Source of the DNA: Phoronis australis
Taxonomy: Eukaryota; Animalia; Phoronida
DNA: 64,000 nucleotides
Assembly: GCA_002633005.1 (NCBI GenBank)
Contig: NMRA01000108.1
Location: forward strand, 477,006-541,005
Reading direction: 5' to 3'
The translations under genes were made by a program, and so were the position numbers. The notes under the pieces were generated by a model. The model was given only the letters and a program-made list of their open reading frames with translations. It did no database searches and was not told where the DNA came from. Below are positions 1 through 64,000 of the stretch, in pieces (position 1 is the first letter of the stretch; each line of letters starts with the position of its first letter).

Positions 1-502
1 ATTCGGATTAATGGTTGTAGTTCAAGTGCCACATTGCACTTATGTCAAGCCGAAGTGGTAGCTTCAAACAGTAATCAAGTAGCAACATTGAATTTCGCCA
101 TTGAAGCACTCAGTAACTCCATTTGTTCCATCGTTATTTAATTATGAATGCTAACTTGCTATATAAAGGAATGAAAATGCTTTTTATTCTTCTCCCTGTG
201 AGGAATATTATCCAAAAATATGATCCATGCTCTGGTGTCAAGTTGGCCTTTTATGCCAGTGGCAAATTTCAGTTGTATTGTGGGAATGCAAACCATCCTG
301 TCAGACTAGTGCTCACAATGTAAAAGGCTACAAGTAAACTTAAATACTGTGGCACATGAAATGTTGTATTGAACAAAGTACTGATCTTGTGACTGGTTTT
401 GGCAATACCCTATATATGCTATCTAAGAGGGCTTTCCTGGGCCATTCTCATTCAGAAATACACCATGGTTCTGTTGCAACAACACTTTTGTTATTTTTGC
501 AG

Positions 503-3425
503 ACAATGAGTAACACGTTGTCAACGCTAAGCCGAGACGAGTCGGCGTACACTGAAATGATCCAGGAGAAAGAGAACAAGATCACACAATTGACAAAAGA
601 CTTGGAAGAACTACAGGTGAAAATTGACAGATCGGCCAAACAGGTACATAACGTTTTGAGAATAAGGTTTTGGTTTAAAATAATACTGTAGTTGATCTTA
701 TACGCGTTGCATCATATGTGCGCAGGCTGCTCACCTCGGCCCATATTGCACCAAACACCTGAAACCATTTTCCATTTATTAAACACTAACTTATAACACA
801 TAGATGTATTAACACATTTAGACGGAGATGAGGAGCTAAAGATCTTATTACTCAAGAGTCCAGCAGTGGGGTCCAGTTGTATTCGTACCTCATAAACAGG
901 AGATAAACAGATATGCTTGACCCACTAAGTCACCCAGTCTCCTCCTTTTTCTGATTGGCGTAGATCGTGTTAATTTGTGGTATTCCTATGTTCAAATTTA
1001 TCAAGTGGAAATAGAAATTATTCAAGTCTTCCTGGTGGTTGGTGGATGATGGAGCTCTCCATTAACTTCTCACGTTGTTTGAAACTTGTGGTGAATTTGC
1101 GAGTGTGTTCTACAAAGTGGGCCTCTATCTTGTGAACTGCAGTACTTTGAAAACATCTTCAATAATCCAATTTGAGTTTTTCCGTTGGATTGTTTAAGAC
1201 TTTAGTTACAATGTGCTATCAACACCATTTTAGACATGTTGGTTTCTTCTTTCACAGAATGCAAAATACGCCAGAGAACTGAGGGCCAGTAAGAAAGCGA
1301 AAGACGAGCTGCCCGAGGAAAAAGATATGGAGATCCGAGATTATCGTGAATTCAACAAGAACATGGTGAAAATGATCGGAGAAGTCGTTACACAGTTTCC
1401 GGATCTAGGCCAGGCTGTGAATCTTTACTTCCAGCAGGTTTGTTATGTCATAGTGCAGTGACAACAGTGGTGATCTTCATCTGGATTAGGAAGCTGTGGT
1501 TGCAGCCATATGCCAATTTTTCATTCTGGTTCGCAAGCGTTTCACACTTTCGTGGACTTCAATTTCTTTCAAACAATTCTTACATGACTGATCACAAAAC
1601 ATTGTTCAGGTTAATTCCGAAGTTCATTTGATCATTTGTTTTTGTCTTCGCAGTCACTTTTAAATTAGTTGAAAGTGACAGACAAGTGAGCAAAACTGTG
1701 AGAATTTTGCAACGATTGCCGGGATGACCCCATATGCCGCTAAGTTGTATTGTTTAGGAGTACTTCTGTGGTCAACATAATTATACTTTTGTTTTTATGG
1801 GGAGAACTAAGGCTGCACTCCATAGATGCTGGAATCTGGCCAGTAAAGCCATTGTGATCATATGTTTTGCTTGAAATGCATGGTGATACCTAGAGAGGTC
1901 TAACTTGTATTTTGACATCTTTTGGTCTACAGAACGCAGACCCAATGCAGTGTTTTAGAGCACACGCTTGGTGTGTTATATGAAAGTTGATTAGGTGGCG
2001 CTAGTGAAACAGTGGTCCAACTAGAGTGCAGTTCTTCCTCTCGTCTCCAAGTTGGTGAAGAGTTTGCCATTCTCTCCTTACTCAAATAAGAGAAATCTTT
2101 ATGCAGAAGCAACACCAAGTGAATATCATATCCCCCATTGTCAGATGCAGCATAACTGAAACTACAGGTCATGTATGAACACTCAGTAGACCTTTGTGAG
2201 TCGCCGACACATTTTATTGCTGCTTTGGCTAGCTTGTAATTTGAATCTTGTTACAGGCTGACCTTCCTCCACCTCCATCCCCTGGGGCTAGTCGCTATGG
2301 TTCCCGACCGGGCAGTGCTCGAAGCAGTGTTTCTAGTTTGTCTGCACGCAGCGGAATGTCTGCTAGGAGCCAGGGCTCCATAACAAAAGGACCACCCGCT
2401 GTTGAAATTGGAGGGGATTTCAGTAAGTCCGGTACTTTCTAATCAATTGTAGTTCTTCATTTCGTTAGCTTTTGAAAGTTAGAATAATTCATTCATTTAA
2501 CAATGTGGATTGTAGCAAACTATGTACTATGCTGAGTGAAATATAATTACACAACATTAATAGTACATTTCAACTTGTCAAAAATCTCTAGTCTTCAATG
2601 TAGCTCTCCTGTTGCACGAATGAACAAAGTAGTGGAATTAGGTTGTACCTTATACAAATGAGCATTGAACGGGGTTTAACCTTTGACCTCAATATTATTA
2701 CTATTATTATCAATACTTCAAGGGTGCGTTCACATAACAGGTCGTCACTCAAGGGGGCGGGCATTTGGAAAAGATGATTTATGACAAGGAATTACACTCA
2801 TGCTGACATCATCAAGGGCTTTATTAGAATATCTCCATCTCAGTACGACTTGATTGTTGTGATGGCGTACTTTATTTCATATCTGGATGAAACAGTGGCA
2901 AATGCAACTGTTGGAGGCTGGATGGGGGGTTTATATCATGATGACGGGTGATGACATCGGGAAGGGGAGGAGGGTAGTCAGTGAAAATTTTTGGATGTAG
3001 TCTGCGAACATCTGAACCCTCCCTTACTACAAATCTCAAGCTAAGTGTTTATCCTGTGCTCACACATTTTATGGTTTTTACAGGTTTGTGTGTAGACCAC
3101 GTTTGCACTTGATGACCTTTGCATTTAAGTAAAAACTGCTTTAATGTTGGGGTCATCAAGTGAAAACTAGGATTAGATGCGATTTACGTAAACTGTAATA
3201 TACTCAAGTATAGAGACACACCTCGTGTTCAATTACAATGATTAGGCCTGGTTTCTAGCTAGGCATTTGCTTATATGTTCTAGTTAGTCAACAGAAAGGC
3301 ACAAAAGTCAGACATATCTGAAACTGTTTGAATGTGAGTACTGTACTGTTGTGCATCTATGTCTTACAGAATCCCCAGGTGGTTCACGGGCTTCAAGCAG
3401 AAGTACTACTAGTAGCAGACGATAA
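503..3425 (+). CDS. CCDC39: Coiled-coil domain-containing protein 39 (axonemal ruler), last four exons; 5' part lies outside the window
   Basis: Exons 503-643, 1258-1437, 2257-2422 and 3370-3425 have AG/GT ends and matching phases. They read TMSNTLSTL...KIDRSAKQ|NAKYARELRASKKAKDELPEEKDMEIRDYREFNK...NLYFQQ|ADLPPPPSPGASRYGSRPGSARSSVSSLSARS...|KSPGGSRASSRSTTSSRR*. This matches the recalled CCDC39 C-terminus (EEQDIKLRE...YFQQ plus Ser/Arg-rich tail). Confidence 0.85.
690..945 (-). mobile_element. tRNA-derived SINE-like element (degenerate copy)
   Basis: Shares blocks with 6070-6382 (GAGGAGCTAAAGA...CTCAAG..TC.AG.AGT, and TATAC..GTTGCATCA...GCACCAA.CACCTGA). Confidence 0.55.
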
Positions 3426-4636
3426 GCTGTCACAAGAAGCAGACGATAAGCCGTCATTAAAAGCAGACGACAAAATGGGGAAGGATCATTCATTCAATGG
3501 CAAATGAACTGGTGTCAGACAAAGTTGTTCAAAATACAAAAGGAATTATGTAAAAGTGCCGAGTGAAACAGTTTGCATTTCATGCTCCTTGTAATAGAGC
3601 TACACTAAAATCGTTATTTGAAAAGAAATTGTGCCGTTTTAAAACCCCATCTTGGAACGCAATGAAATATTTTAACTATAATATTTATTTTTTTATTTAA
3701 TAGTTGTTTGAACACTCAGTTTTGTAAATTGTTTTATGTGATGTAAATAAGATGTAAATAAAATTATACATTCATTATAAGATTTTCCTATTTATTTTTA
3801 TTACAATAGCATGTAAAACAAAGATGGATGACATGAAGAAGAAAACAAAAATAACTTCTACTTCTAAACATTCAACACACAAAAACACATCAGATACTTA
3901 TTAAGAATTTGAAAAATGAAAATATTAGATAAAACACAATGAGCTTTTCTACAAATCTATGACCACACAGTCAGCATTCAAAGTAGTAGCAACAATAAGC
4001 TGGACGGCAAACCAAAAATGTATTTAGCAATGTTTAATGACGCCACACCAATAAAAATTATCCAGTCTTCCAAATTCTCTTTATCCCTCAATCTTGATAT
4101 TACTGTTGCTATTAAGCATGCAACTATTACGCTAACAGGATTTGCACGCAAGTGGATGAGAAAGCATGCACTGTTGACCCCAGAGTATATTGATGGCTTC
4201 GTCACAGATTGAAGTGAGTTAGTTGCTTTTCACTAGTTGATTTTCATGGGCTTCACCGAATGTGTGTTGGAAGAGATAATTGCAATTGTAACCAACGTGC
4301 CTGCTTAGCATACTGGTTTCAAAGTAAAAAAACGAATATTAAGTAAGGAAAACAATCATCATGACTGTTTTTAAAATTGAAAAAAATATTAATCGTCTTC
4401 ACTTAATTAAAACTTCAAAATTGATGCATTTTAAGAGAAATTAGCGCATGGCTTTTCTTCAGAAGAGCAGCTAATGCCGCGCGTATTAATTTGTGAAGGA
4501 ATTAAGGTTGGTTTGGTTACAGTCTGGCTTAAATTTGCTTAGGCATTTAGGTAATAAATCCTCTAATGTTAGCAAAGGAGTTGCCTCTGGAACCTTTTGC
4601 CAAACAATTTATGGAGCCTCATTTGTGTCTTCCACG

Positions 4637-4803
4637 CTAATTTCTGCGTCCTCTTCCTCCGTTACCACGGTGATATCCTGTTTCACCAGGTGGCTGCTGA
4701 CTTCCAGCCCCACTGTTCACGCGACCCCTTCCTCGACCTCTGTTGGCTGACTTTCTATGATGACCTTGACCTCTCCAACTTGATGTGCACGGTCTTTCAT
4801 CAC
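4637..4803 (-). CDS. Probable terminal exon encoding an RG/RGG-rich tail of the fusion protein
   Basis: The donor ATTA|GTAAGT at 5345/5344 and the acceptor TTTACTTTCCATGAAG|GT at 4804/4803 are phase-compatible. The exon reads SDERPCTSSWRGQGHHRKSANRGRGRGRVNSGAGSQQPPGETGYHRGNGGRGRRN*. Confidence 0.6.
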
Positions 4804-5336
4804 CTTCATGGAAAGTAAATAAATAGGACCTTTGCATTGGTGTTACATTTCCAAATATAAATGCACAGTAGTAATAACGTAACCCAAATCAATACACTAT
4901 TATGTCCTCCCATGACTTTCTATAAAAATGTACGCTTCCCCTACGAATAGCATGTCACATCTTGTAACCCTCAAACTCCGTCTAAGTCACTGCCACATAT
5001 GACAAGTCTTTCAGTCACTGCTCTCTTCTTCAGCATGTTTTTCTATAATTTATAAACAGTACAGTAAGTCACAATCTAGAAACCCTCATATACAATCAAT
5101 ATCACCTTCTATGACATCATCAAATTACAGGCTTGTTTAAACACACTCTTTCTTCATGCTAGCAACCACGCATGTCAATCTGACAAACCTGACATGGTCA
5201 GTTGACTCATTGCTGATGATCATACAACAATTATATTACAGAAATTTGCACTTCAAAACACATTTTGACTTTCCCCTTAAACATTCAACCTGCAGCTATA
5301 TATTCATTCGTCTTCACAAACCACTGGTCGCCAACA

Positions 5337-8300
5337 TCACTTACTAATTTCGACCTTTTCATGTCGCACCCACTCAATCCACCGTTTCCAGGTATCATCG
5401 GTTCCCAAAGTTTCAGCATTTCCCAATACGATCAGGCCACGCTTAGCACGAGTTAAAGCGACATTCATCCTTCTGCTGTCATCAATGAAACCAAGCTGGC
5501 CATGATCATTAGACCTCACAGTAGAAAAGATGATTACGTCCCGTTCCTGGCCTTGAAAGCCATCAACGGTCCTAATGTTGACATTTGCAATTCCTTTAGT
5601 TTGTAAGGCATCCACTATTTTGGAGACCTACAACAGAAAAGTGTTAGTACAAAGTACATTTTTTTAAATTTCATAAATATGACTGTAGAAGATAAATGGC
5701 ATAACTGCTACACTCGAATTGACATAATACCTGTAAATGACCTAGAACAATAACAAGAGCATCGTATGTACTAATTAAGACACCAACTGTTGTAAGTAAT
5801 GCTCTAAAAGCAAAGCCCAATTCCATAAAATGAGAAGAATGAAATCACCATAACTCATCATTTTGTGTTTTCTAACTCTGCAGTCTCATTCTGCATTATA
5901 ATTTCCCTCACAGCGTCATGTGATTAATATGCCACTAATAAAATAAATAAACTTATAGTTGATTACGTTAATACATAGTTATTAGACCACTATTAAACTT
6001 AACTGTTAAGATTAATGGCAGAAACAATGTGAAACTCTGACTGTAGTTGATTAAAAAATAGCTAGTGCAGGTGGTATTATATACGTTGCATCAGACATGT
6101 TACTCAGCCCAGGGCCCATATTACTGGACCCACATTGCTGCACCAAGCACCTGACACTATTTTTCATACATACAACACAGTCACATAGTATTCACTGAAA
6201 TGGTCACCCAGTCTTTTAAGAAGTTTAAATAAATAAATAAATATTATATACACAAATAAAGACCGAGCTGAGGAGCTAAAGACCTGACTCAAGGGTCTAG
6301 TAGTAGAGTCCAGTGGGATTCGAGCCTACAACCATGAGAACAAGAGGCATACACTCAACCCACTAGACCACACTGCCACCTCTTGGTTGTGACACTGTTA
6401 AAGTCAGTGCTATGGTAAATCAGCACTGATTTCATACCTGCGCCTTGTACGGTGAGATGACGCCAATGGCACTCTCTTCCAGCCCACCTGACAACAGTGT
6501 CTCCACATCACTAACCACACGATCCACCTCTGATTGGTTGAACTTTGAGGAGCCTTTTGACCTTTCTTCATTCTATAAATATATTACAACAATATCCACT
6601 TCTGATTTGTTGAACTTTGAGGACCCTTTTGACCTTTTTTCATTCTACAAAGATATCACAACACCTCCGATTTATTGAACTTTGAGGGGCCTTTTGACCT
6701 TTCTTCATTCTATAAATCCACCTCTTGATTTGTTGAACTTTGAGGGGCCTTTTGACCTCTCATTCTATAAATATACTAAATTATCCACCTCTGATTGGTT
6801 GAACTTTGAGGAGCCCTTTGACCTTTCCTCATTCTATAAATATACTACAATATCCACCTCTGATTGGTTGAACTTTGAGGAGCACTTTGACCTTTCTTCA
6901 TTCTATAAATACATTACAACAATATTCACCTCTAATTGGTTGAACTTTGAGGAACCTTTTGACCTTTCCCCATTTTACAAGTGCATTGCAGTAAAGTTTG
7001 TTGAATAAGGACTTTTCATAAAATTTTCTTAATAAAAACAAATAAGTAGTTTTTCTTGCACAGCTAATCATCAACCAAGCATTTGGTGAACTTCTGAGGA
7101 TTTAAAAACATGGTGAGCTTTTAAAAAAAAAATGGAAAATAATAATTTCAGACTTTCATTTAATTTCGTTTTGGAAAAAAATTCATCACACAAATGCCTT
7201 TAAAGTAGTCCATGTGGTAAAAAGATGGGATAGGTGGCCTAAAATGAAAGTAATTGTCAAGCTTTGAGCTGATCATTGTGTGCTGGAAAAATATTGAGAA
7301 GGATCACTCTTGTGTCCATGGCAACCGAGGAACGACAGTAAACATCTTAGACTTCAGTTAAGGCTTCAAAAAAGCAGCAAAATCTAAGGAAAACAATAAA
7401 TGGAATATTTATTTTCCTGATAAAATGCATACTTCTAAATTACAGACATCAGGCATTTCAAACTGTGCTCAAGTACTGCAGAAATCAACTAAATAAAACC
7501 GCTAGATTATCCCGTGAAACACGCAGATCTTCACCACTGAAAGCAATTTGTTTCAGTAGTTACCTTTGGCATGTTGACAAATGCTACAGGTTTTTGACCA
7601 GGCCAGTCAAACATCAAGGGTAGGGGTCGATCCTCAGCTGTAACACCATCTCTAAGTTGTGACTTGTACCACATTTTGGAGGGGAATGCTGAAATGAGTG
7701 GGTGCATGCGGTACTGAGTATCCAGCAAGTAGACAGGGTATTCCTCTGACCTTAACCTGAAATAAAGAACAAAAAATATTCTAGAAATTTAGCACTTGAT
7801 ATAGAATAGGACAAAGAATTTAAGGTTATCACAAATACCTTATCGACAAGTCTGTAAATTTTTCAAAATATCTACAAAACCACTGAATCTAACTAAGCAT
7901 AAAATATATTTTCTGAAAGTAGAAATTCTGTAGAATTTGACTTTTGACCAGTTGCCAATCTGCCACTAATTAGTTTGCTTGACCTTGTTTTTGAAGAAAA
8001 TTTAGCAAAAAAAGAATTACATTCATAGCAACACTTCTCAAGCATCATTTTTAAAAGTTTGACCATGTAAAAGTTGCACCCAGACAAGTAACTTTGCATG
8101 GACAAATGGACATAACTAGATCCTTACTGCCCTATACCTTGGTCATATTCCGAGTCTCTTCACCAAAAAGAGTTCTACCTCCTTGCCTTACATGATCGAG
8201 CTATTTTTTCTGTATCAGTCTTAGTTAACAGAAATTGGGGTTTTTTGATGCCTCGTGCTCAGCTGTGCTCCCAATAACCTCTCAACTGCAGGCNACTGTG

Positions 8301-11300
8301 CTCAAGTACTGCGGAAATCAACTAAATAAAACCGCTAGATTATCCCGTGAAACACGCAGATCTTCACCACTGAAAGCAATTTGTTTCAGTAGTTACCTTT
8401 GGCATGTTGACAAATGCTACAGGTTTTTGACCAGGCCAGTCAAACATCAAGGGTAGGGGTCGATCCTCAGCTGTAACACCATCTCTAAGTTGTGACTTGT
8501 ACCACATTTTGGAGGGGAATGCTGAAATGAGTGGGTGCATGCGGTACTGAGTATCCAGCAAGTAGACAGGGTATTCCTCTGACCTTAACCTGAAATAAAG
8601 AACAAAAAATATTCTAGAAATTTAGCACTTGATATAGAATAGGACAAAGAATTTAAGGTTATCACAAATACCTTATCGACAAGTCTGTAAATTTTTCAAA
8701 ATATCTACAAAACCACTGAATCTAACTAAGCATAAAATATATTTTCTGAAAGTAGAAATTCTGTAGAATTTGACTTTTGACCAGTTGCCAATCTGCCACT
8801 AATTAGTTTGCTTGACCTTGTTTTTGACGAAAATTTAGCAAAAAAAGAAGTTACATTCATAGCAACACTTCTCAAGCATCATTTTTAAAAGTTTGACCAT
8901 GTAAAAGTTGCACCCATACAAGTAACTTTGCATGGACAAATGGACATAACTAGATCCTTACTGCCCTATACCTTGGTCATATACCGAGTCTCTTCACCAA
9001 AAAGAGTTCTACCTCCTTGCCTTACATGATCGAGCTATTTTTTCTGTATCAGTCTTAGTTAACAGAAATTGGGGGTTTTTGATGCCTCGTGCTCGGCTGG
9101 TGCTCCCAATAACCTCTCAACTGCAGGCTGACATGACCATTTTTTCAGCTGCAAACCCATCAGAACAGAGTCACAAGCTTTATGTGAACAAGGAGGCATG
9201 AGGCTGACGCAAGACAATGGTGGGAATGCGTTACACAATAACTTACAGGTCTTCGAGCAATTGAGGATAGGGAGAGGGGAGCGAACAAAAAATCTTTCGC
9301 ACGACTACAAAAACCCAACAATCAGAATTGATGCTCATCGTCAGTGTTGCAGGGAACGCTAGGATACTTCTTTCTGGCATTCAATTCATCACAGCTAGCC
9401 TGCACTGATGGTAACAGCCTTCCGACCATTCTATCAAGCAATAAAACTGCAGCTGGAATCCCTACCTTTCAAAGAGAGACACCTTCAGGCCAGCAGCTTG
9501 TTTACACAGGCTGAATGGAGGAAGCTGCATGTCATCCCCAATCAAGCATATTTTCCTCGCACCGTGTGCGACGGCCACCAATATGGCGGGCTCGATAGCC
9601 TGAACAGCTTCATCAACCAACACGTGTCTGAATTGGATGTCGTTCAGTAGAGCAGAGCCACTGGCGATACACGTAGCACACAACACCTGGAACATTCATT
9701 TTGCGCAATATTAAGGTACTATGGAAACTAGCAATCTTCAAGTAAAATGACCAGCGTCAGCATAAAATAAAAAACTGGGGTCTTTTTCATAAAAATTGAC
9801 TTAATACTTAAATAATTTTTTTAACTGAAGTTCAAAGTGATTTTCTCTAGGCCAGTCAGCTAATTGGTAGTTCATTCACCACAGTAAAATTGGAATATGT
9901 TAAAATTGTATGTCAAAAAAGAGTATCACATAATCAAGACGTACTAAATTAAGATTCCAATTTCAACTGGACCAGGATGGCTTAGGATAGTTTCTAAACT
10001 AACAAATTTGCACCCTACTAAAGAGTTGAGAAAAATAAACAAAGTCTTCAGTAGGACAGAAATGGGAGAAAACAAGAAGCACAAAGCTTAGTCGTCTTTA
10101 ATTACTAACCAAGGACTGTATCTTCTTTAAATAGAAATTTACTTGAATTAACAGAAGGTAAATTAATAAGTGAGCCAATAGACCTTTTAAATAAGAAGTT
10201 TGTGGCTGCATTTCGTAGGGGTTGCCAAAAGTTATTAACAAAAATACCACTATCACCACACCTTGCACTTTTTGATGATTTTTTCAGCGTTGCATTGACG
10301 AACATTTCCTCTTTTGTCTGAACATCGTTTTTCAAGCAGAAACTCTTCAAGTTCTGGTTTTGATTTCTCCTCACCGCTTGCTAGTCTGATGATGTCATTC
10401 GAAGACACGCCCAATGAGATCAGTTTCCTCACCAAATTCTTAACACCTTCGTTAGTTTCGGCAACAACCAGAACCTATATCATAAGTGAAAAAGTGGAGT
10501 ATACAAATGTGTTTCTATCTAAAACACAGCACATCACAAATACTTTGTCAATTCGTGACAAAATTTTCTGCAGATTACCCCGTTACATCTAAAGCCTTAA
10601 TTCCAAAGATTCAAATTCCCAATGATTGGGACATAATAGCTGTCACAATCCTACCACAATCAATGTCAGCCCTGCATGCTGGTAAAATGTAACAATTGTT
10701 ACATTTTAAGCCATAATTGTTACATAAGTTGTTACATTTTACGAAATTGTTACATTTACCTAAAATGCACATGCCAGAAATGTACCATTGTTACATTTTA
10801 GGAAAGCAACTCATATTTCATGAGTTTGCATGGTATTTGTCAAAGGGAAAACCGTTCACTTAACACCTTCTTTCTCAGATTGTGTGAATGAAATTCTACC
10901 AAATGTGCCAGGTCGACTTTGTCCCTATGTACTTTCCATGGGTTTTTAACATGTGTAGTTTTATGGTACAGTCAAAAATGTACAGTGTACAGTTTCAACT
11001 CCACACGAAAGGAGATTCCAGGATCAGGTAACAAGTTTTTTATCGTTAAGGTGTTCTTGCAATCTTTTATTGGCGCTCATAAACCAACTGTGTATTACAG
11101 TAAACACACTTCCCTTGGTAAGAACAACGACATCGTATTTGCCTAATATTTATCGTATTTTCCCCGGAACGAATGACTTTTACAAAATTTTTCATGGAGA
11201 ATTCAATTTTGGAAGCCAATTTTGGATAGAAAAAACACCAGTTTTAGTCCAAGATAGTTTGGTTTATTTTGGCCTTGGAGTAACTGCCATGCTTCACACA

Positions 11301-13524
11301 AAAGGAGAAAAACAAGTTTCAGATCCCAAAGGGTACTGTCTACCACCATAGGTAAGAATGACAATTTTTTAATGTCGACTGCCTCCAGAGCTCAGACAAC
11401 TTAACGCAATATTTTAACTTACACATCATCGTGGAACAATGCCCAGGTCTTTGACAAGGAATGTTTTCAACAAGTTACAGGCAATAATTTGACGGTCTGA
11501 ATTCAGTGCTTCGTGGCAAACTACAGATGGATATACTAATACAGTGCTTGCCGATAGTTCAGAAATGATCAATTTTTGAAGTTGGTACACGCCTAAACAA
11601 GATTTTAAATCTCAGCCTCCTCTTTTCACAAAAGTAGGCCTATTCTGCATCCACAGCTGTCAAGACTATGTCCCTCATAATATTGTTAAAGCTGAACATA
11701 GGAGCCCCATTAAAATCCTTTTGGAACAGCACTTGCCGTCCACTATGGAAAGTTGTTACATTTTACGAAATTGTTACATTTTAGGGTGTATCAGTGCTCT
11801 CCTTGGTAGATCAATGCATCAAATTTCATGAAGATCTACCGTAATTGTTCGGGTTAGCGCCCTGGGCGGTTAAAAAAAAACAAAACTGCCACTAGGAGGT
11901 GCCTCAGTAGTGCAAATCATCTGAAAATCATCGTCAATCGTCCTTTACATAGTAAGCATATACATGCCAATTTTCACAATCATCCTTAGAGCGGTTTNCT
12001 ACCAAGGAAATATCCTCCAACAATTCTGATTGAACAAGGCAGATTTTGTCCAGCGCAGACAGCATTCTGTGATAGGTTACAAGGTTGGGAAATGCATCTG
12101 CCCTCCACTTCACACGAGACGAGTCTTTAGAAAGTAAACTTTTCAACGACCCTATGTCTTCCTTAGGCCATACTAAATTGGCTTTGACTATCATACCTGC
12201 AGAATAAGACAGACCAGTAATAAACTGACAACATTTAAAGCTGTTATACACCAGCCCTTTACAACAAAGAAATTTAGTCTACGAACTTTTTATTTATACA
12301 CTAAATATACACTATATGCCGAAGAAGACAAATGGCATATCATTTCGCGCCACGATGGTCAAGTTCAGGAAAAATTGACGCAATTAGAAGACAGGACCGT
12401 CAGAAAACCAGCAGTCTTGCTCTCCTCAATAGGAACTACATAGTACACCAGTACCCAACCAAAACATCGCCATCCCCAGCCAGCTTCACAAGAAGTCAGC
12501 TACCAAATTACACGAAGACCCTGAAAGGGTTTAGGTGATAAAGCACAGACTAACACTCAGGCAAAGATAACAGCAATAAGCACCGATGTGTTACGTTTAT
12601 GTGGACCCACAAAAAGGTAATCAAATTGGCTTGGCATTAGGGTTGTCCGAACAGTTACATTAGTCTGAAAGTTAACTGCTGGTCTAAAATGACAAAAAGA
12701 CAAAAGATCAAGTTCTGTTGGAACAACAAATATTAGGAATAATAAGCCAGTCGAGATTGATGGCTAGCAATTAAATTCTAGGTCACTTAATTTTTCGGTA
12801 AGCTATTTTAACAAGTAAATAAAAACAACAACGGATTTAAGCCACAGGTTGTCATTGTTAGTCTAGTTTACTGTTACTTCCTGTAACTGACTGTCTATGT
12901 TTTATTACTTGTTGTTGGCCTGGCAAGGTGGCCATTGTTTTTTTTCTTCTGATGACGGTGTTTCAATAAATGCCAAAACATGTCAAGCAAGATTAAATCC
13001 GTTGTTTTTCTTAATAAACGTAAGCTACTGTTATAAATTGTGACATAAAGTTTGGACTAAAATCAGACCACACTGCAAGGTTTGGCTGAACGTCAAAAAA
13101 TGCTATCCAAAAATCCCAATCTTTCCACTGAGTTAACTGTAATCAATAAAACAAACCAAATTTCGGCAAAATAAACAGAATAGCAAACAATATCTTTTTT
13201 ATTAATTACCAGTAATATCTTCAACTGCAACAAAATATGTAGGATCATAGACCATCTTGTCATCCTGAACCAAGGTCAAGGCTATTCCATCTGTGAGTTT
13301 AAAAGGCTGTCTAGATCCCTCAATGTTGATATGAACATCAACATTGGCACTACCAACTTCTTCACTGATGAACACGCCACAAAGGACATACTTGTCACTG
13401 GTGACAGCAGATAGTTTAATCTGGCGAATCTCCTCTACTATCTCCATCGTGATGAGTGATGTCCAGTGGTAGTGGTATTTTTTACAGCCATTTCTAAAGG
13501 CATTGTTGTGCAAAGGAACAATAC
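5337..13524 (-). CDS. UPF1/DNA2-NAM7-like superfamily 1 helicase domain (AAA_11/AAA_12)
   Basis: Motifs: stalk YHYHWTSLITME, FPNLVTYHRMLSAL, Ia VLVVAETNEGVKNL, II VLVDEAVQAIEP, III LIGDDMQLPP, SLFERL, LDTQYRMHPLI, IGVISPYKAQ, V TVDGFQGQERD, VI RRMNVALTRAKRGL. Walker A is not present in the assembly. Confidence 0.95.
6070..6382 (-). mobile_element. tRNA-derived SINE-like element
   Basis: The minus-strand head GGTGGCAGTGTGGTCTAGTGGGTTGAG...GTAGGCTCGAATCCCAC has Pol III A-box-like and B-box-like motifs. A second copy lies at ~690-945. Confidence 0.6.
6523..6985. repeat. Minisatellite, about 7 copies of a ~56-72 bp unit containing a helicase splice acceptor and the start of the exon
   Basis: The unit TCCACCTCTGATTGGTTGAACTTTGAGGAGCCTTTTGACCTTTCTTCATTCTATAAA recurs near 6523, 6595, 6662, 6717, 6784, 6853 and 6925. 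Confidence 0.95.
7462..9128. repeat. Near-identical 833-bp tandem duplication around a single n (probable haplotype/assembly duplication) containing the QYRMHP helicase exon twice
   Basis: 7462-8293 matches 8295-9128, with n at 8294 and only scattered SNPs/indels. Exon copies are at 7564-7756 and 8397-8589. Confidence 0.9.
10671..11793. mobile_element. Non-autonomous TIR element with TTGTTACATTT subterminal repeats
   Basis: The left end ...TAAAATGTAACAA is inverted relative to the right end TTGTTACATTTTA. TTGTTACATT is repeated at 10690-10800 and 11750-11785. Confidence 0.5.
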
Positions 13525-13596
13525 CTGAAAATCAAAAGACACTGTGATATCAACTTAGTTGAAGAGGCATACTCTATCATCATTACAAAGTTAGGA

Positions 13597-14418
13597 AACA
13601 AGAGCAACGTGGATCGTTTAAATGTGCCCAAGACTACACTGTGGGTTGGTTGACAGAGAAGCGGATGCCAAACAGACTGGAAAACAATAAAAACGACCAG
13701 TAGGTGGCGCAAAATATGATAAATCCATACGAGAACAGGAATGTGTTATCATTTCAGTAGGAAGCTATTTTATCAAATTTCATAAAAATCAGTCACGCAG
13801 CTTCAGAGAAACTGCATGAGGAAAACGAAAAAAATGAAATCGCCACTAGGGGACGCTAAGTGTTTTGTCAGATCTGCCTGAAAGTTGTCCTTCTTCGTAG
13901 TCAACTTCACATAAATACACTATGCTAAATTTAAAGATCCCTTACAAGGTTTAGGAGATACAGGCTTGGGCTTTAAAAAATACCACTAGGAGACGTCAAT
14001 AGTTGAGGTCGTCAGAAAATCATCGTCAACGCTCCTCTTCCCATTAGGACCATCATGCCAATTTCCAATCATTCTTGGTTGACAGAGGGGTAAATGCCAA
14101 AAAAAACTCATTTACCATTAAAAATGGCCACTGGGTGACGCAAACTACCTCAAATCAAACTTAAAATGGGAGGATAGCGTCACTTCACTAAGAGATGCTT
14201 ATCTGCCAAATTTTATGAAAATCCATTGAGGACACCGTAGTCGATGAGGTTTGAAATTCGTCGCCATTTGTCCTCAGCTTCATAGAAACACATCTGCCGA
14301 ATCTCATCAAGATCCTGTGACGGAGTTTAGAAGATACAGCTGCAGATGGCGGATGCCGGGCGACAAACATCCAGACAGTAATGTGCACCCACATATGAAT
14401 ATTGTGGGTGCATAAAAA
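13597..14418 (+). mobile_element. Helentron-associated (HINE/DINE-like) non-autonomous element
   Basis: Starts AACAAGAGCAACG and ends in the hairpin GCACCCACA...TGTGGGTGC followed by ATAAAAAA. Internal GCCACTAGG motifs are shared with 30677-32176, ~11800-11997 and ~14450-15065. Confidence 0.6.
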
Positions 14419-15623
14419 ATGAAATGAATGAACTCCAAAGATATAAAGATACTAAAGAAAAATTTGTCATGAGGGAGCACAGCTGTAGTCAGATCAGTTC
14501 CGATACATTGATGCCAGCTATAAGGATCACACTAAATTGTCAAATTTCAAAAATCTTCCTCAAAGAGTTAAGAAGATTCCATTGAAAACACAAAAGCAAA
14601 ATCACCACTAAGAGACGACACTGTAGTCGTACCTGTCAGTAAATTGTGGCCTTCTTATAAGGAATACATCTGAACATTTTCATAATGATCTTTTGAACAA
14701 TTGGCAGATAAAGAAGCGGGTGCCATAAAATGGACTAAACATAACAAAACATGATCACAAGGGAGCACAAAAAACGCCACATCCAAATGGAACGGCATCG
14801 GTCTCTCCTTAATGAAAACCTATCCACCAACTTGAAGGAACTCCAAAGAACAGAGGCAAACGTAAACAATTAAAATTGCTATTAGGGGGCACAGCGGTTG
14901 TCAGATCAGTCTAAAATGTGTTGTCATTTGCCATTGGTTTGATAGGAATCTATATGTCTAATTTCAATAACATTCTGCAAGGGGTTCAGGAGATACAGCA
15001 ACGAATACCCATACAGAGATGACCACAATATGCACCTGCATAATTATAAATATGTGGGCCCACAAAGACCGTCGAATTATGTTTGTTTTCTGCCACATAA
15101 CTAAGGCAAGAACTCAATTGAAAAATTGGTGAGCAACAACAATAGAAAGTGATTATGTTGTACCCTACCAACTATTCCAAATGGCAGTCAAACAATATAG
15201 CGGTGTTCTGTTCAATTTAATGCACTTATTCAAACTTACTACATTTAAGAAAATTAAAACCTGAAGCTCCAGCCAAAGCCCAGTACAGCATCTGTGAATC
15301 AGTGTTTACTGAAGCAGTGTTTAACTGGCAATTTACCAGTTACAGCTCACGACTCTATGAAATTCCCAAAGAGAAATAGCAAGAGTAAGAACCAAGATGA
15401 CTGAATCTCTTAGACCGATACAGTAGAATAACATCATACTTAATATCTGTCCCTATTTACAGTCAAACGTTAGGTACACATTTTCAGTAAAAATATATCA
15501 TTTTGCCATAAAACTGGTAGCTCCCGCCCCAATGAATTTGCTTACACGGTAATATACTTTTGATTCTCTGCGCAAACGGGCTTTGGGTATTTGATAACTT
15601 CAGTGGGCCCAAAACTTACTAAC

Positions 15624-18600
15624 CGACATGAAGAAGTTGCAATAGATCCAACGCCACCAACTTGTCACAACTTGATGCAAAAATCAAATGTTGCAGTATT
15701 TCAGACAGCTGCATCGCAGTGAATCCTTCCTTCCATTTGGCCATGCCATCGCACAACCTATATGAAAGATTGCATAATCATGTAATATCAGTTGTCTGAG
15801 TTATATTAGTTTCAATTGCCAAAATGAGATAAAGGTTTAAATATTTAAGATAATTAAAATGTAAAATTTAAATCTGTTAAGCCATTAAATTTGATGCACA
15901 TGAAAATATATCAGTAATGGCTATTACAAAAACACAAAAAATGTCCTTCCAGAACAGGAGATCATAGTTTTGCTCCAAGTAAGACAATGAAAAACAATTT
16001 TGCAAAAATCATCATGACGAAAAATCTAGACCAAAGAAAATTCTTACGATATGTCATCCAAATAGCCGGAGATATGCAGAGATATGACTGAGGGAGCATG
16101 TCATGGTTTACAGTATAAGAATCTTTTCTGAGAGGATGAGTAAGTACCTTTCAATTTTAGCGGTGGAGGGGCAACTATCTAACAGAGTGGTCAAAATATC
16201 CTTGTATTCACTGCTGCATTGAAGATGTAAGTCATGTTGCCAAAGCAACTGCTCCATGACATCAGCACATTGGCCTTTCACCTACAAACAAAAAAGATGT
16301 TTTTACAAAACAGCCGCACCACTTTTTTCCGAAAGAGTCGTCTGAGTGCTCTTTTTGAATGCAAAGTCATTTTAGGAAAATTGATGTTTACCAAAACCCC
16401 AGAATACGTTGAGAGGTAGAGATGGATGTACACCTTGTAGCACAGTTTGTGTTACTGTCAAATTTAATTAATTAAACAATTATTCCTAAAAATTTACCTC
16501 AGGTTCTGTTTTGAAGACGTTGTAATCGTCCTAGATCAACAATGGTGACTTTTCCTTTCTCTTTTGTCAACAATTCTTTGGAAAGCTGATTAACCTTTTC
16601 CTCTGCAGTTATAAACCTCTTCAAACTTTCTTCGAGTTTGGGAAACTGGAGCTCATAATCATTCGGAACGCAATAAGCTGGGGTGTCAGGATTCCTTGTT
16701 GGGTTGGCCTCAGGTTCATCTTGCACATTCCTCTCATAAAGTAAACCTGAAGACATGTGGGGAGACGCATGTCGGAAGAAGATCTCCACCTCTATCACAT
16801 CTTCTCGCGCAAGTTTTACGTTATTTTGCGACTGTTTAAAGCCAGCCCCGTACTTGTTCATGGCTACGCTCATTCCGAGCATTTCATCATTTAAGTTCAT
16901 CATGCACAAGAAAGTGTCTGTGCGCTCATTCTTAAAAATTTGCATGCGTTCACCATCCAGCGAGATTTCATACCCATCCACAAGGTCTGTTGAAACATTG
17001 TGTGTTCCTTCTTTGTTATGAACTGCGGCAAACATTTTCACGGGAATTTTTGCCTTGTCCTCAACTCTCACAGTGTCTTTTAATTTTAGCTCGACAGCCA
17101 TACTGACAGCCACCACCCACTCTTCACCTCTCATCAGAATCTAAGAGCAATGACATTGTTCAAAAGTGCATCATGAAACAAAACAAAGTTTAGTTTCCAG
17201 CAGCACAGCATAGCCACTAAAGACTTTTATCAAAAGGGCAGAATCATCCTCATTTCAAACATACCGTATCTTGTATTATTCCAACAAGATTTCCACTGTC
17301 ACAGTCCAACATATGGACTGTCAATGTTTTTCTCTGAGATTTTCACATCCAATTTGAATTCGAAAGAGGCTCCAAAATTCTGAATACAGTAGCTGCAACA
17401 TTTCATTACGGACAGAATCAGTCAAAACAATTTAATGTGTTCTTGGCTTTGGTGGTGAGCCTTTTAGGCAATCATTTCTATGCTCCAGCAAATCCTCAGG
17501 GGAGTGTGGATTTCTCCCACGTATTTCAGTAGTTCAAGTATTGTCATGGGTGGTACTCACTGGTGGTAACATTCCGGGTATTTGCCCTTCTTATAGATCG
17601 GTCATCATTTGATACATAATAATCTATGGTATGGTATCCATTTTTGTGCTGGCCAAAGTATTTTTAAATGTTAGTCTGAATTGTGAATGTTCAGCAACAT
17701 TGAAAAACCACCGTGACTGTGAGGAAAACAACCCACTTGGTTGTAACTTTTGTTCATCCGACTTTAAAGGTCTATTGCTAACAAGTAAAAATTGAGAAAT
17801 ATATACTTAATTCACTCCTTGCATATGATAAAAAGTCAAAATACATTTAAAGCCCTAGATAAGCGTGTGTGAGCCAATGCAAACACCAGTGGCCTGTTGC
17901 ATGAAACAGTCCCAAATAGGTACTCAACTAAGTTCCCCAACTCCTTTTCATAATTGTCTCGTTCTTTAGGCACAGATGTAATATTTTTTCTGTAATTTTA
18001 TCTTTATTATGAGCTCTTCTTTGACTAATGGCGTTTTCTAATAACATAACTAAAAACTGAGCTCTTAATTCCATCAAAACAATTACGGACTTAGTCCTTA
18101 AATTGGGGGCGTTGCATCAAAAGATCCCTACATATTTTCAAAAATATTGAGAATTCAATGCAGAGTTCACACTCGATTTGTATCAAACCCAAGAACTGAA
18201 TTGGAAATGAAACAAAAACAACAAAAGAAAGGACAATCAGTGATTTCACAAACCCGCAAATACTTAGTGGATCTAGAGAATTAGCCGAGTCCCTATTTGG
18301 GACTGTTTCATGCAACCGGGCACAGCAGTGGCGGATTTAGAGGAGGGCCAAGGGGGCCCCCCTTAAACTCAAAATCGTGGACAGTATAGCTACTAATGAA
18401 ATGGTTAAAAATTACATAATTTTCATTATAGTTGTTATGGTAGAGGGGGAGATACAGCAACAGATGCCCAACGGCCAGATGCCAGACAGAGATAACAGCA
18501 ATGTGCACTCACATAGTTATGTATGCACGGGCATCATAAGCGATAGGATAAGGCAATTGTATTTGAGAATGCACACAACTGTCAGCACCACACGCCAGGA

Positions 18601-19209
18601 AGAGTGCGCATTGTCTCTCAGCAGAAGGCTATGACAACAGAATGCGGAAATGTAAACTAACCTTGAAGACAACCAGTTTGTGACCATCAGTCGACAGGCA
18701 TTCATTGAATATGTTCCAAGAAAAGTTGTCTCTCGACCTTCGTGCATGAAGTTGCCAAGCATACACTTCATGTATGTCACCCTCAAGTTTCTTAATGTCT
18801 TCTGGAGCCAGTATTTCTGACCTACGCAAATCATTGAATACCACTCGACCATCTATACCCTTTACGCCCAAATCAACTGCAGCTCTCTTCCTTTGCATAC
18901 GTGTCATCCGGGTAAAAGCAATATTCTTAAGCAGTTTGTTTATGTCACCAGATGCAGCACTGATTTGTGACCACCAGCGAAAAAGGAAGCGAAATTTCTG
19001 GTATTCTGAGGTGCAAGCATCCGTATCTTGAAGAAAATCGGCCATATCGCTCTCAGAGAATATGAGATCACTCTCAAAGTGGTCCGACCATTTCTTAACA
19101 TCATCATCAAGAAATGTCTGAGCACGGCTAGTCATCTTTGTCCAAACAAACCCCTTTCCTTTTTCTTTAGGAGGGCTCTCCAAGGCTGGTGGTATTTCCA
19201 CCGTTTTAC
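15624..19209 (-). CDS. Linker exons of the fusion gene: BACK-like helical segment plus an uncharacterised beta-rich and helical region
   Basis: Exon 19209-18662 continues RdRP 'KTG|KTVEIPP' in phase and contains SEYQKFRFLFRWW...INKLLKNIAFTRM, a BACK-domain-like pattern. Exons 17140-16498, 16281-16148 and 15757-15624 follow with canonical splice sites. Confidence 0.7.
17890..18322. mobile_element. PIF/Harbinger-like MITE
   Basis: Imperfect TIR TGGCCTGTTGCATGAAACAGTCCCAAATAGG / CCTATTTGGGACTGTTTCATGCAACCGGGCA, flanked by the 3-bp direct repeat CAG. Confidence 0.7.
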
Positions 19210-19869
19210 CTGCAAAGTTGCAATCACAATGTGAGCTCAAATGCACAAACACTTTGCGAATTGTATACTATCCTACAAAATAACTCTTGTTGTAATGTTG
19301 AAACATGCAAGTAATGCATTATGTAAAAACTGTGCGCCTGTCAAGCCAACAAGTTTCAAGAAGAGTAATAAAGACAACGGACCAACTGTTTAATGGCTCT
19401 CAACACAAAGAAAGAATTAAGGGCAGTCTGCACAACAGTCGTGAAGCTGTGTGGCCATTGTAGCGTCAACCTGATAGAAGAATTTCTTAATCAACAAATT
19501 GGTCATTTTAATTTAATTTACCAGGAAAGCAGATTTTGTTTGCCCTGTCAGTCTAAGTGTTCACCCTGCTCATGTTTTCTTATTTTCAATCTGCCTTATA
19601 TCACATTTTAAATATAAACTCTAAGGGGCTCCATGGAATCACGCAATTGAATATCTGATACGAATCCTTGTGCAATTCTTTTCCGATGGCTTAACTATCT
19701 AATCTTTCCTTTTAATTGCCCATTTCAATTTTCCAAGTGTGTACAACCGAATCTAATCAAATCAACATTCACGAAAATCAATAAATCTCAGTACCAGTGA
19801 CCTAAAATAATAATTAATTCTGTCCTCCCATGTGCTCGCAAGCAGTAATTCAAGCATAAGCATACTCAC

Positions 19870-22800
19870 CAGTTTTGGCTGAATCGATGGCTACATTGAA
19901 TAAGTTAGCAATCATTTCGCACTCATTGGAGTCGATGCCTCTTATGTCTAACCACTTGTCAAACAAGCGGGACAACTTAGGCACGGTATGCTTATCAGTT
20001 TCGCAGAAATATTTGATCAAATCCTCTTTAGTTATTTCTGACTTTGGGGATATTTCAGCAGCTGTAAAATACCATTAAATAATCGAATAACAATGGCTTC
20101 TACCTAAACTTTAAAATTCATATTAATGCAGACTTTGAACAATAAAGAATGAAATATGTTCTTTTTTCAGTACATTTTGGTACTAAAACGGAGTGGAAAC
20201 AATTCCATGGCGACTCCACCTCAACTGTAGTTACGATCACCTCAACTCTAGTCCTGGACTAGCAAACCTACATTACAAATCACAGGCCTGAGCTCCTAAG
20301 CTCCAAATCAGCTCTGAAAGTCCTCCATACCCACATTGCAAAAAATACATCAAATTCCAATCCCACACCTGAGTGCAGGTGAATAATCAGGTCCCTCAGG
20401 GTATGGATTTTGGTAATAGGGTATGGAATATGTTTGACCCCTGTGGAGTTCAGGAACACAGGCACGGAATTTTAACATGGATTTGTTGTTTACTTGCCCT
20501 GAACCATGGCTTAGGGGAACAAAGTAGGAATTTAGAGGATGAATAGTTTCTACTCCCTGGGAAATACAAATCCTATCTACAGCGGCATTAAAAACTGTGC
20601 TTTCATTCTGACAAAAAAGGTTTCATTTAGGCCACATTCAGCTTTGAAACTTGTCTCAAATTGTTCTTTAGTCAAATTGGAGATGATTTCAAGGCTTTGA
20701 AAATTAATGCTGTCAGAACATAATTCCTTCAGACCAAGCTCAGTTTCAGATTGTGTCGTGACATGAAAAGTTATGAACTCGTGGTCTGGTGAAATAACGG
20801 ACAGTCAGTTCTTCCTGAGCCAGAGATCTCAACAGAATAAGGAACACAATAACACCTGACAGTGTCCAATCTTATAGCGGTATTTTTTGATATGCTGAAT
20901 AAAAGTGCCCGTCAAGCCTCAAGAGCCTAACAATGCTGCAGGCTTCATGCAACAGATTATCACATTGTCTTGTTATGCAGCGGGCAACTCAGTTATATTC
21001 TTAAGTTGTATTCCTCAACTTTTCCCATGTAAACTCAAAAGTGCATGCAGGGCTCGACATAACGAGCTGCAGGTCGCATTTGCGACCTGAAATTTGGAAA
21101 TGCGAGCTGAGATTTTTGTCAGCTCGTATCAAGTCGCAAAATGCGACCTGGAATTTCCAACGAATGCGAGCTGAGTTTTTACACTTCTCAACAGATACCT
21201 GGCAAATACAAAGCAGCTCTTGTTAATCCGACCGTTATTTGGTNNNNNNNNNNNNNNNNNNNNNNNNNNNNNNNNNNNNNNNNNNNNNNNNNNNNNNNNN
21301 NNNNNNNNNNNNNNNNNNNNNNNNNNNNNNNNNNNNNNNNNNNNNNNNNNNNNNNNNNNNNNNNNNNNNNNNNNNNNNNNNNNNNNNNNNNNNNNNNNNN
21401 NNNNNNNNNNNNNNNNNNNNNNNNNNNNNNNNNNNNNNNNNNNNNNNNNNNNNNNNNNNNNNNNNNNNNNNNNNNNNNNNNNNNNNNNNNNNNNNNNNNN
21501 NNNNNNNNNNNNNNNNNNNNNNNNNNNNNNNNNNNNNNNNNNNNNNNNNNNNNNNNNNNNNNNNNNNNNNNNNNNNNNNNNNNNNNNNNNNNNNNNNNNN
21601 NNNNNNNNNNNNNNNNNNNNNNNNNNNNNNNNNNNNNNNNNNNNNNNNNNNNNNNNNNNNNNNNNNNNNNNNNNNNNNNNNNNNNNNNNNNNNNNNNNNN
21701 NNNNNNNNNNNNNNNNNNNNNNNNNNNNNNNNNNNNNNNNNNNNNNNNNNNNNNNNNNNNNNNNNNNNNNNNNNNNNNNNNNNNNNNNNNNNNNNNNNNN
21801 NNNNNNNNNNNNNNNNNNNNNNNNNNNNNNNNNNNNNNNNNNNNNNNNNNNNNNNNNNNNNNNNNNNNNNNNNNNNNNNNNNNNNNNNNNNNNNNNNNNN
21901 NNNNNNNNNNNNNNNNNNNNNNNNNNNNNNNNNNNNNNNNNNNNNNNNNNNNNNNNNNNTGAATAGTTTCTACTCCCTGGGAAATACAAATCCTATCTAC
22001 AGCGGCATTAAAAACTGTGCTTTCATTCTGACAAAAAAGGTTTCATTTAGGCCACATTCAGCTTTGAAACTTGTCTCAAATTGTTCTTTAGTCAAATTGG
22101 AGATGATTTCAAGGCTTTGAAAATTAATGCTGTCAGAACATATTCTTCAGACCAAGCTCAAAGTTTCAGATCGTGTCGTGACATGAAAAGTTATGAACTC
22201 GTGGTCTGGTGAAATAACGGACATTCAGTTCTTCCTGAGCCAGAGATCTCAACAAAATAAGGAACACAATAACACCTGACAGTGTCCAATTTTATAGCGG
22301 TATTTTTTGATATGCTGAATAAAATGCCCGTCAAGCCTCAAGAGCCTAACAATGCTGCAGGCTTCATGCAACAGATTATCACATTGTCTTGTTACGCAGC
22401 GGGCAACTCAGTTATATTCTTAAGTTGTATTCCTCAACTTTTCCCATGTAAACTCAAAAGTGCATGCCACCAACTCAGTCTCAATAAGTTAACAAATGCC
22501 AGACAAACCAGTGTAACATGTGAACTCGTTGACATAGTCACCATTATCCAATAGTTCATTGATTACAGGGTCAAAGAATTTAGTCTCTCTTGCTGATCAA
22601 GCAGACTTGTACTTTCGAGGGTTGACAATTAAGAGTTACCACGCACTATTTTGTTTTAAAATTTAGTGATCTGGTTGCAGATTATATTTGTTGGAACACT
22701 ATGACCGGTTTTAATATCACCCTTTCACGTTCATGAATTATTTTCAAAAATGCAATTTCAACCTTTTGTTTTTTGAAAGTTAACCATAACATTTGTTTTA

Positions 22801-25800
22801 ACACATTATTTACGAGTCAAACATGCGAGGTCTTTGGTCACTTTCAGGCCTCTTGATTCTTGACGGGTTAAAGCAGACTTGAATGACTGTATATCTTCTC
22901 TTTAGCGAATGGAGATATATCTCATGTCAAAAATTAAATCTTGGAGCTTTATTTTGAATAATGGGCCTGTGAAGGCTGATATGTCTCCTGCTTGGTGGTA
23001 AATAGCAAATCTCTGATACACTTTCATACAGAAGTACAGTAAGAATCAGGGCTTGGAATGACCCATGACAAAAAAAGAGGAAAATTTTCATTGCTCCCAA
23101 ATTCACATTGCAACCTAAACAACCCTACCTCAACAGATCGAAAGTAAAATTATTATCACAAGATTCCCTGTAATTGTGTGTCGTGTAGGCAAAACGCACT
23201 CGTCTTAAGCGGGGGGGTGTTATCACCCAACAGTACTATATCAGCAACAACAGTTTGAAAACAAGGTGTAAATCATAATGTGAACAATTATGCATAAGAT
23301 GTCTATAAAATCACATGTTGTGCAACTTATAGAGATGTTCTTTCAACTACAACTGACAAAGATTTTTTTCAGAATTTGTAAACAATGACTTAGTCCAATC
23401 AGATCACTCAGACCCTGTTGCGTGACTACTTCTCTTGAACTGCAAAACTCGAGTCGGTCAGAATAAGACATAATTTTTATGAAATAAAACATGAAAAAGT
23501 AGAAATAAATTGTAATACATCAATGACAATTTAAAATGTGTTTGCAGTAACGAAAATAGCACTTTGTATCCCATTTCGTCGGCAAGAAGAAAATCTGACT
23601 CAGGCCTAGCAGCCAACTTGGGCAAGTACAGGCCCGCGCCTGCACGTGGGATCAAACAAAAGAATGTCATACACCACCCACATCCCACGATTCCACTGCT
23701 GTTACATTCCGAATCCAACGCATTACGAGTTGCAGTTGAACTTACTTTTAGAAAGCGTTTTTCTTTCTTGTGTTTCGTTGTTTTCAGTGGTTCTCCAAGG
23801 CAATTCGGCAACTCACGCTGTAATCGTCCCTCTCGCAAAGTTTATACAGCGCAAACGCTAACTTTAAGTTGTTTGCAAACACATTGACCGATTCTTTTAT
23901 TCACTTCTTCCACAAAATATTTTTTTTTTACCCAAGCTCCACACATTTTTGGCTGCAGAATCCCACTATTTGTCACAGCGATTTAATACCACATGCAGAC
24001 GCCATTGATGAATCACGCTATCCCAGGTGCCTTGGCAATGACGATTTTGGTTCCTCCGAAACGTAAAAAGCAGTTTCCGCTTTTAGTCATCAGCAACGCC
24101 GAGGTAAGAAAACAATTTGCCACGGAAATTTTATCGCAAATCCGATCTTTTTCCGCAGAAATATAACAAAAATGCGTGGAGGCAACAAGAGAAAAAAGCG
24201 GAAATCTGCGTTTCCACAGAAAATTCCAAGCTCTGAAGAATACCTAGTTCAATCACAAAATTACCAGCAATTGTTTTTTCAGAAATTCACATTCAAATTT
24301 TTGCAAAAAGGTAGTCAAGTAACATCCTATAAAAGATCAGGGCTCGACATAACGAGCTGCAGGTCGCATTTGCGACCTGAAATTTGCAAATGCAAGCTGA
24401 GATTTTTGTCAGCTCGTATAAAGTTGCAAAATGTGACCTGGAATTTCCAACAAATGCAAGCTGAGTTTTTACACTTCTTGGCAGATACCTGGCAAATATA
24501 AAGCAACTCTTGTTAATCCGACCGTAATTTGGTTGTTGCCAAATCCATGTTCAAAAGAACACTAATTGAGAACAGCCCTCCCGATATAGCAAGCAAGTTG
24601 CGTGAACATGGGATATGCAGAATCTTTGACACGTTTTTCATTGGCTAACATTTTTGGCCATTTTTGCAAATTTCCGGATTCGCCGAAGAAAGTTTCGGGC
24701 AACTGCATAACACATGAAAAAACGTCACAAAACAGCGGTTTTTCTACTAATTCTTAAGTGATCAACTTACCAAACTTTGTGGTGGACGAATATGTTTATT
24801 TTTCGGGTAAGATGTCCTTATTTCGTGTACCAAATATCCACGACAATATCCCTGATATCGCACTGCGGCACTGCTGGTCGGTCCCGTTGTTAGCGCGCAA
24901 GCGGTCCTGGCATACAATCGTGACTTAGAGATGTGCGTCTAATTTTTATTGCATAAGACAGCCAAAGTGAAAATAACAACCCTATTAATTGCCAAAATGA
25001 CGGCCACGTCTTTACTTTCAGTTGGCAAGAAATTCTCAAACCCTTTACTTGTTTCTGGGGCACCGTGAGCGAGTCTTTTACACATTGTTGCCAATGTAAA
25101 GTGTAGGCCTACTCCAGCATGAACTCACGCGTGCACACCACTTCAAAGCTGCACATCAAAAGAGAACAGTGACAGTCCTAAATGAAAGAGTATACCGGCT
25201 TGGCTCTGTTAAGCACCCGGGTGCCAGTGGTTTATTTGGAAACGAACTCAGATTCCTGGCAGTTATAAAAGACCCGATGCCTTACAATATTCCACGGGAC
25301 TGATATAACCCAGGACTGATATTTTACTGTACCCATGTTTCCCGAGGTCAAGGTTACCTAAACCCTATATTCTATGCCCGTAGCCAGCTATTGCAACTAA
25401 ACAGATACTAGATGCAAAATTGTGGTTATCGAACTATTTATTTTTGTCTTCATACACCCCCCTCCGCACCCCCACCCCGGCAAATTTTCGCTCCCCGGAC
25501 CACCGTTGCCGTAAAATGTTCATACTCCAATAGAAACAATCTTGTTCCGGCTGAAGCGAGCAATTAAAAACAAAATTATTCCGGGTGGCTAAAAAGGGTA
25601 CAGTGTAGGTAACGATATAGAGAAAGCCACCCCTACTAGATGGACTTTGCCTCGCAAAATCGTATTATTATAACGTTTCTTACCATTGTAGTCTTATAAT
25701 ATCTTATTACTGCAAACACTCAGGTTAACGACTATGCTCACGCACAAACCTACTCCCTACCTTTGAAGTATGTCATAATAAGCACTCACTGATCGATCTA

Positions 25801-28800
25801 CTAAGCGTTCCCCATCAACTTTTGAGAATTTCCAATTAAGCGACAACAGTTCAGGCTAGCGCCCATCATAGCCCACTACAAACGACTGCACGTGGTTTAA
25901 AATTGACACACAGTCTATTTGTTGTGTCACTCTCATTTTACACAACAAATTCAGTTTTCAAAAAGCGTCTTTTTTCAATATGTAAAAATTAAATGCCGGC
26001 TTTATAGTTAACATGTGTGTAGTTTAATGACTGATCCATTTTTCTCGTACTTGGAAGGTACCGAGGAGCAAACTCGCCATTACCCGATGGAAACTCGCAC
26101 GGAGGGAGTCGGTAATTATTTCGAGGCAATATTTATTTTATGGAAAACTAATTGTTGAGTACGTAAACAGCATAAGTACCACATTTTTGTTGTGAAATTT
26201 GCACTGAATTGTTCCCGCGCATCCAAATAGGTCATTCGGTTAGGGCATCGTTTCATGGATTTTTCTCGAATGAAGTTACTCAAACGTCAAGTTAAGTTGC
26301 AAAACTTGGGCTGCGAACAAAAAGTGGAGGGAATTTGCACTCCGAGTTAGTTTGAATCTTTAACGACTTTCATGACAGCCAGTAGCAGGTCAGACCCAGC
26401 AAAATCCTGGATACTTTTTCAACGGGCATTTTCTCGCTTTTCACATCGCAAACTTTAGCTACTCAAATGTACGTGTCAGTTAGGGAGCACTGATTAAACT
26501 TTCATGTCAGCACCTTGCTTTTCGCTCTAAAGCCTTTCAATGGCGGTCGTAAAGAACAGTAACACAGTACCTGCATGAACGAAGTCAATTTTGCGACCTG
26601 AAATTTGTGAGTATTTAACGCTGCAGGTAAAAGCATAACCTAAACGTTTTCTCACTCAGATCTAAAAAATCAAATTTGGCAGGAAAATTTTGCGACCTGG
26701 CATTTATGAATGCGAGCTGGATTTTAAAAATACGACCTTGGATTTTGGCTAGGTCGCAAAATGCGACCTGGCTATTTCAATAGCGTCGAGCCCTGATGAT
26801 GCAATACTTTAAGGCGTGAATTAAGATTTTCCAGCCATCGAAGATTCAGAAAATATATACTTCCATTACATGGTTTAATTGAAAAGTGTTGCCGCAAGAT
26901 CGTTCACAGAGAAACAACAAAATGTCAACATTTCTTGTGAACTGAAAATGGAAGTTATTTGATAAAATGTAAAAGGCCTTCATGTCGAAGGTTGACAATT
27001 ACCTTACTAGTAAGTAACTATGCAAATTTTGAACTAATTCCTTCTAAAGAAAAATATTTACCAGGATATCCTGTGGGTTCAGCCCTTCTCGGAGGAATGA
27101 GATCAACGTCCCAGCACACAAAAAACTTGTCACCGTCTAGGTCACTTCCTGCTATTTCGTCGGCATGAGGTCGATCACCTATTGAGATCAGAAAGATTTC
27201 ATGGCACATAAAATAACTTCATGTTCAGCAGGTTTCCTTCAAACTTCCATTTCCTTCTCTTTAATGATGGGTTATAGAAACAGCTGTTACACATAACGGG
27301 AATGAGCACATTTTGGTCAAATGAACCACAACCTTCTTGATAAAAATATCTAAAGCCTTGAGTGGCACATAAATTCACAAGTACACTCCGGTGACCTAAA
27401 GTCGTGAATATAAGCATGAAAAGCAGCTGATTGTCATACTACCCAATGTCCGTTAGCAACTGCTCTTGTGATGTGATGGACAAGTATCAGCCTTCACAAA
27501 TATACATGTTTTTCCAGTCTTAACCAGTGTTTGTCTCCGTATGCAGAGTTTTGAAAGGGCCGCTCACATCGCCGGCCATTTTAAATGAGGCCCTAAAGTC
27601 GTGACCGTTTCGTTTAGACGGAAATGCACGAAGTAAGGCCACGCAAATCAACTACAGTGATTACAGTTAATCTAGACAACATAAAAATGCATTGCATTGT
27701 TTATTAATTCAGTTTCAATTGAAATAAATTGTTATGTGTTTTGCACCTGCAATTCCGATGTGCACAGAGATTTTCAATGAGGATGTTTCGGTAAAAACAT
27801 TAAGAACCCAGCATCAATTATCTCTCTGTATTTTATTGCTTTGGCTTTACAAAACTTGATCGACCCTGGGTCATTTTGACACATTGTTCAAGCTACCCCT
27901 GGAGCGCGTGTTTGAGCAAATCTGAACGATGTATATTTTCGAAAATAAATTCTGAACATGCACAAAAAAGTGGATTTGTGAAATATGCTGTTTTTAAGAT
28001 ACATTTGAAAATAGAAGCCACTCACTCACTGTTTATTATGATATTGTGAATATCAACATGTCCCGGTATTCGTTTGACGTTTGTTAAGCAGACGAATGCT
28101 GGAAACTTCAACGCCAGATGTCGCGGGACCGCGCAGAAGAGGAAATAACATCATTCACGACTTTAGGGCACTCACGGCTTTAGGACCTCCAACGATATTA
28201 GCACTTAGTTGACACAATATCAGATTTATCTTCAGAAGAAAATTTCAAATTTAATGTCAAGCACAGCCCTAGAAAAATATCCAAATTTGGCAACCATCTT
28301 AGCATCATACCTCACAAATGGCTGTTCAGAGTCACATGAAACTTTCAGATGCTATGTTTTAGGCATTGTTCTCAAAGACACTGTAATTAATTGTTTTTAA
28401 AATGTTCTACATTTGCAAGATGGCTATCAACAAAAGAACTTTTAAGATCTGCATAAAACGAAAACAAAATATTTTGGAAAAATATGACTGAGTTTTGATA
28501 ATTCATCTTGAACATTACATATGTGTTTCCCATGAGTTTTGCAAGGAACGTGGTGGTGAATGGCGGACAGGGTGCAAACTCCGTTGCCGCGAATATGAGA
28601 AATGGAATCCCCCTATTAGCTGGGTTTCAAAAGGAGCGTGGTGGTGAATGCTCGACGCGGATGCGGAACCCGGCACCACATGCAAGCATGAGATGAAGTA
28701 AGATCCTCCTATCGGGAGGGGGGGTTGGGAGCTGACCTTCCCCAGGCAAAATTTGAAGATTAGATGTAATTGGGTGCAGTTTGCTCATCATAGACAACAT

Positions 28801-31800
28801 AGACAAGACCTTAACCCATGCAAGCATCATGTCAAGTAGTGAAAGTCTCTGGGTAAAGAACACTTCGCAAGACGATTTGGCAATCGAAGTGTCCGGCGTG
28901 ATCTGTGTCACATTTGAGTACAAAAACCAGACTGAGTGTTAAATTCCAGTTATCCACGAAGTGACAAAGAACAAAAAATATTTGAACTTTGTAGACGTTT
29001 TTGCGTGGCGGTGAAGTTTCCCGTCACGATTAGGTGTGTGGCGGTCAATTTGAGTATGATTTACGAGTGGCGGGGCCAAAACGAGCGTGGCAGGCCACTC
29101 AGAAGTTTACGCACAGGGGAAACCCTACACTAAATAAAATTTGACCATGGTATTTGTGCTAACAGTGCACTTTTCTTTTTTGCAAAATTTCATTAGAACG
29201 ACATGACCCAATTAGTAACAAATTGATAAAAAGTTGAAAATCCAATTCTACAGGCTATCTACCTTCAGAAAGTATATACTGTTTTTACTAAGTTACATTA
29301 AGTTTGTTAAATGCAGTCAGGCTTGTTGGTAAGGTCCTGCATAACTTCAACAGCCAAATTTTCAAAAGAAGACAGGATACCACAAACCAGGGTTCGACAT
29401 AACGAGCTGCAGGCCGCATTTGCGACCTGAAATTAGGAAATGCGAGCTGAGATTTTTGTCAGCTTGTATCAAGTCGCAAAATGTGACCTGGAATTTCCAA
29501 CGAATGCTAGCTGAGTTTGTACACTTCTCGGCAGAAATCCTGGCAAAGATAAACCACGTACTCTTGTTAATCCGACCGTTACTTGCTTGGTGCCAAATCC
29601 AAGTTCAAAAGAACATTAATCGAGAACAGCCTCCCGTTCAGTAACGTAGGACCTCGCTAAAAATCAAAGACTTCGCGAGATTACGTGAGATATTGCCATG
29701 CATTTTAAATAAAAACATGTGACTTTGACTAGGTTTTAAGTCCTAGTGTAGGTCCCGGCGTCTACTGAACGCACGCCAGCCCTACCGATGAGATGTGCAG
29801 AATCGATCTTTGACGCATTTCATTGGCTAACAATTTTCGGTCACTTCTGCAAATTTCCGGATTCGCCAAAGAAAGTTTCGGGCCACTGCATAACAAATGA
29901 TAAAACATCACAAAACAGCGGTGTTTCTACTAATTCTTGAGCGATCAACTTACCAAACTTTGTGGTTGACAAATAGGTTTATTTTTCGCGTAAGATGTCT
30001 TTATTACATCGATGTACCAAATATCCACGACAATATCCCTGATATCGCACTGCGGCACTAGTCGATCCCGTCGTTAGCGCGCAAGTGGTCCTGGCAGACA
30101 ATCGTGACTTAGAGATGTGCGTCTCGTTTTTATCGCATAAGACAGCCAAAGTGAAAATGACAGCCCTATTAATTGCCAAACTACGGCCACGTCTTTACTT
30201 TCAGTTGCCAAGAAATTCTCAAACCCTTTTACTTGTTTCTGGGGTTACGTGCGCGAAATATGATTTGTCTCACACGTGGTTGCCAACGAAAAGTGTAGGC
30301 CTACTACAGCGATTCAAGTGCGTGAACTCACGCGTGCACACCAATTCAAAGCTGCACATCAAAAGAGAACAGCGACAGTCCTAAATGAAAGAGTATACCG
30401 GCTTGGCTCTGTTAAGCACCCAGGTGCCAGTGGTTTATTTGAAAATGAACTCATAGATTCCCGATGGTTATAAAAGACACGATGCTTTACGATATTCCTC
30501 GGGACCGATATAACCCAGAACTGATATTTTCCTGTTCCGATGTTTCCCGAGCTTGATGTTTCCCAAACCTTGTATTCTATGCCCGTAGCCAGCTATTGCA
30601 ATTAAACGGGTACTAGATGCAAAACTGTGGTTAGCGAACTTTTAATTCTTGTCTTCATACACTTTTCTCAATATATAACAAGAGCAACGCAGAGCGTTGA
30701 AATGCGCCCACAATTGCATTGCATACGGTATCCTTTTAGGGTTGTTTATTGGTACCATAAAGTGGCCAGTAGAGGGCATACATGTAGTATGTTGTACTTT
30801 GCAAAATGGAAAGGCATGGTCATTGTCTCCTCAATAGGCTAGGGGCAAAATGTGAGTGATCTTCATAATACAAGCACATCCTATACATCAGTTGCTTAAA
30901 GCACCACAGAAACATAGAATTAAAAAAAAAATTACCAACATACGAGATTAGCACAGCATTAGAATGCCAGAAACAAATTTCTACTTGGAAATTTTCCGTC
31001 ATAGTTACGAAGTAACACAAAGTATACACCTGAAGACCTATGAAAATACAGAGGTCAATGTAAAATACTAAAATTGCCAATAGAGGCATACCAGTAGTCA
31101 GAATCATCCTAAAGTCGTCATCGTCCGTTGTCAACATCACATAAATACACTTGCTAAATTAAGTAAAGATCCTGCAAACGGTTTGGGAGATACAGCCATG
31201 GGCACAAAAAAAAACTGCCACTAGGAGGTGGCACAGTAATCAAAGTCACGGGAAATTCAGTGTCAACCGTCCTCTTCATAGTAAGAACATACATGCCAAT
31301 TTTCACAATCATACTTATAGCGGTTTGGTTGATAGAGGGGTGGACGCCAAAAAACAGACTCAAAAACAGTAAAAATGGCCACTGGGTGTCGCAAACTAGG
31401 TGGAATCCATCCGAAAACTGGAGGATAGCGTCATCGCACTAATAGGTGCCTACATACTAAATTTCATGAAAATCCGTTAAGGACTTGTGAAGATACAGAG
31501 GTAAACGTAAAAAAATAAAATTGCCACTATGGGGCACACTGGTAGGCGGAGCCGTCCAAAAGTCGTCATCATCTGTTGTTAACATAATATAAATACACTT
31601 ATTAAATTTCGTAAAGATCCTGCGAACGGTTTAGGAGATACAGCCATAGGCGCAAAAAAAACAAAACTGCCACTAGGAGGCGCCACAGTAGTCCAAATCG
31701 TCTGAAAATCATCGTCAACCGTCCTCTACATAGTATGCATATACAAGCCAATTTTCACAATCATCCTTCGAGCGGTTTGGTTGATAGATGGGGTGGACGC

Positions 31801-33752
31801 ACAAAAACAGACTCGAAAACACTAAAAATGGCCACTAAGTGGCGGAAACTATGTCTAATCCATCTGAAAACGGCAGGATAGCTTCATCTCACTAATAGGT
31901 GCCTACATACCAAATTTCATGAAAATCCATTCAGGACTTTTGAAGATACAAAGGTAAGCGTAAAAAACTAAAATTGCCACTAGGGGGCACACCGGTAGTC
32001 AGATCCGTTCGAAAGTTCGCACATGCCGTCCCATTCATGAATGGAACATATGTGCCAAATTTCATGAACATATGTCAAAGGGTTATGGAGATAAAGCAGC
32101 GGACGCCGGACGGGGGCCGCCCGGACGGATATGACGGCATAATGCGTCCACATATAAATATGTGGGTGCATAACAAAACGCATACAAACATCACGGCCAA
32201 GTAGTACCAATTTGATAACGGTAACTAAATCAAGATTTGTTGTTGGACAGAGAACATGGGTTCACAGTCACTTTAACAAAGATTTTAAATGCAAAAAATT
32301 ACCTTGTACAGGAAAAACCACAACGTCCACAAGATGGTGACACTCTGGAATATCAACACAGGTGAGAACTCGGACATCACCTTTGTAATAACATGGATTC
32401 TTGCACACGACCACTTCCATGTCACTGAGAACTTTTGGAACACCCCCTATTGTTGGTTGAAGAAAGCAGGTACCATACTTGAGCTTTCCCGATGGGTCAC
32501 ATACACCATAGATGTTGCGTGATTTCTCAATAGGGATTTTAAGGCCAAGAGCAGGAGACTTTTTTTTCTTCAATAACTTGTTAGTGTTCCCATAGTTTGG
32601 GGCTTCAATGCCCTTTCGTCAAATGCGAAGCAATTCCTTTTTAACTTCAACATCCGTACTAGCGCTGTTTGGATCAGCAATCAATCTTTCAGCAAGATTG
32701 AAGCGTTCACTTGCACACAAATAACGTATCTGGAGATCCCGATCCGAGGTCAGGCGACTGAGGTCTTGAAAGTGGTTCTCCTGCTTGCCCAACAGAACAT
32801 CATCATGAACTCCAAGCGCTGACAAAAGGCAGATGTATTGCTTATTCAGAACACCATAACAATTAGGCCTCGACATACCTAACCCATTATCTACCACTCC
32901 TAAGTTATATGGACCAGAATCAATGTCGTAGTTCCACTGAAACTTCTCCATTGAAGGTCGAATCTTGACTCCGGCCTCTAATGTAGGGTCCAACATTAGC
33001 ATGCCTTTACATCCCAGTAAACGCACTTGAAACGCAGATGGCACACCCAACCGTAAATATGAATACTTCTCTGTAATTTCAAGCTTTTCTAAAATTTGTT
33101 TTGCAAGGTTCACGGAAATAAAGCCACAACCATCGGTAAACGTGTGGGAATTCCTTTCAACATCACCAACCCTTTGTATCTCTTCTTTTGTGAGAGTAAC
33201 AACAGGTTTTGAGGCTGAGAGCAAAAGTCCGATTCTTGCAGCTTTTTTAGATACCGTTTTCAGGTTATCAAACCGGCCAAAGGCATTGACAATGCACCTA
33301 AAATCTCCAAGCTCGTTATAGTTGTATAGCACACATGTGCACTCACGCAGCTGGCTAGGGGAGTGGCCGAAAAAATTATAGATCCTGACGTTATATTGTC
33401 CATTGATTTTTTCGCAGACTTTCAAACCTTTGTTTAAAAAATCAGACATGACCTTGGCAGGACATCTTTTGTCAAAGTGAATAACTAAGAACCGCCTGGC
33501 TCCATGTTTGTTGTACAGAGGACACGACGTTGATTCGGCATATGGACATTGATGCAGCTCAAGGTAAAACTCATCCAATGAATTTTTCTTCATTCCATAT
33601 GACAATATTTTACGTCGAACAATGTAAACGGTCTTCAAATCCATATTCCCTAAAGGCGATGGAGGGAATTTAATGACATCGTCATTTTCTTCTTTAGGTG
33701 ACACCAGGTCCTTTAATTCATATGTCTTCTTCATCTTGATTTTCACCCCGTC
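19870..33752 (-). CDS. Eukaryotic (QDE-1/RDR/Rdp1/EGO-1 family) RNA-dependent RNA polymerase domain, three exons
   Basis: Family motifs appear in order: FTDGCGFIS, PSAFQVRLLGCKGML, RPSMEKF, LNKQYICLLSALGV, GVCDPSGKL, KNPCYYKGDVR, VVFPVQG|DRPHADEIAGSDLDGDKFFVCWD (catalytic DxDGD, exon 27178-27062) and AIDSAKTG (exon 20061-19870). Confidence 0.95.
20540..22466. repeat. Duplicated segment across an N gap (two haplotypes); one copy carries a transposon insertion and the other the empty site
   Basis: 20540-21047 matches 21960-22466. The element CAGGGCTCGACATAACG starts at 21048 after GTGCATG. The second copy reads GTGCATG|CCACC. The gap is 21244-21959. Confidence 0.85.
23047..24235. mobile_element. 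Non-autonomous DNA transposon family B (CAGGGCTTGGAAT TIR, 6-bp TSD)
   Basis: TIR CAGGGCTTGGAAT...ATTCCAAGCTCTG, with the direct repeat AAGAAT on both sides. Confidence 0.8.
24338..26795. mobile_element. Non-autonomous DNA transposon family A (CAGGGCTCGAC TIR), full-length copy
   Basis: TIR CAGGGCTCGAC...GTCGAGCCCTG with subterminal GGTCGCA/TGCGACC repeats. Other copies start at 21048 and 29388. No transposase ORF was seen. Confidence 0.8.
29388..30661. mobile_element. Truncated copy of transposon family A
   Basis: Collinear with 24338-~25456 (CAGGGTTCGACATAACGAGCTGCAGG ... GTCTTCATAC). Confidence 0.8.
30677..32176 (+). mobile_element. Helentron-associated (HINE-like) element with ~450-bp internal tandem subunits
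   Basis: Starts AACAAGAGCAACG...GCGCCCACA. Subunits begin AAATTGCCA near 31072, 31518 and 31971. A GGACG tract precedes the terminal hairpin CCACATA-TAAA-TATGTGG. Confidence 0.65.
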
Positions 33753-33879
33753 CTGTAAAGCAGTCAATCACATTGGACAAGTTGACCTGAACTAGTTAGA
33801 ATAATAGACATGACAAAAATAATACTGCATAATAATATATATCCCATACGCTTTGAATAAATCAAATGCAATGCAGCCA

Positions 33880-34080
33880 CGTGTTATTGTTTTCCGTATT
33901 GAATTCCCGGGACTACTTTAACAGTGCCCTCTGACATGGAAAGTTCAAAAAGTAGGTCAGTGTCGACTGGACGTCGTTAGCCGGCTCGATCATCAAACTT
34001 TCCAAAAACAATTTAAAGTAATAAAATTGCAGCAGTATAAATAACACACAACATGCACTCGGGTCCCAAACATAACATCT
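33880..34080. repeat. Dispersed repeat, with an inverted copy at ~52930-53128
   Basis: GGGACTACTTTAACAGTGCCCTCTGACATGGAAA...GACGTCGTTAGCCGG is the reverse complement of 53025-53100. Confidence 0.75.
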
Positions 34081-34142
34081 TGTACAAAACTGTTAATTAT
34101 ATCATTCATTATTAGTGGAAAGAGGCCACAACAAAAAACAGG

Positions 34143-34361
34143 TTGTATGAGTTATGTAATTCAGGATGTGTAGAGGACGAATACCCCCTTGTGTTAGTTT
34201 GCAGTGTGTACCAAGACCTTCGGATTAAGTACTTAAGTGATCGCTTTTGTCATTCTCCTACGACATATAAATTTGAATCTCTCAAGAGAACTCCGGATAC
34301 CCTACTTCTAAAATTCGACCATAATGCTCTCAAGCGTCACAATTTATTATCCAATTTGTAA
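34143..34361 (+). mobile_element. 3' relic of a CR1/L2-type LINE ORF2
   Basis: ELCNSGCVEDEYPLVLVCSVYQDLRIKYL matches the C-x2-C...EDE-x-H...C-x2-Y-x2-LR C-terminal motif, in degenerate form. Confidence 0.65.
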
Positions 34362-34384
34362 CGCACCTGATAATGTTCTGTCTT

Positions 34385-34855
34385 CAGGGCTTGGAATGAC
34401 CAATGACAAAAAACGCGGAAACGTTGAAACTTTTACGGCCCAAAGCATGCCCGATAACCAGCCTTGAAATGGTCAATGTGAACCTTCCCCCGACAAAAAT
34501 CGCATGCATCTGCGTCCTTTTAGCTCGCCCGTCCACTCCCAACCCACACATTTTTGTCTGCAGAGCGGTAGAATTTGTCGCCGCGCTTAACAATAACACG
34601 AGACGCCATTGAAAATCCCACCACGCTGTCCCAGATGCCCCGGCAATGTTGACAATTTACGTTCCTCCGAAACATAAAGAGCAACTTCCGCTTTTCGAGG
34701 TGAACGTCGTCTGCAACGCCGCGGTAAGAAAGGAATTTGCCGCGGAGATTTTATATCAAATCCGATTTTTTTTACGCGTAAATATTATAAAAAAAGCGGA
34801 AAGCACATTTGAAAAAAGCGGAAATCCGCGTTTCCGCAGAAAATTCCAAGCCCTG
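34385..34855. mobile_element. Shorter copy of transposon family B (MITE)
   Basis: Perfect TIR CAGGGCTTGGAAT / ATTCCAAGCCCTG, 6-bp TSD TGTCTT, internal similarity to 23047-24235. Confidence 0.85.
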
Positions 34856-37800
34856 TGTCTTGTACATGTTATACTTTGGGCCTATGGCCATATGTATATA
34901 TTTCAATAAATCACATTTACTTGGGGTTAGAATCTTTAGGTGTAGCGGCCATTGCAGTCTACCTGAAAAGGGGGAAGGTCCTATGGTTTGGCAAAGCCTA
35001 CCGTACCCTATGTGATACAAATCGCCTAAAGAACAGCGCTCAACATAAGCAAAAATGTCCACTCAAAATGCGAGTGATGGCATACTTGCCTCTTGTATTC
35101 GTGGATTTGGGCTCGTAAAAAGTGGCGACAAAAAATGACTAACGTTTGCTTTGCGCCCTTATGAAAAAACAAGTAAGGTAAATTTTCTATCCATACTTTT
35201 GAGTGTTTACTGGCTAATATATCAAGCACTGAAAAACTCATAAAAATCTGAATATTAATGAAACAAATAATCTTTGATCTCCAAACAATGCATGCTTAGC
35301 TACAACGCTGTTTGCTAAAAACTATTAAAAGCATGAATTGACTTGTAAATGGTTGAGTCAGATACACGGTTACAAGAAGTAAAATCAAGTAGTCTATCGG
35401 GAATGCTTTCAGCCAGTGAAAAGTATAACAAGAGAATATTAGAGTGGTGACATGAACAGAAAGAAAATTTCAACCTTCACTGTAGCGTCTACATTACCAG
35501 TGCATGTAAATCTCCAGTAGAATACTAATTGTTCTTCACTATATACCCAAAGCCGTGCTGTTAGGAACTTAAGTCCGTAGAGTCAGTACATACAATAAAT
35601 CTGAAAAATAAAAATTGTGAACTAGAAATATTGCCAACATTTATCAATTATTGTACTTCACTTGTAAAATACATTTCCGTGAGCACATATGGACTTGCCT
35701 TTAAATGTGCATGCATTAAAAATTCAACACCTTAGGCCACTGTGACGACATTTCCCGGCCTTTTTATTTTCATGCCTCGTGACTTTTGTCAACTAATCGT
35801 TCCTACAGACTAGATTACCGGTATCTGGCTTTTGTAAAAATTTATTTGCCAATTCACATCCCAGTGTCATTTCTTTGTCTCCACAATGCAGGCATTGCAA
35901 AGTCACTCATTTTCCACTGATTTTCCTTCAATAACAGCGTAAACTTACCGCTTGCCTTTCCACGGGTTTGTATTTTATCCATTTAGATATTTTTAATTAA
36001 TACTAAGTACTTCATATCACTGTACTGTCATAATAAACCTTTATTTGGTCAACGTTTTGTCTCTTCATCACTAAAAAACACAGCATGATGTACTGTACGG
36101 TGCTTCATCAGTCTTTCCATGTTAATTTCTTATTCTTTGCTTATTACTTAAATTTGTCTTTCATTTTGTAATTCTGTTTCTGTCTTACTATCTGTTTGTT
36201 TTTTCCTGAGGGCCCCCATGGAAAGCAGTGTGAACTGATGGGGCTAACCCTCATTGTAAATATTACATTAATAAATAATAAATAAAATAAAATGTACATT
36301 TCATTAACATCAGATCTCTTCAAATGAACTTTTAACTCCCTACTGCTGTGGATCATGTAGTTCACAGTTGCCTCGACACCTCTATTCTGAAATCATTCGC
36401 TAACCTACACGTCAACTTCGACAACTGCAGGGGTCATGCAACACGCTTTTGTGTCACTCATTCTTTATTAAAAAAATTGTACACTGTTAAAGCTTCCCCC
36501 TGCATTCCCAACATTTAGTATTCCATTCAGTACAGGGTTTTGTTATTTTTGTATTGTTCCTACATGAATTTGCAGCTGGCCAAGTGTGAGTGAAACATAA
36601 ACGAGGATTCCCACAAACTACAGCCCAACAACCAGCAAAACAAGTCTTATCCATGAAGAAGACAGCCACATTTGTTGGTCATTGAACAGTTCTAAGGTAA
36701 CTTTTAGTATGTTTCATGGATTTAACGAAACATCCAATTGATCTAGGTGAGTCTGGTTCTGTGACGACAAGGATTATTGTAAAACATCTAAAATGAAAAT
36801 GTATGACATAGGTTTTTCCAATGTTAGCTCAACACTTTACGTTTTTACAACATTTGACTCAATTAAGCTAAAGAAACTGATTACTGGGTTTATGAGAGCA
36901 TCACCTTAGACGCAATTTTGACTCGAATTTTGAGAACTAAAGTATGCAATAAATATCATTCATGCATTTCATTTAATTATTGTCCTCCCATATTTGCCTT
37001 CTTTTCCAATATGTATTCTGCATCATGCACCTCTACAGGAGGCTTGACGACTTCTGAACAGTTTTCAAGATGGGTCTCCAGTGCACGAAACAGTCCCAGA
37101 TGGGGGCTCAAATATGTTCCCTAAATCTTTTCCATATGTGTAATTGCTTAAGGGGCCATATCTTGGAGACCCTTCAACTTAGGTGAATAAAATTTTGCAG
37201 GTAATCATTGTGTACCATGATTAACATCTCAGTAAATTTTCATCAAAGTCTCAGATGAGATGGTGACCTGACAACCTCTGGGTGATTTCATGTGGAATGA
37301 CCCAATAGCAAATGTTGTTTTTATATCTGTTTATTTTCTAATGATTCTTTGTACATAGAAAACGCTAAAATTGAGAGAGCAATGACGACAACATGGCATT
37401 AGAAAATTCAATCTGTATTTGCACAAGTCCACAAAAGAGGTGAAAATTCAGAGTATTGTTGAGAAGGGAAATTTGGTTGAAACCACCTAACTTGAATTGC
37501 TCACACTGGAGGTTAACGTGTCACTTAATAACATTTGATGAGTCACAGAATATTTGCATACCTGTTCAGAAATCAACCAAACTTTGTTTATTACTTCCGC
37601 CTTCAAATTTTAAGAATGATAACAATGGCAACATTAACAGGGAAATTTGGATGCTGCCATGATGGCGAGGGGAAAGACAGACACAGCGTCAGGGAAATTC
37701 GAACCAGCAAATTCTGTACAGGTAAAGCAGACAAAATATAGAACAATACTTTATGATTTTAAAATATGACTACAAGTAACACTTAGCAGCGTCAGCATGG

Positions 37801-40800
37801 GGTGAATAATAAAAGCACCAGGTAGCCTAAAATTATGATACCTGAATTTCCCCACAGCAAATACTGCACGCAAAAAGTTGGAGGTTAAACACCGACAACC
37901 ATTTTTTGATCAAATCAGGTTTTTCTAGTACATTTCTTTTATTGCAATTAACACATAAAACAGCTTATCAACCTACTAAGCGTCAAGTTAATTCAAGTAA
38001 CTGTACATTTACACAACAAGGGACCAAGTGACCGAAATACAACTTGGAAACGAGAGAGTACTTCCAAAGCAGACAACAGAGCAAACAGAGCATGCATCAT
38101 ATATATTGAAACTTTTTGCAATTCAAGTAAGGAGGTAAATAAATTCCAACTATTGTTCAAGGAAATGCATTATCTCTTCATTTGGCAGAAAGGGCACCTT
38201 GTTCATGTTATATTTGACATTTCCTTAGAATCATCCAAATTTTACCACTGTCTCAGTTTCCCCGAACGATCCCTGCCTATCTGGTACTATTTCAGGCAAC
38301 GGGACACTAGACCCCACTTAGGAATATAGGGTGAACACTATTGATAACAAAACTTGAGATACATAATTCAAAAACAGAACTGAGGAGAAAATTTCATGCA
38401 TACATTTCATTGATTCATGGCCAATCTTCAATACCGATTTTCTCTGAGTGAAACCATTCATTCCTTCATCTCAAAGTTCTCCTAACTGACAGACAGACTC
38501 TTGAAAATCATGATGATCTATAGTAGCATGCAGTCCTAGTTTTGATTTCATTGTTGTGTTTTGTGGAAGGATAAGAAAATAGAAAATTGCAGAATTGATT
38601 TTTATTTGGTTATCTAGAATTCAAAGTGAGAATGACGTAATAGGTTGAAGCCATATCCTTCTTCCTTCACTGATAAGAAATGTACAAGTTAGCAAGCTTG
38701 AACATTGGCAATATGATTTAAACGTGCACCAAGTGCAGCAACCTCGCCAAAGTCATGTTGTGGCCTAATTGGGTAATTGTTTCTGACCTACACTCATGAT
38801 TTTGGTATCATTCGATTTCTTGCAACATTATCTTTCTAGTTTTGAGGTACCGACCAACCTGTTCTAAGGTCTGACCACCAAGTTAGAACACTGGAAATTT
38901 GGTTTTGCAGTCCAGCCAGCTGGTTTTGAAGTCTTGGTAAGTGGTCCGACCAATTGTTGATTCCTCCCTTGAAAATGATCACAATTCTAAAAAATTTTGG
39001 AAATGAATGAAATGCTGCCCCTTGTTGCTTCATGTTACATCAGGAAAACTTAAGCGGATCAAATCTCACAAAGAAACACCATTCGCAATCCACATTTATC
39101 ATCAAAAGATGTCGTCGTAATCTTGAGTAGAGCAAACATGGTTGTGTCAACGGGGTAATATAACAGAAATTTGACGACAAAATAGTGAGGCCGCGGTAGG
39201 GGACACACATTCATATATTTTTGGAGTGAGAACTGAAAGGCAGAATCGAATGATCATACCATGAATATACTTACAAGTCACACATTTCTAAAGATATGCT
39301 GGAATTTTCACTACTCGTCCTTCTAAGCAGCTTTCACTCGATTCACAGATAAAGATAAAGTTGTTAAGCGAGCAGACCCAATTAAGTTTGATTACTCGAC
39401 CATAAAGTGTACATAAACATCTCTGCCAGCTGTACAACTGGCAAAAATTCAAAATGCATTTAATAATTTTTTGTTAAAAACAAACATCACAGCAAATATG
39501 GTTTTTGATTTTTAAAAATCGATAAACTAATAAGTTAAAAACTGTGAACAAACATTGAAGATCAACGTTTTGATATACTTGATGGATTCACAAACGCTGA
39601 TCGGAGTTAACAATATCACACGGATTATTCTTTTAATATTCTTTCAATCTAGGAAAGAAAAAAAACAAGTAGACGAGAGTATTAAAATGAAATAATGAAA
39701 CTTGGTATGAAACGGATTTAAAAACCAACATTCCAACAGTCATTTTGTTATTAAAATGTACCAAGTTAAAACTACTCTCCAAAGTTGCAGGCTGTAATGG
39801 CTTGTGGAGAGAGGAGTGAAGAAGACTTCTTTACTTGCTGAACACAACTTTATTGGGGACTGACTAACCACTGTACAACAACATGTTTTTACAATACACA
39901 AGACCACATGGGTATGAGTCACATTTCATAGAACTGTTTGGCAAATGCCAAAGAAAACCAATTTGGGTGAAATAACAACCACCATTGTTGAGACAGTAGT
40001 GCTAGCTATTACCTTTCCACTTCATTAGTTCAGATCTATGTCAATATAGGGAGTGCTGAATGGGCATCCTGGTTGTCTGGGGCTGAGGGAATCTGAGGGG
40101 TGACCACTGTAAGCCTGAAATTCTCCACATGTTCTTAAATCATTTGTGTGTAGGACAATGCCATCATGTCAGGGAACAGCAACCAACTGCTAGCTAGCCC
40201 ACAACAAACGTTTCTACATACAACATAAAAATAGCCTTGAGACCTTGAGTTGTGGCTGTGGCTTAGTCCGAATATACGTGAAGTAAAATTAGATAAGCAT
40301 GATTAGAAATACTGCACTAATTACATATGGCCTTGCCTTTCACACTATAGTGCATGCAAGTCAACGTCATTGACGCGGAAATTCACAAATTTAATGCTAA
40401 AGCAAAAGACCACAAATTCCCCTGTCCAGACTGGCGCAGCATGCTTTCTAAGAAAAGTGTGAGTCTGTGACGTCAGTCGTCACTAATCCAACACATGACA
40501 ACTACAGGCACTAAGTTACGAAAGGGTCGAATGATAAGATATGAGCTTTCTATGATTAATCTCAAATCACATTCGTCTGGACGCAGACGTCATCAGTTCG
40601 AGGTCTTATCCACTCACCGAGGTATGTTAGGCCTACATTTTGGTGTAATATGTAGGCTACCATATCACGACAAAGCCCGATTGTTGGGCGCCATTTTCTG
40701 GATTATCGTACAAGCGCCCCTTACGGCGTTGAACGGTTGTAAACCTGAGCCATGATTTGTAAAATGCCTTGGCCTCAGTAGTTATCGTTGCTTAGATATT

Positions 40801-43800
40801 CAAGCAGCTGATAACAATTTTATTAAGCACAAGAATTCTTACTCAAGCGATGGCCAACCTCAGACACACCAGGGCAAGCACTGCAGTGAGCCGATGCCAA
40901 AAGTCTGGTTCAGTAGGCCTAGTCACCCGCCCGATCCGCGCGTCTCACTCATTTGGTCGCCGACACTCCGAAGTGACTTAGCCCACGTTTGAAGAGAAAA
41001 GGCCCTTATAGAACCAAACCTATAGGTGCACAAAGAACGAGACACCTGCGAGAAATACAGTAACACTCATAGGCGGATTTAGGGGGGCAGGGGGCCCGCC
41101 CCCNNNNNNNNNNNNNNNNNNNNNNNNNNNNNNNNNNNNNNNNNNNNNNNNNNNNNNNNNNNNNNNNNNNNNNNNNNNNNNNNNNNNNNNNNNNNNNNTG
41201 AGTTCAGGAGCTAGGACCGGTAGCGGACGAAGGGGGTGGGGGTGGGGGGGAGTCTCGGACGCGGAAAAACACGGGGTTTTTTTGGGTCCACCAATAGATT
41301 TCCTGAACTGAAGTGAAGGTCTACATACAGTCCTCGGCCCCCGCAACTTTCGGGCCGCCTGTACACATACAATCGCGCTTTGCTCAATTCTCCGAGGATG
41401 TTCCCCCCCTCTTATGGTATCTTAGATCCGCCACTGATACTTCATACATTCAGCACGCATTATTAGGAGGAAAATGTGAAACTTATTTGATCCATAGGTC
41501 AATGTGTCATCGATGAATTACTGGCCCCTTTTTACATATTCTTTCAATTAACGTGCATTGAATGATAATTATATGGAAACGTTCTTCCAAACTTAGAATA
41601 ATATTTTAAATATTTCATAATTTGCTCATATCTTATTAAAGTAAATATGCAATTTACGAATGGATCTATTCTTTTAAGTCTGAGATACTCTGCCGAGAGA
41701 TTGCGGTTCCCAGATATGTATAATGATTCATCGTTTGCTGTTGTTGATATTGTTGCCTAAACAGATTACGGTGTATGAGTACCTTATTTGTGAGTCCCGT
41801 TGTCTCATGCTCATGTTCCATCCATTTTATCTTCATTTTATTTCAATGTAGACAAGACATGTAAAAGGCCATTGAAATTTCGAGTCTTAATTAAGTTCTG
41901 TTTAGCTGGCTAAAATAAAAATCGAAAAAGGGTATTTACTGAAAATTCCCCTGCTTCCATAAGGCCACCGTGCTTTTGTTTACATATCGTTCATTATCAA
42001 TATGGCGAACCGCGTATCACGCGCTGTCTGGCTTGCGAGTACAGTCGTGTCACCTCTATGTATTTTGCACATTTTGTCTGCCCCAGGAATTTTCAGAATA
42101 AAATTTGACATTTTAAATACTGACGAGGTTTTAAAATATTGGTAACATAAAGCAATGTAAACCTGTGACCCACACACTGTCTAAACGGTCATGTGAGCCA
42201 TTGCAAAGACAAAATTCCTAATGCTTTGGCTGAACTTCTCACGGAGCGTGGTGAACTGGTAATTTGTACGGTTTGAAACGACATGGTCTCACAGTTCAAA
42301 CAGTTGTGTCATAGACTCTGTTGTAAAACAACACGCCGCGAAACTAGGGTTTTAAAAAGGCAATCGCATCGTTAATTTTTACCAATATTAATTTTTACAC
42401 CGATCAATGTACCCCTTTTATCGACCATGATGTGCGGCCCAGTAGATTTTTTTTTCTGTCCGTAACACGCACACTTCCATCTGATTAGACATACAGAACG
42501 AGAAGGACAACAAAATGCTGACACAGAAACAACACATTGAGACACTCTAACCATTTCAGACAATAAAGTTTTCATTTATTACAAAATATATTTATTTCAA
42601 AATATCACCATCACGCAGTAAAATCACACCGTGACAGTAAAAGGGAAGTGTCTAGCTGGTACAAGGTTACTGTACCGTACTGGTACATGCACTCCACTTC
42701 AGCAAAAGTCAGATTTCCACCAACTCTAATTTAATCCCTCAGTTCAGTTGGATCCGAAATTTACTGGCACAGAAATATATTACTAGGTACATTTGTATTG
42801 ACAACACTCCGCCACAAAATAAATATGACAAAACTGAATGGTCATAAACTCTAACTGCCCTGTCCTACATACCCAGGTATAATACACTGTAAGTATCGGG
42901 AGACCATAAACAGGACAGTATATAAAAATGAGTGTTTTCCTCAAGTAAGACAGTTGCAGATTTTAACAGCTTGCCAGGCTACATAACATATGTCCCATCT
43001 CTTGAAATCTTCAGAAACAACCCATCTACCGTCCAAATGTAACATTGAGGGGTGTAGCATTCTTGGGATATCCCTTCTATCTATATTAATAAATCTTCGA
43101 ATTGGTGTCCACTCGGTAAAAATGTACAACTATTAATCTTGTAGTCAATTTTTGTGTTTCTTCGTTGCTAGAAAACAACAGACATCTTGGTCACTAAACC
43201 CTTAAAGATATATCGAACTAAGAAGGAAAGTCAAGTAAAAGTCCGTGAAACAGTGAGTGTTCTAGAACAATATTTGTTTCTGCGATGGGATTCTCACCCA
43301 CAAAATTATTTTATTTCAGTTTCAATTTTTAAACCTTTAAAGACCAAAAAATTATTTCATTGATTCTGGGTCTAACCTTTATACTGGAACTTTATTTTTG
43401 ATGTTGATAGGTGTTAAGGCCCTTTAATTCTGTGCTCATGATTTTCTTGGATGATTTTCTAAAAATCCTAGTTTGCACTCGATGATCCTAACATAAGAGC
43501 CATGAGTTTTTACTTGAAATCCCATTCTGTTACCAATATTGGTTCCTAGATAGGCCTACTACACAGTACACACACATTTCGATTAACATGGTTCATCAGC
43601 AAGATGGCGGACCACTCCGCTCAACGAAAACCATATTTATCTCATTGGGAAGATAGATGCACTCATGGAACATACATTTCTTAGCACTAGGGAGTGTCGT
43701 ATAAATTAGGCAGTCACTTCTTAATTAACAACAGGCCCGCCTACATGGACTCTTGTCCTAACAAGTAACTTGGAAGGGCTGTTGTGTTACGTAGGTACCG

Positions 43801-45174
43801 AGTCAGGTAATGCAAAAAATAAATCTTCGTTTCTCGTCAGTCAGTAGAGGCTTAATGAATATAGCACTGCGTGAAAGCAAATAAAATTTACTTGGGCAAT
43901 CGTAACGCTACATGCACTGTGCACTCTAACTTGTGATCGTTTTGCTTTCGCCGTTTTGCACGACTAACAATAAAAACAAAGTAATTGGTCTGGTAGTTGT
44001 TAACAGTAGTTTCTCACACCTGCCAGTTCGGAAATGACTAGAGCACACTTCGGTGCAAGGTAGCTTGTTCTCGTTAAACAAGTCAGAGCAACCGAGTTAA
44101 GTTTACTGCGACGTCCAGCGGCAAAACTTACTCACCTACTACGAAAAACTGAGAATCTTCCGAAATGCAACCTCTCTGTAATTATTACATCTTAAAAAAC
44201 GTCTCTGATTTCCACGAAGAATCCCCGCCATGATCTTTATGGAAATCCCGTGACGTGTGGATATTTGAAATTCGATGATATTCTCTAANGACGTGTGGAT
44301 ATTTGAAAGTCGATGATATTCTTTCACGGTTTTCTTCGAAACCATGCTTCTCGGAAGACCCAGCCCTCGTTTTACTGTGGGATCACCGGAATACTTGTGA
44401 GTATTTTAAAACCCGCATGAATCAATTTATAAAGAAAATAATAGCCAGTGAGCTAGGTCGTGATGATGTGCGCATCCTAGCATTCGATCGATGAATGAAT
44501 AACGAGGACAAGCGGTCATTTTGTAAGTCGTTTAGTATATATTTTTATTCAGTGCCGGCCTGGTCGAGACTATTACTAGGTTGAGCAAAAAGACTGTGAG
44601 CAATGCATATTTGCACAGTATATGTTTATAGCAGATGGGCGTGTTCACCAGTAGATGAACTGTCAATGCAATGAATGGATGGTAAAACATTGATGTATCT
44701 GGTTTTGTGGAGTGAAACCTGGCTTCCATCTTTTTAAGGTATGTACGTTACGTGGACAACGTAATCCCAGCCGAATCTCGATGATCAGTCAAGCATCATA
44801 GCCAACTAGTGGTTCATTTGAGGAGAGACATTAATTGCTCTATTTGTGTACAACCGGATATTGATCCAGTTCGCTTCACTTGCTTGGAACTCCCTTTTAC
44901 AGACAACAGGTCAATGTCCATACAATGCAATATCAAGTGTTGACAATTTTATTACTCTGATGATAATTAATGGAAAATAAACCCCAAATGTGATGTGGAT
45001 TTAAATTTAGAGACATCAGCAATGTGCGACTGCTAGGTTGTGAAATACTGTTTTGTTGAAATGTAGTTTCATTTTATTTTATATGACTCGTGTATAAAAC
45101 ATAGCTCTTTAAGATTATTGATTAGTTCATTTGTGTTTTAGACGTATTTTATGCTCTCTACATGCCAAGCAGAG

Positions 45175-45236
45175 ACTATGAGACTATAACTATGTCACTT
45201 TCTCTAGGGAAAGTGACATAGTTATAGTCTCATAGT
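45175..45236. repeat. Perfect 28-bp inverted repeat with a 6-nt spacer
   Basis: ACTATGAGACTATAACTATGTCACTTTC-TCTAGG-GAAAGTGACATAGTTATAGTCTCATAGT. Confidence 0.95.
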
Positions 45237-46404
45237 TAAACAGTGGCGGATCTAACGAGGTTGAGGGTTTTAATTCCCTTTAACAAACTACCTCAGTTTC
45301 GAATACGTTTTTTGCCGAGGCATACAGGCAGAGTAAAGTATTCCAAAGAACAAGCCATCGTAGAAGCACTAAAACATGGCGCCGGCATTTTTCTTTGCGA
45401 TTTTTTTGCTCAGTCTAAAGGAGAGTCATGAGGAATGAATATACTTCACGTTCCTAAAATCGTTAAGCAATATTTTTGACTACTATGCATTCATTGGAAA
45501 GGCGATGCTTCAACAGGGAAGTAAAAATAGCTTCACTGACAGGAACTGAAGGTTAATGACATTTTTTTTTCAAAAAATGACACAATTTCAAGAGGCATGG
45601 AAAGCGAAAATACTATCTCACAATGTCTAGTACAAAGTAATTCATTTCCCTTGTCAAGAAATGTCCACAAAATATGGCAAAATTCACTATTTTTAAAATA
45701 CGCGCGAAGGAAAAACTCTGTCTCTAAGGAGACGTGCTTTGCCTTGTGGGAGAAAAATCGACGAAGTGGCAAGCAGTTGACAGATCTTTTTTTGAAATTT
45801 GAAACTAAAAGAAAATGCTTTGATATCAACAGAAATTAAAAATCTTTACAAACAAATGGTGAAATACCTGGTGAGCAGGTTGAAATCTATTTCAGTGGCG
45901 TGTTGCTATTTAGTCTGTTTATGGTGTTCCATGCCTCTTTACACCAGCAATTCACAAAAAGTATCGTTATAACACCTGTCAAATGAATGGAAAATCTTTT
46001 GGGATTCGTAAAACAAGGTTTTCTATTGCTGTGCCTAATGGTAGTCCATTGACAAGTAAATACTAAGATGAAGCACAGAATTACGCGTTCAAGCAAACAT
46101 GTCTTAAAGTAAGCCTTATGTGGTCATTTGGGAGATCTTTAAGTGGAATTACAATTTCGATGGGAACTCACGAATGAAGTGAAATTTTTAAAAATATAAA
46201 ATAGAAATTCTAATCCGTTGTTATGTTATTTCATATTGTCACTTCAAAAGTTTAATTGATTTCTTTCACACTGTCTCTATAAAAATTCTTAGAATATAAA
46301 TTTTTGTATGTTTTATTCGTCTCATTCTATTTTCAAGTGCTTAGGTCATGTCTGTAGATAAACTGGAACAGTTAATAGTAGTTATAACAAAGACACTAAA
46401 AAAA

Positions 46405-46500
46405 AAATAACGACAATAACAAAGAACACGAATAGCAACAACAACAACACAACCACAACAACAACCACAAGAACAATAACAACAATAATAACAGCAAGTA
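46405..46500 (+). repeat. Degenerate (AAC)n microsatellite
   Basis: ACAACAACAC AACCACAACA ACAACCACAA... Confidence 0.8.
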
Positions 46501-47385
46501 CATGAATAATAGTAATAAAATACAAAAGGGATAACGATAAGGAAGCTATTTTAATAATACATTGTTAAACGAGTAGAAACAAGGCTAAACATCCATAAAT
46601 TATGGTATGAGAAGTTGAACACTTGATTGGCAAATTTCCTCAGATCAACGGCACAGCTCGCAAAATATGCGTTCAATAAAGAGACGACATGGTAGGCCTA
46701 GATTCGCGCACCAGTGATATTATGAACAGATAACAACTTCGTTTTATCGATGGGTGTCAGTGAACCCGACAATTCCCTTTTCGAGTTACCCAAAGACCCT
46801 GCGATAACCGAAAAATTGCTTATGTTCCTCGGCGCGATTCGTGTATGGGATTGTCTTTAGCTTGTCTGATACCAGCTTACTGATGACTATAAAAAGGGGA
46901 ATTGGTCGAATGCCCTTTTGATCCCATTACGACGTTTTATGAAAAGACCGAGTATATGCCTTAAAAAAAATAACAACAGCAACGATATTGGAAATGGACG
47001 TGGCTATGATGATGATAATGATGACGACGATGATGACAATGGTGATAAATTCTTGAAAGGCTAAGTAAAAAACTACCTCCATTGACACTGTTTATCAATC
47101 AAAGACCTTTAAGAAATATTGCAATTATGTTTTATTTTACCTGCCGGTTATATGTTCACGTGTTTCTATGCAATTGCATATTGTAGGTACGTCCCTAGTT
47201 TGACAGACTTTCTGTTTGACAGCAGCGTTTCAACACAAGTGTGCTATAGAAGTTTTGGCAGTTTATGACCACATGATTTTTTTCTTGGTGCCGGTTTTCG
47301 GCACCTCAGTTTGTGAATGTATCTTCTGATGTACGTTTCGCGAATAATTTTCTCTCTCAATATTTGTAGGCCAGCTGTGGTCACT

Positions 47386-50300
47386 ATGTCGATCCTGAGA
47401 GTTTTCATATGTGGCGCGCACAGCACCGGGAAGTCAACTCTTTTGAACGATTTAAGAGAGTATCTGGATCTTCAGTTCGAACAAGAGATTGCAAGACAAG
47501 TAATGAGACGAAAAGGTCTGTCAAAGGAAGACATTAGCCCTGAGAAGCATCCGGATGTGTTTCGAGACTTACAGCAGGCCATTTTGGAACGTCAATGTGA
47601 AACCGACAGAACTCACGTGAACAATCGGACAGGTTGGCGTCCTTGCATTTGATGTTGATGGCGTAAGCCGTAATCGCAAAAATTGAACGAAGTTCCAAAA
47701 ATCAAGTAAATGTATTCTGTAAATAAGTTTTCGACTCTAAAATAAAAAAGTACCGAACAATTACAGTTTATGCAAGACCACGCAACAGTGGTACTTGTTA
47801 AACGTGAAGTGACAGATAGAAACAAGTGTAATCCGCACTAATATGAAACTTGAAAGTTTATGGAACTGCGTGCAAACCTGAAAACTCCAGGACTGGCCTG
47901 TCGCCCTATTTTGCTGTTGTAAGCTACTGTTGTCTTATATGATCTAGTGCCTGAGTGAGTGCCGCCCATCGCGGCCTACACCCATAACGTTTATCTAAGT
48001 ACATATACCGACCGTAAGCGTCCTTTTGACATTAATAACATTGATGATGATGACGACGACGACGAAGACGACGCCATGATAAAAGGACAGTGGTGTCGCA
48101 AAGTTGGGAAATAAACTCCTCCAAAAATGCCGACACGTTACTTAGGCCTTCTAGAGCCCATTGTTTATGAAATTCACTGCTCAAACCCAGCAAGTCTAGC
48201 GGCCTGCATGAGAAATTTTGCAAACGTTTTAATATCTATGACAGTTTTCACTGGTTTACTCCCAGAGCATTCTTTTGTACTTAATAATTGAAACACCGAT
48301 CTACACGGTGTTCTGGTGTTTCATTTTCCATCGAGCATTTCACGCAGCAGGATTCTGTTGCTCGGCTTGTTGCTTTCTTATGTTTCTGCAGGTTACAGTG
48401 ACCTGCAATAACATTCGAATTTGAGACTTGGTCAGAATCAAAAGCTTGCTGTTAGGACTGAGAGTGACCCAGCTCGTCATCTCTTTTGTTCTTTCAAAGT
48501 CTCTTCTGTTAGTCCAAGGTGTTCTCCATCGTTTTAATAACCAGTCCAGTATTTCTAAAACACAGTTGGCATCAGGGACAGGTAATCTTGATTCAGGTCC
48601 TTAGAAATCAATTTCTGAAGTGTAGCTAATCGATCTTCTGCCCCAATATTCTGGGCACCAACGTATCCAAGGGTCCAGGCAACTGTGATACGATTATATC
48701 TACCTAAATTATTTAGGTTGGTGATGCATTGTTGGACAATTTGTGATTTCGAAACAACATTTTTAAGACGTAAATACACTGTAGCTGTCGGGCTATCCGA
48801 CAGGATAGCTATTGATTTGTTTTGAATTCCTTTTTGATCAATTTTTCACCAGCTTTAACAATTGCAAAACTCTTCTCTTGGAAACAGAACTAATTTATGT
48901 CTTCTCATGCGCGCACCCAGCCTAAAGTAAGTATAGGGGGCTCGAATTCTTCGTTATGCGAACCTTTTACTGAAAAAAAATCAATGAGGAATAAAAAAAA
49001 AACGGGGCCACTAGGTTCAGACCTGCCGATCGTGCGTCCGCGCCGAATTCCTGTGGACTTTGTGGACTTTTGTCTCGGTTACTCGGACTTTTTGTTTCGC
49101 TGAGGAGGACATTTTAGCCCAATTCGCCAAATTGGGGGGCTTCCCTGAACCCCCCCCCCCGCCCTCCCGTGTGCGCCCATGCTTCTATGATAGATATTTT
49201 CAGTTGGTGGTACCAGGAAGTTCTAATACGGAAACCGCACCAACCAGTTCATTTATACTGAACCATCCTTGCATTCGTTAATGGTTCTTACATCAACGTT
49301 CATTCTGTATTCGTGGGCACCATTTCTGTTTAGAATGAGACATTCAATTTTTTTTTCAAGGGTCTTGGATTTTACTGACCGATCAGTTGGCATGTACAAT
49401 AGTGGAAGTTCATTACTAGCCCTGTTATACATGTCAACACGACTCTTTGTTTTCCCTGATGTGCCCACTGGCTTGGTAACCCAGAGTCCTGTCTGGTCAA
49501 TATGGAAGGACTCCTGGACTTCCTAAGCCATTGGGAACTCATCAAACTGTTCTGTATTCATTAAAATTTTCATTGTTCCCAGAGAGTGCTTGGAAATGCA
49601 GATGTTATCATGAGATGTGCTAAAAGTTGTACCGTGTGAAGATGCAACTTTTCACTTCCATTGACCCAGGACACACATACAAATAATGATAAGATTGGTC
49701 TTATCGCAGCAGTGTCTCCATTTCATGCTTTTAAATCTCACACTTTATGTTTTGCCTATGCATTGCACGGTTGCACGGTTTAAAGAATTTTCTCAAGTGA
49801 TTTTGCTGTCTAAAACGACTCCTAACACTTTAGCCTTCTGTGAAGGAAGATTTTCTTCTTACTGAGTTTATATCATGCTGTACCTTGTAATAGCAATTCA
49901 GCTTTGCTTAATTCTGCTTTGCCAGCAGCTGGGACCTACCAACTTTTAATCGTGGGCCGTTCGTGTGAAAGAGACTTCGATAGCGTTTACGACCGTACTC
50001 ACTATATCCAATGAGATATTGGTTTGTAGGTCCCGTGAGCTCTGAAGCAGTTGTACCAAAGATGTTAACGGTCTCCGGTTGTACGCTCATATTTTCCGCA
50101 CATAAGTTTACGTCCGTAATTCTATGCTCGTAATTTTTACGCTCGTACTTTGCGCATGTTATGAAGTATTCAGAAGCCGAAATCTCAGTTGCAAAATATA
50201 CTGATAAGTACAAAAGACTGAAAGATACCGAAGAATGACCGAATTTTTTTACTAGCTGCCCTAACCATCCCAAGCATTTGAAAGTGGTCCATTTTAGTAC

Positions 50301-51771
50301 ATAATGAGATACCAAAATGTATATCTAGCAGGTTCTCTGACAATGCCATTATTTTATTTGTTAGAATTACCATGCTTTTTCAATAATTAAGCCAAGTTTC
50401 ATTCGGCTAGCTTCGCCCCTGACCCTGTAATTTTTCATACACTGTAAAAAAGATTCAACTCAGCTTGCGATAAAAAAACATAATGTAATCTTTGTGGAAT
50501 AAACTGTATCTGTGGCTGGAGTTGAGGGGTACTCGTTCCTCACAGGCGTCCACCCCCGAAGCGTTAATAGCCGGTCACGCTAGCTAATTTACGAAACAGC
50601 AAGAAGTCTTCATTGCTCAGATTTTAAGATTAACGACCGTTACTGACGACAGAGGACAGCTTAGATCACTTGGGTCCCCCGGATGGCATTTTATAGGTTA
50701 GGGGTCCTAAGAAGCTTTAATGCAAATCTGATTCCGTATTATGCGTGTAATTCTATGTCGTCAACATTTCAGATTACGCAGTAGACCGAGGAATTGACCC
50801 TATCGTCTACACTCAATTGTATTTAGGTGAAGACGCGAAAGAACGTATCCTGGAAACTGCTGCAGCAAAAGAGTGTATAAAAAGGTAATTCAGATTTCCT
50901 TGTTTTCATACAAGTTTTGTAGTGAAAACGTGTGACGGAGGTGTAGTGTCAGTTATTTTGTTGTCCTTACGTCAGAGCCTCGTTCTGAACCCCCGTCTGT
51001 TCTTGTTTTAAGTAACGACACGCAGATGAAACAAAGTTTATTGCTCTTCTTGGTGTTTCTCGTTAATACTGGCGCAACCCAATTAAATTAGAGACAAAAG
51101 AACAAATTAATTTTGTAGGGCATATTCCTGCTAAAATGACAGTTGCATTTGCTGTCGTCGCAACACTGTGGATTTATTTAGAAATCTACTAGTCGCAGTG
51201 ATTTTTTACATTCCCTGCAGTGGGTCACATTCTCAGTCATATCTCTGTGTCATCGAACTTTGCCTGAAGATGGTACAAGGAATATGTCGAAACTTAGGTT
51301 TTTATTCAAGCACACAAGCGTCGACAATTTTACGCACCCCCTCCGCCGCCAAGCTCTCGCCTATGACACTACAAGTGAGTAAGTGGGTACTACATGACTC
51401 CCTCTTCCTCATGGCCCTGCTATTGATCAGTACGCTTGGCAGATACTAAACGGTACTCAAGTGGTTTGATTCGTCCGCTTTTCCGTAAACTGCTCGTTTA
51501 TCTTCAGTGACACCTGATCGTATTCACATGATCTTGCAGGTATCAAACATCTCTTGTGTTTGTGTTAACTCCACACGTACAATGCATGGAAGACGATGGT
51601 ATGCGCTTGACCCCTAAGATGGAGGAATTGACGACCTTTACGGAAATGATGCAACGTTTGATGACGTCACTTGATATATCTTACCGTTTGATTGATACTG
51701 TAAATCAAGCGGAAAGAGTTAGAATTGTGTGTAGCGCTGTAAACGAGAGAAAGCCTGGGATTGTTCGATAA
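47386..51771 (+). CDS. NadR/Ttd14-like AAA_28 P-loop nucleotide kinase-like protein, 196 aa, three exons
   Basis: Exons 47386-47632, 50773-50884 and 51540-51771 total 591 nt with matching phases. Motifs: Walker A VFICGAHSTGKSTLL, EIAR, Q-x-x-I, VDRGIDPIVY (DR motif) and EDDGMR, typical of AAA_28. Confidence 0.85.
48240..49900 (-). mobile_element. Degenerate RNase H-containing LINE relic in intron 1 of the AAA_28 gene, interrupted by a small insertion (~48905-49180)
   Basis: Minus-strand fragments: KVLGVVLDSKI (RT end), IAILSDS...QIVQQCITNLNNLGRYNRITVAW.LGY (RNase H) and GHCNLQKH...CCVKCSMENETPEH (zinc knuckle), with stops and frameshifts. Confidence 0.75.
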
Positions 51772-53107
51772 ATTAGTTGCACCTCTTTATTTATATATTT
51801 TCTTGTTAACGTTATATTAATGGCATTACTGTATTATTTATCAAGTTGTATCTTTACATTCTCTTAACTCAAGCTTTGAACTTTGATGTACGTTTTAATG
51901 AAGCAAATGTTTTCTGTTGAAAAGTACATAACTTTATACTAGACAGCTTTATTAGCTGCGTGCAATTAAGTCTTTCTAGATATCAAAACTGGACCTGAAT
52001 CTTTGAAGAAAGAATTGTTCTTGCTGTAATTCTGGGAGTGTGGAAACTAATTTCCAATTTTGTTGCACTTCACGCGCCTTGATAACTCTGTTTTAAACTC
52101 ATCTTCTGTCGAGAAAAGCTTTTGACTTAGACCACTTACCAGCTGGTCTCACCTGTTTCCTTACTCAGCTGAGAGTGGTACCGAGGACTGGGAATAAATG
52201 ACAACTCATTATAACTCCTTGACAACATGATCGGCACTTAGCAACCTGCACCGGGTGTCAAGAAACTGAAAATCGGGATAGAGTTCAGTAACGCTAAGAT
52301 CTATGCTAAGACCTCGCTAAAAAGCAAGACGTCGCGAGATTACGTGACATACTGTCGTGTATTTTAAATGAGAACACGTGGTTTTGGCTGGATTTTTTTA
52401 GCCGCGAGGCAGCCACTGAACTCTATCCTGACCCCACCGAGACCGAATTATTACAGTATGTGGTCTCAATACAAAAAACGTACCTCGATTGGCATAGATG
52501 AAGTTATATCCGCGAAGGTCTCGGTCGATACGCGGAATAATGTCTCGTGAGATATTACTTCATCTACGCCAATCAGGTATGTTTTGTATTTATCCCATAC
52601 GCTTCGAATTCTTAAGTTTCTTTCATTTTTCGGCAGATTTCTTAAATATTTCGCCCAGATTGTTCAAGCGGCGTATCACATCCTATATACATGTATGTAT
52701 GTATGTATGTATGTATTTGCGCGTTATGTTACAAGTTCTCTCTAGAGAGATAACAAAGGTGAAAACACCGTGGCAATTGTGCATTGAACTTGTAACATTT
52801 CTCGAATATGATTAAACAACAATATTTAACATTGCATTTTCTGAGGAATAGGCGCCTGAGATGCAGACAATATATTATTTAGCAAATAAAACTGAGACAG
52901 GAGTGTCATATAATTAGCATTTTAAAACCAAATGTTACGTTTGGGACCTGATTGCATGTTGCGTATTATTTATACTGCTGCAATTTTACTACTTCAAACC
53001 ATTTTGGGAAAGTTTCATGATCGAACCGGCTAACGACGTCTAGTCGACATTGACCTACCTTTAAAATTTCCATGTCAGAGGGCACTATTAAAGTAGTCCC
53101 TCGAGTG

Positions 53108-55530
53108 CAATACGGAAAACAATATCACACCGCCGTCTTGCACTCGACTTATTCGAGGTGTGTGGGATAAAAAGATTGTTAATTGAGCAAGTGCTTTGTT
53201 ATCACAACTTAAAAATAATTGTTTTTTCTCGACGCTATCTGAAAGCTAACGTAAACAGTGTGAAAATTTTAAATTATTATGCCAAATCTTCGTATAATCG
53301 GAGATATAGTGGTAGACGTCTACACTCCGCTTTATCTGGGTTAGGTATTAAGGTGCAGTATCTGATTCATTTTAGAAGCTTTATTTGTTTGTTGTTTAAT
53401 TTTTCACTCTAATAAACTGTATTCCTTGGTTCACGGAACTGCAATGTTTTACAACACCGGCTGATAAATATTGTTTTTTTGAAAACACATTTATATTCAA
53501 TAAAAGAAAAGGAGGCATCAATTTCCAAAATTAAATTACTGATACTACTATCTTAATAGCGAGATTTTACTGCTTTGGAGGCATTTCAAGGGTTAGAATG
53601 TTTCATTTCTTAATACCTTAAAGTAAAACATTAGCCGGAATTTCAGAGAAACATTCTCATCAATTCCGGTATTTACTGACTAAATGCGGCCCACGGGCCT
53701 GATAAACAAGAGGCACAAACACGGTTCAACGACCACGATACACGGCTGACCAATCACCATATATGGTGCAGGGCTCACAAAGCCTTATCAACGTGCAAGC
53801 TGCTGCTGACCTAAGGGGACACTTCCCAACAACGGTTTTTGTGAAAACAATATTTATTGAGGATAAAGGTAGGAGATACAATCATCTTAAACAGTAAAGC
53901 TTATATATTTTTTTCCAAGTATCGGCTCGCCTCACGGTCATCTGAAAATTCCATACAGTGAATTGCGGATTTGAAAGGTCAAGTAACGTATATGCAGTCA
54001 ATTCAAAAAAAAGCACGACGTGTTCGCGGCCTTTTGTTTTGATTTTCTTGTCACGTGGTTTCTGATTCATAGACAATTTTGATAATCCGAAGCTAATGCT
54101 AATCTTGAAACAAATTGATGGTTAATGCTTCATTGAATACCTGTAGACAGGTTGAAATTCAAAAAATTTCCGACCCCCAAATAGCAAACTGCACCGAATG
54201 ATTTTTGCCAATATGAAATAACATTCTAAGAAATTGGTGTTTCGGTGAATTTTTCGGGCGTAAGTTGATGAAATTTGGTCAATTTTGTACCCCCCCCCNN
54301 NNNNNNNNNNNNNNNNNNNNNNNNNNNNNNNNNNNNNNNNNNNNNNNNNNNNNNNNNNNNNNNNNNNCAATACGGAAAACAATATCACACCGCCGTCTTG
54401 CACTCGACTTATTCGAGGTGTGTGGGATAAAAAGATTGTTAATTGAGCAAGTGCTTTGTTATCACAACTTAAAAATAATTGTTTTTTCTCGACGCTATCT
54501 GAAAGCTAACGTAAACAGTGTGAAAATTTTAAATTATTATGCCAAATCTTCGTATAATCGGAGATACAGTGGTAGACGTCTACACTCCGCTTTATCTGGG
54601 TTAGGCATTAAGGTGCAGTATCTGATTCATTTTATAAGCTTTATTTGTTTGTTGTTTAATTTTTCACTCTAATAAACTGTATTCCTTGGTTCACGGAACT
54701 GCAATGTTTTACAACACCGGCTGATAAATATTGTTTTTTTGAAAACACATTTATATTCAATAAAAGAAAAGGAGGCATCAATTTCCTAAATTAAATTACT
54801 GATACTACTATCGTAATAGCGAGATTTTACTGCTTGGAGGCATTTTAAGTGTTAGAATGTTTCATTTCTTAATACCTTAATGTAAAACATTACAAGGAAT
54901 CTCAGAGAAACATTGTCATCAATTCCGGTATTTACTGACTAAATGCGGCTTGATAAACAAGAGGCACAAACACGGTTCAACGACCACGATACACGGCTGA
55001 CCAATCACCATATATGGTGCAGGGCTCACAAAGCCTTATCAACGTGTAAGCTGCTGCAGACCTAAGGGGACACTTCTCAACAACGGTTTTTGTGTAAACA
55101 ATATTTATTGAGGATAAAGGTAGGAGATACAATCATCTTAGACAATAAAGCTTGTATCTTTTTTTTTCCAAGTATCGGCTCGCCTCACGGTCATCTGAAA
55201 ATTCCATACAGTGAATTGCGGATTTGAAAGGTCAAGTAATGTATATGCAGTCAATTCAAAAAAGCACGACGTGTGGGCCTTTTGTTTTGATTTTCTTGTC
55301 ACGTGGTTTCTGATTCATAGACCCGAAGCTAATGCTAATCTTGAAACAAACTGATGGTTAATGCTTCATTGAAAACCTGTAGACAGGTTGAAATTCAAAA
55401 AATTTCCGACCCCCAAATAGCAAAGTGCACCGAATGATTTTTGCCATTATGAAATAACATTCTAAGAAATTGGTGTTTCGGTGAATTTTTCGGACGTAAG
55501 TTGATGAAATTTGGTCAATTTTGTATCCCC
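53108..55530. repeat. ~1.2-kb direct duplication across an N gap (probable haplotype duplication)
   Basis: 53108-54298 matches 54367-~55530 with SNPs/indels. The gap is 54299-54366. Confidence 0.9.
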
Positions 55531-55965
55531 CCGAGAGGGCAGCCATAACAAACTGTTTTATACGGCGTGTTTCAACAAGGGATTTCAATTTGAAACAGCC
55601 TCTAAGGCAAAGTACCAGGGAAACCACAACCGCACTTTTTCCAAGTTTACCTTCAAACCATGACCCTAATAAAGTGAACTTTCTCCAAACTGGGCCCTCA
55701 GAAGGTGAATCTTGACCGCAGGCCTCGTTTTCACTCTCAAAAAAGACGAAGCTATGACTACTCTCACTCTGCTAGACATTCAAGCTTCATGATGTTCTGA
55801 CTAATCCAGTCATTGTGATTGTGTACCTGGTGCGTCTGCAAACTGAGATAGTCTTTTTCGAAGAAAACGAGGGTAAATTCGGCATTGCAACCGATCCAGA
55901 TTGTTGACCGATATCGACGTGTGGGTCTGTAAGTGTTACCAGATAAGATAACTGTCGAGAGGAAT

Positions 55966-58900
55966 ATGGTTGTGCTACAAATATTAGGATGTTTTCTGGG
56001 ATCTTTGCTTGTTTTCATAGTGTTTCAAGAATGTTCAAGAAACAAGACATCTGTGCCAGGTTTGTAGATTTCATTTTTATTTACTACGTTTATAAAGGCC
56101 CTGCAGCGACACATTAAAAAATTATTGATTGGTCCATGTTTCCGGGAGGAACCCTTTGTTTTGGCGAGTTAATGCTCCTAGTTAGACATGGTCAACCATG
56201 CATTGAATGGAGGTCATTGATTCGCTACCGCTCGGCTGACTTGATTTATTTCAATTTGAAGTTAAAATTTCGACTTGACCTAAGTAGGGATGCGTGAAAT
56301 GTTTTAAAGATTAGCGAGTATATAATTGACGTGTTTGCTGCATGCACCACTTTTCGGGCTTGGTTTAAGTCTGCATGCTGAATTTCGCGTTTCGGTTATC
56401 GACCTTCACAGTAATTAACGCGAATCCTCACGCGGACCGCAAATGACTTACCTCGAAGCAGAACCTTCACCAAAATTACTGCGGTGCCTAGTAACATGTG
56501 GAAACTGACTGCCGTTCACCTTCAGTGGTATGGGTTCTTCGCCGTGGTAAGTATTCTACGACTCATGCTAAGGGTTTAGTTACTACTAGCGAAGACTGCA
56601 AGCAAACCTCCACTATGTAGCGTACCAATAGAGTTATTTTCACATTCGATTTGTAATAAAGCGATCTTTTTATTCAGAGGGGTTCTTGAATGACGAAAAT
56701 AATGATAGTGCCAATAGCTAGATAAAACTACTTGGGTAAAATATGTTTTGAGGTGCTTCCAATTGACGGCAAACGTAAAAAATGTATTAACGTGGTGTAA
56801 TTTCCTAGAACAGACCATTCGTGGAAGATGTCCAGAAATGCAATTTCCAAGAAAGCAACAGATGTAAATAAGGACGACAGGATTTTTTCCAGAATACTCT
56901 GGGTCTTTAATGTAGTAGGTATTTTTAGCAGGTAGACCTAAGCACCCGTCAGAAGACAACGTTTCCAAAAGTAGTGGCTTTGAGTTACAGATTACAAATA
57001 AAAATAAGTACCACGATCCAATTCCTGGGTGTCTGCAAATGGACCTCTCCGGTACGTGAGCACACATTTTAGAGTAATTACAATTCAAAACTTTCAGACA
57101 CCATGTATTTTGTTTCAGTGCTAATATTGCAACCAAAGATATTTACTTCTGTATAAATACAAGCTCGTGCAACCAAATTTCCGCGCAAATCATATTTGAG
57201 AATAAACTGAGATATGTAGGCGATCTCGTCAAACTTTGCGGCTCTGAGGATTGTCACTGACGTCTTGACAATCGTCTCTTAGACTAATGTACCTTTCATC
57301 CATTTGGTCTAAAATACGTCGCAAATCTTCGAGCGTGTACATCTCAAAAAATCAGTAAACCTCTTCTCCAGTCCCTGGTTGGCAAATATGTCCCAGTTGT
57401 GCTGATATTATAGTTGTTCTCAAGATTTATTATCCGTCAACTTGGAAAGTTAGGGTCATTCGACAAATCTTGACCTTACCTTTAAAAATGAACACATTTG
57501 ACTGTTTTTGTTTAGTCAACAGGTCCGCAAACCCAAATATTCGAGACCCCTGCATCCTCACATTTTAGGCTGGGCGCGCGCATCTGCTCAAATTCTGGTT
57601 ATTCCTGTGCCCTGCCCCCCAACTCAAAATCCTGGATCCGCCCCAGGAACGAACTTGATTGCAGTATAAAAGACAACGTTTTTGATATGCAAAGCTGAGA
57701 CCAAAGTGATGTCGACCAGCTTTAGAGCCTATTCCTCAACGGGCAGGTAATATCCTGTGCTCACCAACTCTTTGACTTGATGGCATTAGCGTTTTTCTGC
57801 ATTTTTCATCCAAATATGCCCCATGGACACGTTACTAAAAGAGAATATACGGTATATCGTTTGATCCAAAAAATTCAGCATAAACGCCAGCAAATACGGA
57901 CAGCATTCCCCCAAGGACTTTCTGATACAACCGTTATACCAGAAGTTCTAATAGACAATCAATATAAGAATACAAAACACAAAGAACAATAATGAACTGT
58001 TGTACAGTGCAAAAATGCTGCAAGCACTCATTAAATTATTTAACGAATATAATGCTAATTCAAAATGTTTTCTTCAATGTCATATTTGTAGGTCCAAGAT
58101 ACTTATTTGGCATCGGTCCCTGGATGACGTATTTCCGCTTCATGTGGATGGGTATACCTGAAGCTGCCACGTATTACGTGAAAACATATGGTGACTTTTG
58201 CAGAGTGTGGTTGCAAGGGGAATCTACATATCTCACCACTAGGTTAATATTAAAACTTTTTAAAATACACATATAGTTTGCTTACAACAAACTTGAGCAA
58301 TGCTGTGTCCAGTGCCGGATTTACACTTTGAAGACTAGATTTTTCCATTTCACATTTTAATATGAAAAAGTGCCTTAGGGAGGCGCCTCTTGCCTATTGG
58401 TGAAATCAGTTGCTACTCTTCGCCAGTTTTTGAAGTTATATATCATTTCATGTAATGGGTTCCCTCTAGGAAGTGCCCCCAAGATGACGGTATGGACCGT
58501 CGGTTTTCCAATATCTAAATTATACGTCACGAGTAAAAGTATCCCGAAGATGGAATCAACATTCCAACTTCAATTTTTAAAATTGTTGTAATTTTATATT
58601 AAAGGATCCCTCTGGGAGGAACCTCCCAGCAGTAGAATTAATAGCCGTGTATTAACGCTGTTTCAGTTTTTAGGAGGCCCTCTTTGAGGGAGGCGGAGCA
58701 ATCGCCGGTTGCCCCTGATAAATCTGACACTCTCTTCATGCAAATAGTTCTGAGTTGTAGATTGTTCATTAAAAAGTTTGTCGTGAATTACTTTTAATTT
58801 CGTTTCTTTTCCAGGCCTTCTGTGGCGTATTATGTGATGAAAACCAACGGAAACAATTACTGTAATCGTTTTGGAGACCCTGTCGGCCTAAAGAACCTGG

Positions 58901-61900
58901 GGATGTTTAAAAACGGCATTATTTGGAATGGGAATGTCCAAGGGTGGAGGAAACTCAGAAACGGGTTTTTTCAAAAAGGTAATCCACAAATCAGGAAAAG
59001 TTAAATGGAAAAACGAAAAAAGTATACTGGGGTAGCGTATTTCGACGTGGTAACACCGTGAAATTTTTTAGATTCGCTGATACGTATCTAAACTGGGCTA
59101 TACAACTTCTCAGCAAAAAGAATGAACTAACAGTTCTGTTCGACAATCAACGATAATAAATCTGAAACACTTACGAACCCATCAGAATATCTCAGTCTCT
59201 GCGTTTTAGCATTAAATGCGGACACACTCAACAAAGCAGCAATGGCGTCTGTGAACGCCACCAATAGGCTGATGGCCATGATTCCCGAGCTGCGTAAACG
59301 CACCGTTGATGGACGAATTGAGGTCTTGGATTTCCTCCGTCGGATTACCCTCGACGTAACAAACAGGTTAACTCTGAAAGTGGATATTCAAAACGGTAGG
59401 TTGGAAGATGTAAACAAGTCTTTTCAGAGATAAAAATGCAACGGAGGTAGAACATTTTACGACCTGCAAATTGTATTTATGTTCGACATGTAAACTATAC
59501 TTTTGCCACTTGCTATAGTGATTAAGCTAACAATGTACATGTAAGCCGTGTCGTCGATTCTAGTTAGGCTTTTGGCACAAACACTCTGTGATTATAAAAA
59601 TACGGTACATGTCTTTTTCTCCAAAGTTATCTCTATGGAAAAGGGTTACATTTCTGCCAATAGACATGGTAAATCCTTCGACAGATATATTTAAAGGAGC
59701 AGCTTCTCTGAAAACCATTGTTTTGAATTCCCTATTCTTAACAGACGTCAGGCAGCTGCCTGGCTCCTTCTACTGGGGATTGATGACTGACTGTTTCCCG
59801 CGAGAATTCATCGCTCTCTGTCAGTGTTCATAGACAACTTCAAGACCCTGAACCAAACGCATTATTGAGATTACTGTTCGGTAAAATTATTATCTTTGAC
59901 CTGAGCTACAAAACAACAGAATCCGTTGCGTTTTTGTGATTTTATTGCAAATCACCATTTTTCGCTGTTGTCTGTCAGACATTCGTTGGAATCAATTAGG
60001 CCGATGTCTTTACCTAATTTTAAATACGCTAATAATTCTCCGCTATTTAACGCGTGTGACTTATCTCAGCAGCAGACCGTTTAGCTGCTACTGCGAAGCC
60101 AGTAGGTTCTATTTCGCGCTGCTGCAACTTGCGACAAAATTACTTTTCTCACCGAGAATGTTCCTTTATGCTACTGTTAATAATAAAGTTTTGTTTTCTA
60201 CATCACAAGACGAAGATTTGGTTGCAAGAATAGTGCAATACTTCAAGGCTTGGGAATACTTCTTGATCAGATCACCAGTTCTTTACAATGGTAACTTCAA
60301 AGAGCACAAGAAGTCTGTGTAAGTAGAGGGGGAAGAAAGGGGGGGCAGGGCAGAGTAAAAAGGGGGGATGAGACGGAGGGTAAAGATGGNNNNNNNNNNN
60401 NNNNNNNNNNNNNNNNNNNNNNNNNNNNNNNNNNNNNNNNNNNNNNNNNNNNNNNNNNNGGGGGGGAGGGAGAGAAATAGGAGAGAAAGAGGGAGAGAGA
60501 GAGAGATAGGAGAGAGAGTGAAAGAGGGGGAGGGTAGATGGATGGGGAGGGTGGAGGGGGAGGGAGGGAGAGGGAGAGAGAGAAATAGAAGAGGGAGAGG
60601 GAGAGAGATAGGAGAGGGAGTTGGAGAGGGGGAGGTTAGATGGATGGGGAGGGGGGAGGCAGAGGGAGAGGGAGAGGGAAAAAGAGAGAGAGAGAGAGTC
60701 ATAGAATCATTTGCTGACGTCTGTTCTATCCTATTTACAACGGCACGTCGTTTTCACCGGACATTTCTCTAGCCATTATCGCCAAGTGTTACAGCGGCGT
60801 TTGAAAAGCGAACACGGAGAAATTTATGCTGGAATATATTAAATATATTTTTTTAATTAGGATTTGAACTAGGGACATTTCGGCAGCCTATCCATGCGCC
60901 CATACAGAGCCTGAAATACAGAGGGCTCGAATTTTTGGCAATGTGGACCTTTTACTAACAAAGCAAACGGAGGACGAAAAATAAAACGGGGTACCACGTT
61001 CAGACCAGCTATGAATTGTGCATTCACGCATTTTCAGTGGACTTCTATCTCGTTTTCTCGGACTTTTGTGTCTCCGAGGCGTACCTTTTTTGCCCACTTC
61101 GCTAAATGAGGGGACTCTTTTGAGCCCCCCCCCGGGTGCGGGCATGACTATCCAGCGCTTAACAACTGTGAATCATCACGATTCAAGTTGCGTTCTTAAC
61201 TTTCAGGGCGGATTTGAACGAATCTATCAAAGACCTTGTCGATAGGAAAAGGCAAAGTATGACAAAGTTCAATTACTCGCTTGATGACACTAACTGCGAC
61301 TTCACGGAACATCTTATAAGAGCGGAGGTTTGTTAGACCAACCCCATATCACAGTTCATCTGACATTACCACACTGTTTTATGTTTATATTGCCCCTAAA
61401 GCGGTGATTGGAGGTTTTCTGGGTCAAAGTGTGACTGACAAAACAAATTGGGAAGCTTTTATAATCATTAAATTTCTATCCATTCACAGAGAAATACAAT
61501 TTTAGCATAAGATGAGCTAACATTATTTTGACTGAAACATGCTTTAATTGTAGAGTAGATAAAAATCGTAAAATTCCACCAGTGTACGATGAGTGGTTTC
61601 GTTTTTTTGCAAGTATTTCTGAAGATGTGATGCATTTTTGTTGACCGATAAACTTACTAACTCACTGTTCATATGTTAGCAAACCCTCCAAGTTCAGTAA
61701 CCGGAAGGAGCGCTGGCGTTTCGTAGACGCAAGACACTCGCAAAGTACTTAAAGCGAGGAATTGTTAGAAACGGAACGGTAACAATCACTTTGAATTACG
61801 TCTCGTAGTTCAACATTCCAACTTCACCGACCAACTCCTTCAGTTGGCGGTATTTTGATAGAGCATGTATACGCCGCAGTAAGGTCTCAAACACACAGAA

Positions 61901-63868
61901 CATCCGCCTTTTGATTACCGTGATTTTGCGTCAACTTACGTGATCAAGCAGTTCGCGAGTTTCCCGCCACTACATGGAACGCGCCCTATTATTGATATCA
62001 AATAGATGTTGCAATGCCGCGTAGTTGCCGACGAATAAAAACATAATGTAGTAAAACTAGTAAAACTAAAATGACGAGCGTCGATACTAAAATATATTAA
62101 AATATCCCCACGTATCGAGCAATACTAGTTTCCCTATTATTGAGTTATTTGCTCTCTTCCGCTTTAACTCTTGAGGAGAAAGGTTATTTGTGGTATCGTT
62201 ATAAGCTTCACTGGTGGTCAAATTCCTCCATAGACTCTATTCACGCGGCGGACATTAAAATCCAAAGCGAGGCTCACTGCGATAAACAAAGCGAAAGTAG
62301 ACATTGCGTGAGTTAAATAGCCGGTCTTTCGAGTCCAACCTGGATATTGAATTTTAATATTGTGTCAACAATTAAACCACACAGACGTAGAAAATTACAT
62401 TAGATAACATGTTAAGGCGTCAAAGACTTGTCTGACGAAAGGGTTTAATTTTTTTCGGAAAACTAGGTTCGAAACATGAAAAGTAAATATGACCAAATTG
62501 CGGCGATCGTAGTGTTACGGATTAGGTATTATGCTGAATGCAGGGTTACTTTTTTCTTGTAAATTGTTGATCAAAATACTTTCTACGCGGACCAGGTCAT
62601 CTGCTCGTATTGTTGACGAGTTGAAGACATATTCGACAGTGGTGGCTGTCATGTGCAATTAGTCACATCTGGTTTAATTTGTTGATCAAGAATATTAAAA
62701 TCAAGCATAGCCTGATCCTATGCACTCCCTGGNNNNNNNNNNNNNNNNNNCCCCGCCCTGTTGCAAGCTCTCATAGGCTCTGTCTCATTTTAAAGTAGCC
62801 TTTTGTGCTCTTAAAAATTGTCACCTGTGTGGTTACAGGTTATGTGAACTCAGAGAGATTTTTCACTAGGGGAATTTTTATGCCTCGTGGGGGGAATTTC
62901 GCGTGATATTTCAATATTTTTGAGAGGGGAATAGGGCCAATATTGGGCCCTAAATTTGAGTGATTGAGGGCTCTGTCCTTCTTGGAAACTGAGAAAAATT
63001 ATAATGTTTCAACCCGTAGCAGGGGCGGATCCAGGATTTTGAATTAGGGGGAGGGGGGCAGGCACAGGAATAAGCAACATTTCGGCAGATGCGCGCGCCC
63101 AGCCTAAAATCTGGGGATGCAAGGGTTTTGAATTCTTGGGTTTGTGGACCTGTTGACTAAAAAAAAAACGGTAAACGGGGTTCATTCAGCGCCTATGCGT
63201 TGTTTATTCACCCCCAAGACCCCCTGGTTGCGCACGTGTGCTAGTCAGCAATTCGCACCCGAACTCAAAAATGGGATTTGATACAATTTTAGTGCCCCCC
63301 CCTAAATCCGTAGTTATGAAAATACAACCTGGCTGGCCCATTCTCTGATCGTTACTATGATGCTTGACAACTGACCGAGATGCTACAAAATATGATCTAA
63401 CTTTTCGAAAACATTTATTTTACACGGACATATTTTGCTTCGTCGGCGTATGGCAACGACCCAACGCTTCCGAATCTAAACGTCTTCAGAGATTGTGAAG
63501 CGTGTACGTACTTTTTTCTAGCCGTTCGGGGAACAACACGGACTGAAACACAGACTCCTATGCCGATAAGCTAACAGAGCTATCGTAGCGAGCCTCGTTT
63601 TGGAACGCGCCTCCTGTCGGCGTGAATAGGGTCTATGCTTGTGATTACTCATGGTTTTAAAAACTGTTAGCTTGCAGATCTATACTCTCTTCTCTTTCAT
63701 ATGAGGTTCGTGGTGACATTGTTCAAGAAAACGTTACCCAGTGCGTGCTGGAAATGCTGTTGGCGGGAACCGACACATCGTCGGTTACGATGTACTACCT
63801 ATTGGTGTCGTTAGCAGAAAAACCGGAAATTCAAGAGAAGGTTGTGGATGAGATAGCTCGGGTCATAG
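55966..63868 (+). CDS. CYP19: Cytochrome P450 family 19 (aromatase-like), first seven coding exons; heme-binding exons lie beyond the window
   Basis: Exons: 55966-56059 (TM anchor ending NKTSVP G), 58092-58242 (PRYLFGIGPWMTYFRFMWMGI...YGDFCRVW), 58815-58978 (NYCNRFGDPVGL...GIIWN), 59210-59395 (LRRITLDVTN), 60210-60318 (YFKAWEYFLI), 61207-61327 (DFTEHLIRAE) and 63706-63868 (RGDIVQENVTQCVLEMLLAGTDT). Each aligns by eye to recalled human CYP19A1 segments, with introns at the same positions. Confidence 0.88.
57490..57645. repeat. GGGGCGGATCCAGG-type MITE end, with an inverted copy at ~63020-63187
   Basis: TTAGTCAACAGGTCC...TTTTAGGCTGGGCGCGCGCATCTGC...AAAATCCTGGATCCGCCCC is the reverse complement of 63022-63160. 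Confidence 0.8.
60460..60698 (+). repeat. GA-rich polypurine low-complexity tract
   Basis: Almost only G/A, with a duplicated ~100-bp subunit, next to an N gap. Confidence 0.9.
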
Positions 63869-64000
63869 GTAAATGTCGGTCTGACGACTGTCACAAAGGC
63901 TGGGTTATTCCCATTTACTGGATGACCGGCTCACGATAAAGTTTCAATGAATGCCCAACGTTACCTGAGAGTGATAATGAAATATGACACCGCCAAAATT

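Follow-up and report, generated by a model that had tools for sequence, protein, structure and literature searches.

Gene content of the locus

The window that we analyzed, a 64,000-nucleotide stretch of the Phoronis australis genome, contains two genes arranged head to head. The minus strand encodes, in this order, an RdRP, a predicted TLDc-fold domain, and a UPF1-like helicase; the plus strand encodes an AAA_28/NadR-like kinase (47386–51771).

The RdRP begins in exon A (32303–33734, minus strand, as are all exons of this gene), which is preceded by an acceptor before 33752, opens at a likely ATG start, and encodes the N-terminal and DPBB region of the enzyme (residues 1–477). This exon possesses 44–47% identity to Branchiostoma orthologues and matches PF05183 with an E-value of 1.8e-73 (248.6 bits, at a gathering cut-off of 23.8). 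Exon B (27062–27178; PF05183 E 8.4e-11) carries the catalytic GSDLDGD sequence, with DLDGD intact, and exon C (19870–20061) carries the RdRP C-terminal part with the AIDSAKTG motif, as recognized by PF05183 and homologue matches together with sense RNA. Exon D (18662–19209; tblastn E 6e-26 to the amphioxus homologue P0074) completes the RdRP core, continues into helices for which a BACK-like identity is a weak lead, and reaches the start of the TLDc-fold domain at ~18835. The remainder of this domain, to ~16777, is found in exon E (16498–17140), followed by an acidic linker and a break in the reading frame. Exons F (16148–16281, open in phase 0 only) and G (15624–15757) furnish a helical domain; these two 45-codon exons were placed by multiple alignment to homologues and not by tblastn.

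The stalk helix and 1B β-barrel of the SF1B helicase are encoded by exon H (13210–13524), as judged by homologue matches and a homologue model, while the end of 1B and the second stalk helix are encoded by exon I (11999–12196; tblastn E 5.6e-9 to homologue P0010), which is cut by an assembly join. Progressing further downstream, exon J (10262–10474; AAA_11 E 0.0011) bears motif Ia (ETNEGVK), exon K (9466–9686; AAA_11 E 4.7e-18) bears Walker B (DEAVQ) and motif III, exon L (7564–7756; AAA_12 E 1.2e-13, measured on a duplicate copy) bears the QYRMH motif, exon M (6438–6572) covers the motif IV region, exon N (5345–5627; AAA_12 E 5.4e-28) bears motifs V and VI, and exon O (4637–4803) encodes an RG-rich tail and the stop. 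The exons matching AAA_11 and AAA_12 together span 10474–5345. A tandem array extending to ~6990 repeats the acceptor and the 5′ part of exon M.

Every modelled intron possesses GT-AG ends, and each of the coding exons that is at least 60 codons long or carries a conserved motif (13/13) finds a colinear match in single-chain homologues. A first-pass annotation of this DNA had described a single-gene fusion of an RdRP with a UPF1/Hrr1-like helicase, in which AIDSAKTG is spliced in phase to KTVEIPP at 19870>19209. That junction is confirmed, in phase 1, and the three profiles put forward for checking the fusion, PF05183, AAA_11, and AAA_12, all matched exons of the window.

Integrity and transcription of the assembled copy

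The fusion itself is upheld by the colinear single-chain homologues, but the assembled ORF is broken between the two domains. The earlier view that no stop intervenes does not hold: exon E, read from 17140 to 16498, runs into a TGA (16501–16499) just ahead of its donor, so that the literal ORF of the assembly ends between the domains, and the junction 16498>16281 as originally named is out of phase. A frameshift within the last ~12 codons of exon E would agree with the alignment to homologues; alternatively, this exon might end at one of three weak phase-0 donors (after 16595, 16550, or 16541). A further in-frame TGA at residue 372 (32619–32621, minus strand) interrupts the reading frame of the PF05183 region upstream of the catalytic motif, at a position where the homologues are continuous. 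A 33-nt GT-AG segment around this TGA (32621) was considered as an intron and rejected, being too short and costing, if removed, a helix that the homologues retain.

At a single-N join (11998), the sequence coding for the Q motif and Walker A (one exon or more) is missing; both motifs are present in 8/8 scanned homologues, a search for Walker A in all six frames of the window found none in the RdRP-helicase gene, and a DNA contig of run X1 extends 757 nt past 11999 with bases that are absent from the window. A duplicate of exon L (8397–8589, minus strand, a copy of 7756–7564) sits within an 834-bp repeat (99% identical) that flanks the N at 8294, which is most likely an assembly overlap. The terminal stop is TAG in the assembly and TGG in RNA runs X6 and X7 (site 4638); with two RNA runs reading TGG, at least one of the stops is allele-specific. 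Site 4638 aside, 9 of the 12 coding-exon differences between RNA and assembly change the residue, among the 40 of 522 rows listed.

Transcription was gauged from raw runs carrying the same species label, with depth counted per bin in three stranded runs over the part of the RdRP-helicase gene that lies downstream of the RdRP 5′ exons. Sense-strand exon bins were mostly covered 2–11x on both sides of the RdRP/helicase interface, repeat-free intron bins were near zero, and exon C possessed sense RNA depths of 6.1, 5.1, and 0.6 per exon base. No junction-spanning reads were found among the 15 of 247 joints listed, all 15 of which lie in repeats.

Two alternative readings can be weighed against these observations. 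An erroneous join, made by the reader or in the assembly, between an RdRP gene and a neighbouring gene for a UPF1 paralogue would account for the literal ORF that stops at 16501 and for the lack of junction reads among the joints listed; yet the interface lies on one gap-free stretch (no N occurs in 11999–21243, which covers the RdRP C-terminal exon, the helicase 1B/stalk exon, and all that lies between them), the exons flanking the break correspond to adjoining stretches of one protein in the single-ORF homologues, and RNA depth is similar on both sides, which together render this reading extremely improbable. The RdRP and the helicase are probably carried by one spliced mRNA in Phoronis australis, as exon order and homology suggest. 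The second reading holds that the gene is dead or dying in the species, as a transcribed pseudogene, and not just in the assembled haplotype. The TGA at residue 372, the frame break at 16498, a D-to-K replacement in motif Ia, and the preponderance of residue-changing RNA differences would agree with such decay. We nevertheless consider it unlikely: every splice site is canonical, DLDGD and, apart from Ia, the helicase motifs are undamaged, RNA from three samples covers the exons, the terminal TAG is not shared by all alleles, haplotype-overlap artefacts occur at the N joins of the assembly, and the end branch of the window in the RdRP tree (0.48) is not unusually long. The assembled copy would not yield a full protein. 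It most probably represents either a null allele or a consensus error in a gene that other individuals carry intact; interrupted as it is, it makes a poor specimen of its family.

A predicted TLDc fold in the linker

Two structural models, both of homologues rather than of the window protein, predict that the linker contains a TLDc fold. The first model aligns to TLDc with a Z-score of 13.5 and an rmsd of 2.8 over 150 of 165 residues, and the second with corresponding values of 13.3, 3.2, and 156; among 48,161 chains, the top six were all TLDc proteins (Z 11.2–13.3). The window sequence aligns to the modelled TLDc ranges with E-values of 1.5e-15 and 6.5e-23. At the sequence level, no member matched the Pfam TLD profile above cut-off, with a weak match in 2/33 members (best E 0.026). 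The BACK-like helices are a fainter signal (Atlas 0.77; weak Pfam match, E 0.043, in 2/33 members), and no BACK structure occurred among the listed fold matches.

The linker domain shares its predicted fold with NCOA7, OXR1, mEAK7, TBC1D24, Rtc5, and the interferon-induced IFI44, which the TLDc family includes, but differs from these in being an internal domain of a polymerase-helicase, with 7–17% identity to solved TLDc domains. A literature search for a TLDc domain joined to an RdRP, judged by title, returned no related report.

All five mouse TLDc proteins bind the V-ATPase (PMC8608904), and the linker could by analogy bind it too and recruit the protein to endosomes or lysosomes, the compartments in which the RNA of incoming viruses appears. 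The clear fold in the homologue models and the membership of IFI44 in the family lend this idea some appeal, but the low identity to solved domains speaks against it, and we regard it as very unlikely. The position that we map to NCOA7 G815, by motifs and spacing rather than by residue-level superposition, is non-glycine in 22/22 aligned family members, and a glycine needed for V-ATPase binding thereby appears to be absent from the linker.

Affiliation of the helicase

The first-pass annotation had likened the helicase to Hrr1 as well as to UPF1; only the latter likeness survives. Against solved structures, the helicase of P0010 matched UPF1 with an E-value of 5.6e-71 and ZNFX1 with 8.7e-34, the full ranking being UPF1 > Sen1 > IGHMBP2 > Dna2 > ZNFX1, and exon N of the window has UPF1 as its best PDB match (E 4e-20, versus 6e-15 for ZNFX1). 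Helicase motifs Ia, II (DE), III, IIIa, V, and VI are present in the window, with a K in motif Ia where the homologues mostly have D. Residues 431–607 of a homologue model match Sen1, SETX, ZNFX1, and UPF1 (Z 8.2–10.9) over the stalk and 1B barrel, and window exons H and I align to this region of the homologues. The CH zinc-binding domain of UPF1 (PF09416) was detected neither in 13 window exon ORFs nor among the families listed for full-length relatives, and Pfam scans of the full-length relatives revealed no zinc-finger domain.

In a helicase tree of 25 rows, the fused helicases constitute one side of a branch at 97, with true UPF1 outside the fused clade; this tree omitted P0079, 12 other stand-alone rows, and 2 near-duplicate Branchiostoma rows, and one UPF1 domain was added. 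A tree of 39 rows that included the long-branch P0079 did not set the fused group apart by a single branch (3 changes, 1 of them forced). Both trees were built without Sen1, IGHMBP2, ZNFX1, and Hrr1, and the comparison to ZNFX1 is accordingly one of match scores. As the helicase is UPF1-like rather than ZNFX1/Hrr1-like, the protein is at most an RDRC analogue. In the S. pombe RDRC (Rdp1, Hrr1, and Cid12) and in the C. elegans EGO-1/ZNFX-1 pair, an RdRP likewise works with an SF1B helicase (PMC9276528), but the partners there are separate proteins and the helicase is of the ZNFX1 type.

A family of RdRP-helicase proteins

The same architecture, which the first-pass annotation had proposed to seek in other invertebrates, exists in amphioxus, soft coral, crinoid, and rotifers, and in fungi as well. 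These sources account for 13 distinct database proteins that carry RdRP, AAA_11, and AAA_12 (6 of the 70 matches in one search and 9 among the 120 listed in another, 7 of them new). Both domains do occur in a single ORF among homologues: a stop-free ORF with RdRP, linker, and helicase was recovered in 6/84 fetched loci. One polypeptide with both domains is, at the level of sequence, supported by these homologues.

The linker marks the family. A profile built from the window, 10 animal-clade proteins, and the bdelloid protein P0037 matched fungal (E 1.9e-27 and 2.2e-25), diatom (5e-17), and bdelloid (1e-23) sequences, and none of 27 other RdRPs or 111 stand-alone helicases. In the RdRP tree, a branch at 100/99 splits the family RdRPs from the rest, and the window lies within an animal subclade, also at 100/99; the window thus shares both linker and RdRP clade with fungal fused proteins. 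Among solved structures, the RdRP is nearest to plant RDR2 (E 5e-60; Z 34).

Two members can be recognized in the literature. Fusarium graminearum Fgrdrp5 (FGSG_09076) was described as an RdRP with a C-terminal helicase, PF13087 at 1475–1677 (PMC11237814); fungal members of the present family have AAA_12 at 1450–1645 and 1466–1678. Fgrdrp5 differs in being fungal and in that its helicase is named there a DEAD-like domain, and the passages of that report consulted here mention neither a TLDc domain nor a kinase partner. Its architecture and domain coordinates suggest orthology to the window family. Branchiostoma lanceolatum BL02069, a full RdRP with an intact site and AAA_12, is given in a figure legend (Fig. 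1B) without interpretation (Pinzon et al. 2019, PMC6396948), and is probably the same protein as P0074/P0190 (database XP_066277875 / CAH1258237). P0074 is colinear with the window, at 39% identity overall, but comes from another species, and the assembled window copy is interrupted. CAH1258237 is named 'UPF1' in the database, a label under which copies of this family are often misplaced. The architecture had been published before, for Fgrdrp5 and, as RdRP plus AAA_12, for BL02069; the fusion exists but is no novelty. Passage searches of PMC13650160, PMC5805368, and PMC12167651 yielded nothing pertinent.

A kinase gene arranged head to head

The kinase gene is an intact 196-aa ORF in three coding exons on the plus strand: exon 1 (47386–47632; PF13521 E 7.4e-10) with the Walker A sequence GAHSTGKST, exon 2 (50773–50884) with the DR motif, and exon 3 (51540–51771) with the DDGMR lid. 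The Walker A, E-x-A-R, DR, and DDG-x-R motifs are all intact. Between the two genes, the interval 44136–44522 is a candidate bidirectional promoter with first non-coding exons, possessing consensus donors at 44135 on the minus strand and at 44397 and 44523 on the plus strand, and a CpG o/e of 1.26; both genes may share it. None of the 57 ORFs between the genes matches Pfam.

The nearest solved relative is the ribosylnicotinamide kinase domain of NadR (E 7e-11), the C-terminal kinase of which (PDB 6gye, 1lw7, and 8x7f) is the best solved match over the length of the partner kinase. The partner differs in being eukaryotic, stand-alone or RdRP-fused, and without the adenylyltransferase domain.

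The kinase accompanies the RdRP-helicase in 22/26 locus clusters of the family versus 0/7 other RdRP clusters, and it is fused to the RdRP-helicase in bdelloids (P0037, Rotaria). As 20 of the 22 linked clusters are fungal and related, independent animal support amounts to the window and one cluster (L005–L007). The kinase is absent in the other 4/26 family clusters, where 2.2–10 kb upstream were examined, including the octocoral-like L001–L003. In the kinase tree, the window groups with the animal-clade linked kinases L005 and L006 at 95; support for a single clade of all linked kinases is weak (59). None of the kinase loci surveyed in prokaryotes (80) and viruses (2) had an RdRP, a linker, or a helicase within 5 kb, or any telling neighbours, and a literature search combining AAA_28, NadR, or Ttd14 with RdRP, judged by title and abstract start, found nothing relevant.

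Two other origins were considered. Recent transfer from fungi was rejected for the window, as its RdRP and its kinase both group with animal-clade sequences. A viral origin or cargo was not supported, having in its favour only 4 weak phage-type RdRP matches in viral contigs and 2 kinase matches.

Discussion

A role of the protein in RNA silencing or defence is plausible. The first-pass annotation had gone further, to a one-polypeptide, RDRC-like enzyme of small-RNA amplification or antiviral defence; the single chain and the plausible role stand, whereas the RDRC-type helicase does not, nor, in amphioxus, do the siRNAs. The protein might still be an ordinary RNAi amplifier, a one-chain RDRC analogue that makes dsRNA for Dicer, with the kinase as a co-regulated neighbour and the TLDc domain as a spacer. 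Deletion of Fgrdrp5 in Fusarium lowers Dicer-dependent exonic siRNAs by about 32% (PMC11237814), which agrees with amplification, as do the proximity of the RdRP to RDR2 and the S. pombe and C. elegans RdRPs that work with SF1 helicases (PMC9276528). This siRNA decrease is, however, partial and could be indirect, small-RNA libraries of amphioxus, the one animal tested, showed no RdRP-derived secondary siRNAs (PMC6396948), the kinase lies beside the RdRP gene or is fused to it in fungi and animals alike and is absent at all 7 other RdRP clusters, and the helicase is not of the ZNFX1/Hrr1 type. We view this reading as possible, if rather doubtful.

We lean instead towards a model in which the polymerase-helicase and the kinase are the two components of an old module for RNA surveillance or antiviral defence. 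The polymerase would copy a target RNA, the tethered helicase may remodel the template-product duplex, and the kinase could phosphorylate a nucleoside or an RNA 5′-hydroxyl that feeds the polymerase. SF1B helicases move 5′→3′. As an RdRP proceeds 3′→5′ on its template, the helicase could not run in front of it to open the template; more probably it would follow the new strand and peel it off, or else work against the polymerase and restrict the length of its products.

Precedent in eukaryotic immunity is afforded by viperin and its linked nucleotide kinase (10.1101/2023.09.13.557418). There, too, a nucleotide-using immune enzyme lies beside or is fused to a P-loop kinase across fungi and animals; the viperin–CMPK2 pair differs in comprising a radical SAM enzyme and a kinase of another family, and in that its function is shown, whereas for the window pair function is conjectural. 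Building on our favoured model, we tentatively propose that an RNA-defence system of two genes is shared by animals and fungi and dates back at least to the ancestor of both. Its kinase would furnish a special nucleotide or a special 5′ end, and the products of its polymerase-helicase would be Dicer-independent and probably single-stranded.

Why many animals keep intact RdRPs without detectable secondary siRNAs is a stated open question (PMC6396948). If true, the two-gene system would give a function to such animal RdRPs. Head-to-head or fused linkage is rare in eukaryotes, and it marked the viperin–CMPK2 antiviral pair. The present analysis ties one class of animal RdRPs to a genetically tractable fungal gene of the Fgrdrp5 type, and the linked or fused kinase gene and the hidden TLDc-fold domain offer two handles for testing what this class does.

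A single gene for polymerase and helicase

Pfam placed the RdRP domain in minus-strand exons 33734–32303, 27178–27062 and 20061–19870, and AAA_11/AAA_12 in exons between 10474 and 5345 on the same strand. Every modeled intron possesses GT-AG ends, and the AIDSAKTG to KTVEIPP joint, which the first-pass annotation had read as in phase, is a phase 1 splice. No N occurs in the interval that runs from the RdRP C-terminal exon through the helicase stalk exon (11999–21243); the fusion is thus not a product of scaffold joining, and two misjoined genes are an extremely improbable explanation. Pfam placement, the gap-free interface and single-chain homologues bear out the earlier claim that both domains are colinear on one minus-strand gene.

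At least 13 distinct database proteins combine RdRP, AAA_11 and AAA_12 (6 of the 70 matches of one search and 9 among the 120 listed of another, two common to both). The same architecture was found in other invertebrates, for example Branchiostoma (three species), Dendronephthya, Anneissia, Brachionus and Adineta, and the named sources also include Letrouitia and Rhinocladiella. Single-chain homologues match the window exons in colinear order, spanning both breaks of the assembled copy. At 6 of 84 fetched loci, RdRP, linker and helicase share one stop-free ORF of 1,748–1,780 codons, which is evidence for one chain independent of gene prediction.

Three stranded RNA runs, all belonging to a single study, were each read to approximately 18–19%. 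Over exon-bearing bins on either side of the interface, sense-strand depth was mostly 2–11× per exon base, the exceptions being exon C (19870–20061; 0.6 in run X8) and the last exon (8–24×, uncorrected for UTR); depth in repeat-free intron bins was 0–0.6. Because the 15 of 247 RNA joints that were listed all lie in repeats and include no predicted splice junction, we only infer one mRNA spanning RdRP and helicase in Phoronis australis. Copies of a high-copy interspersed repeat lie at 11872–11997, 13643–14233 and 31035–32016; bin 11818–12354, which holds one copy, shows several hundred-fold, strongly strand-biased RNA coverage.

A known but little-studied family

The architecture, whose catalogued status the first-pass annotation had left undecided, is already known. 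Fusarium Fgrdrp5 possesses RdRP, a helicase domain (1277–1478) and PF13087 (1475–1677), and its deletion lowered ascospore discharge and decreased 5′-U 21–25 nt siRNAs by ~32% (PMC11237814); virus-derived siRNAs are predicted to target Fgrdrp5 as well (PMC4870495). A figure legend of Pinzon et al. gives amphioxus BL02069 as RdRP plus AAA_12, and that paper reports that RdRP-derived siRNAs were not found in amphioxus (PMC6396948). Judged by architecture and species, Fgrdrp5 and BL02069 probably belong to the clade defined here.

An inter-domain profile built from the window model, ten animal-clade proteins and the kinase-fused member P0037 matched 51 of 189 stored proteins, including fungal, diatom and bdelloid members, and none of 27 other RdRPs or 111 stand-alone helicases. 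In a 31-row tree, with an outgroup of RdRPs from these searches only (plant, nematode and QDE-1 sequences left out), the family RdRP domains form one side of a branch (support 100/99), with separate animal (100/99, including the window) and fungal (100/99) subclades. A 25-row tree places the fused helicases on one side of a branch with support 97; a 39-row tree containing a long-branch row leaves them unresolved. Five metagenome contigs (L026, L029, L030, L036 and L038) carry single-ORF RdRPs of 2,600–2,800 aa outside the family.

The Hrr1/ZNFX1 (RDRC)-type assignment of the helicase was not supported: for the homologue P0010, similarity decreased in the order UPF1, Sen1, IGHMBP2, Dna2 and ZNFX1, and UPF1 also ranked first for one of the window helicase exons. 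RDRC and EGO-1/ZNFX-1 (PMC9276528) are analogues of the fusion, not homologous assemblies. The Branchiostoma lanceolatum member P0190 (CAH1258237.1) is labeled ‘UPF1’ in NCBI/UniRef and P0002/P0004 ‘regulator of nonsense transcripts 1’ by JGI; the family is thereby hidden in annotations.

A predicted TLDc fold in the linker

In the AlphaFold model of the homologue P0009, residues 4–599 match plant RDR2, and residues 694–870 match NCOA7, OXR2, mEAK7, TBC1D24, Oxr1 and Rtc5 (best TLDc match Z 13.5, rmsd 2.8, 150/165 residues). A second model, of the P0073 homologue linker, was compared with 48,161 chains without Foldseek; six TLDc proteins ranked first (Z 11.2–13.3), followed by the stalk/1B region of Sen1, SETX and ZNFX1. 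Window residues 708–884 align to the modeled TLDc ranges (E 1.5e-15 and 6.5e-23). The models thus predict a hidden TLDc fold within the linker, and a preceding BACK-like helical domain is a weak lead. A literature search returned, judged by title, nothing related to a TLDc and RdRP combination.

Studied TLDc proteins bind the V-ATPase through residues including NCOA7 G815 (PMC8608904). Tethering to the V-ATPase via this domain is, as an explanation of the gene, very unlikely. None of the 22 aligned members has a glycine at the linker position that we tentatively map, by motif, to G815, which makes V-ATPase binding by the family domain doubtful.

A kinase gene paired with most of the family

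The next recognizable gene upstream, head-to-head with the RdRP-helicase, is an intact three-exon AAA_28/NadR-like kinase gene (47386–51771, plus strand; 196 aa); none of the 57 intervening ORFs of at least 55 codons matched Pfam. Outward-facing consensus donors at 44135 (minus) and 44523 (plus), in a CpG-retaining patch, suggest a promoter shared by the two genes.

We surveyed this linkage at 84 loci, of which 64 had enough RdRP coverage; these made 47 clusters at 90% identity, 33 with the RdRP start and at least 1.8 kb upstream. Of the 26 family clusters, 22 had the kinase (20 fungal-clade and one animal-clade with divergent arrangement, one fused), as did none of seven non-family RdRP clusters; the four family clusters without it are the octocoral-like L001–L003, L009/L031, L027 and L037. 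First-round matches supplied the second-round kinase profile, and Pfam confirmed 4 of 4 tested. The kinase domain is fused at the N-terminus in P0037 and Rotaria. Among solved structures, the window kinase is closest to the NadR ribosylnicotinamide kinase domain (E 7e-11). It groups with animal-clade linked kinases (support 95) in agreement with the RdRP tree, which favors joint inheritance over recent transfer. Planctomycetota supply most of the nearest prokaryotic kinase relatives found (L085–L164), none of which has an RdRP nearby. The open-access literature, judged by title and opening of the abstract, returned nothing relevant on RdRP pairing with an AAA_28-type kinase.

Defects of the assembled copy

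While the introns of the ‘consecutive canonical exons’ described at first pass are indeed canonical, the exons are interrupted. An in-frame TGA lies at 32621 (residue 372), upstream of the catalytic DLDGD; exon 17140–16498 runs into a TGA just before its own donor, and the following exon is open in phase 0 only. At a single N (11998) the assembly lacks the Q-motif/Walker A exon, and a DNA contig continues there for 757 bases not in the window; one helicase exon is duplicated within a 99% repeat surrounding the N at 8294. The missing and duplicated exons look like assembly faults; the TGA at 32621 and the frame break may stem from a null allele, from errors in the consensus or from genuine decay. 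A gene dead in Phoronis australis is rather unlikely. Near-identical direct duplications, typical of joined haplotype contigs, lie beside N runs at 7462–9128, 20540–22467 and 53108–55532. Helicase exon M (6438–6572) has its acceptor and initial ~55 nt repeated in a degenerate tandem array of ~65–70 bp units (6438–6990, minus), which gives several candidate acceptors.

Two exon-like plus-strand ORFs of a coiled-coil-looking protein (344–688 and 1234–1458) converge on the RdRP-helicase 3′ end. Cytochrome P450 exons at 57968–58273 and 63661–63936 (plus) best match human aromatase CYP19A1 among solved structures (E 5.6e-14 and 8.6e-14); CYP19 is usually regarded as chordate-restricted, yet identity between the RdRP-helicase and its Branchiostoma orthologues reaches only 39%.

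A model for the polymerase, helicase and kinase

We lean slightly toward a model in which the RdRP-helicase and kinase act as a module of polymerase copying, helicase remodeling and kinase feeding. The RdRP would most likely copy target RNA. A UPF1-like motor travels 5′ to 3′ and therefore cannot precede the polymerase on the template; the helicase may peel off the newly made strand, or work against the polymerase and restrict how long the product becomes, and the RG-rich tail would presumably aid RNA binding. By analogy to viperin-CMPK2 (10.1101/2023.09.13.557418), the kinase may phosphorylate the nucleoside or RNA 5′-OH used by the polymerase. A plain RNAi amplifier beside a bystander kinase is possible, with a clearly lower probability than the module. 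The RdRP-helicase fusion in the window is genuine though interrupted, an animal representative of a family that is known but has received little study. Not previously described are the predicted TLDc-fold domain and a kinase pairing common to animals and fungi.
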